DNA of 52,743 nucleotides from a virus (taxonomy: Duplodnaviria > Caudoviricetes). A program made the translations under genes and the position numbers. The stretch lies in IMG/VR virus record IMGVR_UViG_3300043773_000950, positions 1 to 52,743 of that record; one strand, given 5' to 3'. Under the pieces are notes generated by a model that was not told the DNA's origin, did not search any database, and saw only the letters and a list, made by a program, of their open reading frames with translations. Positions 1-52,743 of this stretch are shown piece by piece (position 1 is the stretch's first letter; each line of letters begins with the position of its first letter).

Positions 1-170
1 TGTCACTATATGAAGATATGGCACTCGACTGGCAGGAGGAGGCTGCCGATCTGCGCGGGGCACTGGTCACCCTGCACTGCCTGCTGGAATCTGCCCCAGA
101 ACAAACCCGTAACTGGTATAGGAACGGGGAGATGAGAGAAGAAGTTATCAAGGCACTGGGATACAAATGA
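1..170 (+). CDS. Small hypothetical protein, apparently spanning the end-to-start junction of the window
   Basis: Frame open from 3 to TGA at 168-170 (SLYEDMALDWQEEAADLRG...ALGYK), overlapping the next ATG (ATGA). The last base of the window (A) plus TG at 1-2 would form its ATG. Confidence 0.55.
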   Translation, partial: SLYEDMALDWQEEAADLRGALVTLHCLLESAPEQTRNWYRNGEMREEVIKALGYK

Positions 171-415
171 AATACGAAAGCGAACTAGAACACATCGAGC
201 AGTTCAGCGAGGAGGAGCGCGAGGAAATTGCTTCCTTCTATGAGAAGATGTCAAAAACATCAGACACGCCAGAGACGGACGCCAAGGCCAGCACCCACAT
301 TGGCTTCTATTCATGCGCCACTGTCCCTGCCGACTTCGCCCGCCGCCTTGAGCGTGAACGGAATGATCTTCAAGACAGACTCAACGAACTACTAAATAGA
401 CCAACATTAGTATGA
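167..415 (+). CDS. Hypothetical protein
   Basis: 82-aa ORF in a tightly overlapping run; contains the TPETDA...VPADFARRLERER pattern common in small phage proteins. Confidence 0.7.
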   Translation: MKYESELEHIEQFSEEEREEIASFYEKMSKTSDTPETDAKASTHIGFYSCATVPADFARRLERERNDLQDRLNELLNRPTLV

Positions 416-627
416 AGAAATCGTCACTATGGGCGATATACTGCCGGAAATACCCACAATTCGCCCAAGATGGAGAAATAACCCTCACCACAAAGGGACT
501 CCGAAAGTTCTTCGATACTACATGGGATACTGCCTACTATGACGGAGAGCCGGACGAAGAGATTACTTTCCCTCAAGAAGAGGAGTCAGAAGCACTCAAC
601 CATCTAAAAAAGATATTTGGGATGTGA
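412..627 (+). CDS. Hypothetical protein
   Basis: 71-aa ORF immediately adjoining the flanking ORFs. Confidence 0.65.
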   Translation: MKKSSLWAIYCRKYPQFAQDGEITLTTKGLRKFFDTTWDTAYYDGEPDEEITFPQEEESEALNHLKKIFGM

Positions 628-932
628 ACAATATGACAAACAAAGAACTGAAAGCGGAAATCCGCGAACTGAACAACGAGATCGACCGCCTCCGCGAGGC
701 CAAGGAAGACCTCTTCAAGTATAGACTGGAGCTACTGAGCATCACTCTGGAACTCACCCAATACTCGCGGGGGGAGAATAGCACCAAGGAAATCCTCCTA
801 AACCTCCTCTCAGACTACCATCGCATGAAAGCCGCCGAACTGGACAGGAAACTGGACGATATCCACTATGCACAAGATAAGGAAGAGGAAGACTGTGCAG
901 ACAAGCTAGAGGATCACGACTTCCAGCCGTAG
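624..932 (+). CDS. Hypothetical coiled-coil protein
   Basis: Heptad-like ELKAEIRELNNEIDRLRE; the true start may be the ATG at 633. Confidence 0.65.
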   Translation: MNNMTNKELKAEIRELNNEIDRLREAKEDLFKYRLELLSITLELTQYSRGENSTKEILLNLLSDYHRMKAAELDRKLDDIHYAQDKEEEDCADKLEDHDFQP

Positions 933-941
933 TTGTCTATA

Positions 942-1331
942 ATGGACTGGGACGAATACGCCATGTCTATAGCGGAAACCGTGGCAAGGAAGAGCAAAGA
1001 CCCATGGCATAAAGTCGGCGCAGTGATCCTAAGAGGGGATAATTCTGTAGCCTCAGTAGGATACAATGGGTTCCCACAAGGAGTCCCAGAAGACTGGCAA
1101 TCCCGCGAGAAAAGAAGATTACTTGTCATCCACGCAGAACAGAACGCACTCAGATACCTTAAACCGGGGGAAGGAAAGACACTCTACTCAACCCTCCTCC
1201 CCTGCAACGACTGCTTAAAGAGCATCGCCGCCCACCAAATAAAGAGAGTCCTCTACAAAGAAACATACAATGAAGACCAATCCTCCCTGTGGATATCAAC
1301 CCTACTGGGTATAGAACTAATACAGGTATAG
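942..1331 (+). CDS. dCMP deaminase (cytidine/deoxycytidylate deaminase family)
   Basis: SKDP..KVGAVI, GYNGFP, HAEQNAL and PCNDC zinc-binding motifs. Confidence 0.93.
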   Translation: MDWDEYAMSIAETVARKSKDPWHKVGAVILRGDNSVASVGYNGFPQGVPEDWQSREKRRLLVIHAEQNALRYLKPGEGKTLYSTLLPCNDCLKSIAAHQIKRVLYKETYNEDQSSLWISTLLGIELIQV

Positions 1332-1442
1332 ATTATCGATATCGATAAAAAGGAAGCACGGGGCAAAGAGAGTCCTCTATCGGGTATAAAGACCAACAAA
1401 ACAGGAGAGAATAGACCAGATAGGGTATAGAGAACCACAACA

Positions 1443-1625
1443 ATGAAAACCGAAACCGCATACCAAAAAATTGATAACCTAGAAAAGCTGGGAAGAATGC
1501 TGGCGGGCAAAGAAGCCGCGCCAACCATACATGTAGACGAAGACGGATTCTACTACATAGGAGAAAGAATGTTCACTGACTTCAGGGCAGCCAAGATCGC
1601 CATAGCAAAAGACACTTGGAGGTGA
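1443..1625 (+). CDS. Hypothetical protein
   Basis: 60-aa ORF with an A-rich leader; last gene before a long non-coding stretch. Confidence 0.55.
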   Translation: MKTETAYQKIDNLEKLGRMLAGKEAAPTIHVDEDGFYYIGERMFTDFRAAKIAIAKDTWR

Positions 1626-1740
1626 TAGGGAGGTTTTTTCTCGCTGGCTAAGGGACTTTCTCTACGCTGGGCCAATCCGCCACATGGTCGCCGGGGGAGG
1701 GTGGTGCCACGGGTCGCCCTCTGTGAGAAAAGAGATTCCT

Positions 1741-1804
1741 TTGTAGCTTGTGCTACACTCTGTAGGGGAGGGGCTTTCGTTGTAGTGATGGCTACACTCT
1801 GTAG
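1741..1804. repeat. Direct repeat TTGTAG-N5-GCTACACTCTGTAG, 2 copies 39 bp apart
   Basis: Copies at 1741-1765 and 1780-1804 in a non-coding region. Confidence 0.75.
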
Positions 1805-1869
1805 TGTGTGAGAGTATCGTTGAACGATACGGGGGGCTTTTTTTCTCTCACTTATTTTCTCACAAACTA

Positions 1870-1898
1870 TTGACAAGCGGGGGGGTTGCTGGTAGTCT
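1870..1898 (+). promoter_or_regulatory. Sigma70-type promoter
   Basis: TTGACA (1870-1875), 17-bp spacer, TAGTCT (1893-1898) preceded by TGn (extended -10). Confidence 0.7.
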
Positions 1899-2076
1899 TA
1901 TGCATGAAGGTTGGAATGGATTTCCTCCCATCAATTGTTCTCTGAAAGTCTAATCGTTCACTTCATTTCCTGAACTCCGTTCCTTCGCTTGCGATCATGC
2001 AGCGGAAACAAAAACACGAATCCGTTTATCGTTACGATATTCGTTTCGGTAGTGTGAGGGTGCGGAAACGCAGGAA

Positions 2077-2790
2077 ATGAAAACGAAAACAAAAAACGCA
2101 AAACTTGAGATCGTTCGTGATGCCGCATCAATTGATGCACTGCTTACTCGGAATGATCGTGGGTATTTGAACGCAAACGCAAAGCTTGCTGATGTTCCAA
2201 CCGCCGACCTTGTGACATATGCTGTCACGAAGTTGGAAGCGGGACAGAGCGCCTTGCGCGATGCGGTCTTATTCGCTGGTGCTGTCTTTAAGACATGCAC
2301 GGAAGAAAAAGCAAAACTGTTTGCTGATGGCCTCACTGTCACTTTTGGCGGAATGTCTAAGGACATTCTCTCAATAGGACGGGCCTTGCCACAGTTTGAG
2401 GCGCGCGGCCTTTCCCTCTCAAATGTTCGCGACCTTTACGGGTTGCGTGACATTAGGAAGCTCGCCCTCGGTGAAGACAAAGCGGTTGCCGACAAAGCAA
2501 TCGCGCTTCTTAATGCTGGCAAGCCCGCACGGGTTGCGCGAAAAGAAATAATTGACGCGCAATCGCCCGCCGTTGCAATAATCGGCGCAGAAAGCAAAGC
2601 AAAGCAGGAAGCGGCGCCGCAACCAGAGCCTGCCAATCCAGAGGAGAAAGCGGAGGTGATCCGCCGCCTCTTTACTGGTTACGCGGAAAAGGTTCAAGAG
2701 TTGTTTGATCATGATGAACGCGTAAAAATCGCGCAGCAGGCCGTGGCGAAATTGAAGCTCGCGGGGTGGAGCCTGCAGAAAGTGAAGTGA
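2077..2790 (+). CDS. Hypothetical protein, monocistronic early gene
   Basis: 237-aa Ala/Lys-rich ORF between the 1870 promoter and a strong terminator. Confidence 0.8.
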   Translation: MKTKTKNAKLEIVRDAASIDALLTRNDRGYLNANAKLADVPTADLVTYAVTKLEAGQSALRDAVLFAGAVFKTCTEEKAKLFADGLTVTFGGMSKDILSIGRALPQFEARGLSLSNVRDLYGLRDIRKLALGEDKAVADKAIALLNAGKPARVARKEIIDAQSPAVAIIGAESKAKQEAAPQPEPANPEEKAEVIRRLFTGYAEKVQELFDHDERVKIAQQAVAKLKLAGWSLQKVK

Positions 2791-2793
2791 ACG

Positions 2794-2832
2794 AAAAAAT
2801 GGGGAGTGACCTTCGGGTTGCTCCCCTTTTTT
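2794..2832. terminator. Intrinsic terminator, probably bidirectional
   Basis: A-run, GGGGAGTGACC-TTCG-GGTTGCTCCCC hairpin, T-run; lies between convergent genes. Confidence 0.85.
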
Positions 2833-2859
2833 GTGCCCAGATTTTTCGGGCGTTTTGCT

Positions 2860-3462
2860 CTATGCCGTGAGTGCGGTTTGCTCTTCCTCTTCCCGGCTTT
2901 GGCTATCGGTAACGATAGCATCTTGGGGGGCGCTTTTCTCTTCCACGACTTCGATGATATGTTTTCCATTAACATATCCCATCTCATCCTTTGCTGGCGG
3001 CGTGACATGGAGCGAGATCATGGCATTCACGCTCATTGCCTTCTGATTCTGAACCTCTTGCTGATCCAATCCCAGCGTCCTCCTCGCCGTCTTGTCGAGT
3101 TCTGTGAGCAGTTCCAACCTTTCCTTTTGTTCCTTCGTTCCTGTGAGTTTCCTTCTGCCCTCAATCACCTTTCTCTCTTCCTCGATCTGTTTCAGCATAA
3201 ACCACAGATGGGCTTCACTTTCCTCTCCCATCCGGTGAATCAGCTTTTTTTCTATCTTCGCGGCGGCTTGCGTTCTGATGAGGTCGCGCTGCTTCGCCCA
3301 TCTTTCCTTAACCATCACATTCCTAAAGTAAAACGGAGACAGACCCTTGTATTGTGGGAGTTTTGTTATGTCTGCAACATCCATCCCCGCCATGTAGTGC
3401 GCCTTTATCTCTTCCCAGTTCCACTTCTTCGGCCTTCCGATGTTTTCTGGATTCCTGTCCAT
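2860..3462 (-). CDS. Putative terminase small subunit / HTH DNA-binding protein
   Basis: N-terminal GRPKK-WNWEEIKAHYMAG HTH-like pattern followed by helical/coiled-coil segments, as in many TerS proteins. Start placed at ATG 3462. Confidence 0.5.
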   Translation of the reverse strand: MDRNPENIGRPKKWNWEEIKAHYMAGMDVADITKLPQYKGLSPFYFRNVMVKERWAKQRDLIRTQAAAKIEKKLIHRMGEESEAHLWFMLKQIEEERKVIEGRRKLTGTKEQKERLELLTELDKTARRTLGLDQQEVQNQKAMSVNAMISLHVTPPAKDEMGYVNGKHIIEVVEEKSAPQDAIVTDSQSREEEEQTALTA

Positions 3463-3528
3463 GTCCGGCAAGCTACCTCGTCCACATTTTCTTGTCAACT
3501 TCCATCGCCCTCGTTCAACACAAAAGTA

Positions 3529-3557
3529 TTGACAAAAATAGTTCTTTGTGGTAGTAT
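3529..3557 (+). promoter_or_regulatory. Sigma70-type early promoter
   Basis: TTGACA (3529-3534), 17-bp spacer, TAGTAT (3552-3557) preceded by TGn; points into the early gene array. Confidence 0.75.
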
Positions 3558-3766
3558 ATTGAAAGTCGGCGGATTGGATATTCGCATCGACAATGACTCT
3601 TTGACATACTGAATGTTTTTCAGTTTCGGTTTTTCGTGTCCCCTTCCGCCTTGTTCATTTCCGGGCGGTTGGGGTAATGCGGCGCAAGTTCTCGTTAACG
3701 ATAACTTGATGCGGTGACAAGCCCGTAAAGCAAAACGCAAACGCAGAGTCACAACACACGAAAACA

Positions 3767-4039
3767 ATGGTTACAAGAAAACTACTGAAAGATCGACTTG
3801 AATACCTATTCAATGTCACTGGAGTTCGCTACGAGCTATCCTGTCAGGCTTCTGGCAATGGCAAGGGCTACTCCGTCATGCTTAACGGCTCCCATGTGAT
3901 GACCTATGGTCATGTCCCCGCGTCTGTCCTTGATGCTTGCATCACGGCATTCTCGAAGGGATTCCATCTTGCAGAAGATGGGTTCAAGCCAAGGGAAATA
4001 CTATCAGCAATCGCTGCTGGATACGGGGAGGCACAATGA
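3767..4039 (+). CDS. Hypothetical early protein
   Basis: ATG directly after the ACACACGAAAACA leader. Confidence 0.75.
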   Translation: MVTRKLLKDRLEYLFNVTGVRYELSCQASGNGKGYSVMLNGSHVMTYGHVPASVLDACITAFSKGFHLAEDGFKPREILSAIAAGYGEAQ

Positions 4040-4272
4040 CAACAGGTGAAGTAATAGAACTAAGTGGAACAATCACAATCAATTCGCCAGTTCATGGCGC
4101 AAAGTTTGTGTTTGCAAACAAGGTGCAACAGCTTGTCTACAAGCGTCTCGTTCAACGATATGGCATTGAGCCTCGCAACATCTATCAAGGATTCTGCGGG
4201 GACAATGTCGTATTCTGCGAGTGGGATCACATCACAATCGGCATTGAGGAGGATGGCTATGCACACTCGTGA
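4036..4272 (+). CDS. Hypothetical early protein
   Basis: ATGA overlap with the previous stop; ends ITIGIEEDGYAHS. Confidence 0.7.
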   Translation: MTTGEVIELSGTITINSPVHGAKFVFANKVQQLVYKRLVQRYGIEPRNIYQGFCGDNVVFCEWDHITIGIEEDGYAHS

Positions 4273-4498
4273 AGTAACATCCGACAAGGGTAGCAAATAC
4301 ATCCTCCCCGTAGTCTCCGAAGATGAGATGAAAGAGATCATGTTCGGGCTTGGATCGCCCGGATGGTGTCTTGTTTGCGGTGAGGAGGTCGACGGCGTTG
4401 AGCCAGACGCTCGCAGATATGAATGCGAGAGCTGTGGTCAGCGTCGAGTATATGGAATGGAAGAGTTGCTTATGATGAATCTTCTCATCATCGAGTAA
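4259..4498 (+). CDS. Small zinc-ribbon protein
   Basis: GWCLVCG...VEPDARRYECESCG (two CxxC pairs). Confidence 0.75.
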   Translation: MHTREVTSDKGSKYILPVVSEDEMKEIMFGLGSPGWCLVCGEEVDGVEPDARRYECESCGQRRVYGMEELLMMNLLIIE

Positions 4499-4576
4499 TT
4501 AGCCACTCTGCTCTGTTATCGTTACGATAGCAGGGCAGCAGGCTGGTTACAACCAACCAGCGAAAACACGAAACAA

Positions 4577-5176
4577 ATGAAAGATACATTACATACAGAA
4601 TCCTACAGAGGATATACAATCAATATCGTTCGCGATATCGATCCAGAAAACCCGCGTGAGTGGGACAACATTGGAACGATTGTGTGCTGGCATCGCAGAT
4701 ATAGGCTCGGTGACCCGCACAAGTTCTCAAATCCAGATGAGTTCAACGAATGGATTAGGGAGCAAGGTCAGATGATCGTCCTTCCCGTGTTTCTCTATGA
4801 TCACAGTGGGTTGGCTATTCAATGTGAGCCGTTCTCTTGTCCTTGGGACTCTGGTCAAGTCGGATACATCTATTGCTCAATTAAGCAAGCAAAGAAAGAA
4901 TTCGGCGGGACAAGTGAAGAGTTGATAGTCAAGGCAGAGTCATGGCTTCGCTCAGAAGTGGAGATATACAACAACTTCCTTCAAGGCAATGTTGTTGTAT
5001 GGACTGCGGTGAACGCCAATGGAGTAGAGTGGGATTCGTGCGGGGGATATTACCCAGACTGCGGCACGAATGGCACTCGCCAGTGGGATCAGCCCATCGA
5101 AGACGCCAAGTTGATTATTGATTCCACCATCGAGGCCGATGAGAGAAACGCCATCGATGCGTGCCTCAATATATAG
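4577..5176 (+). CDS. Conserved hypothetical phage protein
   Basis: ENPREWDN, LYDHSG and WDSGQVG motifs, which I recognise from phage/mobile-element proteins of unknown function. Confidence 0.8.
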   Translation: MKDTLHTESYRGYTINIVRDIDPENPREWDNIGTIVCWHRRYRLGDPHKFSNPDEFNEWIREQGQMIVLPVFLYDHSGLAIQCEPFSCPWDSGQVGYIYCSIKQAKKEFGGTSEELIVKAESWLRSEVEIYNNFLQGNVVVWTAVNANGVEWDSCGGYYPDCGTNGTRQWDQPIEDAKLIIDSTIEADERNAIDACLNI

Positions 5177-5256
5177 TTAGACACACCGCTTCTCGTTAAC
5201 GATAACGGGGAGCGGTAGTCTGACATACAACCATGTCGGAAACACACGAAACAAAT

Positions 5257-5934
5257 ATGTATATCATACATGAAACCAATGATTTGGTAGCCATTGCCAC
5301 GCGCAATTCTACCAATAGAAAAACAGGCAAATCAGTTCAGATATGGATTCTCGATGCACAGATGCATCCAGTAGAATCCAGAAGGTCTGGGCGTGACGCG
5401 GAGAATCAATGCAACGGATGCCCGTTCGCAAGCAACAATGGTTGCTATGTGAATGCCAATCCCATCGCATCGATCTGGCGGGCGTATCAGCGCGGCTCAT
5501 ATGAATACCTTCAGATGGGCACACGCGAGTGGTATGACTTCTTCTCCGTCCCGTTTGTGCGCTTCGGTGCTTATGGCAATCCATCCCATCTCCCACTTGA
5601 GATGGTGTATGACATTTCCAGACTCGCCACGCGTATCACGGGATATTTCCACGACTGGAACTCCATGCCAGCCGGACTCGCCAAGTCATACGGCAAGTTC
5701 TTCATGGCATCCTGTGAGCCAGAGAATGTCGAGTATGCCCGCAATCTTGGGCTTCGCACATTCACCATATCCAACGAGCGTATCGGTAACGATATCGAAT
5801 GCCTCGCGGATTCCAAGGGGCTTACTTGCGCGGAGTGTGGGCTGTGTGACGGCAACCGCCGCCGCAATAGCCTCCCATCCGTGTGGATCAATCCTCATGG
5901 TTACCAGAAGAAGAAAGCGGAGGCCGCACTATGA
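5257..5934 (+). CDS. Cys-rich protein, possibly metal/Fe-S binding (gp88-like or degenerate radical-SAM-like)
   Basis: CNGCP...CYV, VRFGAYGNP, TGYFHDW, FMASC, TCAECGLC. Start at ATG 5257 after the conserved leader. Family assignment is from memory only. Confidence 0.6.
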   Translation: MYIIHETNDLVAIATRNSTNRKTGKSVQIWILDAQMHPVESRRSGRDAENQCNGCPFASNNGCYVNANPIASIWRAYQRGSYEYLQMGTREWYDFFSVPFVRFGAYGNPSHLPLEMVYDISRLATRITGYFHDWNSMPAGLAKSYGKFFMASCEPENVEYARNLGLRTFTISNERIGNDIECLADSKGLTCAECGLCDGNRRRNSLPSVWINPHGYQKKKAEAAL

Positions 5935-6107
5935 GAGAAGTTAAACGCTACAGACCAAGCCCTCTCGCCTCATCCAAGTGGGTGGAGGAGTTCAACAACA
6001 GGCAGAATGTGGAGCTTCGCAAGGCCAAGGAAAAGTTCTCTTGGCTTGTGCTTATCCTCCTCATCAATGTCGGACTGATTGCCTTGCTTACCATTATCAA
6101 TTGGTAG
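5931..6107 (+). CDS. Small membrane protein
   Basis: ATGA overlap; C-terminal hydrophobic helix WLVLILLINVGLIALLTIINW. Confidence 0.65.
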   Translation: MREVKRYRPSPLASSKWVEEFNNRQNVELRKAKEKFSWLVLILLINVGLIALLTIINW

Positions 6108-6189
6108 CAGACACTCTGGTGTTATCGGTAAACGATAACGCCAGCAGTCTGCTTGCATGGTGCAAGTAGATAACCAAAACACGAAACAT

Positions 6190-6564
6190 ATGAATACATA
6201 CTATAAAAACGACAACGGCAACTTCATCCCCGCTGAAATCAGCTCGGAAGATGCAATCGCAATCCTCATCCAGTCGGCAGTCACCAATGCTGTCAACAAG
6301 GTCAATAACCTCATCATCAATGAAGTTATTTCCCGTGTTAGCGATGCGGTGAGTGATCAGAATATCCAAGGTAAAGTCATAGAACATCTTGGCTCAATGG
6401 ATATTCATGAGCGGGTTAACGATGCAGTATCCAATGCAATCAAAGATTACGATTACGATGGTGCAATCGACAATGCATTAGATAGCATAGACATCGACGA
6501 GATGGTCACAGAGAAAGTCACCGATCATCTCGATTCCTGCTCTATTCAAGTAAGGATCGACTAA
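6190..6564 (+). CDS. Hypothetical acidic helical protein
   Basis: Starts after AAACACGAAACAT; internal D-I-x-E-x-V-like repeats. Confidence 0.75.
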   Translation: MNTYYKNDNGNFIPAEISSEDAIAILIQSAVTNAVNKVNNLIINEVISRVSDAVSDQNIQGKVIEHLGSMDIHERVNDAVSNAIKDYDYDGAIDNALDSIDIDEMVTEKVTDHLDSCSIQVRID

Positions 6565-6645
6565 TCAGACACTCCGCTCATTATCGTTTAACGATAGTGG
6601 GCGGCAGTCTGCTTACATGGTGTATGCAGAAAACACGAAACACAA

Positions 6646-7110
6646 ATGACAAGAGAACAATACGCTGAAGGCAAGATATACGAGGAGTTTACTCCTATTG
6701 ATACATGGGAAGCAACCATCGAACATCTGAATGATGATTACTCATTCAGTTGTGTCGGCGGCCCATTTGTTGAACTGTCACCCGGTGATATGCTGTCGAA
6801 ATACGACTACGATGGATTCCAAGATTATCGTAGACGATATGTCGAGCGCATGATCCTTGAGAAGAAGTGGGCCTATGTCGGTGGAGATGTTTATGACATC
6901 GAAGCCAAGTGGTCTTACGATGGTATCCTCAACCAAGTCAAGGATTGCGATCCATACCATATCAGCGGGACAGATTCAGAAGATGGCTGGTATTACTACG
7001 ATGACAAGGCATTCTGCTGCGGGCCATTCGGCACTGAGGCGGATGCTTATGACAACGCAGTCCAACAGTATTGGAACAACCTAATGGAGGTATCATGCTG
7101 CGAAAACTAA
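6646..7110 (+). CDS. Hypothetical acidic protein
   Basis: 154-aa D/E/Y-rich ORF after a repeat unit; GWYY...GPF motif. Confidence 0.75.
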   Translation: MTREQYAEGKIYEEFTPIDTWEATIEHLNDDYSFSCVGGPFVELSPGDMLSKYDYDGFQDYRRRYVERMILEKKWAYVGGDVYDIEAKWSYDGILNQVKDCDPYHISGTDSEDGWYYYDDKAFCCGPFGTEADAYDNAVQQYWNNLMEVSCCEN

Positions 7111-7364
7111 TCACATCGCACGGCATTCCTTTCAATGTGGTTCTTGATACCACAAAGGATGAACCAATAGTCAGCTTCTACGATGCCCGCTGGAACTTCA
7201 CCGAATATGGTCAGTTCACGGGCGGGAGCTACTATGCATCAACACTCCTTGAGGATAGTCCGGGTGGACTCTTCCTCGACACAGGCACTCCAGACTGGAG
7301 GATAGATCACGCGGAGATGCGTGAAGTCCTCAATTGGCTCTCGGATTGCCTAATATCCAAGTAA
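7095..7364 (+). CDS. Hypothetical protein
   Basis: GGAGG at 7086-7090 before ATG 7095; PIVSFYDARW...GQF...YY...L pattern. Confidence 0.7.
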   Translation: MLRKLITSHGIPFNVVLDTTKDEPIVSFYDARWNFTEYGQFTGGSYYASTLLEDSPGGLFLDTGTPDWRIDHAEMREVLNWLSDCLISK

Positions 7365-7446
7365 CCAGACACTCCGTCCGTTATCGTCAACGATAGCGGG
7401 CGGAAGTCTGGTAGCATGGTGCTACTGGTAAACAACAAACACGAAA

Positions 7447-7794
7447 ATGACAAACACAAACAAAATAAACGAAGCAATAAGCAAGAAAGTATCAGAGATA
7501 GTAGATAGAGAAGCCGACGAGCTTTTCATAGCTATCTGCAATTGGTCAGAAAAGAACCCAATCAAGATTAGTCCTTACTCTGAAGATGGAAAGATATTTT
7601 CAAGGAATTATCACTCACTTGCTACTTGGCATCACCTCTCATCAAATGAAAGGGAGACATATCAACCATTTGTTGATGCTACAGTCAAGATGATGTCCAA
7701 GTGGAAGCAGGCAAGGCACAACTACCTCTTCGAGAAAGCAGCGAAAGAGATCATCGAGAGGGCAAACATATTTCTTCCAGAAAGCCTAAAGTAG
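7447..7794 (+). CDS. Hypothetical protein
   Basis: 115-aa ORF bracketed by two repeat units. Confidence 0.75.
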   Translation: MTNTNKINEAISKKVSEIVDREADELFIAICNWSEKNPIKISPYSEDGKIFSRNYHSLATWHHLSSNERETYQPFVDATVKMMSKWKQARHNYLFEKAAKEIIERANIFLPESLK

Positions 7795-7874
7795 TCAGAC
7801 ACACTCTCCCCGTGCATGCGGGGGGAGTAGTCTGATGGCATGGTGCTATCAGTAAACACAGAAAACAGAAACAT

Positions 7875-8090
7875 ATGAATGATATAGTAATAGAAACGCC
7901 AGAACAGTTCCGCTTGTATGCCCTACTCAAGCTCAAGGCCGCTCTTAAGTTAGAGTGCGCCGGAATGCGACACAGTAGAGGTCATTCGGCCTATGGGATA
8001 GTCAAGAGGTCTTACGGATTCAAAGGCAACCGCGAGTCCGTCCTCAAGCAATTCACCGATAAGATCAACGAGATGTATTCCCAACAATGA
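7875..8090 (+). CDS. Hypothetical protein
   Basis: 71-aa ORF after the last repeat unit; ALKLE..GM..SRG pattern. Confidence 0.7.
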   Translation: MNDIVIETPEQFRLYALLKLKAALKLECAGMRHSRGHSAYGIVKRSYGFKGNRESVLKQFTDKINEMYSQQ

Positions 8091-9703
8091 CACTCGACAA
8101 ATTGCTTGAAACTCTGGACTTCTGCCAGCCCATCAGAAAAGAAACCAAGGTCGGGACGCGTCTTCTTCGGAAGGCGCAACCTACCAAGGAATTCTGGGAC
8201 ACCTACAAGATCGACAAGCAGTCCTATTCCAAAGAACTCAAGAAGATTGGAATGTCAATCAATGAGTTCCGTGGTAATTGGGAAGTTGCTTGGTGGTCGA
8301 GGCCGGATTTGACATTCGCGCCCATCCCCAACTTCAAGCTGGAGATGCCGGAAGATATCGTTACCGATATTTCTTCTCTGCCTGCACTCAAGTTTCCTGA
8401 CAAATTGTTTCAATATCAGATAACTTCTGTGCAGTTGGGTGTCCGTTCGCTGGAGAAATACAACCGCGCTCTTCTTGGTCACGGCACTGGCATGGGCAAG
8501 ACGGCAATCGCCTTGGCTATCGCCCGTGAATTCGGCAAGAGGGTCGCAGTCATCTGTCCCAAGCCAATCGTCACAGACTGGCATAGGATGGCGAAATACC
8601 TCGGCGTAGAGACATACGATGTCTGTGGCTGGGAGTGGGTCAAGACGGGCAAATCCAAGATGGGTGGTTGGGTTTCCAAGGAGAAGAAGAACTTCAAATG
8701 GGAAATACCAAAAGATACTATTTTAGTATTTGATGAAGTCCATCGCGGCAAAGCATACAAGACCCAGAATGCCATCATCATCGCAGATGCGGTGCATCAA
8801 AACATCTCATCTCTCGCATTATCGGCAACGATAGCGGATGACCCAACCAAGATGTGGGCTATTGGTCAGTTCCTCGGTCTACACAAGGGGCAGGATTACT
8901 TTCCTTTCCTCTTGCGGAATGACTGCGTGAAGACTCAATGGGGCATGAAGTTCGATGGTGGACTCCATGTCTTGAGCAGGATTCACAAGCAGATATTCCC
9001 AGATCGCGGGAATAGGCTCAAGCCATCCGATGTTGGTGATGAGTTCCCAGAGACACTCATCCATGCCCGTGCATTCGACATGGATAGTGCCAAGGATATC
9101 GCGGCTGAATATGACAAGCTGCTTGTGCGTATCGAAGAGCTACGCATGCAGGAGAACTTCGCCGCTAATGTATTGGCAGAGCAGACAAGAGCAAGGCAGG
9201 CCGTCGAGCTACTCAAAGCTCCAGCGGTTTGCTCTCTCGCTCAAGACCTCATCGAAGAAGGCAATTCCGTCTTCATCGCGGTCAATTATGTCGAGACGCT
9301 CAAGTTCATGCAGAATGAACTCAAGACCAAATGCACAATCCAAGGCGGGCAGAACGAACTCCTGCGGCGAGGGAACATCGATTCCTTCCAGAACGACAAG
9401 TCGAGAGTCATCATCGGCATCACACAAGCATGCCGTGAAGGTCTTAACTTGCACGATATCAATGGAAGGTATCCACGCATCGCCTTGATCATGCCGACCT
9501 ATTCTGTCTTCGATCTCAAGCAAGTCTTGGGTCGTGTCCACAGGGCGGGCGGCAAGTCAAAGTCGATCCAATACCTCGTCTATGCTGCTGGAGTCGGCAT
9601 CGAGGAGGACATCTGCGAATCGTTAGACATGAAACTGAAAAGGATGGATCAGCTTATGGATGGCGAAATAGACGCATCCATCAGCTTGACTACATCAAAA
9701 TGA
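8087..9703 (+). CDS. SF2 (SNF2-like) helicase/ATPase
   Basis: GTGMGKT (motif I), DEVH (II), SAT (III), EGLNL (V), QVLGRVHR (VI). Confidence 0.92.
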   Translation: MTLDKLLETLDFCQPIRKETKVGTRLLRKAQPTKEFWDTYKIDKQSYSKELKKIGMSINEFRGNWEVAWWSRPDLTFAPIPNFKLEMPEDIVTDISSLPALKFPDKLFQYQITSVQLGVRSLEKYNRALLGHGTGMGKTAIALAIAREFGKRVAVICPKPIVTDWHRMAKYLGVETYDVCGWEWVKTGKSKMGGWVSKEKKNFKWEIPKDTILVFDEVHRGKAYKTQNAIIIADAVHQNISSLALSATIADDPTKMWAIGQFLGLHKGQDYFPFLLRNDCVKTQWGMKFDGGLHVLSRIHKQIFPDRGNRLKPSDVGDEFPETLIHARAFDMDSAKDIAAEYDKLLVRIEELRMQENFAANVLAEQTRARQAVELLKAPAVCSLAQDLIEEGNSVFIAVNYVETLKFMQNELKTKCTIQGGQNELLRRGNIDSFQNDKSRVIIGITQACREGLNLHDINGRYPRIALIMPTYSVFDLKQVLGRVHRAGGKSKSIQYLVYAAGVGIEEDICESLDMKLKRMDQLMDGEIDASISLTTSK

Positions 9704-9754
9704 AAAAGGGGCAGACTGTCGGTTCAACACCTTCAGTTCTGCCCCTCTTTTTTT
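9703..9754. terminator. Bidirectional intrinsic terminator
   Basis: AAAAAGGGGCAGA...TCTGCCCCTCTTTTTTT between convergent operons; a palindrome copy follows at 9754-9767. Confidence 0.75.
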
Positions 9755-9768
9755 ATCGTTGACGATAG

Positions 9769-10059
9769 TTACTCTGGCTTCGACACCTTGGCGGTCTGAC
9801 CGCTGATGTAGAATAGGAGTGCTTCCTGCAAGAGTTCGATGGCTTTAAGCCCCTCCCTCTGGCGGGTCTGCGTCTTGACGATCATGGTCGCCGCCGCGTG
9901 GAGCAGCGATGCCATGCCTTTGACCAGTTCGTTGGTCTGCTCATTCTGGATTTTCGGGTAGCTAAACTGCTCCAGTAGCCACTCCTTGATCTGGGCGGCT
10001 TGTTTCAGTTCCTCCTCCGTGTAATCGGGAGGCGTGTCGGTGTTTTTTGTTTCACTCAT
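9769..10059 (-). CDS. Hypothetical protein
   Basis: Probable start MSETK at 10059; last gene of the minus-strand operon. Confidence 0.65.
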   Translation of the reverse strand: MSETKNTDTPPDYTEEELKQAAQIKEWLLEQFSYPKIQNEQTNELVKGMASLLHAAATMIVKTQTRQREGLKAIELLQEALLFYISGQTAKVSKPE

Positions 10060-10061
10060 AA

Positions 10062-11012
10062 TTATTCTCCTTTCAGAAAGTTCATCCACTCGTTCTCTGC
10101 CGGATCAAACCAGCACTGGCTACGCAAGTCAATGACAAGCTGGTGCGGTTCGATCTCGTCTGGAACCTCCCTCACAACCTCAGAGTTGCTGAAGTTGGAG
10201 ACATTCAGTATCAAGAACCTGTGAGGAAGCTGCTTCATCGGCTCTTCCTTGCCTTGCGCCTCTCTCACTCTGCCGCGCACCTCTTGGCTCGACAAACTTT
10301 CTTTCTTTGCCGCGTCGAGAAGTGCAAGCATGTTGGGCTTCTTGAGGTCGGCATTTCCAATCTCTCTATAGACTGTGAATGGCAGCATGGGATCGCGTTC
10401 GCTATTCGGGAATGCCCTACAGGTTCTCGCGTATCCGCTCACTGTGCTGTAGTTCTTCTTGAACTGGGCGCATAGTTGATTGACCACATCTTCATGGCCC
10501 GCGTTTTCGAGTGCCACCACAGCGTCACCAATGATCCATTGGCTTCCAGACTCCAGAGTCAGGCCGAATGCGAATGCCTTGACCCAATCCTTCATGTCTA
10601 CTTTGCCCTTGGGAACGCACTGGGTGAGTCCCGCACCAAGGTCGAATGTCTTGGTGAAGCTCGATAGCTCCAAGCCATCCTTCACACACTCGACAAGCTC
10701 CAGCTTCTCGTTGTCTGGTTCTGGATTATCGTTAACGATAGGTTCGCTTTCCTTGGACTGCGACAGATCTACTGCCGCCTCATAGTCAAACGACATCTTC
10801 TCATACATCTCCGCAACTTCGTCGGCTGCGTTGTCTTCCAGATAGGTGTTCTTCTTGACCTTCTCCCAGACTTTCTTGACCAATGTCTCGTTCATCTGGA
10901 TGCCTTTCCATTCCTCGGAGGCGAACTGGAGCATGTGCTTCAGGTATGTCGCCTCGTTGACCAACTGCCCGTCATTCGTCGGGCTGAACATTTCGAGTTT
11001 ACTTTGTTTCAT
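10062..11012 (-). CDS. Putative DNA-binding protein with LmbU-like HTH region
   Basis: SQWIIGD...YSTVSGYARTCRAF...R...LPFTVYREI...LL..A....LS..EVR resembles the LmbU-family pattern (W-x-x-GD...Y-x-T-x-x-x-Y-A...F...R). Confidence 0.55.
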   Translation of the reverse strand: MKQSKLEMFSPTNDGQLVNEATYLKHMLQFASEEWKGIQMNETLVKKVWEKVKKNTYLEDNAADEVAEMYEKMSFDYEAAVDLSQSKESEPIVNDNPEPDNEKLELVECVKDGLELSSFTKTFDLGAGLTQCVPKGKVDMKDWVKAFAFGLTLESGSQWIIGDAVVALENAGHEDVVNQLCAQFKKNYSTVSGYARTCRAFPNSERDPMLPFTVYREIGNADLKKPNMLALLDAAKKESLSSQEVRGRVREAQGKEEPMKQLPHRFLILNVSNFSNSEVVREVPDEIEPHQLVIDLRSQCWFDPAENEWMNFLKGE

Positions 11013-11238
11013 ATGTTTTACTGAACTGCAATAGTGCGAGGAGAACATTTCCTCGCGGGGTTACGCCGTATTCTTTGTCGAGAGCAAGCCAACGGCTGAC
11101 TTGCACCGCGCCTGATCTCCCCTCCGATATCTGCTCATCATAGGGAAGGTAGGCATTGAGGAGACGGGGCATATCCTTGATGAGAATATTCCCCTCCCTC
11201 ATTATTCTTAGAACATCACTAACGATGTCGCTGACCAT
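10999..11238 (-). CDS. Small putative DNA-binding protein
   Basis: 79 aa; VQVSRWL...TPRG HTH-like segment; overlaps the next gene. Confidence 0.5.
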   Translation of the reverse strand: MVSDIVSDVLRIMREGNILIKDMPRLLNAYLPYDEQISEGRSGAVQVSRWLALDKEYGVTPRGNVLLALLQFSKTYETK

Positions 11239-11239
11239 G

Positions 11240-12055
11240 TTAATCCCATGCTTGATCTGGCATGTTCGCCAAATCGTCTGGGTCGCCGGACTCATCAAGC
11301 TGGAGGTCTTTAGCCGCCTGCTCGACACACTTCGCGAAGTCAGAGGTGAATCCCTTCTCAAGGTAATGCTCGTAGAGCTTCTTGATCGCGGGCTTGCCTA
11401 CTGCTGCCAAGGTTTTGCCTTTGTTGCTACCTGACGGGACAACTGCTGTGCCCCAGTCCATTGGATCGAGCTTCGGCGCTGGCGGTGGCTGACTACCGAC
11501 CTTGATCCCCTTCCTGTTTACCTCGATGAAGATCGAACTCACATAGGTGCGGATTGTCTCTTCGTCATACTTCTTGTCGGCATAAGCAGACCGGACGAGG
11601 TCGTTGATGTAACGATGACCAAGCACCAATTCGTCCAATAATTGTTCAGAATTGATAGCACTTTGATCAATATTATGGGACTTTATGGCGGTTTTGGTAG
11701 GTTTATCCTGCACTTCTCCATCTACGGACACTCTTCCAGTCTTTGTCACCTTGATGACATCGCGGTCTACTGGGCCATTTTTGGACTGATACTTCTCATG
11801 GTCGAGCTTGACGCCATTCAAGCCCATTTTGCCACGGGTCGCGGATATGGTGACTTGTTTTCCTTTCAAGCTCTGGTCAAGGACTTGTTCCCAAACGGCA
11901 AGACCATATATCTCTCCGTCGATCTCAATGTCCCCGCCCTGCTTTGTGCATTCCCCGTTCTTCCCTTGGAATGTCTTCGGCTCCCAGAGCTTCGTAATGG
12001 TTCCGGTGACGCTTTTGATGACATCACCCTGTTCTATTCCTTGTAGTTGACTCAT
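11240..12055 (-). CDS. OB-fold single-stranded DNA-binding protein
   Basis: RPA-like N-terminus (VTGTITKLWEPKTF...G...LAVW), acidic C-terminal tail (DESGDPDDL...WD), next to an exonuclease. Confidence 0.6.
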   Translation of the reverse strand: MSQLQGIEQGDVIKSVTGTITKLWEPKTFQGKNGECTKQGGDIEIDGEIYGLAVWEQVLDQSLKGKQVTISATRGKMGLNGVKLDHEKYQSKNGPVDRDVIKVTKTGRVSVDGEVQDKPTKTAIKSHNIDQSAINSEQLLDELVLGHRYINDLVRSAYADKKYDEETIRTYVSSIFIEVNRKGIKVGSQPPPAPKLDPMDWGTAVVPSGSNKGKTLAAVGKPAIKKLYEHYLEKGFTSDFAKCVEQAAKDLQLDESGDPDDLANMPDQAWD

Positions 12056-12061
12056 ATGTGT

Positions 12062-12820
12062 TTACTTTGTTGGTGGTTTGTAGTTGTTTGCATGCTGCCA
12101 ATAGGCAACAACATGTTTGAACGCCTCGTATTCGGCGTTGATTGTCTCTTCTTCATACCAAGCCTCGCCAATTCGGCCCGGCTCAGTGGTGCTGATATAC
12201 AGGTTAACGCCACGGGGAGCGCCGACAATCTTGGCATACGCCGCAATCTGCATCGGCTCCTTTGACCATGGAGTCACCTTGTATTCTGGTTTAGTCTTCC
12301 TCGACTTGTAGTCCAGCACATGCAAGACTCCGTCAGCCTCAATCAAGGCGTCAGTTGTCCCAGCATAGCCAAGTTCCTGATTCACTAACCGCAGTTCGTG
12401 CTTTAGGAACTTTACATTGTGTTTTGCCGCCCATTCCTTCACGGGGGAAACATAACTTTCCATTTCTGGAGCGTATGGTAGCCCTTGGAAGTGGTTCTCC
12501 AGCGCCTTGTGGATGCTGGTTCCCAGATCGGCGGCATCTGTTACTTGCTGGAACGCGTCCTCCATAACCCGCGCACAGTAGTCCTCATCAGACTCGTCTG
12601 GGTTGCGGGGGAGCGTCAGACTCGCAAGCAACACTTGCTGCTGCTTCCACTTGTCCAGTTCCGGTGCCGCCAGAACCTTCATTATCGTCGTGACTGATGG
12701 GTAAAGACCAAGGGTCTTACAGTCTTTGAGTGTCGTAGGACGCATGCCGCCCTTCGACTTGTTTGGCACCTCAAAGACGGCTGTCCCATCCGCCGCGTAG
12801 TAGTGACCGGACTCCTTCAT
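12062..12820 (-). CDS. PD-(D/E)XK exonuclease
   Basis: YPSVTTI, GTSIH, YAGTTD, LDYKS and QIAAY motifs. Confidence 0.88.
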   Translation of the reverse strand: MKESGHYYAADGTAVFEVPNKSKGGMRPTTLKDCKTLGLYPSVTTIMKVLAAPELDKWKQQQVLLASLTLPRNPDESDEDYCARVMEDAFQQVTDAADLGTSIHKALENHFQGLPYAPEMESYVSPVKEWAAKHNVKFLKHELRLVNQELGYAGTTDALIEADGVLHVLDYKSRKTKPEYKVTPWSKEPMQIAAYAKIVGAPRGVNLYISTTEPGRIGEAWYEEETINAEYEAFKHVVAYWQHANNYKPPTK

Positions 12821-13005
12821 TTCTCGTAAACAGAGGAGACAATCTCTGCTACTCCACGAAGGTGTCTGGCTATCTTCGCAGCCTCGTCCCCGTTCTTGAG
12901 TTCACCAAGAGCGAAGACTCCACTGTTTGCTGTTGCTTCCACAAGACGGAGAAAAATCTCCTCTTGCATGTCCTGCTTTACTGTCGGTTTGGTTTTTTCT
13001 GGCAT
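12817..13005 (-). CDS. Hypothetical protein
   Basis: 62-aa ORF overlapping the exonuclease start. Confidence 0.6.
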   Translation of the reverse strand: MPEKTKPTVKQDMQEEIFLRLVEATANSGVFALGELKNGDEAAKIARHLRGVAEIVSSVYEK

Positions 13006-13013
13006 AGGAGATC

Positions 13014-13041
13014 AAGATAACACATCTGTTGCTATTGTCAA
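13014..13041 (-). promoter_or_regulatory. Sigma70-type promoter for the DNA metabolism operon
   Basis: Minus strand TTGACA, 16-bp spacer, TATCTT preceded by TGn. A palindrome copy lies just upstream at 13055-13068. Confidence 0.55.
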
Positions 13042-13171
13042 CACTTTTGTCTATTATCGTTAACGATAGTGGGGAGGCCATTTTACCGACCTCCCCACTC
13101 AACACATATGAACAAATACAACGAAACAAAGAAACGCTCTTTGCTGCGGAAACTCTACCACTCTTTGATTG

Positions 13172-16100
13172 CTATTCAAACGGAATTTCCTTGTCCATCT
13201 GAAGCTGGGATTTTACTCCCCTTCTGATCTCTCCAAGGTTGTTGGCTAAGTATTCCTGTGCCTCTTCTGTCGGGAGTTCATCGAGAGTGTCGGCATTGTC
13301 GATGACCCACTCCTTCATCAGCGGGCCAGCAATGCGGACAAACTCTCTCTGCTCTGCCAGCGTCATCCTCACACCACTGCTCCACTCAAGGCTACCCTGC
13401 CACTTGGGCGGGATGAGTCCGTTCCTGTAGAGGACGGAGAACGCTGGGTCGGGTGTCTCGCTGGATGCAATTCTTCCCACAAGTGACAATGCCCTGCGAC
13501 CCGGCCCGTTCTCTACCATGATAGAGTTGTATCTGACTGGGTCGCCAAAGTAGCCGAGTTTCTTGTCGAGGAAGAATGAGCTTCCGGGCATCTCGCGGAT
13601 TAGGTTTGATAGCCTTGTGTCCCCTTCCAGCTTCTCGTCTGTGATTGTCTTCTGGAAGTCACGCAGGATACCCGGAACAGCGAGACGGGAGATAATATTG
13701 GTCGCGATTCTTGTGGCATCCTTCGGTAAGTCTCTCGCCTCTTTGAGTTCGATGAGATCAGCCACACCAGTAAGGAATGACTGGTCGAGGGCGGCAACGA
13801 ATCCGATGGCAAATGGAGCGGCGATGACTGTTAGGGCTGCATCTGTAATCTCAATCGGCTGCTTCTCCTGCTTCTCTCTATACCTTTTTACGGCATCTGC
13901 GAACATCGATCCGGCTGCAATCGGAATAACGAGCGGCGTGTAGAGATAGGAAACATACTTGTCCCCCACCCTGATAGAGTAATTAGACCCGCCGTTCTCT
14001 CTCCAAATCTTATTCTGCTCTGGGTCTGCTGGCCCAGTAGCGTAGAACTGGACTGGCGGTCTGCTCTCTTGATCCTCGTCATCTCCACCAAGGAGTGCTG
14101 TAACTATGGCTGGTAAAGCGAAGGCTGCTGTTCCAATCATCCCCTTGATTGCGATATCTGCCGCCTTTTCTTCCCTACCAAGGATGAATGGACTCTTCTC
14201 CGCTCCGGGCTTGAGTTCGATCTTACCGCGAAGTAGCGGACTTAATTTGACATATGGCGCAAGCCTCGCCGCGCTGACATACGGGAGATAGTTGAGGTTC
14301 TCGTTAAGAACATTCGCCACGACATTGGTGAAAGGAATGAATAGCTGCGTGATCGGGCTGACCTGAAGTAGCTTATTACCAAGGCTTGCGATGAATCCTA
14401 CGACTCCAACTGGTTCCTGTGAATAAACGCTCTCCAGCGCATCTCTTTCGGCATCGATTCGCTTCTGATCTCCAAGCCTCTGCTTTGCATATATCTCATT
14501 TGCGCGGATGATGACTTCTCTTTCCTTCAGCTTGCCGCGAGATTTACTGGATGCGAGTTCAGCCTCTGCCTGCCTCTTCGCTGCCTCGTAGGCATCGACC
14601 TCAAAATCCTTCGCGCCGAATGACGCTGCCCTAACTTCATAAGCAGCCTCTCGCATGAAGGCATCTGTTGCCCGCATGATGCGCATCAGACCCCTCGGAC
14701 TGACAGTAGTGAGGACTGAGTTCAGCCACCTCGGAATCGCTTCGATCTTCCCGTCACCATAGGTTGTGAGTCCATAGACAAACTTGGGCGTGTTCTCTGG
14801 GTTTGCACCCTCAAGCACATTGAGCTTCGGATACTTCATCAACTTGTCATCTTGGATGCCTGACGGGTTTAATCCTGTCTGCATGACATAGGCGAACGAG
14901 TTCCTCGACGGGGCTTCCTTACGGATCGTTGCTGAATAAAGTGCGCGGAGCATCGGCCCGGTTGCTTTCCCCTTCGTGTAGATAGACCAGACAGCCATGT
15001 TACCAAGGAGGTTGAAGGTGCTGCCAAGGAAGTTGACTGCCTGCGTTCCGACCTGTGAGAGGAGCGCGAAATACCAGTAGCTTGAGAAGTAGTCTCTGGT
15101 TGTGAAGCCTTGCTTCTGTAGCAAGAACCTTCCCATTTTCTGCTCTTCGATGGCGCGGGTGACTCCTTCCGGCAGCGCGGATATCCTATCGCCCCATTCG
15201 CGAAGTATCTGGGCGAACTCTGGACTCCACTCAAGATATCCTTCTTGGAAGTTGTGTGTCTGGCGGAATGCTTCGTAGACTCCAAGGTCATCAAGCTGGC
15301 CCATGTTAGCCATCTCCATCAGCCTCTGGAGGAGTGTTCTCTGATTGGCCTTTGGCTTAATGTTGTTCTGTGAGAGTTTTTCCTGCGCCCGCTGGATCGC
15401 CTGTTCCAAGTTGATTGATCGCTGCGCCTGCACGGCCTTCGTCATCTCGCTCTCGATCAGTTTAGAGAGTTCGTTCGATGTCTTCTCGTCAAAGCCAAGT
15501 TCAAGGATGATGAGTTCGTTCAGCTTGTCCACGAATGCGCGGTAGTCGCTTGCCGCGAGTTTGGTGAGTCCCTTGAGCGTGGTAGCCAGCTTGAACCGCT
15601 CTTCCGCAGTAGCGACCTTCTTCATCGCCTCCTTCTCGATCTTGCCTCCGGTGATCTTTCCAGTCTCCTTGTTCACCTCGAAACCAAGACTCTTCTTCAC
15701 CCGCTTGGCAGTCTCCTCATCCAAGTAGGCTTGCGTCTCGGAGATAAACTTCTCTACTTGCTCATCCGTTGCTCCTACTCCTTTGAGTTCCGCCTTGATG
15801 TGGGCGGTCACCGCAGCCTGCGCGGCATATCTATTCTCCCCGATGTAGGTGATCAGGTCGCTAAACTTGTATTCAAGGAAATCAGCGGAATCCTTGATCG
15901 CTTGGTTCCGCATGGCATCGCTCCATTGCCTGTCCGCAAGCATCGAGAAGAGTTCCTTGTAGTCATTCTCAAACTCCCTCTTGTCGCTATACTGCTCACC
16001 GATCTTCTTCTTTAGCTCCGCGATGAATAGCTTGTAGTCATTATCGTTACCGATAACCGACTTCACTTGAGCGAGGAACTTGCCTTCCCGCTTCTTCTTC

Positions 16101-19100
16101 ACCTTCTCCTTGGCGGGTTTACCCTTCTCCTCGATCTCCCTAGCGGTCTGTTTAGCCACAGCGGAGAATGCCTGATAGACATACTTGTAGACATCGTCTG
16201 GAGAGAATCCCTTCCTTGCCGCGCCGATGGACATGATCGCCTTCGCAGTCTCATCCACCATCATGTTGGCATACTTGTCCCCGCCCAGATCGAATATTGA
16301 GGCACAGAACTCAAGGACGATCTCACGCGCCTTGCGGGTCTTCTTCTTGGCTACTGCCTTTCTGATAGCATCCGCAGCGGCCTGCGGGTTCTTCTCAGCG
16401 ATCTTCCTCAGTTCCGTAATGCGGGAGATGACTCCTTTGAGGGCGAATACATTGTCGATAGCCTGCCTCCTGTCTCCACGGACAGCTTCCGCTACCTCCG
16501 TGAAGTTTCCTTTCACGATTGTGTAGAGGTCGGCAAGTGATGCCACAACTCTCGACTTGTATGCAGCCACCGCTGTTCCTGCGGAGCCAATCTGCCTCAC
16601 GGTCTTTGCTGCGTTGAGTGTCCTCGCGCTGCCTTGCTGCTGATCGACAATCAGCTTCGCAAGATTCGCCTCCACATCCAGAGAGTTAAGTGCGATAGAC
16701 TCACGATCCTTGGCTGACGCGGAGGAATCCATGATCTGTTCCCTATAGGCTGGCATCAGCTTGTAGATCATCGGAGTGATGCTGGCGATCTCCGACTGCG
16801 AGAGGTTGAATCTGTTCAGTCCATTTCCAATATCGGAAGCCACAGAGAAGAAGTCCGCATCTGGATTGTTCTTGAATATCTTGGTCAGCGCCTTCGCTGC
16901 CTCTTCTGAGGTGTTGCTGGTATAGAGATTCACTCCCAGCGAGTATGGAGAAACAAGTGCTGCCGGATATGTCTTCCCCTTCTTGGTTGTCCGCGAGACA
17001 TATTCCTTCCCTGCACGGGAGCGGCGGGGCTTGATCTGCTCGATCATCCCCTCAATCTGGCTGACCATATCATCCGTCAGTTTTCTATGAACTGATGCGG
17101 CCCTTGGTTGTGCTGCTCTTGGGGCAGCTTCTGGTGTAGGTTCAATTCCAGACCTTGCTATGATTGTTGTTGATGGATCGAATCTCATTGAGAGCGGGAC
17201 TAATGCCCCCTCTTTGAACTGCCCAGAAGTCACCATCGGGTCTTCTTTGTCGAAGAATGTGAATGGGTCGGCGGACTTGATTTGCTCTGGCTCAAAGACA
17301 ACATAGATGTCTTCCGGCAAGAACCTTCCCTTGAGAATTGCGTCAAGTCTTCCTGTCTCTCCAGCATCGTAGGTGTTTTTGAATATCGCCCCATCTCGGC
17401 CTTCCTCTTTCGCCTTCTTCAAAAGGTTGTTGTATGACTCTTCGCGATAAACGGAACCCTTGAAGTCTTTGACGAGAGGATTGTTGAGTGAAAGGTAAAC
17501 TTCATATCTCTGAGGAAGCGGCTGCTCATCGAGTTCTTTTGACATCCTTTCGATGTCTGCCCTCATCCTTTCCGTATCTTTTAATATTCTCTCTCTGGCT
17601 TCTGGGAAGCTCTCTGCAAGTTCTTCTGTTCTCCTGAGGATGTCTTTGTATTCACTGATAATCTTTGCATTCTTTTTCCTAAGATTTTCACTTTCCTTCT
17701 TTGTATAAAGGAAGTTACCAGCATACATGTAGAACTCTGCCGTCTTCTTTCTTGTTGTGAAGAAGAAGCCCTTCTTTGCAGATGGCGCACCCGTTGCGAG
17801 TCCAAGTTTTTCCTTCAAGAAGGATGTGAATTTACTTTCAGATGTGGCGCTACCATGAAACAGTCTTGGCGAATTATACCCAGCGGCCCTTGCTGCCGCG
17901 TCTACCATTTTCTGCGCTTCTGCCTCGGCTTTCTTGTCTCCGCGAAGTGCGGCTTCGTAGAGGCCAACAAAGCGATCATTCATCTGCGGAGTCACTCCCG
18001 CCCGCGCCGTTATCGTTGACGATACTGGCTCTGCGGCGGGTTCTGTAACAGCTTCTGCCTCCGGTTCTGTCGTTACAGCGGCTTCCGGTGCCGCTGCTCT
18101 GGTTGGCTGCGCGGCACTGTAGTCCTTAAACTCATAGTTCGCCTCCCCGCCGACGATGCCATACTCGTCCAAGATTCCGTTGATGGTATCTTCCATCTTC
18201 TTGACTTCCCGCGTCGAGGTTCCTTTGCCAAGGTATCTGACAAGGGAATTGCGTAGCATCTGGAGGGCATTGAGGATGGCATTCTTGAACTGTGAGATCG
18301 CCGTCCTGCTCTTGTCTGTGAATGCTTCTCTCTCTGCTGCGCGGATTGCGTTCAAGTCTTCCGTGATCTGCCCAGTCCTCACGCGCTGGATCACCATACG
18401 CATGAATTCCATTGAGAGCGTCACATCGTCCAAGTTCTGTATCTTACCAAGATACACCTGTGAAACATTCGGGACTACATCAGGGTTCGTCCTTCTGACT
18501 TCCCTCGCGATCTGCGTGATCCGCTGAACCATGAACTCCTGCTCGGTGAGTTTGGGCTTCTTCTGCTTGGCGTATTCCTCTTGGATGGCCTTATACATCG
18601 AGAGGTGGATCATCTCCTCCTCCAGCTTCTTGGAAGCAGCCCGCGACTCTTGGTCGAGTGCGGCATCCTTGCTTGCAGCCCGCTTCTCTCCCTTGATAGC
18701 CGCATCCTTGAGTTGATTCACATCAGGAAGAACCAAGTAGAGCTTCCCTCCAGAGTAGGCTGCCATGTATGTTCCACTATCTGCGGTTACTGGCTTGCGC
18801 CCGGATATTCTGGCAAACTCTTCCGAACTGACAACATTCGCCCCTATTCCGGCGAGGAATCCAGCGTTCTTAGTGATGCCAGTTCTAATAGCATTCTTGA
18901 GCTTCTGTGCGCGTTTACCAACCGCCTTGATTCCCTTGAGTGCCTTGTCTGCTTGTTTGACGAATGCATTGAGTATCGGCCTCTCTGGATAGAATGTGCC
19001 ATAAGGATATTCCCTGCCCGATGGTGGCCTCGCAGCCGCCCGTGTCGGCGTTGTGGCTTGAGGTTCGATTCCCTGCTCAACAGCAGTAAGCGCGGCGAGT

Positions 19101-21106
19101 TTATTCTGCTCCGCGAAGAGTTCCCTGTTCACCCTGTCCTGCCCCGCTGTATCGTTCTCATCCAAGGCGTCGAACTCGTTATTGAGTTCCTCGATCCTCG
19201 CGGTCACTTGCTCCTTCGTCTGCGTCTCTTCCCTCTTCGGTGCTGCTTTTGGCGCGGCGGATAGATTGTTGAACTCCTCCTCCAGTCTGACAAGGTTCTG
19301 CTTCTTGTCATTGATCGCCATCTCTGCCTGCTGACGCTCTGGAGTGCCTTCCTCGATTGCTTGCAGGCCAAGCTCGTCATCCTCGATCTCCTTCTTGAGG
19401 GCGTCGATCTGGTTGGATCGCTCCATCATCTGGGCGGCAAGCGCGGACTCTGGGTCTGGTGCCAGATTCTCAGATTCTTGATCGGCGGATGTGTCTATCT
19501 CCTCCTGCTTGGAGCCAAGCTCGTCGCCTTGCATCGCCTTGTTCTGCGCCCTCTTCACTCCAAGCATTTGGGTGAAAATGGAAGCAAGAATGCCTGATGC
19601 TCCACCAACTCCACCAGCATACTCGACTCCCTCGAAAATGTCTTGGTTGGGATCATAGACATACTTCTTCACCAAGTTGCCAGCGACTTGCTGGGGCATC
19701 TCGTTGAATAGCGCCTCCTCTGTTCCTTCAATCACCGCTGTGGCTGCCTTGTTCAGCCCTTTGTAGATTCTGCTCTGCTGCGCGGGATCAAAGCGGCCTA
19801 TCCACTTCTGCAATGGGGAAACCAATTCAAGCGGAGCTTGTGTGAGTGCGGAGAATAGTGCAGCCTGCTTTGCCTGCTCGTCTGTAGCATCATTAGCCCG
19901 TGCTTCAGAGTATCCGGCCCATGCACTGTTGAGGCCGGAAAAGGTAAGGATGCCTCCCTTTTGGAATATATCTATAATCCTTGGTGTGTTAAATCCAAGA
20001 GAAGACCTAGCGGCGTTTACTGTTCCACCAAATACTATTGCCCCCGCTGTATATCCAAGTCCACCAGACACATCCCTGCCGAATTGGGATAGCGCCCCAA
20101 CTTTTCTTGGGTCTTGCCCACGCTCACGCATCTCATCTGCAAACTCTGCTGCATCCACAAGGGTCTGTCCTGCGTTTTCAAATCCAGTGGCTTTGAGTGC
20201 AAGCCCGACTCCTCCAACGCTTCCAGCGCCAACTGCGCCAGCATATCCGTCCCATGCGCGACCAAAGATGTCTGTGATGTTTTCAGCGAAGTCTGGCGTG
20301 GTCATTGCCCACTCTTCAGCAAGTCTGCGAACCTCTGGATTGGCCTGCATCTTTGCGATCTCATCCTCATACTCCGCAGTTCCTATTCCGATCCTGCCCA
20401 GCTTCCTTTCCAAGAATCCGGGTGTGGCATATCCCTGTTTAGCCGCATACTCAAGGAAGTTATCGTTAACGATAATGTCATCGATCTGCTGGCGGAAGTC
20501 GCCAACCGCCTTGATTGCAGCAGGCATTCTTTTTACGGTTTCTACTTTCTCTCCAGAAGGAGTAACCCCAGTCCCGCCGCCAACCATCTGTGACAGCCAT
20601 TTCTTGTAGCGGGAATCATGCTCAAGCTGATTGCGGCGAAGATCGTTGATCTCCTTCATTAAAGGAGTTTCACCGCCTTGAAGTTCCATTGTGATTCCAG
20701 AAACTTGAGTCTTACTTGATTCGTCTTGCTTCTGCTTTATCAGGTTTGCCCTAGCTTCATATGATAGCCCGTCTGGACTAATAGGTTGTGGAATCGGCTT
20801 GCCAGTAATTCCTATAGCTTCTGCCCTGCGAACCTCTACAGGCTTTCCTTCCGGCCCTTCCATGAAGGTCTTGGTCTGCCCCGGCTCCATAGCCAGAACA
20901 TCCGGCCCTCCGACCATCGGCTCTCCTCCAACAGGAAGCGGTTTGCCAAGATTTATTCTTTGGGGAACGGCGGCAAGTTCGCCAACCATCTCTTGCTCCA
21001 TCCTTGCCTGTGGAGCCATTCCTTCCATCTGGAATTCTGCAAATGCCTTCTCAAATGGGTCTTCGCCTTCCAGTTCCGTGAAGGCCGCTTCAAATTCGTC
21101 AACCAT
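13172..21106 (-). CDS. Giant internal virion / DNA-ejection protein with an ART-like domain
   Basis: 2644 aa, mostly helical, last gene of the virion block as in podovirus ejectosomes. Internal FHGS...GFFFT...VYLSLNNP...DGAIF...YVVFEPEQIKS segment. Confidence 0.75.
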   Translation of the reverse strand: MVDEFEAAFTELEGEDPFEKAFAEFQMEGMAPQARMEQEMVGELAAVPQRINLGKPLPVGGEPMVGGPDVLAMEPGQTKTFMEGPEGKPVEVRRAEAIGITGKPIPQPISPDGLSYEARANLIKQKQDESSKTQVSGITMELQGGETPLMKEINDLRRNQLEHDSRYKKWLSQMVGGGTGVTPSGEKVETVKRMPAAIKAVGDFRQQIDDIIVNDNFLEYAAKQGYATPGFLERKLGRIGIGTAEYEDEIAKMQANPEVRRLAEEWAMTTPDFAENITDIFGRAWDGYAGAVGAGSVGGVGLALKATGFENAGQTLVDAAEFADEMRERGQDPRKVGALSQFGRDVSGGLGYTAGAIVFGGTVNAARSSLGFNTPRIIDIFQKGGILTFSGLNSAWAGYSEARANDATDEQAKQAALFSALTQAPLELVSPLQKWIGRFDPAQQSRIYKGLNKAATAVIEGTEEALFNEMPQQVAGNLVKKYVYDPNQDIFEGVEYAGGVGGASGILASIFTQMLGVKRAQNKAMQGDELGSKQEEIDTSADQESENLAPDPESALAAQMMERSNQIDALKKEIEDDELGLQAIEEGTPERQQAEMAINDKKQNLVRLEEEFNNLSAAPKAAPKREETQTKEQVTARIEELNNEFDALDENDTAGQDRVNRELFAEQNKLAALTAVEQGIEPQATTPTRAAARPPSGREYPYGTFYPERPILNAFVKQADKALKGIKAVGKRAQKLKNAIRTGITKNAGFLAGIGANVVSSEEFARISGRKPVTADSGTYMAAYSGGKLYLVLPDVNQLKDAAIKGEKRAASKDAALDQESRAASKKLEEEMIHLSMYKAIQEEYAKQKKPKLTEQEFMVQRITQIAREVRRTNPDVVPNVSQVYLGKIQNLDDVTLSMEFMRMVIQRVRTGQITEDLNAIRAAEREAFTDKSRTAISQFKNAILNALQMLRNSLVRYLGKGTSTREVKKMEDTINGILDEYGIVGGEANYEFKDYSAAQPTRAAAPEAAVTTEPEAEAVTEPAAEPVSSTITARAGVTPQMNDRFVGLYEAALRGDKKAEAEAQKMVDAAARAAGYNSPRLFHGSATSESKFTSFLKEKLGLATGAPSAKKGFFFTTRKKTAEFYMYAGNFLYTKKESENLRKKNAKIISEYKDILRRTEELAESFPEARERILKDTERMRADIERMSKELDEQPLPQRYEVYLSLNNPLVKDFKGSVYREESYNNLLKKAKEEGRDGAIFKNTYDAGETGRLDAILKGRFLPEDIYVVFEPEQIKSADPFTFFDKEDPMVTSGQFKEGALVPLSMRFDPSTTIIARSGIEPTPEAAPRAAQPRAASVHRKLTDDMVSQIEGMIEQIKPRRSRAGKEYVSRTTKKGKTYPAALVSPYSLGVNLYTSNTSEEAAKALTKIFKNNPDADFFSVASDIGNGLNRFNLSQSEIASITPMIYKLMPAYREQIMDSSASAKDRESIALNSLDVEANLAKLIVDQQQGSARTLNAAKTVRQIGSAGTAVAAYKSRVVASLADLYTIVKGNFTEVAEAVRGDRRQAIDNVFALKGVISRITELRKIAEKNPQAAADAIRKAVAKKKTRKAREIVLEFCASIFDLGGDKYANMMVDETAKAIMSIGAARKGFSPDDVYKYVYQAFSAVAKQTAREIEEKGKPAKEKVKKKREGKFLAQVKSVIGNDNDYKLFIAELKKKIGEQYSDKREFENDYKELFSMLADRQWSDAMRNQAIKDSADFLEYKFSDLITYIGENRYAAQAAVTAHIKAELKGVGATDEQVEKFISETQAYLDEETAKRVKKSLGFEVNKETGKITGGKIEKEAMKKVATAEERFKLATTLKGLTKLAASDYRAFVDKLNELIILELGFDEKTSNELSKLIESEMTKAVQAQRSINLEQAIQRAQEKLSQNNIKPKANQRTLLQRLMEMANMGQLDDLGVYEAFRQTHNFQEGYLEWSPEFAQILREWGDRISALPEGVTRAIEEQKMGRFLLQKQGFTTRDYFSSYWYFALLSQVGTQAVNFLGSTFNLLGNMAVWSIYTKGKATGPMLRALYSATIRKEAPSRNSFAYVMQTGLNPSGIQDDKLMKYPKLNVLEGANPENTPKFVYGLTTYGDGKIEAIPRWLNSVLTTVSPRGLMRIMRATDAFMREAAYEVRAASFGAKDFEVDAYEAAKRQAEAELASSKSRGKLKEREVIIRANEIYAKQRLGDQKRIDAERDALESVYSQEPVGVVGFIASLGNKLLQVSPITQLFIPFTNVVANVLNENLNYLPYVSAARLAPYVKLSPLLRGKIELKPGAEKSPFILGREEKAADIAIKGMIGTAAFALPAIVTALLGGDDEDQESRPPVQFYATGPADPEQNKIWRENGGSNYSIRVGDKYVSYLYTPLVIPIAAGSMFADAVKRYREKQEKQPIEITDAALTVIAAPFAIGFVAALDQSFLTGVADLIELKEARDLPKDATRIATNIISRLAVPGILRDFQKTITDEKLEGDTRLSNLIREMPGSSFFLDKKLGYFGDPVRYNSIMVENGPGRRALSLVGRIASSETPDPAFSVLYRNGLIPPKWQGSLEWSSGVRMTLAEQREFVRIAGPLMKEWVIDNADTLDELPTEEAQEYLANNLGEIRRGVKSQLQMDKEIPFE

Positions 21107-21127
21107 ATATCACTTATGGTTCAGACA

Positions 21128-22351
21128 CTACTGTGATGCAAGCTCTTTTGCCCGCTTGATTATCTGATCTTTTGATGCTCCAGCACCAAGTTCTTGTTTT
21201 GCAGCGGCAATCGCGTCTTTAGGATTCATCTTCTTTTCTGCAAATACCGCTGGCGTATCTCCAGCCCCTACGGCAACCGCCGGAACAACTCCACCCAAAA
21301 ACCTTATAGCCTCATATTGCCTGTCTGTAATTGAGACAGTTTTTCCTTCTGGAGTTTGAACATCATATGCCGTTTTTCCCATTGCCACACCGCGTTCAGA
21401 TGTTGCCGCCCTCAATGAATAAATGTCTCCGTTGAACTGCTTAAAGAGTTCAGACATCTTTCTGTCTTCCATTGTTGAAACAGCATCTTTGGCACTTTGC
21501 AATGTAGATTTTTGTCCCTGTCCCGGACCTTCAAGGAAATTCTTTCTAGCATGTGGAGCTACAAGTTGAGAACTAGGAAGAACATTCCCCCTTTCGGTCA
21601 TTCTTGACGAAGTCTCAACCCACTTTTCTGTTGGAACTCTGAACCCCTTAAAGCCGGGAAGGTATTTCTCCATTCCGCTTACAGTGTAAAGTTCAAAGTT
21701 CTTTTTATCGTAGTTAGTGACTCCGTAAGATTTTGCGGCCTCGGCTTGTTGCTCTACTGGTTTATTAGCCACCGCTGCGGCGTTGTCAATTGCCACAACC
21801 CTATATTGTGGAATATTTGATGGAGCTTCTGATGGCCCTTCGCCAAGTGAAACATAATCACCTTCTTCTTGTGTGCCTCCTTCGGGAAGTGGCTCCCCAG
21901 TATCTGTTACTCTGGTTGCAGCTGTTGGCTGCTGCTTTGGTGGCGTTCTGTATCCATAATCTTCTGGATTAAGTGCAGGAACCGTTGAGCCACCTCCACC
22001 ACTACCGCGCTGAAATCCTTGCTGAACCACGACATTACCAGCATTTCTTGCAAGCTCTTCGGCTTGTTTTGCAACTGTTTGTAAAAAAGGATTTGATACT
22101 ACAGCTGGATTCATTGATGCGGAAAGGATGTCGGCATATCCATCTGCAACTTCTCCACGGCTGATCTTACCGAAAGCATTCTTGTAGCTCTCTTGCAATG
22201 CGGGAAGCGCGGTAGCAGCCTGCTTCTGATACTCGCGCATTGCAAGTTGCTGCCCGACTTGCTGCCCCAATTTGACAAGAGATTCCCCAACAGCGGCCCC
22301 GTAATTGGCCTGCTGCGTTCCGAACTCTGTGATCATTGCTGGTAGTGTCAT
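21128..22351 (-). CDS. Putative internal virion (ejection) protein
   Basis: 407 aa, Ala/Gly/Gln-rich, directly upstream of the giant protein. Confidence 0.55.
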   Translation of the reverse strand: MTLPAMITEFGTQQANYGAAVGESLVKLGQQVGQQLAMREYQKQAATALPALQESYKNAFGKISRGEVADGYADILSASMNPAVVSNPFLQTVAKQAEELARNAGNVVVQQGFQRGSGGGGSTVPALNPEDYGYRTPPKQQPTAATRVTDTGEPLPEGGTQEEGDYVSLGEGPSEAPSNIPQYRVVAIDNAAAVANKPVEQQAEAAKSYGVTNYDKKNFELYTVSGMEKYLPGFKGFRVPTEKWVETSSRMTERGNVLPSSQLVAPHARKNFLEGPGQGQKSTLQSAKDAVSTMEDRKMSELFKQFNGDIYSLRAATSERGVAMGKTAYDVQTPEGKTVSITDRQYEAIRFLGGVVPAVAVGAGDTPAVFAEKKMNPKDAIAAAKQELGAGASKDQIIKRAKELASQ

Positions 22352-22354
22352 ATT

Positions 22355-23362
22355 TTATCCGTAAGCCCCCTTCATTGAACTTGAAAGGTTATTGAGTGCG
22401 CCAATGTAGTCTGTTCTTTGTTTTGCCGCTCCTATTCCAGACAATGCTCCAGATGTTGCGGATGCGATTCCTTGGATTGCTTGCGCTCCAGCCTGATCTG
22501 CGGCGAGGCGTGTTTTTATAGACTCCATTTGTGCGCCATAAACGCCTTCTGCCTGCCCTGTTCTTGCTGCGTAAAGCTGCGTATTGATGTCTCCGATCAT
22601 TCCAAGTTGGCGGAAACGATTGGCAATATTTCTTTCTTCAATCCCAATATCTTGTGCGCGTCCAGTTAGACCGAGCGTCATCATTTCAACTGGAGACTGG
22701 TAGAACCTAAATGCCTCGGCTGTTCTTTTCCAATCGGCTTCCATTCCTGCTTGTTGAATTTTAAACGATGTTAGTCCTAAGTTTTTCGCAAGCTGCCCTT
22801 GAGCCATCTGGAATCCCCCAACTCTTCCAGCAGTTGCTGGGTTAAATCCAGCACCAGTAAATTCTGCTGTTGTTTGTAAAACTTGCTGCTGAACATCTGA
22901 TGGTATTTGCCCTCGGAGCCAACTGTTTATTATTGCGCCTGTCTGCTGTCTCGCCTGTGCGCTTCCGGGTGCTATTCTTTCGATTTGATTGATAGTATTT
23001 TCAGTAACCCTGTTCGCTTCTCTAATTGCTTCAAGAGTAGCCCCCTCTAAATTGAACTTGGGTATTTGAATGTCTGGATTAACGGCCCTAATATCCTTTT
23101 CAAGCCTATCTGTTTTTTCTTGAAATTCTTTTGTGGCTTCGTTGAGTTGCTGTTGGTATTGGGCGGATGCTTGGTCTTGCCTTTTAGCTGCGCGACCAGC
23201 GGATTGGCTTGACATGATTCCACCAGCAACCGCGCCGCCAACGGCAAGGGCGCCAGCCCCAACAGCAAGTGCAGTAGCCGTAGCGCCAAAGACATTATAC
23301 TGATGCCTAAGATTTAGAGACCTAACATTGTATCTATCTTCGATGTTAATGTAACAAGGCAT
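22355..23362 (-). CDS. Putative internal virion / pilot protein
   Basis: N-terminal Gly/Ala hydrophobic stretch (ALAVGAGALAVGGAVAGG) followed by Gln-rich helices. Confidence 0.6.
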   Translation of the reverse strand: MPCYINIEDRYNVRSLNLRHQYNVFGATATALAVGAGALAVGGAVAGGIMSSQSAGRAAKRQDQASAQYQQQLNEATKEFQEKTDRLEKDIRAVNPDIQIPKFNLEGATLEAIREANRVTENTINQIERIAPGSAQARQQTGAIINSWLRGQIPSDVQQQVLQTTAEFTGAGFNPATAGRVGGFQMAQGQLAKNLGLTSFKIQQAGMEADWKRTAEAFRFYQSPVEMMTLGLTGRAQDIGIEERNIANRFRQLGMIGDINTQLYAARTGQAEGVYGAQMESIKTRLAADQAGAQAIQGIASATSGALSGIGAAKQRTDYIGALNNLSSSMKGAYG

Positions 23363-23363
23363 A

Positions 23364-23873
23364 TCAGTTTTCTATGGAGATGTTCCTCCAAGTTTGCATT
23401 CTCGGATGGTCTTTGTCAATGTGAGGATTAAAGTCTCTTGCAGTTACCGCGTCCACAATCTCGTCTGGATCGGTCAGTGTGGTGACGAAACACGCTGCCC
23501 AAATCGTGTCTTCATGGGCATAAAGCAGTCTACGAGTCCCGGCTTTTGTGATTCCTATGTATGGAGCTTTGTATCTCTGCACAGGGATCTCGTGATACCA
23601 AACCGATATATCTCCTTGGAGAATAAAGAACGGCTGGGTGGTCAGGTGCATCAACGATGTTAAGAGCGTATTCTTCGGAATGAATATTTCCCGCGTGTAA
23701 AGGTTTGGCGTGAATCTGTGTGTTACTGGACAGCTTACTGGCGGGCATTGCAGTATCTCCAACTCCGCGAGATTCAATACATCATCTGGATTCTTGTATC
23801 CAGAAACCTCCATCGGGTCAATCCGGTTCTTTACCAACTGCATTGGTTGATGCTCTTGAATCTCTAATGTCAT
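23364..23873 (-). CDS. Cupin-like protein
   Basis: H-x-F...Y-x-RE-x-x-IP...G-x-I-x-V...AP...G-x-RR...AHEDT-x-W, a pattern frequent before podovirus ejection genes. Confidence 0.6.
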   Translation of the reverse strand: MTLEIQEHQPMQLVKNRIDPMEVSGYKNPDDVLNLAELEILQCPPVSCPVTHRFTPNLYTREIFIPKNTLLTSLMHLTTQPFFILQGDISVWYHEIPVQRYKAPYIGITKAGTRRLLYAHEDTIWAACFVTTLTDPDEIVDAVTARDFNPHIDKDHPRMQTWRNISIEN

Positions 23874-24832
23874 GGATACATGAAGTAGTCGTTTGCGCTG
23901 GGGGATAGGAATGTATCCACTATAAGATTGTCTGGGCGGCGGTAGTCTGCGATGCGGAGTGGTCCGGCGGTTGGAATCTCGTCGCTTTCCATCGCCTTCT
24001 CCTCCTCTGAAATGGCAAGCTGGAGGTTTACCAAATACTCCTGCTGCTTTCTATTTGCGAGAGAGTTAAGTGCCAAGCAGGCGAAGCGCATTGCTTCTGG
24101 GGTAAACTCAACCAGATCGGTGTCATTCTCAAGATCGAAGTATTTCTTCGCGGCATAGATCGTGATCTGCTTACAGGTTTTTGGAATTCTAAACCGCCTG
24201 AATGTAGGATTCACATCCTGCGGTTGATACACGGCGAGGAGTAGCTTCTGTCCGTTGTCGGGATTCCATGCATACACGCGGATTCGTCCCTGCGTCCTCG
24301 GCTTTGTCACTCCCCTGATCGAGACAACTCTTTCCGTGGAGAGTGCCATATTCGGTGGGGCGACAGATGTCACCTCCAGCCTGCGGTATGTCGAATACTC
24401 GTCTTGGGCATCGAAGACTAGCTTCACACCAACATCATCGATATCCTCTGCCACAACGGCAATCTGGTATGGTGCGGATGTGTAGTCTCGGAAGACAACA
24501 TGCCGTCCTCCAGCCTCGGTGATTAGCCTGTGGCAGGAGTTTCGCGGTTGAAGGGCATAAGAGTCAGTCGCATTGAACCACTCGTCTGCCAGTGATGCTG
24601 AATTGTTTCCTATCCAAGCAAGCTTGATTTGGGAATAGCGGTTCGGCAGGGTAAAGCATCTGTCTACACAGCAGATGCAGACATACTCAGCGGTGGAATT
24701 CCACTCCCTTTTTTCCCAGAGCAAGCGCCTTGCCTCATTGACCGCTTTCTTTGCGCGTTCAATTGAACAGGTGCCAGAATCGCCCACGAAATCGCGGACG
24801 AGTTCTGCCATCTCGGCATAGGTGTCAGCCAT
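23870..24832 (-). CDS. Putative head-tail adaptor / tail tubular protein
   Basis: N-terminal TYAEM...V...AVNEA...W pattern and position in the tail block. Confidence 0.5.
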   Translation of the reverse strand: MADTYAEMAELVRDFVGDSGTCSIERAKKAVNEARRLLWEKREWNSTAEYVCICCVDRCFTLPNRYSQIKLAWIGNNSASLADEWFNATDSYALQPRNSCHRLITEAGGRHVVFRDYTSAPYQIAVVAEDIDDVGVKLVFDAQDEYSTYRRLEVTSVAPPNMALSTERVVSIRGVTKPRTQGRIRVYAWNPDNGQKLLLAVYQPQDVNPTFRRFRIPKTCKQITIYAAKKYFDLENDTDLVEFTPEAMRFACLALNSLANRKQQEYLVNLQLAISEEEKAMESDEIPTAGPLRIADYRRPDNLIVDTFLSPSANDYFMYP

Positions 24833-24847
24833 TATCGTTACCGATAA

Positions 24848-25000
24848 TTATTTGACGGGCTTACCAACAGTCGGGAGAGGCTTCGCGGAGTAGGGCGATT
24901 TGCTGACATTGTTCAGCTTTTGATTGCCCATTTCCTCTTTGATGCGGCTCTGTGTGGGCGCTCCATCGAGCGTCAGTTTGGGGTCGGTTCCTTTTAGCAT
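24848..25000 (-). CDS. Small basic protein (50 aa, not in the ORF track)
   Basis: MLKGTDPKLTLDGAPTQ...VGKPVK*, preceded by an AAACC-repeat leader. Confidence 0.6.
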   Translation of the reverse strand: MLKGTDPKLTLDGAPTQSRIKEEMGNQKLNNVSKSPYSAKPLPTVGKPVK

Positions 25001-25031
25001 GGTTTTGGTTTATGGTTTATGGTTTTGTTGT

Positions 25032-25517
25032 TTAAGAAGAATGGATTGCTACCCACTCAACTTCTGAAATGATCGCTGGAGAACCATTGTTCTCACACAA
25101 GAAAGAGAATCCATTGATTGACTTGCTGCCAGTCTGAAGAATAAATGTTGGGTATGATGCGCTTCCGGCAGAGGCTGCAAGGCGCGGCGTGAATGCAACC
25201 CTAAAGTTGTCGCTTGGCATTGCGGCTGTAAATGTTACAGAATGCGTTGAGTCATTTATTGGAAGCGCGGAAACGGTTCCTTGGCGAACTTGAACATCGG
25301 CAAGGATGTTAATTTGATTCTGTAGATTGAGAAGATAGTCATTGATCGTCTGAATCTGCTGTGGGGTGACATCTCCAAGTCCGGGGATGTTGATTGTTCC
25401 GTTAGTCAGAACAGTATCAATGAATTGCTGAAATACATCAGTCCAATTACCAGTAGGACAAAAGTCGTCTGGAACATTTGGAAAAATGAGTGCTGGAGAT
25501 GAATCTTGATTGTCCAC
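25032..25517 (-). CDS. Putative tail-associated protein
   Basis: C-terminal beta-rich domain (SVTFTAAMPS...GFSF...EWVAI) like fibre tip domains. Confidence 0.5.
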   Translation of the reverse strand: MDNQDSSPALIFPNVPDDFCPTGNWTDVFQQFIDTVLTNGTINIPGLGDVTPQQIQTINDYLLNLQNQINILADVQVRQGTVSALPINDSTHSVTFTAAMPSDNFRVAFTPRLAASAGSASYPTFILQTGSKSINGFSFLCENNGSPAIISEVEWVAIHSS

Positions 25518-25520
25518 AGG

Positions 25521-27365
25521 TTATGATTGATTGATAGAGTAATCCCAATATCTTTCTTGGCAACACAAAAATGGCGGGCATTCCTCGTTGTTTTCTGGGC
25601 AGTCGCCAACCGGAGAGTCTTCGTTGTTCTTGATGTTCGCCATGATTCTCAGCCTATCAATTGTTGCAGACCCGCTTATGTTTACCTTTAACTGGAACTC
25701 GCTTCCTTCTATTGCGGGTATCTCCGATATGTTGCTGCAATCTTTGGGATCGGGCGTATTAAACTTGTATCTCTTGAAAAGATTACCTCCCCTTTGTGGA
25801 ATACAATCAACGGCTTGGGGCTGACATGGATTGCAGCCGAATGTGCTTGGCTCCATCAAGTCATACCAGCACGGATTGGAGTCTGACCTATACTCAGTCG
25901 ATGTTGTGGCCTGACCCTTTATCTCGCTCAACCACATTTCCCCGCCGGAAATCCTTTTTCGTAGAAACCTATTCGTGGCTCCAGTTCCTTGAAAGCTGTA
26001 TCTCCCCGTTGTAAAGAACGACTCAATCGGAACAGTTCCATTCTCGTTATAGTCGTTTTCCTGCTCTTGAGTCACCTCGTAAAGCCTGTTCTTGTTGTCA
26101 CTATCAAAGGAAAATACAAATCCCCTTTGCTCGCCGCTGATAAGTGCGGTAAGAACTTGTGTAGGTCTTACGCCGGTCCACAATCCGTTCCACCTGAATG
26201 AAAGCTGTGCGTCTGGTGACGGGCTTGATGATTGGTCAAGGTCAAGCGCGGTCATCCCCCTATGGTATCTATGAAGTCCGGGTGCAGATGTTCTTTTAAT
26301 CTCTGGAGCAACAGTTGATAGAAGATAGTTGTCATAATACATCGTGCTTGCAAACTGACGCAGCCAACGCGTGTCTCTATCAACCCACTTGTTTACCTCG
26401 CGGGACAACTTTCTCATGGAGAAGTATCGCCCGAAATCAGATTGGCTATTGGAATAGAATGCCCAACCATCGTGGCTGCGGAACCAAAGTTCACTATTCA
26501 CAAGCGTTGTGTATGGGCTGGCACACCCGCGACCAAGAAGCGATATGCGCTGGATTTGCTGTGTTGACCAACTGCTCCTCGGCAGCCCAACATCCATTGA
26601 GAAAGCGCCATTCCCAGTAAGAACAACAAGCTCTCCCTGCCCGCGAAGGTTGCCCCCGATATACGGCATCACCTTCATGGCGGTAATGTTGCCCATTGTG
26701 CTGGGTGTTGAGAATGCTCCGCCGCCAGACCAATAGGTTATCTCGGTAAAGTTCTCCGTGTTCTTTGTGTCTGTGAAGCCATTGCCATAGATAATATCAG
26801 ATGCGTAAATTTGATTGAATCTGTCTGCCACGAATACACGACCAAAAGCGTATTCCATCAAGGTTCCTATTGGCATCTGCCTTGCGAGCGGATTTAGCCT
26901 GTATGCAGGTATGCTTAAATCCCCGTCCCAAGCTATTGGGTTCTGATATCCATTTTGGATATATACTCGGTTTTCTGCCTGCACGAACCATGTGTGCATC
27001 ATGCTTCCATCATTGCCATCAATCAGCTTGTAGGCATACGCAGTATTGTTGATGATCTTTAGAAAATATATAACCCCAGCGACTGAAATAAGAATCCCAT
27101 CATTAGACTCATAATTTACTTTTCTATAAGGATATGCCCCTTGAAAATTCCCAACCTGAATATCGTTAACGATAGAATCCGACTGGTTCTCTCCAGCTAC
27201 TATACGGATGTTCCTAATGCTCGGCCTAGTGCGGTTGATGCCTCCACGGAATGTTCTATTCACCGACTCAGAGACATAAAACTCTGGCAAATACGATGGG
27301 TGCGTAGCCGCGTCTTGGGCAACTACACTTGTGAATCCATCGAATACTGATCCCTCACTTGCCAT
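25521..27365 (-). CDS. Putative tail nozzle / DNA stabilisation protein
   Basis: 614 aa with beta-propeller-like repeats (GRVFVA...IYASD), in the tail block; Cys-rich C-terminus. Confidence 0.6.
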   Translation of the reverse strand: MASEGSVFDGFTSVVAQDAATHPSYLPEFYVSESVNRTFRGGINRTRPSIRNIRIVAGENQSDSIVNDIQVGNFQGAYPYRKVNYESNDGILISVAGVIYFLKIINNTAYAYKLIDGNDGSMMHTWFVQAENRVYIQNGYQNPIAWDGDLSIPAYRLNPLARQMPIGTLMEYAFGRVFVADRFNQIYASDIIYGNGFTDTKNTENFTEITYWSGGGAFSTPSTMGNITAMKVMPYIGGNLRGQGELVVLTGNGAFSMDVGLPRSSWSTQQIQRISLLGRGCASPYTTLVNSELWFRSHDGWAFYSNSQSDFGRYFSMRKLSREVNKWVDRDTRWLRQFASTMYYDNYLLSTVAPEIKRTSAPGLHRYHRGMTALDLDQSSSPSPDAQLSFRWNGLWTGVRPTQVLTALISGEQRGFVFSFDSDNKNRLYEVTQEQENDYNENGTVPIESFFTTGRYSFQGTGATNRFLRKRISGGEMWLSEIKGQATTSTEYRSDSNPCWYDLMEPSTFGCNPCQPQAVDCIPQRGGNLFKRYKFNTPDPKDCSNISEIPAIEGSEFQLKVNISGSATIDRLRIMANIKNNEDSPVGDCPENNEECPPFLCCQERYWDYSINQS

Positions 27366-28471
27366 TAGGTCTTAATGATAAAATTCATCGCCACATTTAC
27401 TGGGCGCGTCTCTGTAATTCCAAATGATGGAATTGTGTGCGTGTGATCTACATTATTCAATCCAGTTGTTCCAGAAAATGCATGCGTATGTCGAGTTGAT
27501 GCTCCACTTGTTGTAGACAAACCACCAACTCCACGCCACGCATCACTCGATCCTCCTGCAACTTGTGGTGGTGATGTATATGATAAATATGTTGAATTGT
27601 GTGTGTGATCTGGTGAATCAACTCCAGTTGTTCCAGAAAATGCGTGAGAATGATCTACAGATTGTCCTCCTGTAACTCCTGTATGATTGTGTGCCTGTGT
27701 TCCAAATGCTTGTTGTGTTCCTAATGCACGAGCAGGATCAATTCCTCTTCCAGCATCTAATCCTCGAACAAACATGCCGCGAAGGTCTGGAACATTGAAT
27801 GTGGTTAAACCGTCTCCAGCGCCGTATGTTGTTCCAATCACTCCAAACAATGCAACTTGAGGAGATGGATCAAGTGAAGTCCTTCCATAAGCCGATCCAT
27901 CGCAAAGAATCCATCCAGAAGGGGCGGCTGCTCCAGCAAATGGAGCAACTAGTCCAGTGGGGGTTCCTCCGGGTATGGCAGATGAGAATTGAATTGCCCC
28001 ACCAATGATTTGCAAAAAGTCTCCACTGACTCCATTGACGAATGAAAGCGTTGTTCCGTTTGATGTAAGAACACCATTGCCAGCGGGGAGCAATGATACA
28101 AGATTCCCAACCCTCCAATTCGATCCATCCCAATATGCGATGTATTCATCTGCTGCATTTGATGGATTCCACTTCTTGATGGTCCCGTCTGCTTTCAGAA
28201 CCAATATGCTAGGGATGTTATCAATCGTGTGCGCATCGAGCAATGGAAGTTTTACTGGATTTGCAAGTGACCCGTCCCGCCACGAAACATCATTATTTTC
28301 GTCGTATTGTAAAACTGAAATTTCCGATGGTTCGACAATCGTCTTTTTGCAGAATCCAGAATCCTCAACTACGAGGCGCTTCGGATCGTTTGTTGTTGGA
28401 AGTGCTTCACAGGTTTCTGGAACTTGTGTCTCGCAAGGCGGGCATGGGTCGCAATTTGTGCAGTCGTTCAT
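27365..28471 (-). CDS. Tail fibre protein with tail-collar domain
   Basis: PTGLVAPFAG..APSGWILCDG...LFGVIGTTYG.GDG.TTFNVPDLRG, HxH repeats, ETRPVNVAMNFIIK. Confidence 0.88.
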   Translation of the reverse strand: MNDCTNCDPCPPCETQVPETCEALPTTNDPKRLVVEDSGFCKKTIVEPSEISVLQYDENNDVSWRDGSLANPVKLPLLDAHTIDNIPSILVLKADGTIKKWNPSNAADEYIAYWDGSNWRVGNLVSLLPAGNGVLTSNGTTLSFVNGVSGDFLQIIGGAIQFSSAIPGGTPTGLVAPFAGAAAPSGWILCDGSAYGRTSLDPSPQVALFGVIGTTYGAGDGLTTFNVPDLRGMFVRGLDAGRGIDPARALGTQQAFGTQAHNHTGVTGGQSVDHSHAFSGTTGVDSPDHTHNSTYLSYTSPPQVAGGSSDAWRGVGGLSTTSGASTRHTHAFSGTTGLNNVDHTHTIPSFGITETRPVNVAMNFIIKT

Positions 28472-29772
28472 GATGTTACTGATTTAATAATTGTGAAGTT
28501 GATTACTGGGGAATCTACAGCGGTTCCACCAATTGATACAAAGCTGATTACAAACGATGTTCCTGCAATTATTCTGCCCGGAATAAATAAATAATTATTT
28601 GATCCGCCAGAATAAGATAAAATAATATTATCCGTTAACCCAATTGTAGTATTATTTACAGTAAACGATGACCATGCGGCAGAACCAGCAGCACTGAACA
28701 TCGTTATTGTGCCGCAGATTTTATTAATTGTTACTGGAGTGGTTCTTGATGTTCCTTGAACTACAGTTCCGCCAGCGCCTGTAGCATATCCAATTCCATC
28801 TGTTGCTGTCGTGCTTCTAATGCCACCAACAACCTCTAACTTATGTAATGGGGTTGGAGTTCCAATTCCAACAAGTCCAGTTCCATCAATAATAAATGGG
28901 GTTGTATCGGTTGTTTCATCTTCTACTCGCAGTGGTGCCCCTGCCCCTTGCTGTGTGATCCTAACTACATCTCCAACAGAAGAGTCTTGGACATTGAGTT
29001 TTGCGGATGGAGTTGCAATTCCTATTCCAACAAGTCCAGAAGAAGTCAGATAAACATGATTACTGTTATTGCTCTTGATGATTACTGGGTGCGCGGTCTG
29101 TGTCCCAAGGCTTAATTCCGTGTTGCCTTCTGCCAAGAAGTCTGCCGTAACTCCACCTTGCTGGGCGATGTATCCAGCAGAAGATGCCCCGGCTGTGTCT
29201 GGGTTGTATGCGCGAACTGCTGTCTGACCAGTTTGGTTTTCAACAACATCAACCTTGTAAAGGGGGGCGTTTGTTCCGATTCCTACATCCCCATTTGTTA
29301 CTGATTGGAGCGCGACAACTGTGCCGTCTACAAGTAGCTTGGCGGCGTTTGTCAAAATGCGTGGATCGGTTCCGCTGGCCTGAATACGAAGGTCATAGTC
29401 ATCCGAGTTCGGATTTTTCAAATCCATGTAGACATTTCCCGATCCGCCCAACTCAATGCGGGTGTCGCCAACTGGATTGTTTACATGAAGCTCCGTGGCG
29501 TCCAATCTTGCAAAGGCAGAGTTTCCGCTAGAATCTCTTGCTACAACGGTATCGGGTGTCGCTGCCGCCGTTGCGGAAGTAAACTCAATATTCCCACCGA
29601 TTACCCTTGGTATGTCTCCCTCTTCGCCGGATATTGTTTTCTTGCAGAATGCGGAGTCTTCCACAACGAAAGATACTGCCTCAGTGGTGCTTTCAAGCGG
29701 CTCACATGTAACTGGTAAAGATGTTTCGCAGGGCGGGCAAGGATCACAGCATTTGTTCGTGTGGCAACTCAT
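28468..29772 (-). CDS. Tail fibre protein
   Basis: Repeated VGIGT..P..KL.V units; N-terminus homologous to that of the adjacent fibre. Confidence 0.75.
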   Translation of the reverse strand: MSCHTNKCCDPCPPCETSLPVTCEPLESTTEAVSFVVEDSAFCKKTISGEEGDIPRVIGGNIEFTSATAAATPDTVVARDSSGNSAFARLDATELHVNNPVGDTRIELGGSGNVYMDLKNPNSDDYDLRIQASGTDPRILTNAAKLLVDGTVVALQSVTNGDVGIGTNAPLYKVDVVENQTGQTAVRAYNPDTAGASSAGYIAQQGGVTADFLAEGNTELSLGTQTAHPVIIKSNNSNHVYLTSSGLVGIGIATPSAKLNVQDSSVGDVVRITQQGAGAPLRVEDETTDTTPFIIDGTGLVGIGTPTPLHKLEVVGGIRSTTATDGIGYATGAGGTVVQGTSRTTPVTINKICGTITMFSAAGSAAWSSFTVNNTTIGLTDNIILSYSGGSNNYLFIPGRIIAGTSFVISFVSIGGTAVDSPVINFTIIKSVTS

Positions 29773-29816
29773 GGGATTATCGTTAACGATATTCTGTTGG
29801 ATTCTAAATGCAAGTG

Positions 29817-30701
29817 CTATCTCGCCTCAAAAAGCTCGTATTCCGGCGCGAGGGCATTTCCATTTTGCAGCCCGCTTGGTTGGTAGATTCTTAACCACCA
29901 TGCCCCGGTTGGCTTCGGTGGTTTTCCTGTCTCGATATGCCAGCCTCCGTATCCATCTCCGTATTCCTCTTTGTATCCAGCGATCTTTACATGGGTCTGG
30001 CGGTTGATGATTACATGGTCCCTCCTACCCAGCTTGATCCTTTCGATGGCGACCTGCCAGCTTTCGTGGACATGTCCGCTGCAAACGATATCTGCGTCAG
30101 AAACATATACTGCCTGCCTATTCGTTTGTATGACGCCGCGAGTTACAGGGCCACCACCGCCACTTCCGTGAAAATACCAGAGGACAAGCGATGCGTTGGT
30201 TCTCTTGTTGTTGGTTATCTGGAATCGGACATAACCAGAGTATCCACCCCGGCGGGCAATTCCTCCGTTCAGTCTAAGCCTTTCTGCAAGTCGCTCATTT
30301 AGATCAGTTTCGTGCGCCTTCTTGATTGATGATTCGTGATTGCCGTTTCCTCTCACAGTCAGAATTGTTTTATACGGCTCCAGATATTCAGCCGCTGTGT
30401 TTACCAAACTATCCAGATAGTTGTTGTTCTGATGTTCTGGCCTAATGTCGCTCTTGCTGGCCCGCTTGTCATACTTCCCCTGCATGGCGCAGAAGAAATC
30501 CCCGAAGTCCAATACGGGCGCGTTGCGCTGGAGTGCTAGGTCTAAGTGCTTCTTGAGCTTCTTGCGGTCACAGTGCGGGTTGTCCCAATGCACATCGCTT
30601 TGCAGAAGGAACCATTGCTCGTCTCCAACCTTTGGGAAGTTGATGTTGAAGACATGAACATTCCTGCTGACTTCTTTGAATGACCAACTTGGTTTACTCA
30701 T
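29817..30701 (-). CDS. Calcineurin-like metallophosphoesterase
   Basis: SDVH, GD, GNHE, FHG and GHVH motifs. Confidence 0.85.
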   Translation of the reverse strand: MSKPSWSFKEVSRNVHVFNINFPKVGDEQWFLLQSDVHWDNPHCDRKKLKKHLDLALQRNAPVLDFGDFFCAMQGKYDKRASKSDIRPEHQNNNYLDSLVNTAAEYLEPYKTILTVRGNGNHESSIKKAHETDLNERLAERLRLNGGIARRGGYSGYVRFQITNNKRTNASLVLWYFHGSGGGGPVTRGVIQTNRQAVYVSDADIVCSGHVHESWQVAIERIKLGRRDHVIINRQTHVKIAGYKEEYGDGYGGWHIETGKPPKPTGAWWLRIYQPSGLQNGNALAPEYELFEAR

Positions 30702-31177
30702 ACATGTTTCTTTAGTTCTCCCATGAACCTATTGTATTCGGTGGGGTTGAGATCATTCTTCCTGTTTGGACTGACTGTCCGGTGGTCGGTCACATCTTTT
30801 ATCGTTAACGATAACTTCTTCATGCGCGGGACGAGATACTCGATTGCCGACTCGATCATTTCTTTTGAGAGCGGTTCTTTGTATGTATCCCCCTCGAAAG
30901 ATAATCCGAGGCTCCAGCTATTCAGATCAGGCTTGTTCCTCCAGAAACTTTTTCCAGCATGCCATGTCCGCTCGTTGTCGCTTGCCAATACTGTGCGCTC
31001 TCCGTCTCGTTTAATGATACAATGGTAGCTCACCATGCTATCTGGATTCAGGCACCACTCTACACTTCCTTTGTATCCTCCAGAGGTGTGGTGTAGAACC
31101 ACAGCCTTGGGTATGATCACTCTCCCCTTGGAAAAGTTAGGGGTCTGCTTGTAAACTTCTTTATACTTGGAGGTCAC
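30698..31177 (-). CDS. N-acetylmuramoyl-L-alanine amidase (endolysin)
   Basis: VVLHHT, VSYH, WHAG, SLGLSFEG, DHR and RKND motifs. Probable GTG start at 31177 overlapping the upstream stop. Confidence 0.88.
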   Translation of the reverse strand: MTSKYKEVYKQTPNFSKGRVIIPKAVVLHHTSGGYKGSVEWCLNPDSMVSYHCIIKRDGERTVLASDNERTWHAGKSFWRNKPDLNSWSLGLSFEGDTYKEPLSKEMIESAIEYLVPRMKKLSLTIKDVTDHRTVSPNRKNDLNPTEYNRFMGELKKHV

Positions 31178-31329
31178 TTGTCTTTGAGCGTCCTTGTCGG
31201 AAGCTCGTATGAGAAGGTGCCAAAGTCTGTCTGCACCCCGAACCGTAGCGTTTCGCAGCCAGAAAGGAACAAGACTCCAAAGAGGCACCATGCCGCCAAG
31301 CATAAAGAGATGACGATCTTGGAGGTCAT
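31174..31329 (-). CDS. Small lipoprotein (spanin-like candidate)
   Basis: Signal peptide with lipobox LSGC, 51 aa, in the lysis cluster. Confidence 0.55.
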   Translation of the reverse strand: MTSKIVISLCLAAWCLFGVLFLSGCETLRFGVQTDFGTFSYELPTRTLKDK

Positions 31330-31502
31330 TTCTTCTCGCGGCGGAACACCTCGATTGCGCCAATGATGGCGATCACCGCTGTGCCGATGGCAGAGAATTG
31401 CTCCGGGTCGATGTTGATACCGACCAGCGCAGCGATTGTGGTTAACCCAGCCCAAGTTGATTTCTCCTTGAGACGGCTTGTGATGAATTCTACGATTTTC
31501 AT
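31326..31502 (-). CDS. Holin
   Basis: 58 aa; RLKEKSTWAGL, two hydrophobic segments, basic tail RREKK. Confidence 0.7.
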   Translation of the reverse strand: MKIVEFITSRLKEKSTWAGLTTIAALVGINIDPEQFSAIGTAVIAIIGAIEVFRREKK

Positions 31503-31675
31503 AGCGAGCTTATCTTCTTCCACATGTAGACGCATGTCAAGACGCCAGCGATGAGGCCGACGAATGCGCCTGAGATTCTTAGTCCTGTTTCGAGGTGCGG
31601 GACGAGGGAGATCAACACCCCCGTAACTGAGGTTGCTGTTCCCATAATTCCGGTAAATGTAGGATGGTCGTTCAT
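31499..31675 (-). CDS. Small two-TM membrane protein (holin/antiholin-like; not in the ORF track)
   Basis: MNDHPTFTGIMGTATSVTGVLISLVP...AFVGLIAGVLTCVYMWKKISSL*, with ATGA overlaps at both ends. Confidence 0.6.
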   Translation of the reverse strand: MNDHPTFTGIMGTATSVTGVLISLVPHLETGLRISGAFVGLIAGVLTCVYMWKKISSL

Positions 31676-31878
31676 ACAATGAGTGATACACTTGATTCAG
31701 CGTAAAGATTTAGTAGTTCCTCTCGATTGGAACGCGCCCACGCGCTTTGCTCTTCTGGTTGAGGGTCTGGTCTTGTAAAAAATGACCGCAAAACTGTAGC
31801 AGCATCAGATTCATTTTGTTCCCACCGCTCATAGTTAGATGCAAGCCAACCAAAGGCGTTTGATAGTTCTATGTCCAT
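31672..31878 (-). CDS. Hypothetical protein
   Basis: 68-aa ORF directly after a fibre gene. Confidence 0.55.
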   Translation of the reverse strand: MDIELSNAFGWLASNYERWEQNESDAATVLRSFFTRPDPQPEEQSAWARSNREELLNLYAESSVSLIV

Positions 31879-31880
31879 AA

Positions 31881-33818
31881 TTATTGTCTTGCTATGTGAA
31901 GAAGAATCGAAGTTATTTTGGTCTGCCCAGACCCCCTTTGAGCCTTTACTCCAATGTTTATATGAGACCCAGTCGTGGTAAAATTAATTCCTGCGGTGCT
32001 AATCATTTCGACGCCAGCCCCTCCAACTCCGGGCAAAGGAGTGAGTGTAGTTGTAAGATACCCTGATGATGGATAGTTTCCTGTGTTATTTCCGTTGTTT
32101 GCAGCGATAAAAAATTTGTAATTTGTTGTGCCGCCGTATTCTTGCGTAATAGACATGCTCAAATTTATTGGCAGTCCAACGCCGCTTTCCGTAAGTAAAC
32201 TAATTGGAATACAAATAAATGTAATATCCGCCTCCAAGGTGCCATTCAAAAAATATGGCATATTTGCCATGAGTGGAATAGTCCATTTGCTTGGCTTGTT
32301 AAGAATCGATGATATCCCTGTTGTCGCATTCCAGTCTGCCTGCACTTGAGCTACTGCGGCAGTTGTCTGAACTGTGTTATCGTTAAATTTAACTCCAGAA
32401 GAATCTAATTTTAGTCCAACTGTAGTATCTGGACTTGTTCCAATTCCAACTTTTCCTGTTGCAGAAACTACAAATGGAGTCGTTTCGGGGGACTCGTCTT
32501 CAATGCGTAAGCACTCACCTGTTCCATTTGCATTTGTAATAATTAAACCACCACCGCTTCCGCTTTGTGTTATCCTTACTACTTCATCAGTTCCGCTTGC
32601 TGAAAAAGTTGCTGCACGGTTTGGAGTAGCGGTTGTTGCTTGATTTGTTACACTCAATACTTGACCAGCGACTGAGCTAGCGGATATTGTTTGAATTCCA
32701 GTAAATGTATTAAAACCAAGAGTTGCAAAATCTACTGTTTCTGGCGAAGAGATCGTTCCTCTACGCATTCTAATGCCAGCAGATGTTGCCCAAATATCTC
32801 CCAGATTAGGAGAGGTAGGATTAGCTCCGTATTGGATATTTAAGCTACTGTTTGCAGTCGTTGATGCTGGCAGATTCAACTTTCCAGTCATCGTGTCTCC
32901 AGCCTTTGCTACTTTTCCAGAAAGGTCTGCGGTAAGATTGGATATTTTACTTTGATCAATTGCAGCAGAAGCTGAAACATCGGCATTTACAATTGTGCTT
33001 GCAGGAGATTGGAATACTCCATTGACTACTTTTGCAACGCCAGTTCCCGTGACGGATGGCATAGTGGAATGAGTATGCGATGGATATTGCCCGCCAAAAT
33101 GGAATGTAAGGCGATTGTTGTTTTGATTCGCCCGTCCATACAAATAAACAAGGATTCGATCAGTTGCAAGAATCGTAGTTTGTGGCATGACCACTGATGC
33201 AACCTCCTGATTGATTTCAGCAGGATCGTAGATGTAGACATCGTTAGAAGTCGCAAGGAGCGTTGGAGCATTTACACCATCATATTTAAGAATCTCCACT
33301 TTGAAACGAACTTGATTTGCAGAATTTGTGGTCGTTGATTCTACGAAGATATTGAAATCCCAAATTCCAGCAGGGATTGCTGTGGCAGATGGAACATTGA
33401 GATCAGTAACAAACGAAGCAAGAAAAACATAACTTGTAGTAGAAAGAATAGGAGATTGATAACTTGTCGCAGTTGTTTCTCCAACAAGTCCAAGTTCTTT
33501 AGTCGCATTAGGAGTTTGCGGGATGTTTGTCAGAGGTGCGTCAGCCGCCGTGTTGAAGTTGAGATAATAAACAACTCCACCGCCACCGGAGCCTCCCGAT
33601 GGAATGCTGCCGGGAACCCAATTCGCCCCATCATACTGAAGAACCTGACCATTGACCGGAATTGCGTTGCTTACTGGCCTACCCTGTAAACCATCAACTG
33701 TCGGGTTTGGGTATGTCCCAGAAAGATCACCACCAGCAGGCCCAGTTGGCGATCCGCCACCACCGCCCGATCCGATATAGTCCAGTTTGCCTGTGAACGG
33801 ATTGAATGTGAGTCCCAT
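31881..33818 (-). CDS. Fibre-like structural protein
   Basis: FNPFTGKLD, GPAGGDLSGTYPNPTV, KAGDTMTG, VGIGT and QADWN...ILNKP modules typical of phage fibres. Confidence 0.7.
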   Translation of the reverse strand: MGLTFNPFTGKLDYIGSGGGGGSPTGPAGGDLSGTYPNPTVDGLQGRPVSNAIPVNGQVLQYDGANWVPGSIPSGGSGGGGVVYYLNFNTAADAPLTNIPQTPNATKELGLVGETTATSYQSPILSTTSYVFLASFVTDLNVPSATAIPAGIWDFNIFVESTTTNSANQVRFKVEILKYDGVNAPTLLATSNDVYIYDPAEINQEVASVVMPQTTILATDRILVYLYGRANQNNNRLTFHFGGQYPSHTHSTMPSVTGTGVAKVVNGVFQSPASTIVNADVSASAAIDQSKISNLTADLSGKVAKAGDTMTGKLNLPASTTANSSLNIQYGANPTSPNLGDIWATSAGIRMRRGTISSPETVDFATLGFNTFTGIQTISASSVAGQVLSVTNQATTATPNRAATFSASGTDEVVRITQSGSGGGLIITNANGTGECLRIEDESPETTPFVVSATGKVGIGTSPDTTVGLKLDSSGVKFNDNTVQTTAAVAQVQADWNATTGISSILNKPSKWTIPLMANMPYFLNGTLEADITFICIPISLLTESGVGLPINLSMSITQEYGGTTNYKFFIAANNGNNTGNYPSSGYLTTTLTPLPGVGGAGVEMISTAGINFTTTGSHINIGVKAQRGSGQTKITSILLHIARQ

Positions 33819-33819
33819 A

Positions 33820-34101
33820 TTAGGAAATAGTTACATTGACGAGTCGTTCGTCGTTTGTTGTTGGGGGCTGAACAGCGTAAGTCAGCGTGAGTGTGGCAAC
33901 TGGGTTTCCTCCATTTGAGTAGACTACCGTGGCAATGTTGTTTGTAGTGCCGTAGTAGGTGATGTCGATCTCGTCGTATTCGGGAATCTGGAATCCTTGC
34001 AGTGCTTGAATCGCATCAGTGATTGCCACCTGTTGCTGAATGATTTCCCAGTTCTGCACATCAGGTGTGCTTTCCTTAAAGCAGTTTTCGGTTAGTGCCA
34101 T
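33820..34101 (-). CDS. Small structural protein
   Basis: ENCF...D.Q.WEI N-terminal motif; IPEYD.I..TY...V.Y...G..VATLTLTY. Confidence 0.6.
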   Translation of the reverse strand: MALTENCFKESTPDVQNWEIIQQQVAITDAIQALQGFQIPEYDEIDITYYGTTNNIATVVYSNGGNPVATLTLTYAVQPPTTNDERLVNVTIS

Positions 34102-34121
34102 AATTTATGATTCGGTTTGAG

Positions 34122-34235
34122 TCATGTGATCGACTGCGGTTGTGGTTTATCGTTACCGATAATTATAGTGATGTTCAGATACCGCTCGTAGTTCAGAGCG
34201 TCCCAGTTCTTATCTGATGTGCAGGCGAGGCTCAT
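34122..34235 (-). CDS. Possible 37-aa ORF or gene remnant
   Basis: MSLACTSDKNWDALNYERY...; ATGA overlap with the upstream stop; weakly resembles the N-terminus of 36685-36960. Confidence 0.35.
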   Translation of the reverse strand: MSLACTSDKNWDALNYERYLNITIIIGNDKPQPQSIT

Positions 34236-34417
34236 AGTGGTAGATCGAATGCTTGTCGGGCTTCTGCCTCTGAGTCAAACCAGAACCACCCATCAACTGG
34301 ATAGGTGTGCTGTTCGTGCGTTTCGCGCCGAAGTTCATAGCTTGCGTTTAACACAAAATTTGGGCCGAAGAGAACTTCTCCATTATCGTTCTTGTAGAAT
34401 CCAGATGTATCTTCCAT
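34232..34417 (-). CDS. Small hypothetical protein
   Basis: GFYK...PNFV...YPVDGWFWFDSE.EA, seen after fibre-like genes. Confidence 0.65.
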   Translation of the reverse strand: MEDTSGFYKNDNGEVLFGPNFVLNASYELRRETHEQHTYPVDGWFWFDSEAEARQAFDLPL

Positions 34418-34421
34418 AAAA

Positions 34422-35570
34422 TTATCCTGTGACTGTCCAGTTTTTTGCTGTGGCGATAGTTGGGTTGTCTCCCGCTGTGCCGTAGTTACCAGTTACAGTA
34501 ATCGTTCTTGATGGTAGTGCAGTAAGGTCTGCAAGATTAGTGTATATTTCATTCAATGCTGCGGCGGATAGCGAGCAGTTGGAAAAAGAGACATTGACCT
34601 TAATTCCTGTTGCCTCGACCCTTGCTATGGATTGGGCGGTTGAGAACATGGTGTTAGCAGTGATGCCTGCTGTCATATTTAACAACGGAACGCTTTGTAA
34701 AGAGGAACAGCCAGAGAACACGCCGCTGAAAAAGATTCCACTACTTGTGTCGAACAACGGAACGCTTTGTAAAGAGGAACAGCCAGAGAACATGGATGTG
34801 AAAGTGGTTCCACTACTTGTGTCGAACAACGGAACGCTTTGTAAAGAGGAACAGCCAGAGAACATGCCAGTGAAAGTGGTTCCACTACTTGTGTTAAACA
34901 ACGGAACGCTTTGTAAAGAGAAACAGTTAGTGAACATTGAGAAGAAGTCAATCCCACTACTTGTGTCGAACAACGGAACGCTTTGCAAGGAACTGCAGTT
35001 AGAGAACATTTCGTTGAAATCAGTTCCACCCCATGCGTAGATTGTTGCTTGCTCCAACCTGCGATGAAAGACATTGCCTCCTGCGAATAGAGCATTACTA
35101 ATGCAACTCGGAGCGTTAACTTCAACATCAAGCCAGCCAGTAACCGCTCCGCTTACAAGCCCGACTGTGGAGTGTTTGACATTAAGATTGATCGCAGTAA
35201 TTGAATCTCCGATTGCTGGTGTGATCGTGACAATCGCTTGACGATAGCCTCTCGTAGTTAGCGTAGATGGGGACAGATCGTTCCAGTCGTAGATATGTTC
35301 AGCAGTAGCTCCACTCGCGTAACTAGCTGAGTTGCCGTCTCCCCAGTCTACATCGTATGCCCCAGAGATGGTAAAGGCTAAAAAGTTGGAATCTGTGTTC
35401 CAGACGGCGTAGAGTCCAGAAATGCCTTCGGTAGAAGACATGTCAGGCAGAGGCAACCAGTCGGAAGGTCGTTGCCAACCTTCACCACCACCACCACCTT
35501 TGAGTTTTGCATAAATCTCATAAAGCTGGTTATCTGTTGTAAGATTAACGAAACAATCTCGCGTTATCAT
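34422..35570 (-). CDS. Surface/fibre protein with BspA/DUF285-like tandem repeats
   Basis: VDWGDG (PKD-like) motif, then five 24-aa repeats of FSGCSSLQSVPLFDTSSGTTFTSM type. Confidence 0.75.
   Translation of the reverse strand: MITRDCFVNLTTDNQLYEIYAKLKGGGGGEGWQRPSDWLPLPDMSSTEGISGLYAVWNTDSNFLAFTISGAYDVDWGDGNSASYASGATAEHIYDWNDLSPSTLTTRGYRQAIVTITPAIGDSITAINLNVKHSTVGLVSGAVTGWLDVEVNAPSCISNALFAGGNVFHRRLEQATIYAWGGTDFNEMFSNCSSLQSVPLFDTSSGIDFFSMFTNCFSLQSVPLFNTSSGTTFTGMFSGCSSLQSVPLFDTSSGTTFTSMFSGCSSLQSVPLFDTSSGIFFSGVFSGCSSLQSVPLLNMTAGITANTMFSTAQSIARVEATGIKVNVSFSNCSLSAAALNEIYTNLADLTALPSRTITVTGNYGTAGDNPTIATAKNWTVTG
34681..35020 (-). repeat. 72-bp coding tandem repeat, about 5 copies
   Basis: AACAACGGAACGCTTTG recurs at 34681, 34753, 34825, 34897 and 34969. 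Confidence 0.92.
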
Positions 35571-35571
35571 G

Positions 35572-35940
35572 TTATTGGTTTAGAAGTTCAAATGCTTCTT
35601 TTGTAGTATCGTAAAACTCAAACGGGCATTCGGGCCAATCAATCCTTACCTCTGGATTTGTAATGAAGCTAGAAAGAATCTGATTAGTCCAAGCGTGAAC
35701 TGCATTGAGCTTGGCACTTGTTTTGCCAGCATTGCCCAAAGCAATTTGAAGGCTCAATAGCGTTGTCAGTTGCGTCCCGCCAAATCCGTTAAGTTGCAAC
35801 CACTCTTCGGCTGTTGAACCCATATAGTCGTTTTGATACTCAATTTCTCCAGATGCGTTGTAGATCGTAATCCGATTTTGGGTCTGTTCTTTGTCAGTTA
35901 CTGGATTAAAAAAAGTGTAGGTGTCGATAACAGGTTTCAT
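35572..35940 (-). CDS. Hypothetical protein
   Basis: 122-aa ORF tightly packed between structural genes. Confidence 0.65.
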   Translation of the reverse strand: MKPVIDTYTFFNPVTDKEQTQNRITIYNASGEIEYQNDYMGSTAEEWLQLNGFGGTQLTTLLSLQIALGNAGKTSAKLNAVHAWTNQILSSFITNPEVRIDWPECPFEFYDTTKEAFELLNQ

Positions 35941-36623
35941 TGTATGAACAGATTGATTGTTTGCCGCACACTTGTTGGATTCGTCGTGAATGTTCCACCC
36001 TGCAAAAATATGTTATATGCAGTGTTTGCTACTACTGGAATATTTAATCCAGTTGCAATTTGAGAAAATGAATCCTGCGATACAACGCCATTAACATTAT
36101 AGCTGATTAAAGTGGCCACCGTTGAAGGTGTATCTACATTATATAAAGACATTGTTGCTCCACTGTGCCCAGTCGGAGTGGAGCCTCCGCCATTATAGAA
36201 AGTCATCGATACCGCAACAATTGTCCCATTAAATGGAAACTTGAATTGCCTTCTAAACGAAGGGCTTGCCGGGGCAAGGTCAAATAAATTTGCGAAGTAT
36301 GTATTCGTCCCGCCAGCAGATAATGTAGTAGAACTATGTCCTAGAGTAATACAGAAAGTTTTGTTATTGAATGTATTCCAGTCCGTAGAAGAAAGGTATC
36401 CAGCGGTAGCTGCGCCTGCTTGGGTGCTGCTAATCGTGGTTGTGCCTGCGGCGGTAGAAGCGGATAATGGCGCAGAGCCTGCAATAAGCTGCGCGGCAGT
36501 TGTATCCCCATTAATGGATGCAATCCCAGCAGATGAAGAACCTAGTGCCTGTAGGATTTCATACAGTTGATTGTCTTCTGTAAGGCCGTTAAAGCAGTCT
36601 CTACTTAGTAGTTCATCTGCCAT
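35937..36623 (-). CDS. Putative head fibre / decoration protein
   Basis: RDCF..LTEDNQLYEI N-terminus, GYLSSTDWNTFNNK fibre motif, beta-rich C-terminus. Confidence 0.6.
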   Translation of the reverse strand: MADELLSRDCFNGLTEDNQLYEILQALGSSSAGIASINGDTTAAQLIAGSAPLSASTAAGTTTISSTQAGAATAGYLSSTDWNTFNNKTFCITLGHSSTTLSAGGTNTYFANLFDLAPASPSFRRQFKFPFNGTIVAVSMTFYNGGGSTPTGHSGATMSLYNVDTPSTVATLISYNVNGVVSQDSFSQIATGLNIPVVANTAYNIFLQGGTFTTNPTSVRQTINLFIQ

Positions 36624-36684
36624 AATTTTAGATTATGTGTGCGGTGGAGGATCGAACTCCCTCGCGGTTTATCGTTACCGATAA

Positions 36685-36960
36685 TTAGAGGACCGGATTA
36701 TAGGAATACTCCAACGCTTCGTTCAGATGATACCATTGCATGTCTTCGGTCATCTGAACAAAACAGTTCTCCGAGATCGGGGTGGTTGACCCGCCAATGT
36801 AGTGCAAGTTCACATAGAACTGATACATCTGGTTGGCAGGAGCCATCGCTTGGTAACATCCAAGAGTGGTCGTAACCGCATTCTCGCCAGCGGCAGCGTA
36901 GAGGGTTCGAAGCAACTGGTAAGACCAGTCCGAGTAGGGTAGATCGGTGAAACAAGCCAT
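36685..36960 (-). CDS. Small capsid-adjacent protein with three internal repeats
   Basis: CFTDLPYSDWSYQL, CYQAMAPANQMYQF and CFVQMTEDMQWYHL. Confidence 0.65.
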   Translation of the reverse strand: MACFTDLPYSDWSYQLLRTLYAAAGENAVTTTLGCYQAMAPANQMYQFYVNLHYIGGSTTPISENCFVQMTEDMQWYHLNEALEYSYNPVL

Positions 36961-37029
36961 AATAGTTTTCTGTTTTCACCCGCCCGTTGGAGGGGGATTG
37001 CTCCCCCTCCTTGGTTTGGGTGGGTTGGA

Positions 37030-38436
37030 TTAGGCGCCCTGAATGTCGCCAACACCTTCGCAGTTGTAGCAATCCAGCGAATTGCTCGGCGGGGTGTAGT
37101 CGTTCAGCGGGCAGCAGGAACCGTAGAGGTTCTTGGTCTTCGGCAGGCGATGCAAGAAGCAGTGCATCAAGGTCGGGTCTTTGACCTGAGCCGCGAGGCG
37201 GAACTGGGCCTGATAGTAGCCCATTTTGCGCCAGCGGTTGCACTCCCAATCGGGGTTCTTCCACTCCCAGTCACCAGCGTAGTTCTGGGTCTGCATCTGA
37301 GCTTGGCTGTAACCAGTGGAGGAAGGCATCGTCCACTTGACCATCGACTTGTTGACCATCGCAACGGAGATCGCGAAATCTGCGTTCTGGTAGTCCTTGT
37401 TCGGGATGTAGCTGCAACCGTTCTCCTGCACCACTTTGATGTAGCGAGGAACGCGGATGAGGCTGGCCCATGTGGTAGGATCAGTCGGGCTGAACGGACC
37501 TGCGGGTTGGGTGGGGTTCTTGTTGAACCGAGCGGCGTTGATGTCATACCCGAAGGCGTAGTCACCGATGACGCGGTTGACACCCAGCTTGAGGCTGGAG
37601 AGGCGGGCGTCGAAGTCGGTGTTGGCATCCCAGTAGCCATTGTTGCGCTTCGCTTGGAAGTAGAGCGCACGACCAACACGGGGATCGGGAATGACGATGT
37701 CAAGAAGCTGCATGCCAGTCGCTTCTGCGATGTCGAGGCGGAAGGCATCGTCTTCGTTCTGAAGGTCGATGAGCGCATCGTCAAGGAGATCGAGCGAGAG
37801 GTAAGCGATCTTGTTCAGGTCTGCGGGGGCGAGTTTGACGCGCACTTCGCAGAGGTTGTAACCAGCATTGGAGTTAAGCTCGTTGTTGAGATTCGGGACA
37901 TACCACGCTTGGTCATCGACCAGACCGCAGTAGGTGCCGTCTTCGGTGGTAACACCGAGCCATTTGTGACCAGCGCCACCGATGTAGTTCGCACGGAGGA
38001 ACTCTTCGTGGACATTCTTGGTGATGCGGGCGTTGGACTCTTCGAACTGAAGGATTTCTTCAGCGGGGAAGAGGCGATACAGAAGCGACTCGACGCAAAT
38101 CCAGTCGGTGTGCATCTCTTTACGGAGCAACTCGAAAGTGTAGCTCTCCGTGCCGGGGCGCTGCACAACTTCGCTCAAGGTAGAGCAGGAGTCGGTGCCG
38201 CAGTAGTCATCGACAATCTTGCGGAACGGGGTGCAGGGATCGTGGAAACCACGCCCGAAGCGGAACGCTTTCTGTTCGGTGGTGTGATTGAGGGGCCAAG
38301 GTTGCTCCTCGAAACGGGTGAAGTATGTGGAGTTGGTGACGAGCTTCTTCACATAGAGGTCGTTGAAATACTCACGGCCCTCGCGGAAAAAGGAGTCCAA
38401 CTCTTCACAGCTATTGAATTGAATGAGTTCTGACAT
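37030..38436 (-). CDS. Major capsid protein
   Basis: 468 aa, strongly biased codon usage, portal-scaffold-capsid order, its own upstream promoter-like site and long leader. Confidence 0.75.
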   Translation of the reverse strand: MSELIQFNSCEELDSFFREGREYFNDLYVKKLVTNSTYFTRFEEQPWPLNHTTEQKAFRFGRGFHDPCTPFRKIVDDYCGTDSCSTLSEVVQRPGTESYTFELLRKEMHTDWICVESLLYRLFPAEEILQFEESNARITKNVHEEFLRANYIGGAGHKWLGVTTEDGTYCGLVDDQAWYVPNLNNELNSNAGYNLCEVRVKLAPADLNKIAYLSLDLLDDALIDLQNEDDAFRLDIAEATGMQLLDIVIPDPRVGRALYFQAKRNNGYWDANTDFDARLSSLKLGVNRVIGDYAFGYDINAARFNKNPTQPAGPFSPTDPTTWASLIRVPRYIKVVQENGCSYIPNKDYQNADFAISVAMVNKSMVKWTMPSSTGYSQAQMQTQNYAGDWEWKNPDWECNRWRKMGYYQAQFRLAAQVKDPTLMHCFLHRLPKTKNLYGSCCPLNDYTPPSNSLDCYNCEGVGDIQGA

Positions 38437-38677
38437 TTTATTAGTTTGGTTTGTTGGTTTGGTTTAGTTTACACTTGCTCAACGGATCGAAATCCCAAAG
38501 CGAGTGCTTGGTTTTTCGAGCCGGAGTCTACCCTCGGTGTCCTTGCGGACCAGTCCGGTTACCGTTTGTTTGCGAGATCGGTGACTCGCCAGCCAGAGCG
38601 GACTGATTCCCCTAATTGCTCACGCTTTCGGCATACTCTGTATCCTCACAACTACTACATCATTTTACTGTGTCAAA

Positions 38678-38726
38678 TAAAAAAACAGAAAGGGGGCAAG
38701 ATTTTTTATGTCTTACCCCCTTCCAG
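38678..38726 (-). terminator. Intrinsic terminator after the scaffold gene
   Basis: Minus strand GAAGGGGGTAAGA...TCTTGCCCCCTTTC followed by a T-run. Confidence 0.7.
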
Positions 38727-38744
38727 CAGTTTTGGATATAGGCG

Positions 38745-40022
38745 TTATGCTGCTACTGCTGCCCTGCCTTGCGGTGTGAAGCGGGACAATTTCGAAGCCA
38801 GTCCTTCGCTGATAGTCATCCTGCGCTGCTGGGAATCTGTCGCTTTCGGGCTGCTCTCGATCTTTGATGCGCCCTTGAGCTTGTTAATAAAATCATCCTT
38901 TTCTTTTAACATCTCAGCTTGCGCTTTGACCAAGGCTTGTAGCTTCTTGTAGACGCGTCCCTGATGGATCAAGCGATTCATGTCATCAACAGATGCCGGG
39001 TCATCGCTCTGCTTAGTGGCGGAAAGTGCAATGGCATCGTCTTTAGTCGTATCAAACTCAATGCCTTTGTCCTTCATGTAGGAAGAGATTTCGTCCGAAA
39101 TTTGTATCTCTTTTTCGGTCAATTCTCCCTGCTTCTTGTAGGAATCACGCCATGTGTTAATGAACTGACTGCGGGCTTCCACCTCTTTCTCCTTCGCCTT
39201 GCGGGTCAGATCGTCTTTGGTGGTCTTCCAGTCCACAAGCGCATTGAAGTGTGTCTGTGTCGCCCGCTCAAAATTCTTGATGGCATCAACGAACCTGACT
39301 TGGTTGTAGATATCAAGAGATTGTGTGAGTTCTTTCAGCGTATCGTTCTTCTCGCGGATCGCCTCCTTGCGGATTTCTTCCGTTGCAGCGTTGTAGATCG
39401 CGGCATTTGCTGCTGTGGCGCGGGTGAATAGTGCCGCAAGCGTGGGATCATCCCCGACGATTTCCTTTGCCTCGAAATACGAGTTCTGGATTGGAATGAC
39501 ATACTTCTCTTGGAAGTCTTTGCTCTGAGTGATATCATTGAACTCAACCTTCTGTCGAAGCTCTTGCAGTTCCTTTGTGAGATTGGCTTCCAACTCAGCC
39601 TTCTGCTCGTTCGCCTTGTTGAGTTGTTCTTGATAGTGGTTAGCCTCTTGTGTGGTCTGGCTTCCCTTTACCAACTGCTCAAGCTCCGCGATCTTGCTGG
39701 TGTATTTGGGAATCTCATCGTTCTTGAACTTCTCCAACTCTTCTTTAAGGCGGCGGTTCTCCTCGATCTGTTTCTGAACGAATCCCGGCTTCTTCTTCTC
39801 AATGCTGATGAGCGGCTTCTTCTCCTGCTCGTTATCGTTAACGATAACTTCATCCTGCTCTTCTGCGGCCTGCTCCTCTTTGGGTTGTGCCGCCGAGCCA
39901 TCTGGATTCTTTGCAAACCTCTTCAAGAAGTCTGCCGTGTTTCCCTTAATGGGAACTGTTGATTTCGATTGGAGGTCTTTGATGATCTCCGCTGTTTCTT
40001 GCTGTTGTGTATCTTCGCTCAT
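38745..40022 (-). CDS. Putative capsid scaffolding protein
   Basis: 425 aa, E/K/Q-rich coiled coil, between portal and capsid. Confidence 0.65.
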   Translation of the reverse strand: MSEDTQQQETAEIIKDLQSKSTVPIKGNTADFLKRFAKNPDGSAAQPKEEQAAEEQDEVIVNDNEQEKKPLISIEKKKPGFVQKQIEENRRLKEELEKFKNDEIPKYTSKIAELEQLVKGSQTTQEANHYQEQLNKANEQKAELEANLTKELQELRQKVEFNDITQSKDFQEKYVIPIQNSYFEAKEIVGDDPTLAALFTRATAANAAIYNAATEEIRKEAIREKNDTLKELTQSLDIYNQVRFVDAIKNFERATQTHFNALVDWKTTKDDLTRKAKEKEVEARSQFINTWRDSYKKQGELTEKEIQISDEISSYMKDKGIEFDTTKDDAIALSATKQSDDPASVDDMNRLIHQGRVYKKLQALVKAQAEMLKEKDDFINKLKGASKIESSPKATDSQQRRMTISEGLASKLSRFTPQGRAAVAA

Positions 40023-40025
40023 AAA

Positions 40026-40265
40026 TTATGATTCATCGAGGTCAGGATCGATTGTCTCTTCCTCTTGTTGTTTCGCCCTCTTTGCCTTCTTGAACTTTTC
40101 TGTTCCAGATTCGGCGCAGACTTCTATTGAGTTGATTGCATGACGAACGGATTCGATTCCGCTCGACGGGCATGTCATCAGTATGTGGGTCTTGAGTGCA
40201 TACCATTCGTCATGGTTGATGATGGATGCACACAGTCCCTGTATTCGGTCTGTGGTGTTTGTCAT
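40026..40265 (-). CDS. Hypothetical protein
   Basis: 79-aa ORF overlapping the portal stop. Confidence 0.65.
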   Translation of the reverse strand: MTNTTDRIQGLCASIINHDEWYALKTHILMTCPSSGIESVRHAINSIEVCAESGTEKFKKAKRAKQQEEETIDPDLDES

Positions 40266-42808
40266 TGTTGTTCAGGTTGAACTGGCTGCATGGGAACTTC
40301 CTCTTCCTCCTCGACCTCTACCTCCTCTTCGGGGGTTTCGATCTCCTCAGTCTCCTCTTCCTCTTCTACTTCCTCTTCTTCCTCTACTTCTGGCTGTCTA
40401 GCAATCTGCATCACTTGTTCCTCAAACATATTTGGCTGCTCCGGTTCGGCAACGCGACGAGCCTTTGATACTGTCTTCTGAATCTCTGCACGGGCCTTGG
40501 CCTTCTGAAGAGCGAGTTGGGTGATACCTTGGCGCTCTCTCTGCTCTGTGCGTTGGGCGTGGCTGACGGCAGCCTTGCCGATAGAGATGTCTGCCAACTT
40601 CTTTTTGGTGTCGATCTCGATGCCAGACTTCGCGGCGAGGTATTGGAGTTTGATGTCTTCTTCGGACATCCCTTGGCCTTGACCCTGCTGGCTCTGCTGC
40701 ATGTCTGCGAGGACTTGCGCGAGTTGATCTCCGAGCTTTCCTGCTTCTCCCATGCCTTGCATGAACTGTTTGACGAAATCCTTTTTCGATTGGTCTTTGG
40801 AGATGAACTCGACATGGGCCATGATGTGACCACCTTTGAATTGGATCGAGCGGACGGCTTTGCCGAGTTCATTGATGTCGGGTGCGCCAGCCTGCACCAT
40901 CTGCAAGTTTGTTTGCAGTTGGAGCATCAAGTCCGCGAAGTGACCCTGCGCGTGTTCGACATGGGGATCGGTGGGAAGGACTGGGAAGTTAGCTGGGTTC
41001 ACGAACACATCGGTCATGCCTGCGTTCTCGAAACCGATAATTCGAGCAGTATCGTCAATGCGCTCTGCCTTGGTGTCGCGGTAACGAATCACATTGTCGC
41101 GTCCTGCTAGTGCTGCGATTGCGTCCTTGACTGCGTTCTCTTGCCCCTCGTTCGCTGGAGTGATCGAAGTAAGTTGGACAAGTTTCTCCGCAGTAATAAG
41201 TTTGAACGAAGGAGAACCCGCTCCATTGATAAGGTTGCTTCTGACGCTAGTAATGTTCTTCCAAGACGCCGCTTCCTTTGGAGTGCCAAGCTCTTCCAAG
41301 ATTGTATAGAACTTCTGGACATACTCATAGCCATCATCGTTCCTGTTCGATGATACAAATCGTCGGTAAAGCTCGCGGAAGTATAGCGTTTCGCACTCGT
41401 TGAATCGGCGGATTTGGGTGCCAGAAAGTTTCGCGGATTCGGCGGCGTCGAGTTCTGCTTCTCCCTTGGTGCGCTGCTTTCCTCCCATTGCAGGCTGACC
41501 GATCCTATACTGCCCAAGATTTCGGTATAGATCGCCCATGTAGAACTGCATGAATGCCATGCTCTCCTGCACTGGGAGTTGAATGCGGTTCTGCGCGAAC
41601 TTCGCTCCGTCTGGCATGATGGACATTGGGAGCCATTCCATTTGCTTGAGCATCTTCGTGGCATCTGGTCCTTGTCCTTCAAGGAGGAGCATTGAGTTTA
41701 GACGAACTGCGTCCACCAGACTGTTCATCGTGAAGTCATACTGTCGACAGGCAACATACGCGGCTTCCGCTTGGCTCTTGATATCGTGGAATAGTCCTGA
41801 TCCAACAGAGTCTGTCAGCATGTAAAGAATCTCAGACCAGTCATTATATGCCCCGACTTTGAGCATCATAAACCCATGCTGGTCGCGGATCGTCGCCTCG
41901 CTGATCTTGTTGTTCCCGCGCAAGGTTCCATTTACATGGGTGATGATAGGATTGTAGTCTTGGAGAATAACCCCCTTGGATATGGTGCCGTCGAACTCCC
42001 TCCAGTAGATTTCGTAGAGGTCGATCTTCTGGTTCACGGACAATGCCCAATTGAAGCTGGCCTCCGAAATCATTCGGAAGAAGTCTTCGCGGGTTCGATT
42101 ATGTTCCGTGAATGCCCTGTGAAATCGAATAGCGTCGATTGTAGCGTCTACATTCCAGCCGAGGGCTTCTGCCGCATCGCGATTTTGGATGATTTTGTAA
42201 AGCTCGTAGGGGGTCGGTCTGCGGCGAACAACGAACTCTTCAAGATTGGAGAAATCCACTTTGACATCATCTGGAAAAAGAAGGTCAGATAGAAAGACAT
42301 GCTTCGGCATCCACCCGACTGGACTTTCCCACATGCCGATGCCTTTTCCGTAGAGCAGCATTTCTTCGATGTCTTGCTCTTTGTTGTAGAGGTAGCCGGG
42401 CCATTCGCGGATCGCTTGGTCGAACGCTTGCGTGATGTTCTCCGAGTGCATGAGGCGTTCCCTCTTGTTCCCGAACTTTGTTTTGATCGTGGCACATGCT
42501 TGCCTCTCCGTGATGATGTCATAATAACTTGATTTCTGATTGTTTACGATTGCCTCTAGTGTCCCCCAGTTCACATCAGAACTGAATGGAAGCCTCTTCT
42601 CTGCAATCTTGCTGTATCCAGTAGGAGGGAACCTCTTGTAGGATTTGTAGACCCTGATCCTTTTGTTCTCCCGCCCGACATTGTTCCTCGCCAGATTGTC
42701 CGCGATTGACCAAGCATGGTTCGCGGAGGAGATTCGTGTTTCGGGGGGATTGCCGTCCGGTCCTAGGGTCAGCAAAGTAAAGTTGTCGTTTCCTACTGAG
42801 ATTGGCAT
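40262..42808 (-). CDS. Portal protein
   Basis: 848 aa; RTKGEA motif; helical Q/E-rich C-terminal extension like P22-type portals; first large gene of the head block. Confidence 0.7.
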   Translation of the reverse strand: MPISVGNDNFTLLTLGPDGNPPETRISSANHAWSIADNLARNNVGRENKRIRVYKSYKRFPPTGYSKIAEKRLPFSSDVNWGTLEAIVNNQKSSYYDIITERQACATIKTKFGNKRERLMHSENITQAFDQAIREWPGYLYNKEQDIEEMLLYGKGIGMWESPVGWMPKHVFLSDLLFPDDVKVDFSNLEEFVVRRRPTPYELYKIIQNRDAAEALGWNVDATIDAIRFHRAFTEHNRTREDFFRMISEASFNWALSVNQKIDLYEIYWREFDGTISKGVILQDYNPIITHVNGTLRGNNKISEATIRDQHGFMMLKVGAYNDWSEILYMLTDSVGSGLFHDIKSQAEAAYVACRQYDFTMNSLVDAVRLNSMLLLEGQGPDATKMLKQMEWLPMSIMPDGAKFAQNRIQLPVQESMAFMQFYMGDLYRNLGQYRIGQPAMGGKQRTKGEAELDAAESAKLSGTQIRRFNECETLYFRELYRRFVSSNRNDDGYEYVQKFYTILEELGTPKEAASWKNITSVRSNLINGAGSPSFKLITAEKLVQLTSITPANEGQENAVKDAIAALAGRDNVIRYRDTKAERIDDTARIIGFENAGMTDVFVNPANFPVLPTDPHVEHAQGHFADLMLQLQTNLQMVQAGAPDINELGKAVRSIQFKGGHIMAHVEFISKDQSKKDFVKQFMQGMGEAGKLGDQLAQVLADMQQSQQGQGQGMSEEDIKLQYLAAKSGIEIDTKKKLADISIGKAAVSHAQRTEQRERQGITQLALQKAKARAEIQKTVSKARRVAEPEQPNMFEEQVMQIARQPEVEEEEEVEEEEETEEIETPEEEVEVEEEEEVPMQPVQPEQQ

Positions 42809-42841
42809 AATTCGTTAATTATCGTTGACGATAATCATTTT

Positions 42842-43213
42842 TCAAAGGATTTTATTCAGCTTGTCCCTCCGCTTGCCGCAAGTCGCGCAGCCCTTCGCCT
42901 TTTTCTCCAGCTTTGTTCCGGTTACTTTGTCTATGACGCGGGCGACTCCGTGTATAACATTTGCAACAACATCGCCTGATTGACTCCAGCATCGATCCTC
43001 TGGCTGGCGAAGACAAATCTGATGCTCGACCTGATACTCAAGATCGGCGGGGATTGGGTGCTTGTTTGCATCCATATCCTTCTTGATATTTGAGATTAGG
43101 CTCTTGAATGTGCTTCCGTAAACCTTCGCGGGGAATGTGAGATCGCCGCGCTTGAGGTCATACTTGAAATACCAACCACCCACTGGAGAAAGATTTTGAT
43201 CCTTCAGTTTCAT
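42842..43213 (-). CDS. Hypothetical Cys-containing protein
   Basis: PVGGW...QIC...C...GCATCGKRRDKLN. Confidence 0.65.
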   Translation of the reverse strand: MKLKDQNLSPVGGWYFKYDLKRGDLTFPAKVYGSTFKSLISNIKKDMDANKHPIPADLEYQVEHQICLRQPEDRCWSQSGDVVANVIHGVARVIDKVTGTKLEKKAKGCATCGKRRDKLNKIL

Positions 43214-43250
43214 CTTGATTTAAGCTGGAAGATGTAGTTTTCTACTTCGC

Positions 43251-45098
43251 GTGTCAAGAGATTTTGTTGGTCAAAATGGTATCAGGCAATACGGGATGCT
43301 TTTTCCCGAAAACATGAATCAGCTTGAAATAGAGCTATATTGCTATGCGATTACTCGCGGGCAGTATGGCAAAACCTATTGTGTGAAAAAGGGATTGGAC
43401 TTATCGGAGTTCAAGCTACTCAGTCCATTTGAACACTTCATCAAGGCCGTTCAGTATATGTGGCCCACTGATGTGGTCATTAAAAATAGGGGCTATACGA
43501 ATACCCAACTTTTGAGGACATTGGAAGAACTCTGCAACAATGACGATGTAGTTCTCGCGGGCGCGGCATCGATGGGAAAGAGCTTCCCTGTTGCATTGTG
43601 GGTTTACTTGGATTGGTGTGCCGCACCGCACTGCACATCTGCTTGGGTGGCTACGACTACTCTTGGTGCTTCGGAAGACCGTATTTGGGGTATCATCTCA
43701 AAGCTGTGGAAGTGTGCTTCAAACCAGATCGGAAACCTTGTAGATTACAGGCACATGATTGTGTGGGGCGGGGCTACGGGCGATGATGATAAGGACTACC
43801 GCAATGCGATTAAGGCTCTGGCATTCCCACAAGGTAACGAGGGCAAGAAAGCAGTCGACACTACCCGTGGTAGGAAAAATGACAGAGTGCGCCTAGCCCT
43901 TGATGAGTTGCCTGAAATGGAAATGGGTGCGCTGACTGCGAAAGTGAACCTGACCTCCAACGATGACAAGGTGTTTATCGGTATCGGCAACCCTTCTGTA
44001 GGTGACAATCCTCACACTCGGTGGTGTATGCCAAAAGGCGCTACGAATTTTGATGGTGTGGATATGGGGATGGATAAGTGGGAGACGGAGACTGGCATCT
44101 GTTTGTTCTACAACGGCATGAAGTCCCCGAACTTCCAAGCCCCGGCTGGAGAGCCGTCTCCTTTCCCATTCCTCATGGACAGGACGAAGCAGGCGCAGAT
44201 GCTTAAGCAGTGCTATGGGGACGAGAATGCTGTGGACTATGTTCGCAATGCCATCGGATGGTGGCCCAAGTCCGGCTTTGCCCAGACGATCCTGACCGCA
44301 GATGTGATCCGTAATGCCAATACCAATGAAGAGCCACTATGGGACTCTGAAGGGTTGGTCAAGGTCGCGGGATTCGATACCGCCTTCACCGCTGGTGGGG
44401 ACAGGTGTGTGCTGACTATCGGGAAACTTGGCTATGTGCGCGGAACTAGGAATCGTGTCCTCTATCTGGAAAAGCAGCATGTCATTCAAATATCTGCTAC
44501 TGCCAGCGCCGAGTTTGAAGTCCAGCTTGCCATAGAGACAATTCGCCTGTGCCGCGAGGCGGGAGTAGAACCAAAACGATTCGGTATGGATGTCTCTGGA
44601 GATGGCGGGCGGGTGGCTCAAGCTATCATCCGCGAGTGGCTCAAGTATGAATCCAGCGGGCATAGCATCGTGCTGATTAGCTCAATGGGTAAACCAACCG
44701 ACCGAATCGCCGCCGATGTCGATAAGCGTCCATGTAATGAAGTCTATGACAGACTGGTATCTGAATACCATTATAGCATATTTCACGGGTTCAAAAGTCG
44801 TGTGCTATTTGGAGTGGATTACGCTACAGAACTAGGTCGGGAACTCTGCCTGCGGAGATACTTCATAAAGAATAAGAAGATCAGTATCGAAACTAAGAAT
44901 GATTACAAAGCGCGGATTGGTTCATCGCCTGACCTTGCGGATAGTTTCAGCTATGCCGTAGAGATGGCCCGCCGATACGGACTCGTTTTTATCGGTAACG
45001 ATAAACCTGTTCCGACTAATCGATTCTGGGCGCGGGACGAGAAGAAGGTCGATATGCCCGACGAAGAGTATGCCTCGCAAGATTGGGGCGAGGATTAA
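43251..45098 (+). CDS. terL: Terminase large subunit
   Basis: Walker A GAASMGKS, Walker B LALDE, coupling motif GIGNP, nuclease GFDTA...GGD and SPDLADS. Confidence 0.88.
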   Translation: MSRDFVGQNGIRQYGMLFPENMNQLEIELYCYAITRGQYGKTYCVKKGLDLSEFKLLSPFEHFIKAVQYMWPTDVVIKNRGYTNTQLLRTLEELCNNDDVVLAGAASMGKSFPVALWVYLDWCAAPHCTSAWVATTTLGASEDRIWGIISKLWKCASNQIGNLVDYRHMIVWGGATGDDDKDYRNAIKALAFPQGNEGKKAVDTTRGRKNDRVRLALDELPEMEMGALTAKVNLTSNDDKVFIGIGNPSVGDNPHTRWCMPKGATNFDGVDMGMDKWETETGICLFYNGMKSPNFQAPAGEPSPFPFLMDRTKQAQMLKQCYGDENAVDYVRNAIGWWPKSGFAQTILTADVIRNANTNEEPLWDSEGLVKVAGFDTAFTAGGDRCVLTIGKLGYVRGTRNRVLYLEKQHVIQISATASAEFEVQLAIETIRLCREAGVEPKRFGMDVSGDGGRVAQAIIREWLKYESSGHSIVLISSMGKPTDRIAADVDKRPCNEVYDRLVSEYHYSIFHGFKSRVLFGVDYATELGRELCLRRYFIKNKKISIETKNDYKARIGSSPDLADSFSYAVEMARRYGLVFIGNDKPVPTNRFWARDEKKVDMPDEEYASQDWGED

Positions 45099-45142
45099 AA
45101 AAGACCCGCCCAATTGCGCATTGTTAAGAGGCGGGGCGGGGC
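45098..45142 (-). terminator. Intrinsic terminator closing the minus-strand ncRNA region
   Basis: Minus strand GCCCCGCCC...GGGCGGGTC followed by TTTTT. Confidence 0.55.
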
Positions 45143-45146
45143 AAAA

Positions 45147-45307
45147 TGGTTTGCGATGGAGTTCAGGTCGCTCGGCTGCTTGATGCGCTTCCTTGAAAAG
45201 GCACGGTTTCCCGCGTCAAGTAAGGGGAATGGTCGCCATTACTGGTCCTGTTCGCCCGCCCCAAGCTACGACTTAGTGGCGTGCCGCCCTCAATGCTCCA
45301 CCGCAAA
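45147..45307 (-). ncRNA. Candidate structured RNA (~160 nt) ending in CCA
   Basis: 12-bp terminal stem TTTGCGGTGGAG/CTCCATCGCAAA, then CCA; several internal hairpins. Confidence 0.5.
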
Positions 45308-45310
45308 TTG

Positions 45311-45409
45311 TTTCCCCCGCCGCGATGCTCCTCCAGACAACCAGAAGCCTTGCCACATCGCGCTTTTCAGTTCCGAGAACCTACTTCGTCTGACATAGGA
45401 ACGGGGAAA
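45311..45409 (-). ncRNA. Candidate structured RNA (~100 nt)
   Basis: Terminal stem TTTCCCCG/CGGGGGAAA and internal GCGCGATG...CATCGCG pairing. Confidence 0.4.
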
Positions 45410-45413
45410 TTAA

Positions 45414-45562
45414 TTGATCGGACTGGGCGCTACTCCAGTTAATTCGATAGCCGTTTTTATTGAGGTGTTCGTCATCCTCTATTTGCGTGTCTCACCTGCA
45501 AGACTTTCGTCAACCAGATGCGGGTGAGCAGAGCTTCACCCGGCTTCCACGCCGCCGATCAA
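45414..45562 (-). ncRNA. tRNA-like structured RNA (~150 nt)
   Basis: Acceptor-like TTGATCGG/CCGATCAA, D-like stem GCGTG/CACGC with inserted hairpins, T-like arm ACTGG-8 nt-CCAGT next to the 3' acceptor strand. Confidence 0.5.
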
Positions 45563-45568
45563 AATACA

Positions 45569-45648
45569 AGCCGGACTAGGGTAAGCCTTTGTCGTTTCCA
45601 TGGAACTTACAGGACGAGGCATGGAGCCTCTTTTCCCCTAGTCTAGCT
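45569..45648 (-). ncRNA. Candidate structured RNA (~80 nt)
   Basis: Terminal stem AGCTAGACTAGGG/CCCTAGTCCGGCT. Confidence 0.4.
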
Positions 45649-45689
45649 AAATTTGTTTCAAAGATCAAGTCTGGCTTTATATGCCAAGG

Positions 45690-45914
45690 CTATTCTAGGA
45701 CACCTTCTAGTTCAAGCGCATTCGCTAGTTCCTCTTGCACCGTGATGAGTGCGTAGGTGTAGCCCTCGCTCGTCTTCTCGATAGGCTCGATTTTGCGAAT
45801 GTTCTCTTTCTGTATCCAGCAGTCGTTGTAGTCCTGCATGAAGCGCAGTTTGTTTGGTTTATCGTCAACGATAAATCCTCTGCATGTGACTAAGCTCTCA
45901 AACTTTGTATTCAT
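45690..45914 (-). CDS. Hypothetical protein
   Basis: 74-aa ORF overlapping the HNH gene. Confidence 0.65.
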   Translation of the reverse strand: MNTKFESLVTCRGFIVDDKPNKLRFMQDYNDCWIQKENIRKIEPIEKTSEGYTYALITVQEELANALELEGVLE

Positions 45915-46218
45915 AAATTAGGTATCCTTTTTCCCTCGCCCACGCGGGATTTGCGTGGATTCTGTCGTGACAGGATCGGCAGCAAGCCATGAAAGTATGC
46001 TTCGCGAGGAGGTTCTTTCCTCTCCCGCTTTTGTGGTGGATGTCTGTTGCTTGCCCGCCGCAGGCTTCACATGTGAAGTTTTTGTCCCAGAGGAATTGCT
46101 TTCTGATTTCAGAATACGCTTTACTTTTTTCTCTGCCTTTTTTCGATACTGCATTCAGCCTACCTCCGCGCTTTTTGAATCCTGTTTTTGCCCGCAACGG
46201 GGTTTTTCTTCGTAGCAT
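45898..46218 (-). CDS. HNH endonuclease
   Basis: CEACG..ATDIHH...CCRSCHDRIH. Confidence 0.85.
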   Translation of the reverse strand: MLRRKTPLRAKTGFKKRGGRLNAVSKKGREKSKAYSEIRKQFLWDKNFTCEACGGQATDIHHKSGRGKNLLAKHTFMACCRSCHDRIHANPAWAREKGYLIYEYKV

Positions 46219-46466
46219 AGTGATACAATCTTGTCTATGTGTTCCGGCTTCAAGATGCTTTTGCAGACTGTTTCCACTTGGTTGATCAGGCTCCCCGTCA
46301 CTCCGATCCGCGCGCCAAGTTCGCGAACTGTCATGCCAAGATGCTTTCTTGTCTGCTTTAGTGATGTGCCAAACAACATTCTCGCAGAATGCCTGATCTC
46401 CTTGCTCTTCTCGATAGAGGCAAGGTAGTTCTCGTAGGCTACTTTGAGATCGTGGCTTTGATTCAT
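46155..46466 (-). CDS. XRE-family HTH regulator
   Basis: LKQTRKHLGMTVRELGARIGVTGSLINQVE. Confidence 0.8.
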   Translation of the reverse strand: MNQSHDLKVAYENYLASIEKSKEIRHSARMLFGTSLKQTRKHLGMTVRELGARIGVTGSLINQVETVCKSILKPEHIDKIVSLCYEEKPRCGQKQDSKSAEVG

Positions 46467-46476
46467 TCAGAGTGAC

Positions 46477-46521
46477 AGATTAAATTCCATTATTGACAAG
46501 TCAAGTATTTTATGATTAAAT
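46477..46521. promoter_or_regulatory. Overlapping divergent promoters
   Basis: Inverted repeat TTGACAAGTCAA (46493-46504) gives TTGACA on + and TTGACT on -. Candidate -10 boxes: TTAAAT (+) and TAATCT (-). Confidence 0.55.
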
Positions 46522-46527
46522 GGAGTA

Positions 46528-46929
46528 ATGGACATCACAAACATAACAGACGAAAACGCTTACAAGCTAATTGAGGCAGCCAGACGCAGCCTCGTTGCCA
46601 CAAACATGGCATTTTGTGAGATAATGAACCAAGGCATCATCTCAACATACGAATCCGTTGAAGATGGCGGAGGATACATGGTCATGGGCATCCGGCCCAA
46701 CTGCACACTGGTCGCAGCCGCGAAATCCAAGGGCAGGATCATCTGGAGCGAGATGCACTTGAAAAAGCCAGAGGTCGAAATCCATCAAAAGATGAGTGTC
46801 CTCAACTTGCCAAACGAAGAACAGCTTGACCAATGGTGGGACATCTTCATGGACAACATCGAGACATGGACTCGCGGGGATGTGGACACATTCGGAATGA
46901 ACGATGGAATCGCTGAAGCTCCATTTTGA
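46528..46929 (+). CDS. Hypothetical protein
   Basis: 133-aa ORF with GGAG upstream. Confidence 0.7.
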   Translation: MDITNITDENAYKLIEAARRSLVATNMAFCEIMNQGIISTYESVEDGGGYMVMGIRPNCTLVAAAKSKGRIIWSEMHLKKPEVEIHQKMSVLNLPNEEQLDQWWDIFMDNIETWTRGDVDTFGMNDGIAEAPF

Positions 46930-46938
46930 AAAAAAGTA

Positions 46939-46966
46939 TTGACTCGCGCCGATGACCTGATAGTCT
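46939..46966 (+). promoter_or_regulatory. Sigma70-type promoter of the replication operon
   Basis: TTGACT, 16-bp spacer, TAGTCT preceded by TGn. Confidence 0.55.
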
Positions 46967-46972
46967 CGGCCT

Positions 46973-47115
46973 TGTAGGAGAAATCCTGCCGTCTGCGTGA
47001 AGAACAGACGCTAAACCTAAATGGATAAATTGAACAACAAACTATATCGCGGCTCCCTTACCGAATATTCTTCACCCGTCAGTTCGCCGGGCATTTAGGC
47101 GGTAAGGGGGCGCGG
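46973..47115 (+). ncRNA. Structured leader with c4-like antisense architecture
   Basis: GTGAAGAA/TTCTTCAC and CCTAAATG/CATTTAGG complementary pairs; stem CCCTTACCG/CGGTAAGGG. Confidence 0.6.
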
Positions 47116-47125
47116 CCCTCTAAAA

Positions 47126-47938
47126 ATGAGTATAAAAATAATGTCTGAAGTCTTTGAGAAATCTCGGACTGAAGGCAACGCCCGCTTGGTTCTTTTGTCT
47201 TTAGCTGACTGCTGCAATGATGAAGGAAGCTGCTGGCCTTCGATGAAGAAGATCGCCATGAAATCCAATCTTTCAGAAGCAATGACCAAAAAATACATCA
47301 ACGCGCTTTCTCTCGTTGGTGTGGTCAAGAAAGATGAACGAGAGGATAACTTTGGAAGGCAAACCAGCAACCTTTACACGATCAATTGTGATAAATTCGG
47401 GAGCGATTTTATAACAAAGGAGACGATTCTACAGGTTACCTCGCCTTCCAGAATATGGTCATGGGAGGGGGTAACTGGTGTTAACGGGGGAGGGGGTAAC
47501 ATATGTGAGGGGGGGGAGGGGGTAACTGGTGTTAGTCTGGCTAATATGAACCGTCATAAGGAACCCAAAAGTGAACCACCAAAGGCAAATGGCATAAAAG
47601 TGATCGAAACCAAGGAAGATCTCGATCTTCACTTTCCACCAATCGCTGACGCAATTGATTCACGACCCCCCAACAGTGGACAAAAGCACAATAAGGCGCG
47701 GAACGAGATTCCCCCCCCCAAGAAGCCACGGGCGGCTAAACTCGCTGATGAGGCGTTTATCGCCCAACTGCGTGAAGCCAACCCCCGCGTCGATTTCGAT
47801 GCGGAAATGAAAAAGATGGACAACTGGCTCCTCGCCAACACAACCAGAAAGAAAACCCGCCAGTTCGTTTGCAACTGGATCAACCGCGTAGTCGAGAGAC
47901 TCGCACCCGAAGAAGACTGGAAACCCACAACGATCTGA
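47126..47938 (+). CDS. Replication initiator protein (N-terminal winged HTH)
   Basis: ARLVLLSLAD..NDEG.CWPS...IA....LSE...SNLY.I; directly upstream of a DnaB-like gene; internal repeats. Confidence 0.8.
   Translation: MSIKIMSEVFEKSRTEGNARLVLLSLADCCNDEGSCWPSMKKIAMKSNLSEAMTKKYINALSLVGVVKKDEREDNFGRQTSNLYTINCDKFGSDFITKETILQVTSPSRIWSWEGVTGVNGGGGNICEGGEGVTGVSLANMNRHKEPKSEPPKANGIKVIETKEDLDLHFPPIADAIDSRPPNSGQKHNKARNEIPPPKKPRAAKLADEAFIAQLREANPRVDFDAEMKKMDNWLLANTTRKKTRQFVCNWINRVVERLAPEEDWKPTTI
47463..47534 (+). repeat. Iteron-like repeats (candidate origin) inside the initiator gene
   Basis: GGGAGGGGGTAAC at 47463, 47488 and 47514; copies 1 and 3 share 21 nt. Confidence 0.65.
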
Positions 47939-47943
47939 ACCAA

Positions 47944-49176
47944 ATGAAAAAAGTCCCAATACGCCAAAAAGTGGAAGCTGCCGCACTCAGCCTCCTCGTC
48001 CAAGATCAAACCATCCTTGCCCAACAGAAGTGGGATGCCTCGCTTTTCGCGCTAAAGCCCCATAGAATCGTTTTCGAGGCAATCGAGGGGTTCCATAGCC
48101 GAACGGGTGCCTGCGAACCTTTTAACGCCATTGCCCAACTTGAGGCGGATGGGAAGCTGGAAGCAGCGGGTGGAGAGGAGCAAGTGGTCGAGATTCTCAA
48201 GACCAACCTCATGCCATCCGGTAAGGTTTGTTTCGATACGGCAAACGAATATCGCGTCCAGTTAAGGGAGGCGAAGGCATACCGCGACTTCATAGCCACC
48301 TACGAGGAGATGGAAGGCGAGATCAGGAACGGAAAGGCCGACCTCGCCAAATTATCGTTAACGATAACGACTGCTTTGGAGCCGGACATTAAGCCCCGCC
48401 GCGCCAAGAGGGATATCCTATCCGACATCATCGATGAAATGGAGGGCAAGAAGGATGAGAAGGTATTCCCAGCAGGCGTCTTCATGTTGGACAAGAACCT
48501 CAAGGGTGGCCTCCATGCGGGCGAGATGATGACAGTCGCCGCTGAAACCGGAGGAGGCAAATCGATCCTCCTCGTCCAAGCCGCCATAGCGAACCTACAC
48601 TTGGGAAGGAAGGTATTGTTCCTATCTCTCGAAATGTCGGCTGATGATATCTATCGTAGGATGGCATCGCAGATCGCTGGAGTCCCAATCCGTGACGCGG
48701 AGGAGTATCGCGAGAAGCATGCTTGGGAACTACCAAAACTTGGCGAGGTATTCGCTCAACTACAGAAGATGCCCATAGAGGTGATCGACGGGATATCGGA
48801 TATAGATGACATAGAAGCTACGATAAACATGTATGCGGGGAACGGATCGGCGGAAGTAGTCTGCTGCGACTACATCCAGATCATCTCATCCAAGGAGAAC
48901 GAAAACAGGGAGAATGCGATCTCGGAGGTAGCCAGAAGGCTAAAGACCGCAGCGATGCGGCATAAGATTGCCATGTTCACCGCTAGCCAGCTTAACGACG
49001 AAGGGAAACTCCGTGAGTCAAGGGCTATCGGCATGCACTCGGATCAAGTAGTTTCGATTGAACACAAGGCCGACAGCAGTAAGATTGTTGTCAGAAAGAA
49101 CCGCCGTGGGCCAAGGAACACAGCCATCAAGGTGAAAATGAACGGAGAACTCTCCAAGTTTGAGAATGAATTCTAA
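47944..49176 (+). CDS. dnaB: DnaB-like replicative helicase
   Basis: AAETGGGKS, LSLEM, DYIQ, ASQLN, RESRAI and KNRRG motifs. Confidence 0.92.
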   Translation: MKKVPIRQKVEAAALSLLVQDQTILAQQKWDASLFALKPHRIVFEAIEGFHSRTGACEPFNAIAQLEADGKLEAAGGEEQVVEILKTNLMPSGKVCFDTANEYRVQLREAKAYRDFIATYEEMEGEIRNGKADLAKLSLTITTALEPDIKPRRAKRDILSDIIDEMEGKKDEKVFPAGVFMLDKNLKGGLHAGEMMTVAAETGGGKSILLVQAAIANLHLGRKVLFLSLEMSADDIYRRMASQIAGVPIRDAEEYREKHAWELPKLGEVFAQLQKMPIEVIDGISDIDDIEATINMYAGNGSAEVVCCDYIQIISSKENENRENAISEVARRLKTAAMRHKIAMFTASQLNDEGKLRESRAIGMHSDQVVSIEHKADSSKIVVRKNRRGPRNTAIKVKMNGELSKFENEF

Positions 49177-49351
49177 AGACAAAGAATACCGCGAATGTTC
49201 CTACTGGCTGGACAAGGTAATATTGCTCCGATCCAAAGGCTCTCAGCACGAAGAGGAGGCTGCGAATTGCATGCAAAAAGCAATGGCAATTTACGAAGAA
49301 CACTTCGGTGAAAAGAAAAAGGTATTGACAGAAGACCTATGTCCGTTTTAG
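49166..49351 (+). CDS. Hypothetical protein
   Basis: Short ORF overlapping the helicase stop. Confidence 0.5.
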   Translation: MNSKDKEYRECSYWLDKVILLRSKGSQHEEEAANCMQKAMAIYEEHFGEKKKVLTEDLCPF

Positions 49352-49354
49352 TAT
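49325..49354 (+). promoter_or_regulatory. Possible sigma70-type promoter
   Basis: TTGACA, 18-bp spacer, TAGTAT (same -10 as at 3552). Confidence 0.45.
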
Positions 49355-49362
49355 CATCAAAG

Positions 49363-49551
49363 ATGAAAGCATACCCTAGCTGGTCGTGTCAGCCCTGCGG
49401 ACACAAGCATGGCAAGAGGAAGTTCAAGTTCCCCGAAGACCCAGATCACATTGCAACCTACCACTATGGCAAGTGCGATGTGTGCGGTGAGAATGGGTTC
49501 GTCACTGAACCCCGCGACTACGGAGACTTCCCCAACTGGTTCAAGAAATGA
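49363..49551 (+). CDS. Small zinc-finger protein
   Basis: CQPCG...CDVCG...VTEPRDYG. Confidence 0.65.
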   Translation: MKAYPSWSCQPCGHKHGKRKFKFPEDPDHIATYHYGKCDVCGENGFVTEPRDYGDFPNWFKK

Positions 49552-49793
49552 AATACGAAACAAGAACACTGAAGATGGGCGTCTGCGTAAAGGGAGAGGC
49601 AATTTTCCACGAAAGCATGACGGAGATTGAAATAATCGATGAAGCTGGCGGTGAGTTTCTCAAGATTACCCAGTGCCCAGATGAAAAGGAAATCCAAGAA
49701 ATTCTCATCGACCCATACGAGTGGCCTACTCTCAGGGCGGCGATTGATAAGATGATGAAGGAATGCAGGGCTGAAAGAAAAAGTGATCAATAA
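49548..49793 (+). CDS. Hypothetical protein
   Basis: 81 aa; IDEAGGEF...IDPYEWP. Confidence 0.7.
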   Translation: MKYETRTLKMGVCVKGEAIFHESMTEIEIIDEAGGEFLKITQCPDEKEIQEILIDPYEWPTLRAAIDKMMKECRAERKSDQ

Positions 49794-49802
49794 TTCTTTC
49801 AA

Positions 49803-50135
49803 ATGATTAACTCAAGACAGAAGGGTAAACGCGGTGAAAGGGATTGGAGGGATCAACTCCGTGCAGAAGGCTTTACAGCCCGCCGTGGACAGCAGTATGC
49901 TGGCGGCATAGAAAGCCCTGATGTTGTTTGCGAAGAGTTAGCCAATCTCCATCAAGAAGTGAAGTTCGTGGAGAATCTTAATCTTGATAAAGCCTGCGAA
50001 CAGGCTACTAAAGACTCTGGCGGTAAACGATGGATAGTCGCTCATCGCAAGAAAAACAAACCGTGGAAGGTAACGATGTCGTCCGATACCTTCTTCGCAA
50101 TCCTAAGAGACGGCATGGAAGGTATTAACAAATGA
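49803..50135 (+). CDS. Holliday junction resolvase (PD-(D/E)XK, Hjc-like)
   Basis: NSRQKGKRGER...ARRGQQ...PD...EVK. Confidence 0.8.
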   Translation: MINSRQKGKRGERDWRDQLRAEGFTARRGQQYAGGIESPDVVCEELANLHQEVKFVENLNLDKACEQATKDSGGKRWIVAHRKKNKPWKVTMSSDTFFAILRDGMEGINK

Positions 50136-50320
50136 AGAAGCCAACTACTAAAGCAGGCAAGCAAGCCAAGATCGCGAAAACCATGCGCGAATACAAGGCT
50201 GGCAAACTCAAGGCAGGCATCAATCCCAAGGGGCCGAAAAAAGCTCCTATGGCAAAGAGCCGCAAGCAGGCCATCGCAATCGCCCTCTCGCAGGCGGGAA
50301 TGTCCAAGAAAAAGAAATGA
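50132..50320 (+). CDS. Small basic protein
   Basis: KTMREYKAGKL...SRKQAIAIALSQAG. Confidence 0.75.
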   Translation: MKKPTTKAGKQAKIAKTMREYKAGKLKAGINPKGPKKAPMAKSRKQAIAIALSQAGMSKKKK

Positions 50321-50463
50321 AAAAAGGACTCTACTATAATGTAAACGCTAAACGCAAGCGCATTGAGGCTGGCAGCGGTGAGAAGATGCGCAAGGTCGGA
50401 AGCAAGGGTGCCCCTACTGCGAAAGCGTGGCGGGACTCCAAGAAGACTGCAAAGAAGAAATAA
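50317..50463 (+). CDS. Small basic protein (48 aa, not in the ORF track)
   Basis: MKKGLYYNVNAKRKRIEAGSGEKMRKVGSKGAPTAKAWRDSKKTAKKK*; ATGA overlap. Confidence 0.7.
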   Translation: MKKGLYYNVNAKRKRIEAGSGEKMRKVGSKGAPTAKAWRDSKKTAKKK

Positions 50464-50465
50464 CC

Positions 50466-50708
50466 ATGGAAAAGCGTTTCAAGAAAATAGTCACAAACCC
50501 CAAGACTGGGCGCAAGAAGACCGTGCGCTATGGTCAGGCTGGTAAGGCCAAAGACGGCGGTGATCGCATTAGGCCGGGCACCAAGAAGGGTGATGCTTAC
50601 TGCGCTCGTTCTGCTAAAATCAAGGGAGATTGGAAGTCTGACCCCAATAGCCCGAACAGCCTGTCCCGCAAGAAGTGGAAGTGTCGCGGGTCAAAATCAA
50701 TGAAGTAA
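50466..50708 (+). CDS. Small basic protein
   Basis: YCARS...DPNSPN.LSRKKWKC. Confidence 0.75.
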   Translation: MEKRFKKIVTNPKTGRKKTVRYGQAGKAKDGGDRIRPGTKKGDAYCARSAKIKGDWKSDPNSPNSLSRKKWKCRGSKSMK

Positions 50709-51260
50709 ATGCTCTACACAAAGATAGGGCAGATACCAACGCACAAATACATCTGGGTTGACTCACGCTTTACTCACAAGACACCATGTGGGCTTGTCGA
50801 GGCAGAGTGGGTCGGCCTAACATCAATACCGAACCGCGTATGGGGAATCAATGTCGTTCTCAGGAACGGCGGGGCACTCTACAGGAATGTCCCACCCCAT
50901 GCGATCAGGTTCAAAAACAAACAAATCAACTGGAATATTAAAGATGCACAACTTTGGGATTGTTATTCGTATCAGTTTACTGTTCTTCATAATGAACATT
51001 TGTCAGGCGGCTTGGTCGCAAAATGTGGTTCAACCTTGTTTCATGGAAAATATCTATTCTCCGCTACCTTCTTGGGAGACGGATACTCAGATAGTCCAGA
51101 TCAGGACAAGGAGTTCATCTTTTGTGAACTATCCAATGGCTGTCTATCCATACAGCCCACAAACCGTGTGGTATTCAGGGACATATCCTATATCATACCC
51201 GCCGATCCTATTCCCGCGCTTAGACTAACCGAGGAGATATATAGCTGTGAAATGCCCTGA
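50709..51260 (+). CDS. Hypothetical protein
   Basis: 183 aa; GALYRNVP...QLWDC...QPTNR. Confidence 0.75.
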   Translation: MLYTKIGQIPTHKYIWVDSRFTHKTPCGLVEAEWVGLTSIPNRVWGINVVLRNGGALYRNVPPHAIRFKNKQINWNIKDAQLWDCYSYQFTVLHNEHLSGGLVAKCGSTLFHGKYLFSATFLGDGYSDSPDQDKEFIFCELSNGCLSIQPTNRVVFRDISYIIPADPIPALRLTEEIYSCEMP

Positions 51261-51516
51261 ATGCGGGTCGTATATGTCTATCGTTACCGATAGTCGCGAC
51301 ATCTACAAGTTCAATGGTGCCAAGCGCCGCCGCCGGAAGTGCGAGAAAGGCCATGCTTGGACAACCTACGAGATAACCAAGGAACACTTGGCCCAGAGCC
51401 TTGAGTTCAATCAGAGGGATGCAGAAAATATAAAGTCTGCCATGTCTATATTTAATAGGATGGCTAAAAAACTTAACAAGCTCTCTCGCTTTTTCGAGGG
51501 CGACGAAGACAAGTGA
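51247..51516 (+). CDS. NrdR-like zinc-ribbon protein
   Basis: CPECG...DSR...RRRRKC...H.WTTYE matches the NrdR N-terminal pattern; no ATP cone. Confidence 0.7.
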   Translation: MKCPECGSYMSIVTDSRDIYKFNGAKRRRRKCEKGHAWTTYEITKEHLAQSLEFNQRDAENIKSAMSIFNRMAKKLNKLSRFFEGDEDK

Positions 51517-51907
51517 AACAACATATAGGCGTCATAGGAATCTTGCTACTAGGATTCATTTTGGCTGTCGCTTTGCACTGGAAAGAACTATACTATCCAT
51601 CCCCGGATTTCACTCGATGTCCGCTGTGCAACACTCAACAAAAATAGATATGGAAGCTCTTCAACAGGAAATCAAGACACTATACAAAAGGATTGACAAT
51701 CTGATCAGCCAACGGGATAGTTGGGCACTCAAATACGCGAGGCTCAAGGAGAAATATGACGCGGGCGGAAGCACAGACAAAAGCCAACAATGACTTCGCC
51801 TTCGGGCGGGTAACATTGGAGGAGTGGAGGAAGATAACCGATGAGTTGTCCAACCCACATAAATGGTTAGCTGGCGGCAGGCTCCGAGAGACTCCAAAGG
51901 AGGAAAG

Positions 51908-52087
51908 ATGAGCCTAAAGAACGAACAATACTGGGCACTGAAGAAGGCCCGCGATTTCCTGCGCGATCTGATGGATTCCAAGAAGCGCCCCAAGACCGTG
52001 AAGGAAATGAAGGAGCGTGCATACTCCTGCCTGCGCCACTACCCATTTCTCAAGGAAGACGGAGAGCCGATGTTCTCCAAACACTAG
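51908..52087 (+). CDS. Hypothetical protein
   Basis: GGAGG upstream; FLRDL...P...A..CLRHYP. Confidence 0.65.
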   Translation: MSLKNEQYWALKKARDFLRDLMDSKKRPKTVKEMKERAYSCLRHYPFLKEDGEPMFSKH

Positions 52088-52091
52088 TGGT

Positions 52092-52340
52092 ATGAGGAAG
52101 CCTCCCAAGAAGCCACCCGAAGACCGGAACGCGATCTTTGAGAAAGTTCGCCAGCTTCTTACAGAGCAGTATGATTGTGGTCTGGTAGTCTGTAGCTGGG
52201 AAGAGGGAGGAGAAACATTCCACATGTTCCAAAAGTTCGGGAATGAATATGCGGTAGAGAAGCTATCCGAGAAGACCCACGAACTCCTGTTCCCTTTCGA
52301 GGAGGGTGAGGAGGAGGAAGAAGAGGACGAAGAGGCATGA
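52092..52340 (+). CDS. Hypothetical protein with acidic tail
   Basis: MRKPPKKP...GNEYA...EEEEEEDEEA. Confidence 0.6.
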   Translation: MRKPPKKPPEDRNAIFEKVRQLLTEQYDCGLVVCSWEEGGETFHMFQKFGNEYAVEKLSEKTHELLFPFEEGEEEEEEDEEA

Positions 52341-52429
52341 TGGAGGACATCTACAAATTGATCTTCTTTTTCGCACTTTTTGCTGGACTCCTACTAAATC
52401 TTGCGTTTCTAATAAAGCTCACACACTAG

Positions 52430-52612
52430 ATGATCTCGCAAATCACCAAAGCAGCTACAGAGCTAATGTCGCTAGTCCACATGGACAATGAACTCCACAG
52501 GGAACATACAATCAGCCGCGTAGCCAAGAAGGCCGGAACCATTATGATTGATGGAAAGAAGTATCTGGTCGAGGTGGTGCTGACCGAGATTATCGTTAAC
52601 GATAATGAATAA
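52430..52612 (+). CDS. Hypothetical protein
   Basis: 60 aa; its C-terminus IIVNDNE is encoded by a palindrome copy. Confidence 0.5.
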   Translation: MISQITKAATELMSLVHMDNELHREHTISRVAKKAGTIMIDGKKYLVEVVLTEIIVNDNE

Positions 52613-52743
52613 AGCAATCTCACTCCTAATAGTATTCATGCTCATGTTCGCGGTCTGCTACACCATCGAATCGTGCGCGAAAGTCCCGAAGCCGAAGATC
52701 ACGGTGAAGATATAGCCCTGTTTATATCGTGAAAACGCTGGAA

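What the first reader, a model, noticed from the sequence alone, without database searches (positions are those of the whole stretch)
1334..52604. A 14-bp palindrome (TATCGTTAACGATA) recurs every ~1-4 kb across the whole genome, including inside essential genes
Seen: at least 25 exact TATCG-N4-CGATA copies by manual count (N4 nearly always TTAA, TTAC/GTAA or TTGA/TCAA) plus 7 near variants. Ten fixed bases predict about 0.05 copies in 52.7 kb at equal base frequencies. The largest gap I found is 4.4 kb (20461-24833). More than half of the copies are inside CDSs (TerL, DnaB, SF2 helicase, scaffold, amidase, tail nozzle, three in the giant protein). They are read in different frames (IVND/IGND/IVTD/IVDD versus LSLTI/VSSTI), so selection acts on the DNA rather than the peptide. 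Others sit at gene starts, a terminator or a promoter (9754, 13055, 24833, 29778, 36670, 42820). Established: it does not match parS (TGTTTCACGTGAAACA), matS (GTGACRNYGTCAC), E. coli Chi or HIP1. Inference: a dimeric protein binds periodically along the genome. It could organise or shield the DNA, mark it as self against host defence, assist packaging/ejection, or define programmed nicks. A simple operator would not need evenly spaced intragenic sites. This is my best candidate for an undescribed system.
Basis: partly seen in the sequence, partly recalled or inferred. Interest (0 to 1): 0.93.

Follow-up and report, generated by a model that had tools for sequence, protein, structure and literature searches.

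The report
Evenly spaced palindrome in lake phages
An uncultured freshwater phage and hundreds of its relatives keep an exact 14-base palindrome every 2-3 kb along their genomes, even inside genes, most likely as docking sites for a phage DNA-binding protein whose job is still unknown.

Summary
The window, a whole 52.7-kb phage record, holds 27 exact TATCG-N4-CGATA sites against 0.02 expected. Seventeen lie in genes against 0.73 after codon-preserving shuffles. Spacing is more even than random in 7 of 7 complete genomes. Sites are nearly all-or-none: 144 exact, 30 one-mismatch, no paired compensating changes. Some occupy the same position in relatives while flanks diverge. The motif marks a large group of lake phages. 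A sister clade that shares only the structural genes lacks it.

Best reading (0.5): binding sites of a phage-encoded symmetric dimer acting genome-wide. My favoured candidate is the 316-aa protein at 10062-11012. It has a weak ParB/Noc-like fold match, a distant LmbU-family match and a predicted homodimer, and it co-occurs with the motif. It lacks the ParB CTP motif. The only Pfam-recognised XRE-type HTH protein found (46155-46466) is absent from deep motif-bearing clades. What the sites do is inferred, not shown.

The closest published analogue is the unexplained 17-bp palindrome of Cluster O mycobacteriophages (PMC4351075). I rate this a new variant of a known kind.

The parts
1334..1347 (.). 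site, N4 ATAT, between ORFs
2904..2917 (.). site, inside 2860-3498(-)
4624..4637 (.). site, N4 TTCG, inside 4577-5176(+)
5781..5794 (.). site, inside 5233-5934(+)
6826..6839 (.). site, N4 TAGA, inside 6646-7110(+)
7382..7395 (.). site at the apex of an early intergenic hairpin unit
8356..8369 (.). site in the SF2 helicase gene
8820..8833 (.). site in the SF2 helicase gene; same position in G001 and G006
9754..9767 (.). site beside the convergent terminator-like hairpin between the two strand blocks
10727..10740 (.). site inside the candidate binder gene
13055..13068 (.). site 14 bp upstream of the -35 box of the sigma70-like promoter of the recombination/binder operon; a site upstream of this operon recurs in relatives
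16042..16055 (.). site in the giant 2644-aa gene
18011..18024 (.). site in the giant gene
20461..20474 (.). site in the giant gene
24833..24846 (.). site abutting the start codon of 23870-24832(-); within 6 bp of the same place in 6 of 6 relatives
27161..27174 (.). site in the 614-aa structural gene; identical position in 6 of 6 relatives
29778..29791 (.). site 5 nt upstream of the start of 28468-29772(-)
30800..30813 (.). site in the amidase gene
34148..34161 (.). site 46 nt upstream of 33820-34101(-)
36670..36683 (.). site 46 nt upstream of 35937-36623(-)
39833..39846 (.). site in 38745-40022(-)
42820..42833 (.). site 11 nt upstream of the 848-aa (portal-sized) gene; conserved in 4 of 6 relatives
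44990..45003 (.). site at the 3' end of TerL; exact position kept in 4 of 6 relatives and in the deep clades G012 and G013, absent from motif-less G014
45860..45873 (.). site in 45690-45914(-)
48353..48366 (.). site in the DnaB linker; identical position in 6 of 6 relatives with N4 varying
51279..51292 (.). site in 51247-51516(+)
52591..52604 (.). site near the record end
1815..1829 (.). N5-spacer variant, early region
2027..2039 (.). N3-spacer variant
4517..4529 (.). N3-spacer variant at a hairpin apex
6123..6137 (.). N5-spacer variant at a hairpin apex
6582..6596 (.). N5-spacer variant at a hairpin apex
10062..11012 (-). favoured candidate binder: 316-aa protein with a ParB/Noc/LmbU-like HTH region and a predicted symmetric homodimer
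2860..3462 (-). second candidate: HTH plus long coiled-coil protein (terminase-small-subunit-like lead), co-occurs with the motif
46155..46466 (-). XRE-type HTH protein, conserved within the close family only
45898..46218 (-). small HNH endonuclease, co-occurs with the motif in deep clades

Best explanation
The motif is a/t-TATCG-K-W-A-M-CGATA-a/t, a 14-bp core inside a palindrome of up to 18 bp. I read it as a set of high-affinity DNA binding sites for a phage-encoded, symmetric dimeric helix-turn-helix protein. Each half of the dimer would read one TATCG(K) arm, and the A/T-rich centre would be largely uncontacted.

Sites are kept at roughly one per 2-3 kb, and one per kb in the early region. 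They sit in intergenic DNA where that exists and inside genes where it does not. As a result, every stretch of the genome lies within a few kb of a bound dimer.

The most likely binder is the 316-aa protein at 10062-11012 (minus strand). Its operon is itself preceded by a site.

What the bound array does is inferred only. I think a genome-wide architectural or long-range regulatory role is most likely, in the manner of KorB operators on plasmid RK2 or Noc sites on the Bacillus chromosome, rather than ordinary promoter-by-promoter repression.

Status of each step:
- Shown: reality of the motif, DNA-level selection, even spacing, deep conservation, and co-occurrence with a gene module.
- Inferred: protein binding, the identity of the binder, and the function.
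For: (1) Enrichment and DNA-level selection.
- 27 sites against 0.02 expected.
- 17 in-CDS sites against a mean of 0.73 in 1000 codon-preserving shuffles, none of which reached 17.
- At the orthologous sites in the 614-aa gene, DnaB and TerL, the arms are invariant while flanking codons and residues diverge and N4 changes.

(2) Geometry fits a dimer on duplex DNA.
- The spacer is N4 in 144 of 152 arm pairs with spacers of N3-N5 in 7 genomes (2 are N3, 6 are N5).
- Each arm independently ends in T or G.
- The centre is TA, AA or TT and never AT in 144 of 144 sites.

(3) No pairing covariation.
- There are 144 exact sites, 30 one-mismatch sites (about 12 expected) and 127 two-mismatch sites (about 161 expected).
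- Only 4 of the 17 mirrored double changes restore a Watson-Crick pair.

(4) Even spacing.
- The coefficient of variation of the gaps is 0.44-0.64 in 7 of 7 genomes, with P between <5e-5 and 0.04.

(5) Spread.
- 80 of 80 TerL-relative loci carry the motif (318 sites in 771 kb, control pattern 1).
- The deep clades G012 and G013 carry 26 and 29 sites at 42-48% TerL identity.
- All 20 sites of an 800-kb MAG lie on its phage contig.

(6) Absence in a sister clade.
- G014 (complete) has 1 site, and G015-G018 have 0-1.
- That clade shares the structural genes but lacks homologues of 10062-11012, 2860-3498, 11240-12055, the HNH gene, DnaB and the giant protein.

(7) Candidate 10062-11012.
- Foldseek rows 1-10 are all ParB/Noc. 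This includes the Noc DNA-binding domain bound to its palindrome (6y93_B: TM 0.69, rmsd 3.8 A, 116 columns).
- NCBIfam LmbU-family regulator match at E = 1.7e-8 over residues 138-267. LmbU binds a palindrome and forms a homodimer (PMC6510168 passages).
- Homodimer model: score 0.71, best of 3 controls 0.00. That mark was reached by 20 of 30 proteins solved as pairs of one chain and by 1 of 23 solved as single chains. The runs agree in at least 52% of contacts, and partner pLDDT is at least 72. The interface runs through the invariant residues 143-168.
- 52 of 52 loci that encode a homologue carry the motif (417 sites in 935 kb, control pattern 1).
- A site lies upstream of its operon in G000 and 5 of 6 relatives (within 73 bp of the projected place). 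In G012 a site follows the giant gene in the same synteny.
Against: - No binding was tested.
- All Foldseek E-values are weak (0.05-1.1, none at or below 0.001). The VIA-align libraries were not available.
- The LmbU score of 34.6 bits is far below the curated cut-off of 125. Pfam and PHROGs find nothing.
- The putative recognition helix of the G012 homologue is much diverged although the arms are identical.
- Co-occurrence is phylogenetically confounded. Only one independent motif-less lineage was available, and six genes co-occur with the motif.
- N3 and N5 variants persist at hairpin apices in the early region. A rigid dimer should not bind these.
- On the sense strand the centre reads AA 42 times and TT 6 times, against a background AA:TT ratio of about 1.6, among the 127 sites with an assignable strand. 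The 17 sites I dropped as ambiguous read AA 2 and TT 6. A purely symmetric function does not predict this polarity.
- Only 1 of 27 sites is within 100 bp of any of the 7 credible sigma70-like promoters, so ordinary operator control is not the function.
- The near all-or-none sharpness is as typical of enzyme recognition sites as of operators.
Confidence: 0.5

Rival explanations
1. The sites are recognition sequences of a sequence-specific enzyme rather than of a passive binder. One example would be programmed nicks made by the small HNH endonuclease, alone or guided by an HTH partner, as in T5-type nicked genomes. Another would be site-specific base modification.
For: Recognition is nearly all-or-none: 144 exact sites against 30 one-mismatch sites, with a strict N4 spacer. 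The HNH gene 45898-46218 is conserved in 6 of 6 relatives. It is present in G012 and G013 and absent from the motif-less clade. The weak strand polarity of the centre could direct a one-strand nick.
Against: Cutting a palindrome on both strands would fragment the genome. No methyltransferase or other modification enzyme was found among the ORFs scanned. The ORFs were scanned in parts across Pfam, PHROGs and NCBIfam, and not every ORF went through every library. Small HNH proteins next to terminase genes usually serve packaging (recalled). Contig data cannot show nicks.
Confidence: 0.12
2. The element works as a single-stranded hairpin (5-7 bp stem plus tetraloop) in mRNA or in the lagging-strand template. 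It might serve, for example, as a processing, stability, translation or priming signal.
For: In the early region the motif forms the apex of long intergenic hairpins, and N3-N5 loops are tolerated there. Several late-gene sites abut or overlap the start codon region. The loop shows sense-strand polarity: A at the third loop position in 93% of 127 oriented sites.
Against: There is no compensatory change anywhere in the arms. Two-mismatch sites are at or below background, and no G-U-type substitutions are enriched. The arms are sequence-invariant over 42% TerL identity. Most sites have no further pairing in their flanks. Seventeen sites inside CDSs, at varied distances from starts, are hard to explain by translation control. 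The N3/N5 copies can be read as decayed sites that survive only because the surrounding RNA hairpin needs a paired apex.
Confidence: 0.1
3. The sites are read by a host factor, such as a host nucleoid protein or regulator, or they are a host uptake-type signal. Under this reading their presence reflects the host, not a phage-encoded system.
For: Even spacing of exact, genome-specific words is what uptake sequences and Chi/KOPS-type signals show in bacterial chromosomes (recalled, not from a call). The host is unknown, so its motif density could not be examined.
Against: Motif-bearing phages span 42-55% G+C, which argues against one host genus. Presence or absence tracks a phage gene module. 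The about 750 kb of non-phage contigs of the only MAG that holds such a phage have 0 sites, but that bin is probably not the host. Known uptake, Chi and KOPS words are asymmetric (recalled).
Confidence: 0.08
4. The sites are recognition sites of the packaging machinery. Under this reading 2860-3462 is the small terminase subunit and the palindromes are multiple pac-like entry points.
For: The 2860-3462 protein has an N-terminal HTH followed by 49- and 22-residue helices. Its nearest named Atlas clusters are Terminase_5 / small terminase, with scores of 0.94 (a lead only). It co-occurs with the motif. The most deeply conserved site sits in the TerL 3' end.
Against: The fold search found nothing. 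Pfam, PHROGs and NCBIfam are blank. Known small terminases bind as rings to arrays of repeats, not to single strict palindromes (recalled). Another small conserved gene (42842-43213) sits in the usual place beside TerL and the portal-sized gene, and it is shared with the motif-less clade. Headful or cos packaging needs one site, not 27 evenly spaced ones.
Confidence: 0.08
5. The sites are chiefly recombination linkers. They would be short conserved words at module boundaries that promote exchange of gene cassettes among co-infecting relatives.
For: Ends of BLAST matches between genomes fall within 30 bp of a site 3-4 times more often than random positions do, in 7 of 7 genomes. In two runs, Logan unitigs break and variant paths join at 24831-24862, next to site 24833. 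Cluster O authors saw insertions and deletions flanked by their repeat (PMC4351075 section 8).
Against: A conserved island in diverged DNA anchors alignment ends by itself, so the enrichment is biased. The one clean deletion variant (34095 to 36618) joins inside the shared coding sequence, not at the motif. A word of 14 bp is short for homologous exchange. This reading does not explain the sites kept inside conserved genes.
Confidence: 0.08

Closest known systems
17-bp palindromic repeat of Cluster O mycobacteriophages (TGTTCGG-N3-CCGAACA; Corndog and relatives), PMC4351075 section 8 (read)
   Same: More than 30 copies per roughly 70-kb genome. Arms are invariant with only three one-mismatch copies. 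The central spacer is A/T-rich. Copies lie in short intergenic regions, near the 5' ends of genes and inside genes. Most are not near promoters. Positions are mostly shared among relatives. The repeat is absent from the host. The authors suggest a dimeric regulator and leave the function open.
   Different: The sequence, arm length and spacer are unrelated, as are the phages (temperate-type actinobacteriophages with prolate heads versus uncultured lake phages). Even spacing was not tested there. Here the motif survives divergence down to 42% TerL identity and co-occurs with a defined gene module.
KorB operators (OB) on plasmid RK2 (PMC11790492, abstract and passages). The figure of 12 dispersed OB sites is recalled.
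   Same: A short exact palindrome is dispersed over a roughly 50-60 kb mobile genome, at varying distances from promoters. It is bound by a dimer with a ParB-type HTH domain that acts over kb distances.
   Different: KorB is a CTP-dependent sliding clamp with the ParB N-terminal domain. The candidate here has no arginine in its first 190 or so residues, so it lacks that motif. No KorA-like partner and no partition ATPase were found.
Noc and its NBS sites in Bacillus subtilis (PMC8429893 and PMC4331003, abstracts)
   Same: Palindromic sites of 14-16 bp are scattered round a genome. The best structural match of the candidate binder is the Noc DNA-binding domain on its site.
   Different: Noc is a cellular nucleoid-occlusion factor with a CTP switch and a membrane-binding helix. 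There is no evidence for either here.
Stoperators of Cluster A mycobacteriophages (PMC9283540, abstract only)
   Same: Tens of repressor sites are distributed across a phage genome, many away from promoters.
   Different: Stoperators are asymmetric. They are read by a monomer and serve prophage silencing. Here the site is symmetric, no integrase was found, and the one genome-collection scan found no prophage copy.
LmbU-family regulators of actinomycetes (PMC6510168, passages)
   Same: There is distant sequence similarity over the central DNA-binding region. LmbU binds a palindrome and forms a homodimer.
   Different: The score is far below the family cut-off. LmbU controls a few promoters of an antibiotic cluster, not a genome-wide array.

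Membership tests
Dispersed invariant palindromic repeat of a phage genome (Cluster O type) | Tens of copies with invariant inverted arms and a variable A/T-rich spacer | tested here: met
   27 copies in the window and 17-29 in nine other complete relatives. Arms are invariant and the centre is K-W-A-M.
Dispersed invariant palindromic repeat of a phage genome (Cluster O type) | Copies both between and inside genes, mostly away from promoters | tested here: met
   17 of 27 sites are in CDS. One of 27 is near a sigma70-like promoter.
Dispersed invariant palindromic repeat of a phage genome (Cluster O type) | Same sequence or homologous phages | tested here: not met
   The motif is different. The phage collection gave no DNA or protein match.
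ParB/KorB/Noc CTP-clamp systems | ParB N-terminal domain with the arginine-rich GxxRxxA CTP-binding box (feature recalled) | tested here: not met
   There is no Pfam ParB-type hit. Residues 1 to about 190 of the window protein contain no arginine (sequence).
ParB/KorB/Noc CTP-clamp systems | ParB-type HTH DNA-binding domain | tested here: inconclusive
   Foldseek rows 1-10 are all ParB/Noc, but E-values are 0.05-1.1. The Noc DNA-binding domain gives TM 0.69. The Atlas lead 'ParB HTH' scores 0.91.
ParB/KorB/Noc CTP-clamp systems | Palindromic 13-16 bp sites dispersed on the replicon | tested here: met
ParB/KorB/Noc CTP-clamp systems | Partner ATPase (ParA) or clamp-locking partner | tested here: not met
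   No such family appeared among the ORFs scanned.
LmbU family (NF038070) | Score above the curated cut-off | tested here: not met
   34.6 bits against a cut-off of 125; E = 1.7e-8 over residues 138-267.
Stoperators (Cluster A mycobacteriophages) | Asymmetric site oriented with transcription, monomeric repressor, temperate phage | tested here: not met
   The site is a palindrome. No integrase was found. There was no prophage hit.
Structured hairpin element (RNA or ssDNA) | Pairing kept through compensatory changes | tested here: not met
   Two-mismatch sites number 127 against about 161 expected. Only 4 of 17 mirrored double changes restore a Watson-Crick pair.
Intrinsic terminator | G+C-rich stem followed by a T run | tested here: not met
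   The flanks show A, not a T run, after the motif. Only 9754 lies beside a terminator-like hairpin.
Miniature mobile element (REP/MITE type) | Conserved sequence beyond the core, target duplications | tested here: not met
   Information content falls to background beyond positions -2 and +16.
Programmed nick sites (T5 type) | Strand breaks at the sites in virion DNA | not testable with these tools
   All 24 listed runs are kept as contigs, and there are no raw reads.
Restriction-modification target | Cognate methyltransferase; sites usually avoided, not enriched | tested here: not met
   No methyltransferase was found. The motif is more than 1000-fold enriched.

The most novel reading that the evidence does not exclude
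The array is a 'coverage' or self-marking system of a virus. Exact, evenly spaced words would ensure that any few-kb stretch of phage DNA carries a bound phage protein. This is the logic of Chi, uptake sequences or KorB loading sites. Here it would be used by a lytic phage to tell its own DNA from the host's. The purpose could be protection from a processive nuclease of phage or host, or recruitment of every genome segment into a replication or packaging compartment.
Probability: 0.15. Interest if true: 0.85.

Novelty: new variant of a known kind. Interest (0 to 1): 0.66.

Why it matters
Dispersed, invariant palindromes inside phage genes have been reported once, in Cluster O mycobacteriophages, and were left unexplained. 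This is a second, independent case with much more comparative power.

- At least 585 IMG/VR stretches encode related terminases.
- Nine further complete genomes carry 17-29 sites each.
- A sister clade without the motif narrows the candidate genes to six, two of which have HTH domains.

Three measured features point to a function that needs whole-genome coverage rather than control of single promoters. These are the even spacing, the all-or-none sharpness and the retention of single sites through 42% terminase identity. If the binder and its role are found, this would add a new principle of how a virus organises or marks its chromosome. It would also explain the Cluster O repeat by analogy.

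Tried and rejected
Searches for relatives and literature:
- The phage-collection searches found nothing. These were megablast of 25000-45000, tblastn of 25521-27365 and tblastn of 10062-11012.
- A literature search for the exact 14-mer gave 2 papers, both unrelated primer or cloning text (listing only).
- Single-protein scans with the distant terminases P0009 and P0011 gave no useful loci. The alignment A5 then did.

Host:
- The single genome-collection scan gave only one contig. It lies in a MAG labelled Woesearchaeota, and I take it to be a mis-binned phage contig.
- I could therefore not test motif density in a host.

Expression and DNA ends:
- No RNA holder was listed, and all 24 runs are contigs.
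- The laid contigs show no starts or ends.

Hypotheses considered and set aside:
- XRE protein 46155-46466 as the universal binder. Its recognition helix is invariant in 12 of 12 family sequences. However, its profile finds nothing in G012 or G013, and its own promoter region has no site.
- O-like initiator 47126-47938. It was not among the ORFs conserved in at least 4 of 6 relatives.
- NrdR-type zinc-ribbon protein 51247-51516. It has no orthologue in the 6 relatives.
- The motif as a sigma70-type promoter or operator. Seven credible promoter-like sites exist, and only one has a motif nearby.
- Another palindrome in the motif-less clade. ATTG-N-CAAT occurs 12 times in G014 against 1.3 expected. 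It is clustered and absent from G015, G016 and G018, so it probably reflects coding repeats.
- Terminal repeats of G012 and G013. They are 123 and 127 bp overlaps typical of circular assembly, and they do not end at sites.

Other blanks:
- The fold search of the 2860-3498 model gave only coiled-coil noise.
- Profile searches of the PDB with A3 and A4 gave nothing meaningful.
- Supplementary files of the papers were not opened.

Full report
What the window is.
The window is a complete IMG/VR virus record of 52,743 bp, with CheckV completeness of 100%. It has no DNA or protein match in the collection of sequenced phages.

Genes form two blocks.
- The plus-strand block runs from 43251 across the record ends to 9703. 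It holds a weak TerL match, an O-like initiator, DnaB, a RusA-like resolvase, dCMP deaminase, early cassettes and an SF2 helicase.
- The minus-strand block runs from 43213 to 9769. It holds structural genes, an amidase and a 2644-aa protein. After these comes a separate operon with a PD-(D/E)XK exonuclease and three unknown genes.

I found no DNA polymerase, primase, integrase, methyltransferase or ParA-type ATPase among the ORFs scanned. Shine-Dalgarno-like words precede only 12 of 64 ORFs. Public runs that hold the sequence are lake-water and freshwater metagenomes, all kept as contigs.

The observation.
The expectation is 0.02, and 0 of 100 dinucleotide shuffles reach 27. The reversed control word occurs 0 times.

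- Seventeen sites lie inside CDSs, in three reading frames. Shuffling synonymous codons within each gene gives a mean of 0.73 and a maximum of 4, and 0 of 1000 shuffles reach 17.
- Ten sites lie outside CDSs although only 8.7% of the genome is non-coding (P = 5e-5). Sites therefore prefer intergenic DNA but are placed in genes where no gap is at hand.
- Gaps between sites have a coefficient of variation of 0.50. None of 20,000 random placements was as even.

Anatomy.
I aligned 127 sites from seven complete genomes on the sense strand. The motif reads a-t-TATCG-K-W-A-M-CGATA-a-t. The outer A/T positions are stronger in intergenic copies, where T at -1 is 82% and A at +15 is 96%.

- The spacer is N4 in 144 arm pairs, N3 in 2 and N5 in 6.
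- Recognition is nearly all-or-none. There are 144 exact sites, 30 with one arm mismatch (about 12 expected) and 127 with two (about 161 expected). There is no pattern of compensating changes.
- The centre is TA, AA or TT and never AT. On the sense strand AA outnumbers TT by 42 to 6, against a background AA:TT ratio of about 1.6. The 17 sites of ambiguous strand that I left out read AA 2 and TT 6.
- The N3 and N5 copies, and two of the three TCTCG copies, all sit in the early region. Most are at the apex of long intergenic hairpins.

Conservation.
Of these, 71 of 119 encode relatives of this phage's proteins.

Whole relatives carry 17-24 sites each (G001-G004 and G006-G008), and a 35-kb fragment (G010) carries 22. 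Two unrelated records carry 1 each. All seven complete genomes that I analysed have even spacing, with a coefficient of variation of 0.44-0.64 and P from <5e-5 to 0.04. The 80 best of 244 terminase-relative loci all carry the motif: 318 sites in 771 kb against 1 for the control word.

Positional conservation is partial. Thirteen of the 27 window sites have a site within 7 bp of the projected position in at least one of six relatives, and fourteen do not.
- The sites in the 614-aa gene and in DnaB are kept in 6 of 6 relatives.
- The site abutting the start codon of 23870-24832 is kept, within 6 bp, in 6 of 6.
- The TerL 3' site is kept in 4 of 6.
At these places the flanking codons and even the amino acids diverge, the arms never do, and N4 changes (TTAA, GTAA, GAAA).

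Deep clades and a natural contrast.
A wider terminase profile finds at least 585 IMG/VR stretches. Among loci whose TerL is only 42-48% identical to the window's, some are motif-rich and others have none.
- Motif-bearing complete records: G012 (53.5 kb, 55% G+C) has 26 sites and G013 (50 kb) has 29.
- Motif-less records: G014 (52.8 kb, complete) has 1 site, and the partial records G015-G018 have 0, 0, 1 and 0.

The TerL 3' site is at exactly the same codon position in G012 and G013. The motif-less TerL has unrelated residues there.

The motif-less clade shares the structural genes only. Six window genes have homologues in G012 and G013 but not in G014-G018. They are 2860-3498, 10062-11048, 11240-12055, the giant protein, the HNH endonuclease and DnaB. 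Profile searches confirm this for 2860-3498 and 10062-11048. They find no XRE homologue in G012 or G013. This is one independent contrast, so it narrows the field rather than proving a link.

Candidate binders.
(a) 10062-11012, 316 aa. It is 60-75% identical across the close family and has 679 clusters in the protein collection.
- The AlphaFold model has a mean pLDDT of 78.8.
- The first ten Foldseek rows in the PDB are all ParB or Noc. The Noc DNA-binding domain on its palindromic site aligns over 116 columns (TM 0.69, rmsd 3.8 A). No E-value is better than 0.05.
- In the viral library the top rows are uncharacterised phage proteins, plus two rows named Spo0J/ParB-like.
- NCBIfam gives the LmbU regulator family at E = 1.7e-8 over residues 138-267, far below the curated cut-off. 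LmbU binds a palindrome and dimerises (PMC6510168, passages).
- Two copies are predicted to form a symmetric dimer through the invariant residues 143-168. The score is 0.71 and the best of 3 controls is 0.00. That mark was reached by 20 of 30 proteins solved as pairs of one chain and by 1 of 23 solved as single chains. The runs agree in at least 52% of contacts, and partner pLDDT is at least 72.
- Fifty-two of 52 loci encoding a homologue carry the motif (417 sites in 935 kb, control word 1).
- Its operon has a sigma70-like promoter with a site just upstream (13055). A site upstream of the operon recurs in relatives at varying distance. In G012 it follows the giant gene in the same synteny.
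- Against this candidate: the first 190 or so residues contain no arginine, so the ParB CTP-binding box is absent. The putative recognition helix is much changed in G012.

(b) 2860-3462. It has an HTH followed by long helices. An Atlas lead points to small terminase families. Nothing came from the fold or family searches.

(c) The XRE protein 46155-46466. Its recognition helix is invariant within the family, but it is missing from the deep clades.

How it most likely works.
The strict spacing, the independent half-sites, the A/T centre and the lack of covariation fit a dimer on duplex DNA better than a folded strand. Only 1 of 27 sites is near any of the seven credible sigma70-like promoters (1870+, 3498-, 3529+, 13041-, 46504-, 46939+, 49325+). 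None of these promoters lies in the late block, so this is not a set of ordinary operators.

Even spacing, high sharpness and the filling of gene-dense stretches with intragenic copies argue for a function that needs coverage of the whole chromosome. The nearest mechanistic models are KorB on RK2, which reaches promoters up to 1.5 kb from its sites (PMC11790492, abstract), and Noc sites scattered round the Bacillus chromosome (PMC4331003 and PMC8429893, abstracts). The candidate fails the defining CTP-clamp feature of that family. I therefore say it may work like them but do not file it as a member.

I read the N3 and N5 copies at hairpin apices as decayed sites whose arms survive because the surrounding RNA hairpin needs a paired tip. 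That is inference. The sense-strand polarity of the centre remains unexplained. It may be no more than purine loading of the coding strand.

Rivals.
I hold five rivals at about 0.08-0.12 each:
- enzyme recognition, such as HNH nicking or base modification;
- a single-strand hairpin signal;
- a host-factor or uptake-type word;
- terminase recognition by a 2860-type small subunit;
- recombination linkers.

The linker idea has some support. Ends of inter-genome matches are 3-4 times enriched within 30 bp of sites in 7 of 7 genomes. Unitigs of two runs branch at 24831-24862, beside site 24833. But a conserved island anchors alignment ends by itself. The one clean deletion variant (34095 to 36618, two runs) joins inside the shared coding sequence, not at the motif.

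What is known.
The closest published case is the 17-bp palindrome of Cluster O mycobacteriophages. It has 34 copies in Corndog, invariant arms with three one-mismatch copies, and an A/T-rich spacer. Fourteen copies are intergenic, ten are near 5' ends and ten are elsewhere in genes. Most are away from promoters, and the repeat is absent from the host. The authors suggest a dimeric regulator and call a transcriptional role unlikely (PMC4351075, section 8, read). Stoperators of Cluster A phages differ in being asymmetric, monomer-bound and tied to lysogeny (PMC9283540, abstract).

The phenomenon is therefore not categorically new. New here are the phage group and motif, the demonstrated even spacing, the retention of single intragenic sites through very deep divergence, and a contrast clade that yields named candidate genes. 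The function remains open in both cases.

Verdict.
I rate this a new variant of a known kind, with interest 0.66.

Noticed in passing
window 1870(+), 3498(-), 3529(+), 13041(-), 46504(-), 46939(+), 49325(+): Seven sigma70-like promoters share an A-rich upstream run and the pattern TTGACA-N16-18-TAG(T/C)MT. The pattern scan also hit 32661(+), which lies antisense inside a late gene, so I discount it. No sense-strand match lies in the late block 13.2-43.2 kb, so late genes must be read by some other means.
   Followed up: partly
window, all gene starts: Only 12 of 64 ORFs have a Shine-Dalgarno-like word. Leaders are A-rich and G-poor (for example AAACACGAAA before early genes). This hints at a host that initiates translation without SD pairing, yet the promoters look sigma70-like.
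   Followed up: partly
window 3613-7874: Early genes are separated by hairpin units of roughly 55-150 nt (most about 80 nt; CAGAC...AGTCTG) with the palindrome, or at 7795 another palindrome, at the apex. G-T pairs in the stems suggest an RNA structure.
   Followed up: partly
window 34095-36618: Contigs of two lake runs (X4, X5) skip 2522 bp between the starts of two paralogous capsid-adjacent cassettes, with 11 shared letters at the joint. This is a natural deletion or insertion variant of that cassette.
   Followed up: partly
window 2806-3612: The conserved gene here is the minus-strand ORF 2860-3498 (found in 6 of 6 relatives), not the longer plus-strand ORF 2806-3612. It diverges from the early operon, with back-to-back promoters at 3498 and 3529.
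   Followed up: yes
L221 / G011 contig C3: A 51.8-kb contig of this phage family sits in a MAG labelled Candidatus Woesearchaeota. All 20 motif sites of the 800-kb bin lie on that contig, so it is probably mis-binned phage DNA.
   Followed up: partly
G014 12512-51647 (L290-L292): The motif-less sister clade has 12 copies of ATTG-N-CAAT against 1.3 expected. They are partly clustered every 500 bp or so at 17.5-19.2 kb. They probably reflect repeated coding sequence, and they are not seen in G015, G016 or G018.
   Followed up: partly
window 51247-51516: An 89-aa protein has an NrdR-type zinc ribbon (Pfam E = 5e-10) but no ATP-cone. It has no orthologue in the six relatives.
   Followed up: no
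window 933-1331: A dCMP deaminase is conserved at 69-74% identity in 6 of 6 relatives. No thymidylate-synthase-like partner was seen.
   Followed up: no
G006 37529-38638 (L134): The TerL match in G006 covers only part of the gene in one ORF. The gene may be interrupted there.
   Followed up: no
G013 whole record (L287-L289): In this deep clade the base outside the arms is C/G (CTATCG...CGATAG in 17 of 29 sites) instead of T/A, and centres such as TATC and GAGA occur. The flank and centre preferences differ by clade while the five-base arms do not.
   Followed up: partly

Follow-up and report, generated by a model that had tools for sequence, protein, structure and literature searches.

Described intercistronic elements and the present locus

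The early region of phage T7 is read from host promoters as a polycistronic RNA in which RNase III processing hairpins lie between the genes, and integron attC sites are imperfect inverted repeats at the 3′ ends of promoterless cassettes, arrayed behind one promoter. In the PeSLs of T4-type phages, as presented in those parts of the source reports that deal with the motif, a terminator stem-loop is combined with a strong sigma-70 promoter, so that each cassette forms its own transcription unit (PMC2839356, PMC4122927). Tandem hammerheads have been described in prophage polycistronic RNAs, and a hammerhead lies at the mapped 5′ end of the early transcript of HF2 (PMC3088659). The SAS and extended SAS of Cluster K mycobacteriophages contain a Shine-Dalgarno core, and their authors saw scant evidence that the associated inverted repeats form RNA hairpins (PMC3203893).

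The locus considered here belongs to a freshwater phage, and the window (the whole stretch of DNA analysed, IMGVR_UViG_3300043773_000950:1-52743, 52,743 nt) contains between its early genes a folded RNA element of about 80 nt that is previously undescribed and is matched by no Rfam family. The best explanation, held with slightly better than even confidence, is one early operon with a twister-type ribozyme in its leader and six intercistronic processing and insulation modules that double as homology patches.

Six covarying units between early genes

The six units occupy positions 4500-4582 (unit 1), 5178-5260 (unit 2), 6108-6189 (unit 3), 6566-6649 (unit 4), 7366-7448 (unit 5) and 7796-7872 (unit 6), all on the plus strand, with covariance-model scores of 65.2, 67.7, 77.3, 93.8, 88.4 and 58.4 bits, respectively. 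As a preliminary description of this DNA had proposed, each is about 80 nt long, starts 0-1 nt past a stop codon and extends to the next ATG; YAGMCAC stands at this distance from the stop codon in every unit. The layout given there also holds: a 5-bp base is followed by an AC bulge, a stem of variable sequence and a palindrome at the apex, and then come AGKCUG, the second hairpin and an A-rich leader that contains ACACGAAA ahead of the ATG. Unit 1 has a TAGCC/GGCTG base and the loop ACAACC in hairpin 2, and the apex of unit 6 is a different palindrome, without TATCG/CGATA. Aligning the units, building a covariance model and searching viral sequences with it, as that description had advised, resulted in unit-specific detection within the array only. 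The model and the alignment comprise 37 distinct unit copies, taken from the window and from 10 viral contigs related to it. Exactly six matches were obtained on the window, all on the plus strand (58-94 bits), with reverse-strand scores of at most 32 bits; the relatives gave 49 matches, 11 of the 13 related sources being positive, and all matches in the window and the related sources lie 5′ of the helicase gene. The model matched nothing in 80 unrelated viral loci (696 kb) that carry the bare CAGACAC...CAGTCTG pattern.

Hairpin 1 spans about 20-22 bp and consists of the 5-bp base, an internal loop of 2-3 by 1-2 nucleotides and an upper stem of 13-16 bp. The base and the small AC/A internal loop are fixed in sequence, and the middle stem varies with its pairing kept. 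Over 24 pairs in a MAFFT alignment of the 37 copies, made without fitting to the structure, pairing holds in 93.6% of 846 cells, compared with 22-50% in a control with slid partners. Two-sided changes occur in 18 of the 24 pairs, and the observed covariation was reached by none of 500 shuffles, in agreement with the earlier statement that the stems differ in sequence and keep pairing. The 630 cells of hairpin 1 include 551 Watson-Crick and 76 G-U pairs and no A-C combination. Because of this asymmetry, the fold is assigned to the sense strand, as had been argued from the many G-T pairs, and the assignment applies to RNA and to single-stranded DNA alike. RNAfold z-scores for the six units range from -3.8 to -6.6, and none of 200 shuffles was equally stable.

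Hairpin 2 has 6-9 bp and competes with hairpin 1 for the invariant CUG. Its apex is of one of three types, and the loop sequence is conserved within each type. The three pairs between this CUG and the 3′ side of hairpin 2 are formed in 30/30, 35/35 and 37/37 cells, with variation solely between UG/UA and GC/GU. The minimum-energy folds of units 2, 3 and 5 use the complete base of hairpin 1; in those of units 1, 4 and 6, hairpin 2 extends into the shared CUG or G, and the base of hairpin 1 loses pairs in return.

Proposed operon organization and gene content

The sole strong sigma-70-like site in 1600-10200 (10/12 matches) is located at 3529-3557 on the plus strand (TTGACA, 17 nt, TAGTAT, with TG before the second hexamer) and is kept in 8 relatives; promoter-like sites in this interval number 3 against 10.2 expected from shuffles. 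Within the best explanation, and with the same modest confidence, 3529 to at least 9703 would constitute one early operon transcribed from this single host-type promoter. A 22-nt leader block (3617-3638, plus strand) is invariant in 8/8 aligned relatives and holds the complement of the ACACGAAA leader motif. Stable intercistronic hairpins such as these (-31 to -37 kcal/mol) could also be expected of attenuators or pause sites by which transcription would be graded from gene to gene, but this role appears extremely improbable, as the scan of 1600-10200 detected neither a promoter-like nor a terminator-like site in any of the six units, no T-run follows either unit hairpin, and the genes farther downstream, the conserved helicase among them, lack individual promoters in the same interval.

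The genes of the array are all on the plus strand. A head block of three overlapping small genes (3767-4498, composed of 3767-4039, 4036-4272 and 4259-4498) has GGAGG-type sites at its two internal genes, the last of which encodes a CxxC...CxxC zinc-ribbon protein. The nearest named clusters of this protein include a Com-like zinc ribbon (0.88, 13% share), which serves as a lead only. The first cassette consists of a 199-aa gene (4577-5176; phrog_6186, function unknown) and is variable, being replaced in relatives and missing from one lake-population contig. It is followed by a cassette (5257-6107) of a 225-aa gene (phrog_2554, with DUF7227 below the Pfam cut-off) and a 58-aa gene (5931-6107) that has a GGAGG site, by a 124-aa gene (6190-6564) for which another allele lies between the same two units in one relative (L123) and in lake contigs, by a cassette of 154-aa and 89-aa genes (6646-7364) with a GGAGG site before the latter, and by a 115-aa gene (7447-7794). 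The conserved end of the array, at 7875-9703, is formed by a 71-aa gene and a 538-aa helicase (phrog_62) joined by an ATGA overlap. Farther along, a PD-(D/E)XK exonuclease gene, which counts in favour of recombination, lies at 12062-12820. None of the 10 array proteins scanned reaches the Pfam cut-off, and the three PHROG matches are to families of unknown function, which leaves the host-takeover or anti-defence role once suggested for the cassettes unsupported.

The unit-led genes lack a Shine-Dalgarno site, and the four internal cassette genes (4036, 4259, 5931 and 7095) have GGAGG-type sites. As characterized in the relevant sections of the mycobacteriophage report, SAS resembles the units in being a short repeated motif 5′ of non-structural gene starts that recurs in several subclusters and in many cases has inverted repeats ahead of it (PMC3203893); unlike SAS, however, the units have a leader without a Shine-Dalgarno core and a pairing that is strongly supported.

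A twister-type candidate at the head of the transcript

The preliminary description had placed a seventh, more divergent unit at 3679-3766. This element does share the palindrome and the leader with the units, but it is missed by the covariance model, has a fold z-score of only -1.2 and aligns to the twister core. Its sequence indicates that the leader element at 3671-3754 (plus strand) is likely a self-cleaving twister-type ribozyme of type P1 that lacks stem P1, with a predicted cut between U3675 and A3676. The twister core (Rfam clan CL00120) was defined by a U-A at the cut site, an AAGC-containing L4 loop, an A-rich junction and GAG, and the cmscan alignment shows that UAA, GC, CGGU..CAAGCCCG, AAA and GAG are kept, with a 10-nt insertion after P4. 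Across 15 phage twister copies, 34 columns are invariant, including a 3′ block outside the search pattern, and the 34 core bases of the head element are identical to those of phage twisters.

Stems P2 (UGCG/CGCA) and P4 (CGG/CCG) of twister are present; because both are invariant among the copies, their covariation speaks neither for nor against the assignment. The pseudoknots are not scored by the covariance model and were traced by eye: for T1, GAC in L4 can pair with GUC after GAG (the consensus being CCC with GGG, and the counterpart in copies from an unrelated phage, L164, being GGC with GCC or GUC), and for T2, GC is found on both sides. Stem P1 does not form, GGGG standing opposite ACAA and being flagged as unpaired, and other phage twister copies have P1 stems of the CCCUU/AAGGG type. 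The portions of two reports that concern this stem describe it as dispensable for cleavage (PMC5408937, PMC11662667). The head element scores 22.2 bits (E 0.26 in 4.8 kb and 0.011 in 201 nt), below the Rfam gathering threshold of 67.2, and the canonical phage twister relatives with which its core agrees, at 36.9-51.9 bits, are likewise under this threshold.

Putative processing of the operon RNA

In the mechanism proposed for the units, hairpin 1 would be cut by an endonuclease. A host enzyme of the RNase III kind, specific for double strands, is the most likely candidate, and cutting by the RNA itself is less likely. The message upstream of the cut would then end in a protective 3′ hairpin, and release of the CUG would let hairpin 2 form all of its 9 bp at the newly made 5′ end. 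Cutting and refolding would thereby give every cassette the same beginning regardless of the upstream gene, namely a leader predicted to be unstructured, A-rich and without a Shine-Dalgarno sequence up to the ATG. The units and the T7 early hairpins alike comprise about two helical turns with a small internal loop and stand between cistrons in one host-promoter-driven RNA, and the shape of a T7-type RNase III site (an RNA duplex of about 20 bp interrupted by a small internal loop, between cistrons of a single transcript) is found in the units; by analogy, the putative outcome would also be individual messages whose ends are protected by hairpins. The two are unrelated in sequence, and the units differ in their second hairpin, which shares three bases with the first, in their fixed leader without a Shine-Dalgarno sequence and in their invariant base sequence.

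RNase III reads shape more than sequence, and the invariant base of hairpin 1 and the AC/A loop fit a sequence-specific protein or a catalytic core better than they fit RNase III. The units might be uncut RNA operators at which a phage RNA-binding protein, acting as a translational repressor or activator or in antitermination, would recognize the conserved loops together with the invariant base and AC/A loop and set the yield of the first gene of each cassette. This proposal is unlikely, though it would account for the invariance of unpaired and base positions amid covarying stems, for three apex types of hairpin 2 that each conserve a loop, and for the missing Shine-Dalgarno sites of the unit-led genes, and the conserved head block does encode a small zinc-ribbon protein (its Com-like link being a lead). 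A simple operator, however, has no need of a hairpin of about 20 bp directly after stop codons, no RNA-binding domain at the Pfam threshold was found in the 54 proteins scanned, and the same transcript carries a candidate ribozyme, while L164 places ribozymes in the same slots. In that phage, which offers a precedent for the architecture proposed here, a stop codon, a twister-P5 above the Rfam threshold, a conserved leader and an ATG follow one another in three repeats; a fourth twister copy, recognized by eye, falls below threshold.

Like phage ribozyme arrays, as far as the source report outlines them, the units are structured RNAs that follow stop codons, precede conserved leaders and recur along an operon of small genes, and in both cases a ribozyme, here a candidate, heads the early transcript (PMC3088659). 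Unlike in these arrays, every known ribozyme core is missing from the units, and the head element alone aligns to twister. Ribozymes typically show stems that covary around unpaired bases of invariant sequence, and the units do so too. Their topology (strand, small loop, closed hairpin, small loop, return strand, second hairpin) equals that of the type-P5 twisters of L164, and a twister-type core stands at the head of the same operon. It is nevertheless quite improbable that the units represent a new self-cleaving class, possibly derived from a circularly permuted twister, that cuts the operon RNA without protein: no Rfam ribozyme family matched any unit in 3400-8200 at E ≤ 1, the internal loop measures merely 2-3 by 1-2 bases, the twister core is wholly absent, and loop-to-loop complementarity common to the hairpin-2 classes was not found by eye.

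Cassette exchange at the units

Under the preferred reading of the units as processing modules, their fixed segments (YAGMCAC, the leader, and AGKCUG together with the opening bases of hairpin 2) recur as direct repeats and could also serve as short homology patches for the deletion, insertion and exchange of cassettes by ordinary homologous recombination. The notion of a portable unit at which cassettes are swapped agrees with the relatives, in which cassettes of one or two genes change at these places. Cassette content differs among relatives and lake populations, several junctions falling within the conserved segments of units; cassette order varies over 10 relatives, with one two-gene cassette at different array positions, and gene families reassort with the types of hairpin 1 and of hairpin 2, as do the two sets of types with each other. 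Unit 4 is interrupted in L123 and in run X6 by an additional cassette, which comprises two genes and a new hairpin 1 and lies at the junction of the two unit hairpins; in L123, a 14-nt direct repeat flanks this insertion.

The breakpoints in relatives, whose examination had been suggested, are concentrated in the units, which contain 171 of 558 internal BLAST segment ends compared with 59 expected from coverage, the pairs not being independent. Among 12 joints from lake metagenomes, called at 90% likeness and including two with short sides that possibly come from other organisms, 5 have both ends in a unit or no more than 15 nt from one, and the remaining 7 are in the head block or intragenic, away from units. 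One of the 5 joints at units removes the 199-aa cassette from leader to leader, with 13 letters in common. The F15-F16 cassette has not moved recently, since its DNA identity between two array positions is merely about 55-60% (three-way alignment, by eye). Stem types are position-specific and stable across relatives, implying that intragenomic recombination between units is too rare to homogenise them.

According to the cited accounts of the motif, PeSLs are also conserved composite motifs on a scale of about 100 nt that extend from a stop codon to the next ATG beside variable small ORFs, and flanked ORFs undergo indels and replacements via recombination between motifs (PMC2839356, PMC4122927), as is found here; unlike PeSLs, the units lie inside one operon and their stems covary as RNA. 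Each PeSL consists of a promoter and a terminator stem-loop, and because the units have neither, the analogy drawn earlier does not extend to membership in this class.

A genome-wide palindrome

The apical palindrome, previously taken as a feature of the units, proved to be a genome-wide motif. TATCG-N4-CGATA occurs in 32 copies in this genome and in 20-29 copies in relatives, half of the sites being intragenic, and 47 of the 68 orthologous positions that were aligned across the genome retain it, in all three frames within genes. Its centre measures 5 nt in 14 of 33 unit copies and 3 nt in 1 of 33, whereas 144 sites across six genomes have a 4-nt centre and 11 have one of 3 or 5 nt; the units are thus relaxed in the very property that is preserved in the DNA motif. 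In unit 6 and in several relatives, another apex stands in place of the palindrome and the fold is retained.

These observations bear on the possibility that the units act as DNA, either as attC-like folded or cruciform recombination sites or as binding sites for a palindrome-recognizing protein, with the RNA fold as a by-product. The conserved palindrome at the apex, the change of cassettes at units and the tolerance of folded single-stranded DNA for G-T pairs would be compatible with such a role, and attC arrays share with the units imperfect inverted repeats, promoterless cassettes and one promoter ahead of the array. The role is very improbable, however, given the relaxed centre and the exchanged apices, and the analogy to attC drawn earlier fails in that no integrase or recombinase was found among 61 ORFs scanned (54 with Pfam and 7 with PHROGs only, about a dozen small ORFs being outside the scan, from a total of 70-odd made up of 73 automatic calls and hand-split array genes). 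The units further depart from attC in the sense-strand asymmetry of their pairing and in their junctions, which share 13-14 nt, as expected of homologous rather than site-specific exchange.

The 17-bp dyad repeats of Cluster O mycobacteriophages, in the passages of the source report devoted to them, resemble the palindrome in a copy number on the scale of more than 20-30, in invariant arms with a fixed spacer and variable centre, and in their location both between and inside genes, with no clear orientation, and a dimeric DNA-binding protein was predicted by the authors to bind them (PMC4351075). The arms of the palindrome measure 5-6 bp around 4 nt and those of the Cluster O repeats 7 bp around 3 nt, and the two differ in sequence and phage group; unlike those repeats, the palindrome also sits in RNA hairpin apices and is built into the P3 stem of the twister candidate at 3671-3754.

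Structure and spread of the six units

The six intergenic units occupy 4500-4582, 5178-5260, 6108-6189, 6566-6649, 7366-7448 and 7796-7872 (+), the positions at which they had been described, each opening with YAGMCAC 0-1 nt past a stop codon and closing at the next ATG. No Rfam family corresponds to them, and a search by eye for hammerhead, hairpin-ribozyme and twister cores led to the rejection of all three, in agreement with cmscan at E <= 1. By pattern, 38 distinct copies were gathered from the window and from 12 loci reached through the neighbouring helicase (59-100% identical), and 37 were aligned, the omitted copy (L123:815-896, from a close relative) differing from window unit 3 by 1-2 bases. 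RNAalifold gives hairpin 1 as 16 pairs in these 37 copies, with compensatory changes in 11, and a 24-pair structure laid on the MAFFT alignment, which is not structure-fitted, is paired in 93.6% of 846 cells, compared with 22-50% when the partners are slid. The stem covariation proposed in the preliminary description is borne out, with two-sided changes in 18 of the 24 pairs and an observed score matched by none of 500 shuffles. The proposed sense-strand structure likewise agrees with the 630 cells of hairpin 1, which comprise 551 Watson-Crick pairs, 76 G-U pairs and no A-C pair; given this disparity between G-U and A-C, the fold is assigned to the sense strand only.

A covariance model returned 49 plus-strand matches (55-94 bits) in 11 of 13 sources, every one upstream of the helicase gene; on the reverse strand no score exceeded 32 bits. 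Two more copies, from one relative, were recovered in 23 further sources, and no unit was found in 696 kb of 80 unrelated viral loci. The pattern CAGACAC-N-CAGTCTG occurs in at least 120 loci of viral contigs, with no unit found by the model in the 80 loci listed, and AGTCTG-N-AACACGAAA in at least 118, mostly by chance and with two genuine relatives included. Units are missing from L130 and L131, two loci with 59% helicase identity, and from a genome with 77% terminase identity. The case is compact and well supported: the RNA family has no Rfam entry, is restricted to a single operon and has a candidate ribozyme at its head. The farthest helicase relatives (59%) repeat another motif, AACCCTCCGCAGCGG, between their early genes without units (L131:2100-3600).

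The invariant CUG of AGKCUG has two possible pairing partners, namely the 5' CAG at the base of hairpin 1 or a (C/U)(A/G)G triplet past hairpin 2. The latter pairs are formed in 30/30, 35/35 and 37/37 cells, with variation only between UG and UA and between GC and GU. Minimum-energy folds show the full hairpin 1 base in units 2, 3 and 5, and an extended hairpin 2 taking up the shared bases in units 1, 4 and 6. Hairpin 2 has an apex of one of three types, the loop being conserved within each, and one type is the TATCG-N4-CGATA palindrome itself, shifted from hairpin 1. The apical loop of unit 1 carries 1-2-nt insertions in lake contigs. All unit-led genes have an A-rich leader in place of a GGAGG-type ribosome site, such sites being found at four cassette-internal genes (starts 4036, 4259, 5931 and 7095).

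Since the base and loop of hairpin 1 are invariant, we argue for a specific reader (a protein, or else the RNA) over a nuclease that cuts any double strand. On this argument, two further readings are retained, in which the units would be operators for an RNA-binding protein or members of a new ribozyme class.

A single operon headed by a probable twister

A scan of 1600-10200 found a single strong sigma-70-like promoter, at 3529-3557, and no promoter-like or terminator-like sites in the units. This promoter and its leader of about 210 nt are kept in eight relatives, in all of which a 22-nt block of the leader (3617-3638) is invariant. The block carries the complement of ACACGAAA, the leader motif preceding seven start codons, a complementarity of 7-8 nt that is by itself not significant. 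A minus-strand gene using the ACACGAAA complement at 3632-3640 was considered and rejected, the short ORF not being conserved in relatives.

The element heading the array had been described as a divergent seventh unit. Its palindrome is present, but the element aligns to the twister ribozyme instead of to the units. A permissive Rfam scan of 3400-8200 gave one match, to twister-P1 at 3671-3754, with 22.2 bits against a threshold of 67.2 and E 0.26 (E 0.011 on 201 nt). The alignment retains the U-A cut site, P2 (UGCG/CGCA), the GC of T2, a P3 (CAAGUU/AACUUG) whose loop carries the palindrome, a P4 whose loop contains CAAGCC, the A-rich junction and GAG. In T1, the consensus triplets CCC and GGG are replaced by GAC and GUC, which by sequence is a compensatory pair beyond the scoring of the covariance model; P1 is unpaired, and a 10-nt insertion stands at the place of the optional P5. 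A search with a pattern of two core blocks yielded 19 distinct copies in 23 viral loci, and a third core block outside that pattern is likewise invariant in 15 aligned copies. In unrelated phages, the copies have P1 in its normal form, with scores of 36.9-51.9 bits (E 7e-5 to 3e-9). As the core is kept, copies elsewhere score higher and P1 is reported in PMC5408937 and PMC11662667 to be dispensable for twister cleavage, the head element is filed as a probable diverged twister, new to the class. If it cuts, the block at 3617-3638 would be freed on a fragment of about 110 nt, as estimated from the promoter position.

Among the unrelated phages found with twister copies is L164, a viral locus with a twister-P5 array at 7456-7515, 8477-8538 and 8854-8915, above the Rfam threshold (43.6-53.7 bits), and a fourth copy at about 7880-7950. 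Each of these ribozymes stands directly past a stop codon, with a conserved leader and then an ATG downstream. No protein similarity was found between this locus and the 12 array proteins, the upstream 237-aa protein or the helicase of the window. PMC3088659 describes tandem hammerheads in polycistronic RNAs of prophages and one hammerhead where the 5' end of the halovirus HF2 early transcript was mapped. Together with the L164 array, these cases indicate that the slot held by the units is one that other phages fill with self-cleaving RNAs. A further viral locus, L154, also has one twister-P5.

Cassette exchange at the units

The gene families between units vary across 10 relatives. Downstream of unit 1, the window has a 199-aa gene; in other genomes this place is taken by a two-gene cassette, by a 53-aa gene or by other singletons, or is empty. 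In L123, the two-gene cassette that follows unit 1 elsewhere lies two positions further down; its DNA is only about 55-60% identical (alignment read by eye), so the move is regarded as old. Between units 3 and 4 the same contig, elsewhere about 98% identical to the window, carries another allele of the gene, and it has an insertion of 708 bp at the junction of hairpins 1 and 2, with a 14-nt direct repeat flanking the insertion. Reassortment is seen among hairpin 1 types, hairpin 2 types and the gene families beside them. Internal BLAST segment ends fall within units +-10 nt in 171 of 558 cases, with a coverage expectation of 59 (the pairs being non-independent).

In contigs of four lake metagenome runs aligned at 90% likeness, 12 joints were seen, of which 5 have both ends in a unit or at most 15 nt from one and 7 lie in the head block or in genes. 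The five at units comprise two forms of a deletion of the 199-aa cassette in run X2, one running from leader to leader with 13 letters in common and the other with a short side, a deletion from unit 2 to unit 4 (X4, short side), a swap of the allele between units 3 and 4 (X2 and X6) and the L123-type insertion (X6).

Proposed role of the units

In the best-supported reading, the units would process and insulate messages between cistrons and also act as recombination linkers, with a cut, an enzyme and a refolding of hairpin 2 as the putative steps. They would thereby work like the processing sites between T7 early genes and like PeSL linkers, but the two defining features of PeSLs, promoter and terminator, are missing in the units. 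The analogy with integron attC sites is not supported, no integrase having been found among 61 ORFs scanned.

A new class of self-cleaving or translation-sensing RNA is an unlikely alternative, in which a ribosome at the stop codon would melt the 5-bp base and the shared CUG would pass to hairpin 2, so that the state of each joint would be set by translation of the preceding cassette. If this were true, the units, the head twister and the twister arrays seen in other phages would jointly make ribozyme-type insulators a general rule in the construction of phage early operons. Ribozyme insulators are in use in synthetic biology, and the phage units would be their natural counterpart under that alternative.

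The processing and linker reading bears on an old question, namely how phages swap small early or accessory genes without breaking expression, for which PeSLs and tandem hammerheads are among the few worked examples. Lake metagenomes show natural variants, with a deletion, an insertion or a swapped allele, whose junctions lie in the element. A 4.6-kb synthetic fragment makes it testable whether intercistronic RNA modules process and insulate cassettes and whether the same modules are recombination joints.

A genome-wide palindrome

The palindrome, earlier taken as a feature of the units, is a separate genome-wide signal, TATCG-N3-5-CGATA occurring 32 times in the window, with about half of the sites within ORFs, in all three frames. 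Five related genomes each have 20-29 copies of the 14-mer whose centre is 4 nt (reversed control 0-1). Counted over six genomes, 144 sites have a 4-nt centre and 11 have one of 3 or 5 nt; among 33 copies in units, 14 have a 5-nt centre and 1 has a 3-nt centre. The palindrome is retained at 47 of 68 aligned orthologous positions, its centre changing, and centre preference is symmetric (T/G, T/A, A/T, A/C). The fixed spacing and this symmetry suggest a predicted dimeric DNA-binding protein, as proposed by the authors of PMC4351075 for the 17-bp repeats of Cluster O mycobacteriophages; the palindrome would be a second example of such unexplained dyad repeats, in another phage group. None of 20 small proteins scanned as binding candidates reaches the Pfam cut-off for a helix-turn-helix or similar domain. 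The observation that A-rich centres are commoner on the sense strand was set aside, since the count runs over sites that share descent and may reflect ordinary strand composition. The palindrome also caps RNA hairpins in the early leader and in units. Example sites are 13055-13068, 24833-24846, 27161-27174, 44990-45003 and 48353-48366; copies at 24833, 29778 and 42820 abut start codons, and those at 34148 and 36670 are preceded by TATAAT.

Genome and occurrence

The window is a complete, linear IMG/VR virus record of 52,743 bp (CheckV 100% complete) with 49% G+C. It encodes a dCMP deaminase (942-1331), a PD-(D/E)XK exonuclease (12062-12820, minus strand), a terminase (43296-45098), an HNH endonuclease (45898-46218, minus strand), an O-like replication initiator (47126-47938), a DnaB-type helicase (47944-49176), a tail-collar protein and an amidase, and most remaining proteins have no family match. 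A 2,644-aa ORF (13172-21106, minus strand) contains three palindrome copies and encodes an ADP-ribosyltransferase domain of the ART-PolyVal kind, which the polyvalent proteins of phages and plasmids also have. At gathering thresholds, the sole Rfam match in the whole window is an abiF RNA motif at 45104-45140 (-), far from the array and just past the terminase gene (44.4 bits, threshold 37).

Near-identical DNA occurs in 20 metagenome runs (lake, freshwater, aquatic or subsurface) drawn from 17 studies; the source sample may be among these runs, and no RNA run is on record among them. A blastn search of 3400-8200 against 50,697 phage records matched nothing. The sole genome-contig match is not taken as evidence of a host: this contig, L135 (G005:C3, 51,842 bp; terminase 77% identical), is binned in a MAG labelled Candidatus Woesearchaeota, and all 20 palindromes of that 800-kb assembly sit on it, so it is taken for a phage contig of this clade, not archaeal DNA. 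No units were found in L135.

Upstream of the gene at 12817-13005, positions 12980-13110 (-) contain a G+C-rich hairpin, then a palindrome copy and then a promoter-like site (TTGACA-17-TATCTT). Because this site stops 8 nt short of the ATG, the message of that gene may be nearly leaderless.

Follow-up and report, generated by a model that had tools for sequence, protein, structure and literature searches.

A putative boxA-led array of structured RNA modules ending in an orphan abiF-type hairpin in a freshwater phage genome

Layout of the array beside the terminase gene

The window analysed here is a whole IMG/VR record, a phage genome of 52,743 bp with a completeness of 100% according to CheckV. 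On the minus strand, an operon (45690..46466) encodes an HTH protein (46155-46466), an HNH endonuclease (45898-46218), both identified with Pfam and PHROGs, and as its last gene a 74-aa ORF, orf74 (45690-45914). The large terminase gene TerL (43251..45098, plus strand; a weak match to PHROG 2) converges on this operon and closes the site from the other side. Between orf74 and TerL lies a gap of 591 nt (45099-45689), which holds the array described below. The genome is of freshwater origin: 20 of the 22 listed sequencing runs contain part of the sequence, and the runs are labelled lake, freshwater, aquatic or plain metagenome, none being recorded as RNA. Among 50,697 records of cultured phages there was no match to TerL or to the gap. 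The large proteins of the genome mostly lack a PHROG family, and 8 of 9 proteins searched against PHROGs (the tail-fibre-like gene product found at this site in relatives and the large ORFs of the window) had none. A scan of genome contigs for TerL returned a single contig, probably from a phage wrongly binned into a MAG with the label Woesearchaeota, and a protein atlas search returned viral DnaB clusters only.

Read along the minus strand, the gap opens just past the orf74 stop with a small hairpin (45671..45687; 5-bp stem, 7-nt loop), which stands just before a boxA-like leader, UGAUCUUUGAAACAA, at 45653..45667. Four end-paired units, E1 to E4, follow head to tail, separated by A/U-rich linkers of 3-7 nt. 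E1 (45570..45647) is a 78-nt module folded as a three-way junction and closed by a stem of 12 positions with one A.C mismatch. E2 (45414..45562) measures 149 nt and has an 8-bp closing stem, conserved ends and a swapped centre; E3 (45311..45409) measures 99 nt and has a closing stem of 7-9 bp; E4 (45150..45307), at 158 nt, is closed by a long bulged helix whose 12-bp stem includes one G.U. Behind the closing stem of E4 the letters CCA can be read (45147..45149). The array ends with a hairpin of abiF type (45104..45140), recognised by a covariance-model match to Rfam RF03085, and with a U-run (45097..45102) that makes it the probable intrinsic terminator, close to the convergent TerL stop at 45098. 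A simple scan for intrinsic terminators left this hairpin unflagged because of its large inner loop.

A sequence-only reading of this DNA had proposed four back-to-back minus-strand elements of about 80, 150, 100 and 160 nt, and these were recovered at 78, 149, 99 and 158 nt with stems as claimed or near to it. The same reading held that the units have no obvious sequence in common and that no credible protein spans them, and both points agree with what was found. E1-E4 are mutually unrelated, with direct repeats limited to two-copy families of 10-15 nt. No ORF across the gap is longer than 94 aa and none is conserved; the related locus L003 breaks the frame of the longest one, and lake variants carry 1-nt insertions in E4. 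Two further features that it named are present as well. The CCA placed after the last unit is present (45149-45147), but its position is not conserved: by our reading of the alignment, 10 of 14 copies have a CCA no more than 6 nt from the E4 stem. The terminator expected after the last unit was found as the hairpin at 45140-45104 plus the U-run, just beyond the array as first delimited, and the same piece also matches the Rfam abiF family.

Elsewhere in the phage genome, neither extra copies of the array nor antisense targets were found above chance, the best match being 14 nt long (E 0.095). A MITE or REP-type element was ruled out by this lack of multiple copies, and ToxI-like tandem direct repeats of one short unit are absent from the array. 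A sigma-70 promoter search of 44900-46700 found none, a result of little weight, since the pattern may not suit the host.

The leader can be compared with known antitermination sites. Its core UUGAUCUUUGAAA agrees at 12 of 13 positions with the Bacillus subtilis rrn boxA consensus AUGAUCUUUGAAA. In B. subtilis this consensus binds NusB, and the rrn leaders have a small hairpin and then boxA, which is the same order as here (PMC13753749). Within the 52.7-kb window the 10-mer TGATCTTT[AG]A has a single occurrence, which heads the array. Of 20 module-bearing loci 16 contain it, again at the array start in the loci inspected, and it is found 5 times in 1.0 Mb of loci with an abiF motif and not at all in 1.0 Mb of control loci (0/113), which are reused chance matches of the E2 pattern scan described below. 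Arrays that start with module C, a unit found in relatives, lack the leader. The boxA-like site of the sequence-only reading is thus borne out by its match and by its conservation at the head of module loci. The leader and its placement fit a long untranslated transcript in need of Nus-type protection, as in rrn operons and CRISPR arrays. These have in common with the present array a hairpin and boxA heading a long, untranslated, structured and processed transcript able to hold tRNAs; they differ in that the phage cargo would consist of shuffled small accessory RNAs and that NusB binding is here a prediction.

Conserved structure and exchange of the units in relatives

In the single sequence taken alone, the end-paired tiling is not beyond chance. 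Dinucleotide shuffling produced chains of at least four end-paired domains in 397 of 500 trials, under rules of 7 or more pairs per stem, G.U included, and linkers of up to 10 nt. When stems of at least 8 pairs were demanded, the real sequence chained three domains and 214 of 500 shuffles reached three. Folding z-scores were modest (E1 -3.21, E2 -1.79, E3 -1.38 and E4 -2.48, those of E2 and E3 being weak; -1.66 and -2.73 for the whole gap). None of 200 shuffles was as stable as E1, and in each of E1-E4 the minus strand is the better-folding one. In the full-length minimum-energy fold, E3 and the abiF hairpin do not both form: the 3' end of E3 pairs with the hairpin's 5' arm. The units are judged to be real because of comparative evidence, namely swaps at stem edges, compensatory changes and tRNAs in unit slots.

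Covariation in viral homologues had been named as a check by the sequence-only reading; compensatory changes were seen in all four units, fewer of them in E1-E3 than in E4. E4 is the best sampled, with 14 copies in 13 viral contigs; its 33 consensus pairs are formed in 97.6% of 460 cells. It has 7 compensatory pairs, where shuffles average 3.5 (none of 500 attains 7) and slid controls give 0-2, and we judge the covariation support for a folded E4 to be clear. At one position of its closing stem, 8 copies have G.U and 6 have G-C. The four copies of E2 (window, L189, L193 and L343) agree on 21 consensus pairs with 5 compensatory changes, and the four of E1 (window, L090, L091 and L343) on 27 pairs with 2, the A.C mismatch of the window being repaired in two of the four. 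For E3, 12 aligned copies give 24 pairs with 2 compensatory changes; one column pair divides the copies evenly, 6 with C-G and 6 with U-A, and there are several G.U/G-C alternations. Pairs that alternate G.U with G-C fit an RNA made from the minus strand and not from the plus strand. In E2, E3 and E4 the ends are kept and the inner hairpins are exchanged for other hairpins, and the inner hairpin of E3 is replaced by other structured inserts in L003, L005 and loci of the L209 type.

The setting of the array was compared across 271 TerL relatives in viral contigs. The order p123(-), TerL(+), gap, orf74(-), HNH(-), HTH(-), p133(+) is kept in the best 80 of the 271. Of 63 relatives with both TerL and orf74, 28 have a gap of 0 nt or less and 27 one of 18-387 nt; in the other 8 it measures 1.6-2.6 kb and contains tail-fibre-like genes oriented as the operon. 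The gap is a hypervariable hotspot with accessory cargo.

The cargo is combined in different ways, and the edges of the unit subsets in relatives coincide with the closing stems. E3 stands alone in L004 and E4 alone in L011 (79% identity). The order E3-E4-abiF is found in L210b and L341 and, with a variant E3, in L003 and L010, and E3-E4 precedes a tail-fibre-like gene in L209, L210a, L212 and L342. Other arrays read E1-E4-C (L090), E2-E4-C (L193), E2-C (L189) and E1-E2-E4-C (L343), and in the remaining relatives the short gaps are filled by other end-paired modules, named A, B, C, D and F, in varied combinations. Where module families recur in unrelated genomic contexts, they retain 75-90% identity and conserved ends. 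Exchange is also seen at close range. Contigs from other lakes hold an identical E1-E2 region, a lake contig joins 45409 to 45653 (side 102) so that E1 and E2 are absent exactly, and a lake contig joins 45309 to 45658 (side 37); both joints fall within 3 nt of module edges. Two further lake-contig joints have sides under 30 and carry less weight.

Genuine tRNAs occupy the same slots as the modules. In L003 a tRNA-Cys starts 7 nt after the abiF hairpin; in L346 a tRNA-Met stands between the leader and E4, directly before E4, giving the array tRNA-Met-E4-C; and in L091, a 165-kb viral contig for which a protein gave no match in cultured phages, a copy of E1 (~90% identical) directly follows tRNA-Val, tRNA-Ala and tRNA-Tyr. 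These cases uphold the likeness to a tRNA operon drawn by the sequence-only reading. A tRNA is present in 1 of 80 TerL-relative loci; therefore, the arrays are mostly tRNA-less yet built like tRNA arrays. On this comparative evidence we take the region to be non-coding and the units to be discrete evolutionary modules.

The searches behind these copies differed in specificity. The E2 pattern scan of viral contigs gave at least 115 matches, nearly all due to chance, with L189 and L193 as the only real copies, and L089, returned by the E1 pattern scan, was rejected as a chance match. A scan of metagenome contigs with a 19-mer of E4 gave 11 matches, 7 in phage arrays and 4 by chance in unrelated coding DNA, and in this one scan no bacterial toxin gene lay beside a module copy.

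RNA families and the abiF-type hairpin

The sequence-only reading held that none of the units is a canonical tRNA and proposed tRNA and Rfam searches as a measure of novelty. ARAGORN reported 0 tRNAs in the window, and the Rfam tRNA model RF00005 gave no match in 44900-45950 even at E<=10; E1-E4 as tRNA or tmRNA were ruled out by these scans. Neither E1-E4 nor the relatives' modules A, B and C matched an Rfam 15 family in scans at gathering thresholds of the window and 45 loci and in scans at E<=10 of the gap and of the L061 gap. The manA and wcaG models gave nothing at gathering score in the window and nothing at E<=10 in the gap. The only CRISPR repeat family to appear in the gap was CRISPR-DR10, which overlaps the abiF hairpin on the plus strand and, with 15.2 bits, falls far short of its threshold of 39. 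E1-E4 are thus, by this comparison, new RNA families relative to Rfam 15, the 10,006 candidate viral RNAs of PMC10690425 lying outside it. The array would add four structured RNA families, and its relatives at least five more, all absent from Rfam 15. We judge the novelty to lie in the RNA families, the kind of system being already known from phage stable-RNA and tRNA arrays.

The abiF hairpin is the only above-threshold Rfam match in the window, and it was found again in a search of the phage's own genome. It matches RF03085 at 45140-45104 with 44.4 bits (gathering 37; E 5.8e-5), over the full model (positions 1-37 of 37), and the family's conserved inner-loop letters are present. This family is the antitoxin of AbiF/Abi_2 HEPN toxins (RCd22 of C. 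difficile; AbiFr of PbAbiF), with which the phage hairpin has the whole-model match in common. It differs from these systems in being a single copy, in having no abiF gene after it, in ending a non-coding array and in doubling as a probable terminator. The complete 52.7-kb record contains no match to Abi_2 (PF07751) at E<=1, and beyond the hairpin the minus strand is antisense of TerL only, with no abiF gene downstream. The hairpin with its U-run could also be a mere terminator that resembles the family.

A scan of viral contigs for the motif core found it in at least 118 other contigs. Among the matches listed, at least 6 of the 7 outer-stem pairs form in 93 of the 118, with many different stem sequences. 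An Abi_2 gene is absent from 116 of these 118 records and present in 2, and it occurs in none of the 13 listed motif records that are at least 90% complete. tRNAs are found in 70 of the 118 listed loci (395 per 1.0 Mb), as against 8 of 113 control loci (15 per 1.0 Mb). In 38 of the 118 listed, the core is followed within 25 nt by the start of a tRNA on the same strand, and in 29 of these 38 it is tRNA-Arg(UCU). The six tRNA-adjoining loci inspected have the hairpin behind a promoter-like TTGACA/TATAAT pair and a further small hairpin. ORFs downstream of the motif in the 118 listed viral loci belong to 36 unrelated clusters, and 64 loci have no ORF within 350 nt. The L091 copy, which follows a gene in the position of a terminator, is marginal (37.3 bits against 37).

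One annotated instance was found among cultured phages: Synechococcus phage S-CREM1 carries the motif in its tRNA array, next to manA and wcaG. The abiF sRNA of this phage lies between tRNA-Asn and tRNA-Gly (PMC9964418), and its role is called unconfirmed in that paper and is likewise left open in a 2025 review. The S-CREM1 array and the present one have in common structured non-tRNA RNAs, which in S-CREM1 stand head to tail with tRNAs; here, by comparison, there is no tRNA, no match to manA or wcaG and a boxA leader, in a 53-kb phage without a cultured relative. [quoted passage not shown] The same preprint reports AbiF systems in prophages and, together with a review of such systems, describes AbiF as the ancestor of Cas13. 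Furthermore, two phages are reported to counter abortive-infection toxins of type III with an RNA or hairpin of their own, PhiTE with a pseudo-ToxI RNA (PMC3475682) and sk1 with a cos-site hairpin that inhibits AbiF (PMC13064643). By these accounts pseudo-ToxI is a tandem repeat, which the window array does not contain, and the sk1 hairpin is unlike the AbiF ncRNA, whereas the window hairpin is like it. In the literature searched, which left the original AbiF/Cas13 paper and supplements outside, no account was found of orphan abiF RNAs as decoys or as something common to the tRNA arrays of phages. Within that literature the pattern was found in print only as one annotated sRNA in one cyanophage.

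Interpretation and rival explanations

The reading we favour, and hold to be somewhat probable, is that the gap is a boxA-led stable-RNA operon of accessory small RNAs, with a probable mimic of the AbiF antidote as its last unit. It builds on what is directly observed at the locus: the hotspot, the modularity, the conservation of structure, the boxA match, the abiF match and the missing AbiF gene. From these we infer transcription, processing and every function, as follows. Transcription of the minus strand would start in the HTH-HNH-orf74 operon and run on through the gap, where the transcript would pass the small hairpin and then the rrn-type boxA. There, boxA may load NusB/S10 and shield the untranslated, structured transcript from premature termination. 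The four unrelated modules would each be closed by their own end pairing, with A/U linkers between them, and host RNases could cut at these linkers while the closing stems protect the freed RNAs. The abiF-type hairpin with its U-run would terminate the transcript. As an RNA, it would most likely mimic the antitoxin of a host AbiF, a HEPN RNase toxin of abortive infection, and thereby keep the toxin silent during infection. E1-E4 would most likely act in trans as protein-binding or decoy RNAs, like phage tRNAs and the abiF hairpin. The sequence-only reading had suggested antitoxin mimics among several candidate roles; this idea found support, from the Rfam match, for the abiF hairpin only, a unit that lies outside the array as then drawn.

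If this reading is right, a phage genome can house a stable-RNA operon that lacks tRNAs, is led by an rrn-type boxA and has units that are gained, lost and swapped like those of tRNA arrays. The tRNA cluster of phage T4 contains stable non-tRNA RNAs, species 1 and 2, of unknown function, which are co-transcribed and processed with the phage tRNAs; the present units are likened to them by description, not by sequence. The reading also supplies a counter-defence hypothesis that can be tested directly. The AbiF antitoxin motif occurs in many phages that lack the toxin (116 of 118 listed). It is often a promoter-proximal leader of tRNA operons (38 of 118 listed), and should the hairpin prove able to neutralise AbiF in trans, the tRNA arrays of phages would count as mixed RNA anti-defence islands.

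A bolder interpretation, which has a lesser though appreciable chance of being correct, is that the array is a plug-and-play library of decoy RNAs, in which each module mimics the partner or substrate of a different RNA-binding defence protein of the host, much as the abiF hairpin would for AbiF and phage tRNAs for anticodon nucleases. Modules (E1-E4 here; A, B, C, D, F and others in relatives) and tRNAs would then be shuffled behind a common boxA leader. Were this true, E1-E4 would point to undescribed RNA-antitoxin defence systems of freshwater bacteria.

The main rival is a role in cis, which we consider unlikely. The modules would be the leader RNA of a downstream tail-fibre-like gene, serving antitermination, stability or translation control, and in the window the gene would have been lost and the leader left as a relic. 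In at least 10 loci (L002-L005, L082, L086, L090, L209, L210a, L212 and L342) the MPSPDRHF... gene is indeed immediately preceded by E3-E4 or C, and in L003, whose TerL is 98% identical, abiF and tRNA-Cys are followed by this gene where the window has nothing. A boxA leader, as described for known operons, also fits read-through into a distal gene. This rival is weakened by two observations above all. Of 35 relatives whose gap measures 18 nt or more, 27 have modules without a gene downstream, because the convergent TerL follows at once, and E1 occurs in the tRNA array of an unrelated 165-kb phage. In addition, the arrays of the window, L210b and L341 end in a hairpin and U-run, and an identical gene-less array is kept in several lake populations.

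It is improbable that the gap is a non-functional spacer, made of leftovers from illegitimate recombination in which end pairing arises by chance in GC-rich sequence. Such an origin would agree with the frequency of four chained domains in shuffles (397/500), with the z-scores of the whole gap (-1.66 and -2.73) and with the 28 of 63 relatives that have no spacer at all. It is contradicted by modules that recur in unrelated contexts at 75-90% identity with conserved ends and compensatory changes, by breakpoints that fall at stems, by a conserved boxA leader and by an abiF match above threshold.

An action of the elements as DNA, for example as packaging (cos-related), replication or site-specific recombination signals with the inverted repeats as protein sites or single-strand hairpins, seems very improbable. 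HNH endonucleases and TerL cooperate at cos sites in some phages. The array lies between an HNH and a terminase gene and has terminal inverted repeats, and the sk1 element that protects from AbiF is reported to map to the cos site (PMC13064643). Against this, 28 of 63 relatives do without the region, phages whose TerL is nearly identical differ in the modules they carry, the G.U/G-C alternation fits one strand only, and the same modules occur inside tRNA arrays that are far from any terminase.

We give similarly little credence to the abiF hairpin as the antitoxin half of a phage-borne toxin-antitoxin system, whose toxin would be too divergent for Pfam Abi_2 or whose target would be another phage protein: AbiF systems do occur in prophages according to 10.1101/2025.04.15.648962, and 2 of 118 listed viral records carry Abi_2, but the minus strand beyond the hairpin is only antisense of TerL, the ORFs downstream of listed motif loci form 36 unrelated clusters, 64 of the 118 lack an ORF within 350 nt, and in 38 of the 118 the hairpin is followed by a tRNA.

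The abiF hairpin in phage tRNA operons

The abiF hairpin, the Rfam motif RF03085, is a regular component of phage tRNA operons, as illustrated by the viral contigs L304, L305, L329 and L280. The core of the motif was found at no fewer than 118 viral-contig loci, and in 38 of the 118 listed (L214-L331) a tRNA starts within 25 nt 3' of the hairpin. Among these adjoining tRNAs, tRNA-Arg(UCU) accounts for 29 of the 38. In the six loci inspected, the hairpin is preceded by a promoter resembling TTGACA-17-TATAAT and by a second, covarying hairpin whose loop is GGUCCAAAC. A gene for Abi_2, the AbiF toxin domain, is present in only two of the 118 listed viral records carrying the motif.

In the window, where the motif lies at the end of the array of structured RNA modules E1-E4, the hairpin's 5' arm (45132-45145) is complementary to the 3' end of module E3 (45311-45324) over 14 nt at 86%. 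The two segments could pair and enclose E4 between them, and the minimum-energy fold of the full length uses this pairing. A 34.9-kb viral contig (L210, 95% complete) contains two distinct E3-E4 arrays with about 3 kb between them; a tail-fibre-like gene comes after one, and an abiF hairpin after the other.

Modules B and C and the cargo of the TerL-orf74 hotspot

Two other modules recur among the relatives. Module B, of about 75 nt, occupies the TerL-orf74 gaps of L023, L031, L047, L051, L054, L061, L062, L064 and L080; its scaffold is constant and its inner hairpin is entirely different from copy to copy. In several copies the last bases are NCCA, with UUUU next, and the module matched no Rfam family in the loci scanned. 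Module C, of 100-150 nt, has the widest spread of all modules (L008, L022, L040, L046, L056, L060, L068, L082, L086, L090, L189, L193 and others). It has a conserved start, GCAGGCAGGUG, and an end that includes GAUGCAUAC ahead of CCUGC, and it shows compensatory changes from GGG/CCC to GCG/CGC. Module C is often the final module of its array, ahead of a tail-fibre-like gene.

Genes resembling those for tail fibres or tail spikes, with products of 318-785 aa, are found in the hotspot in eight of 63 relatives, drawn from the best 80 of 271 (L002-L005, L015, L019, L032 and L066), with gaps of 1.6-2.6 kb. The 381-aa form of the tail-fibre-like gene matched no PHROG family. PHROG matches are also absent for most large ORFs of the window phage, and for a 2,644-aa ORF observed on the minus strand at 13172-21106.

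Modules A, B and C are all present in L088, a 51,842-bp contig from a MAG labelled Candidatus Woesearchaeota. Its TerL is 76% identical to that of the window, and it is probably a phage contig mis-assigned to the archaeal MAG by binning.

A recurrent palindrome

One palindrome, with the pattern TTATCG(N4)CGATAA, recurs between the window and other loci; it may function as an operator or in recombination, as the site of the exchange. In the window it lies within the TerL 3' end (44985-45004). In relatives it is found at the start of the gap (L019, L066 and L075) or immediately upstream of the tail-fibre-like accessory gene (L082 and L086); it also occurs in L336 and L340.
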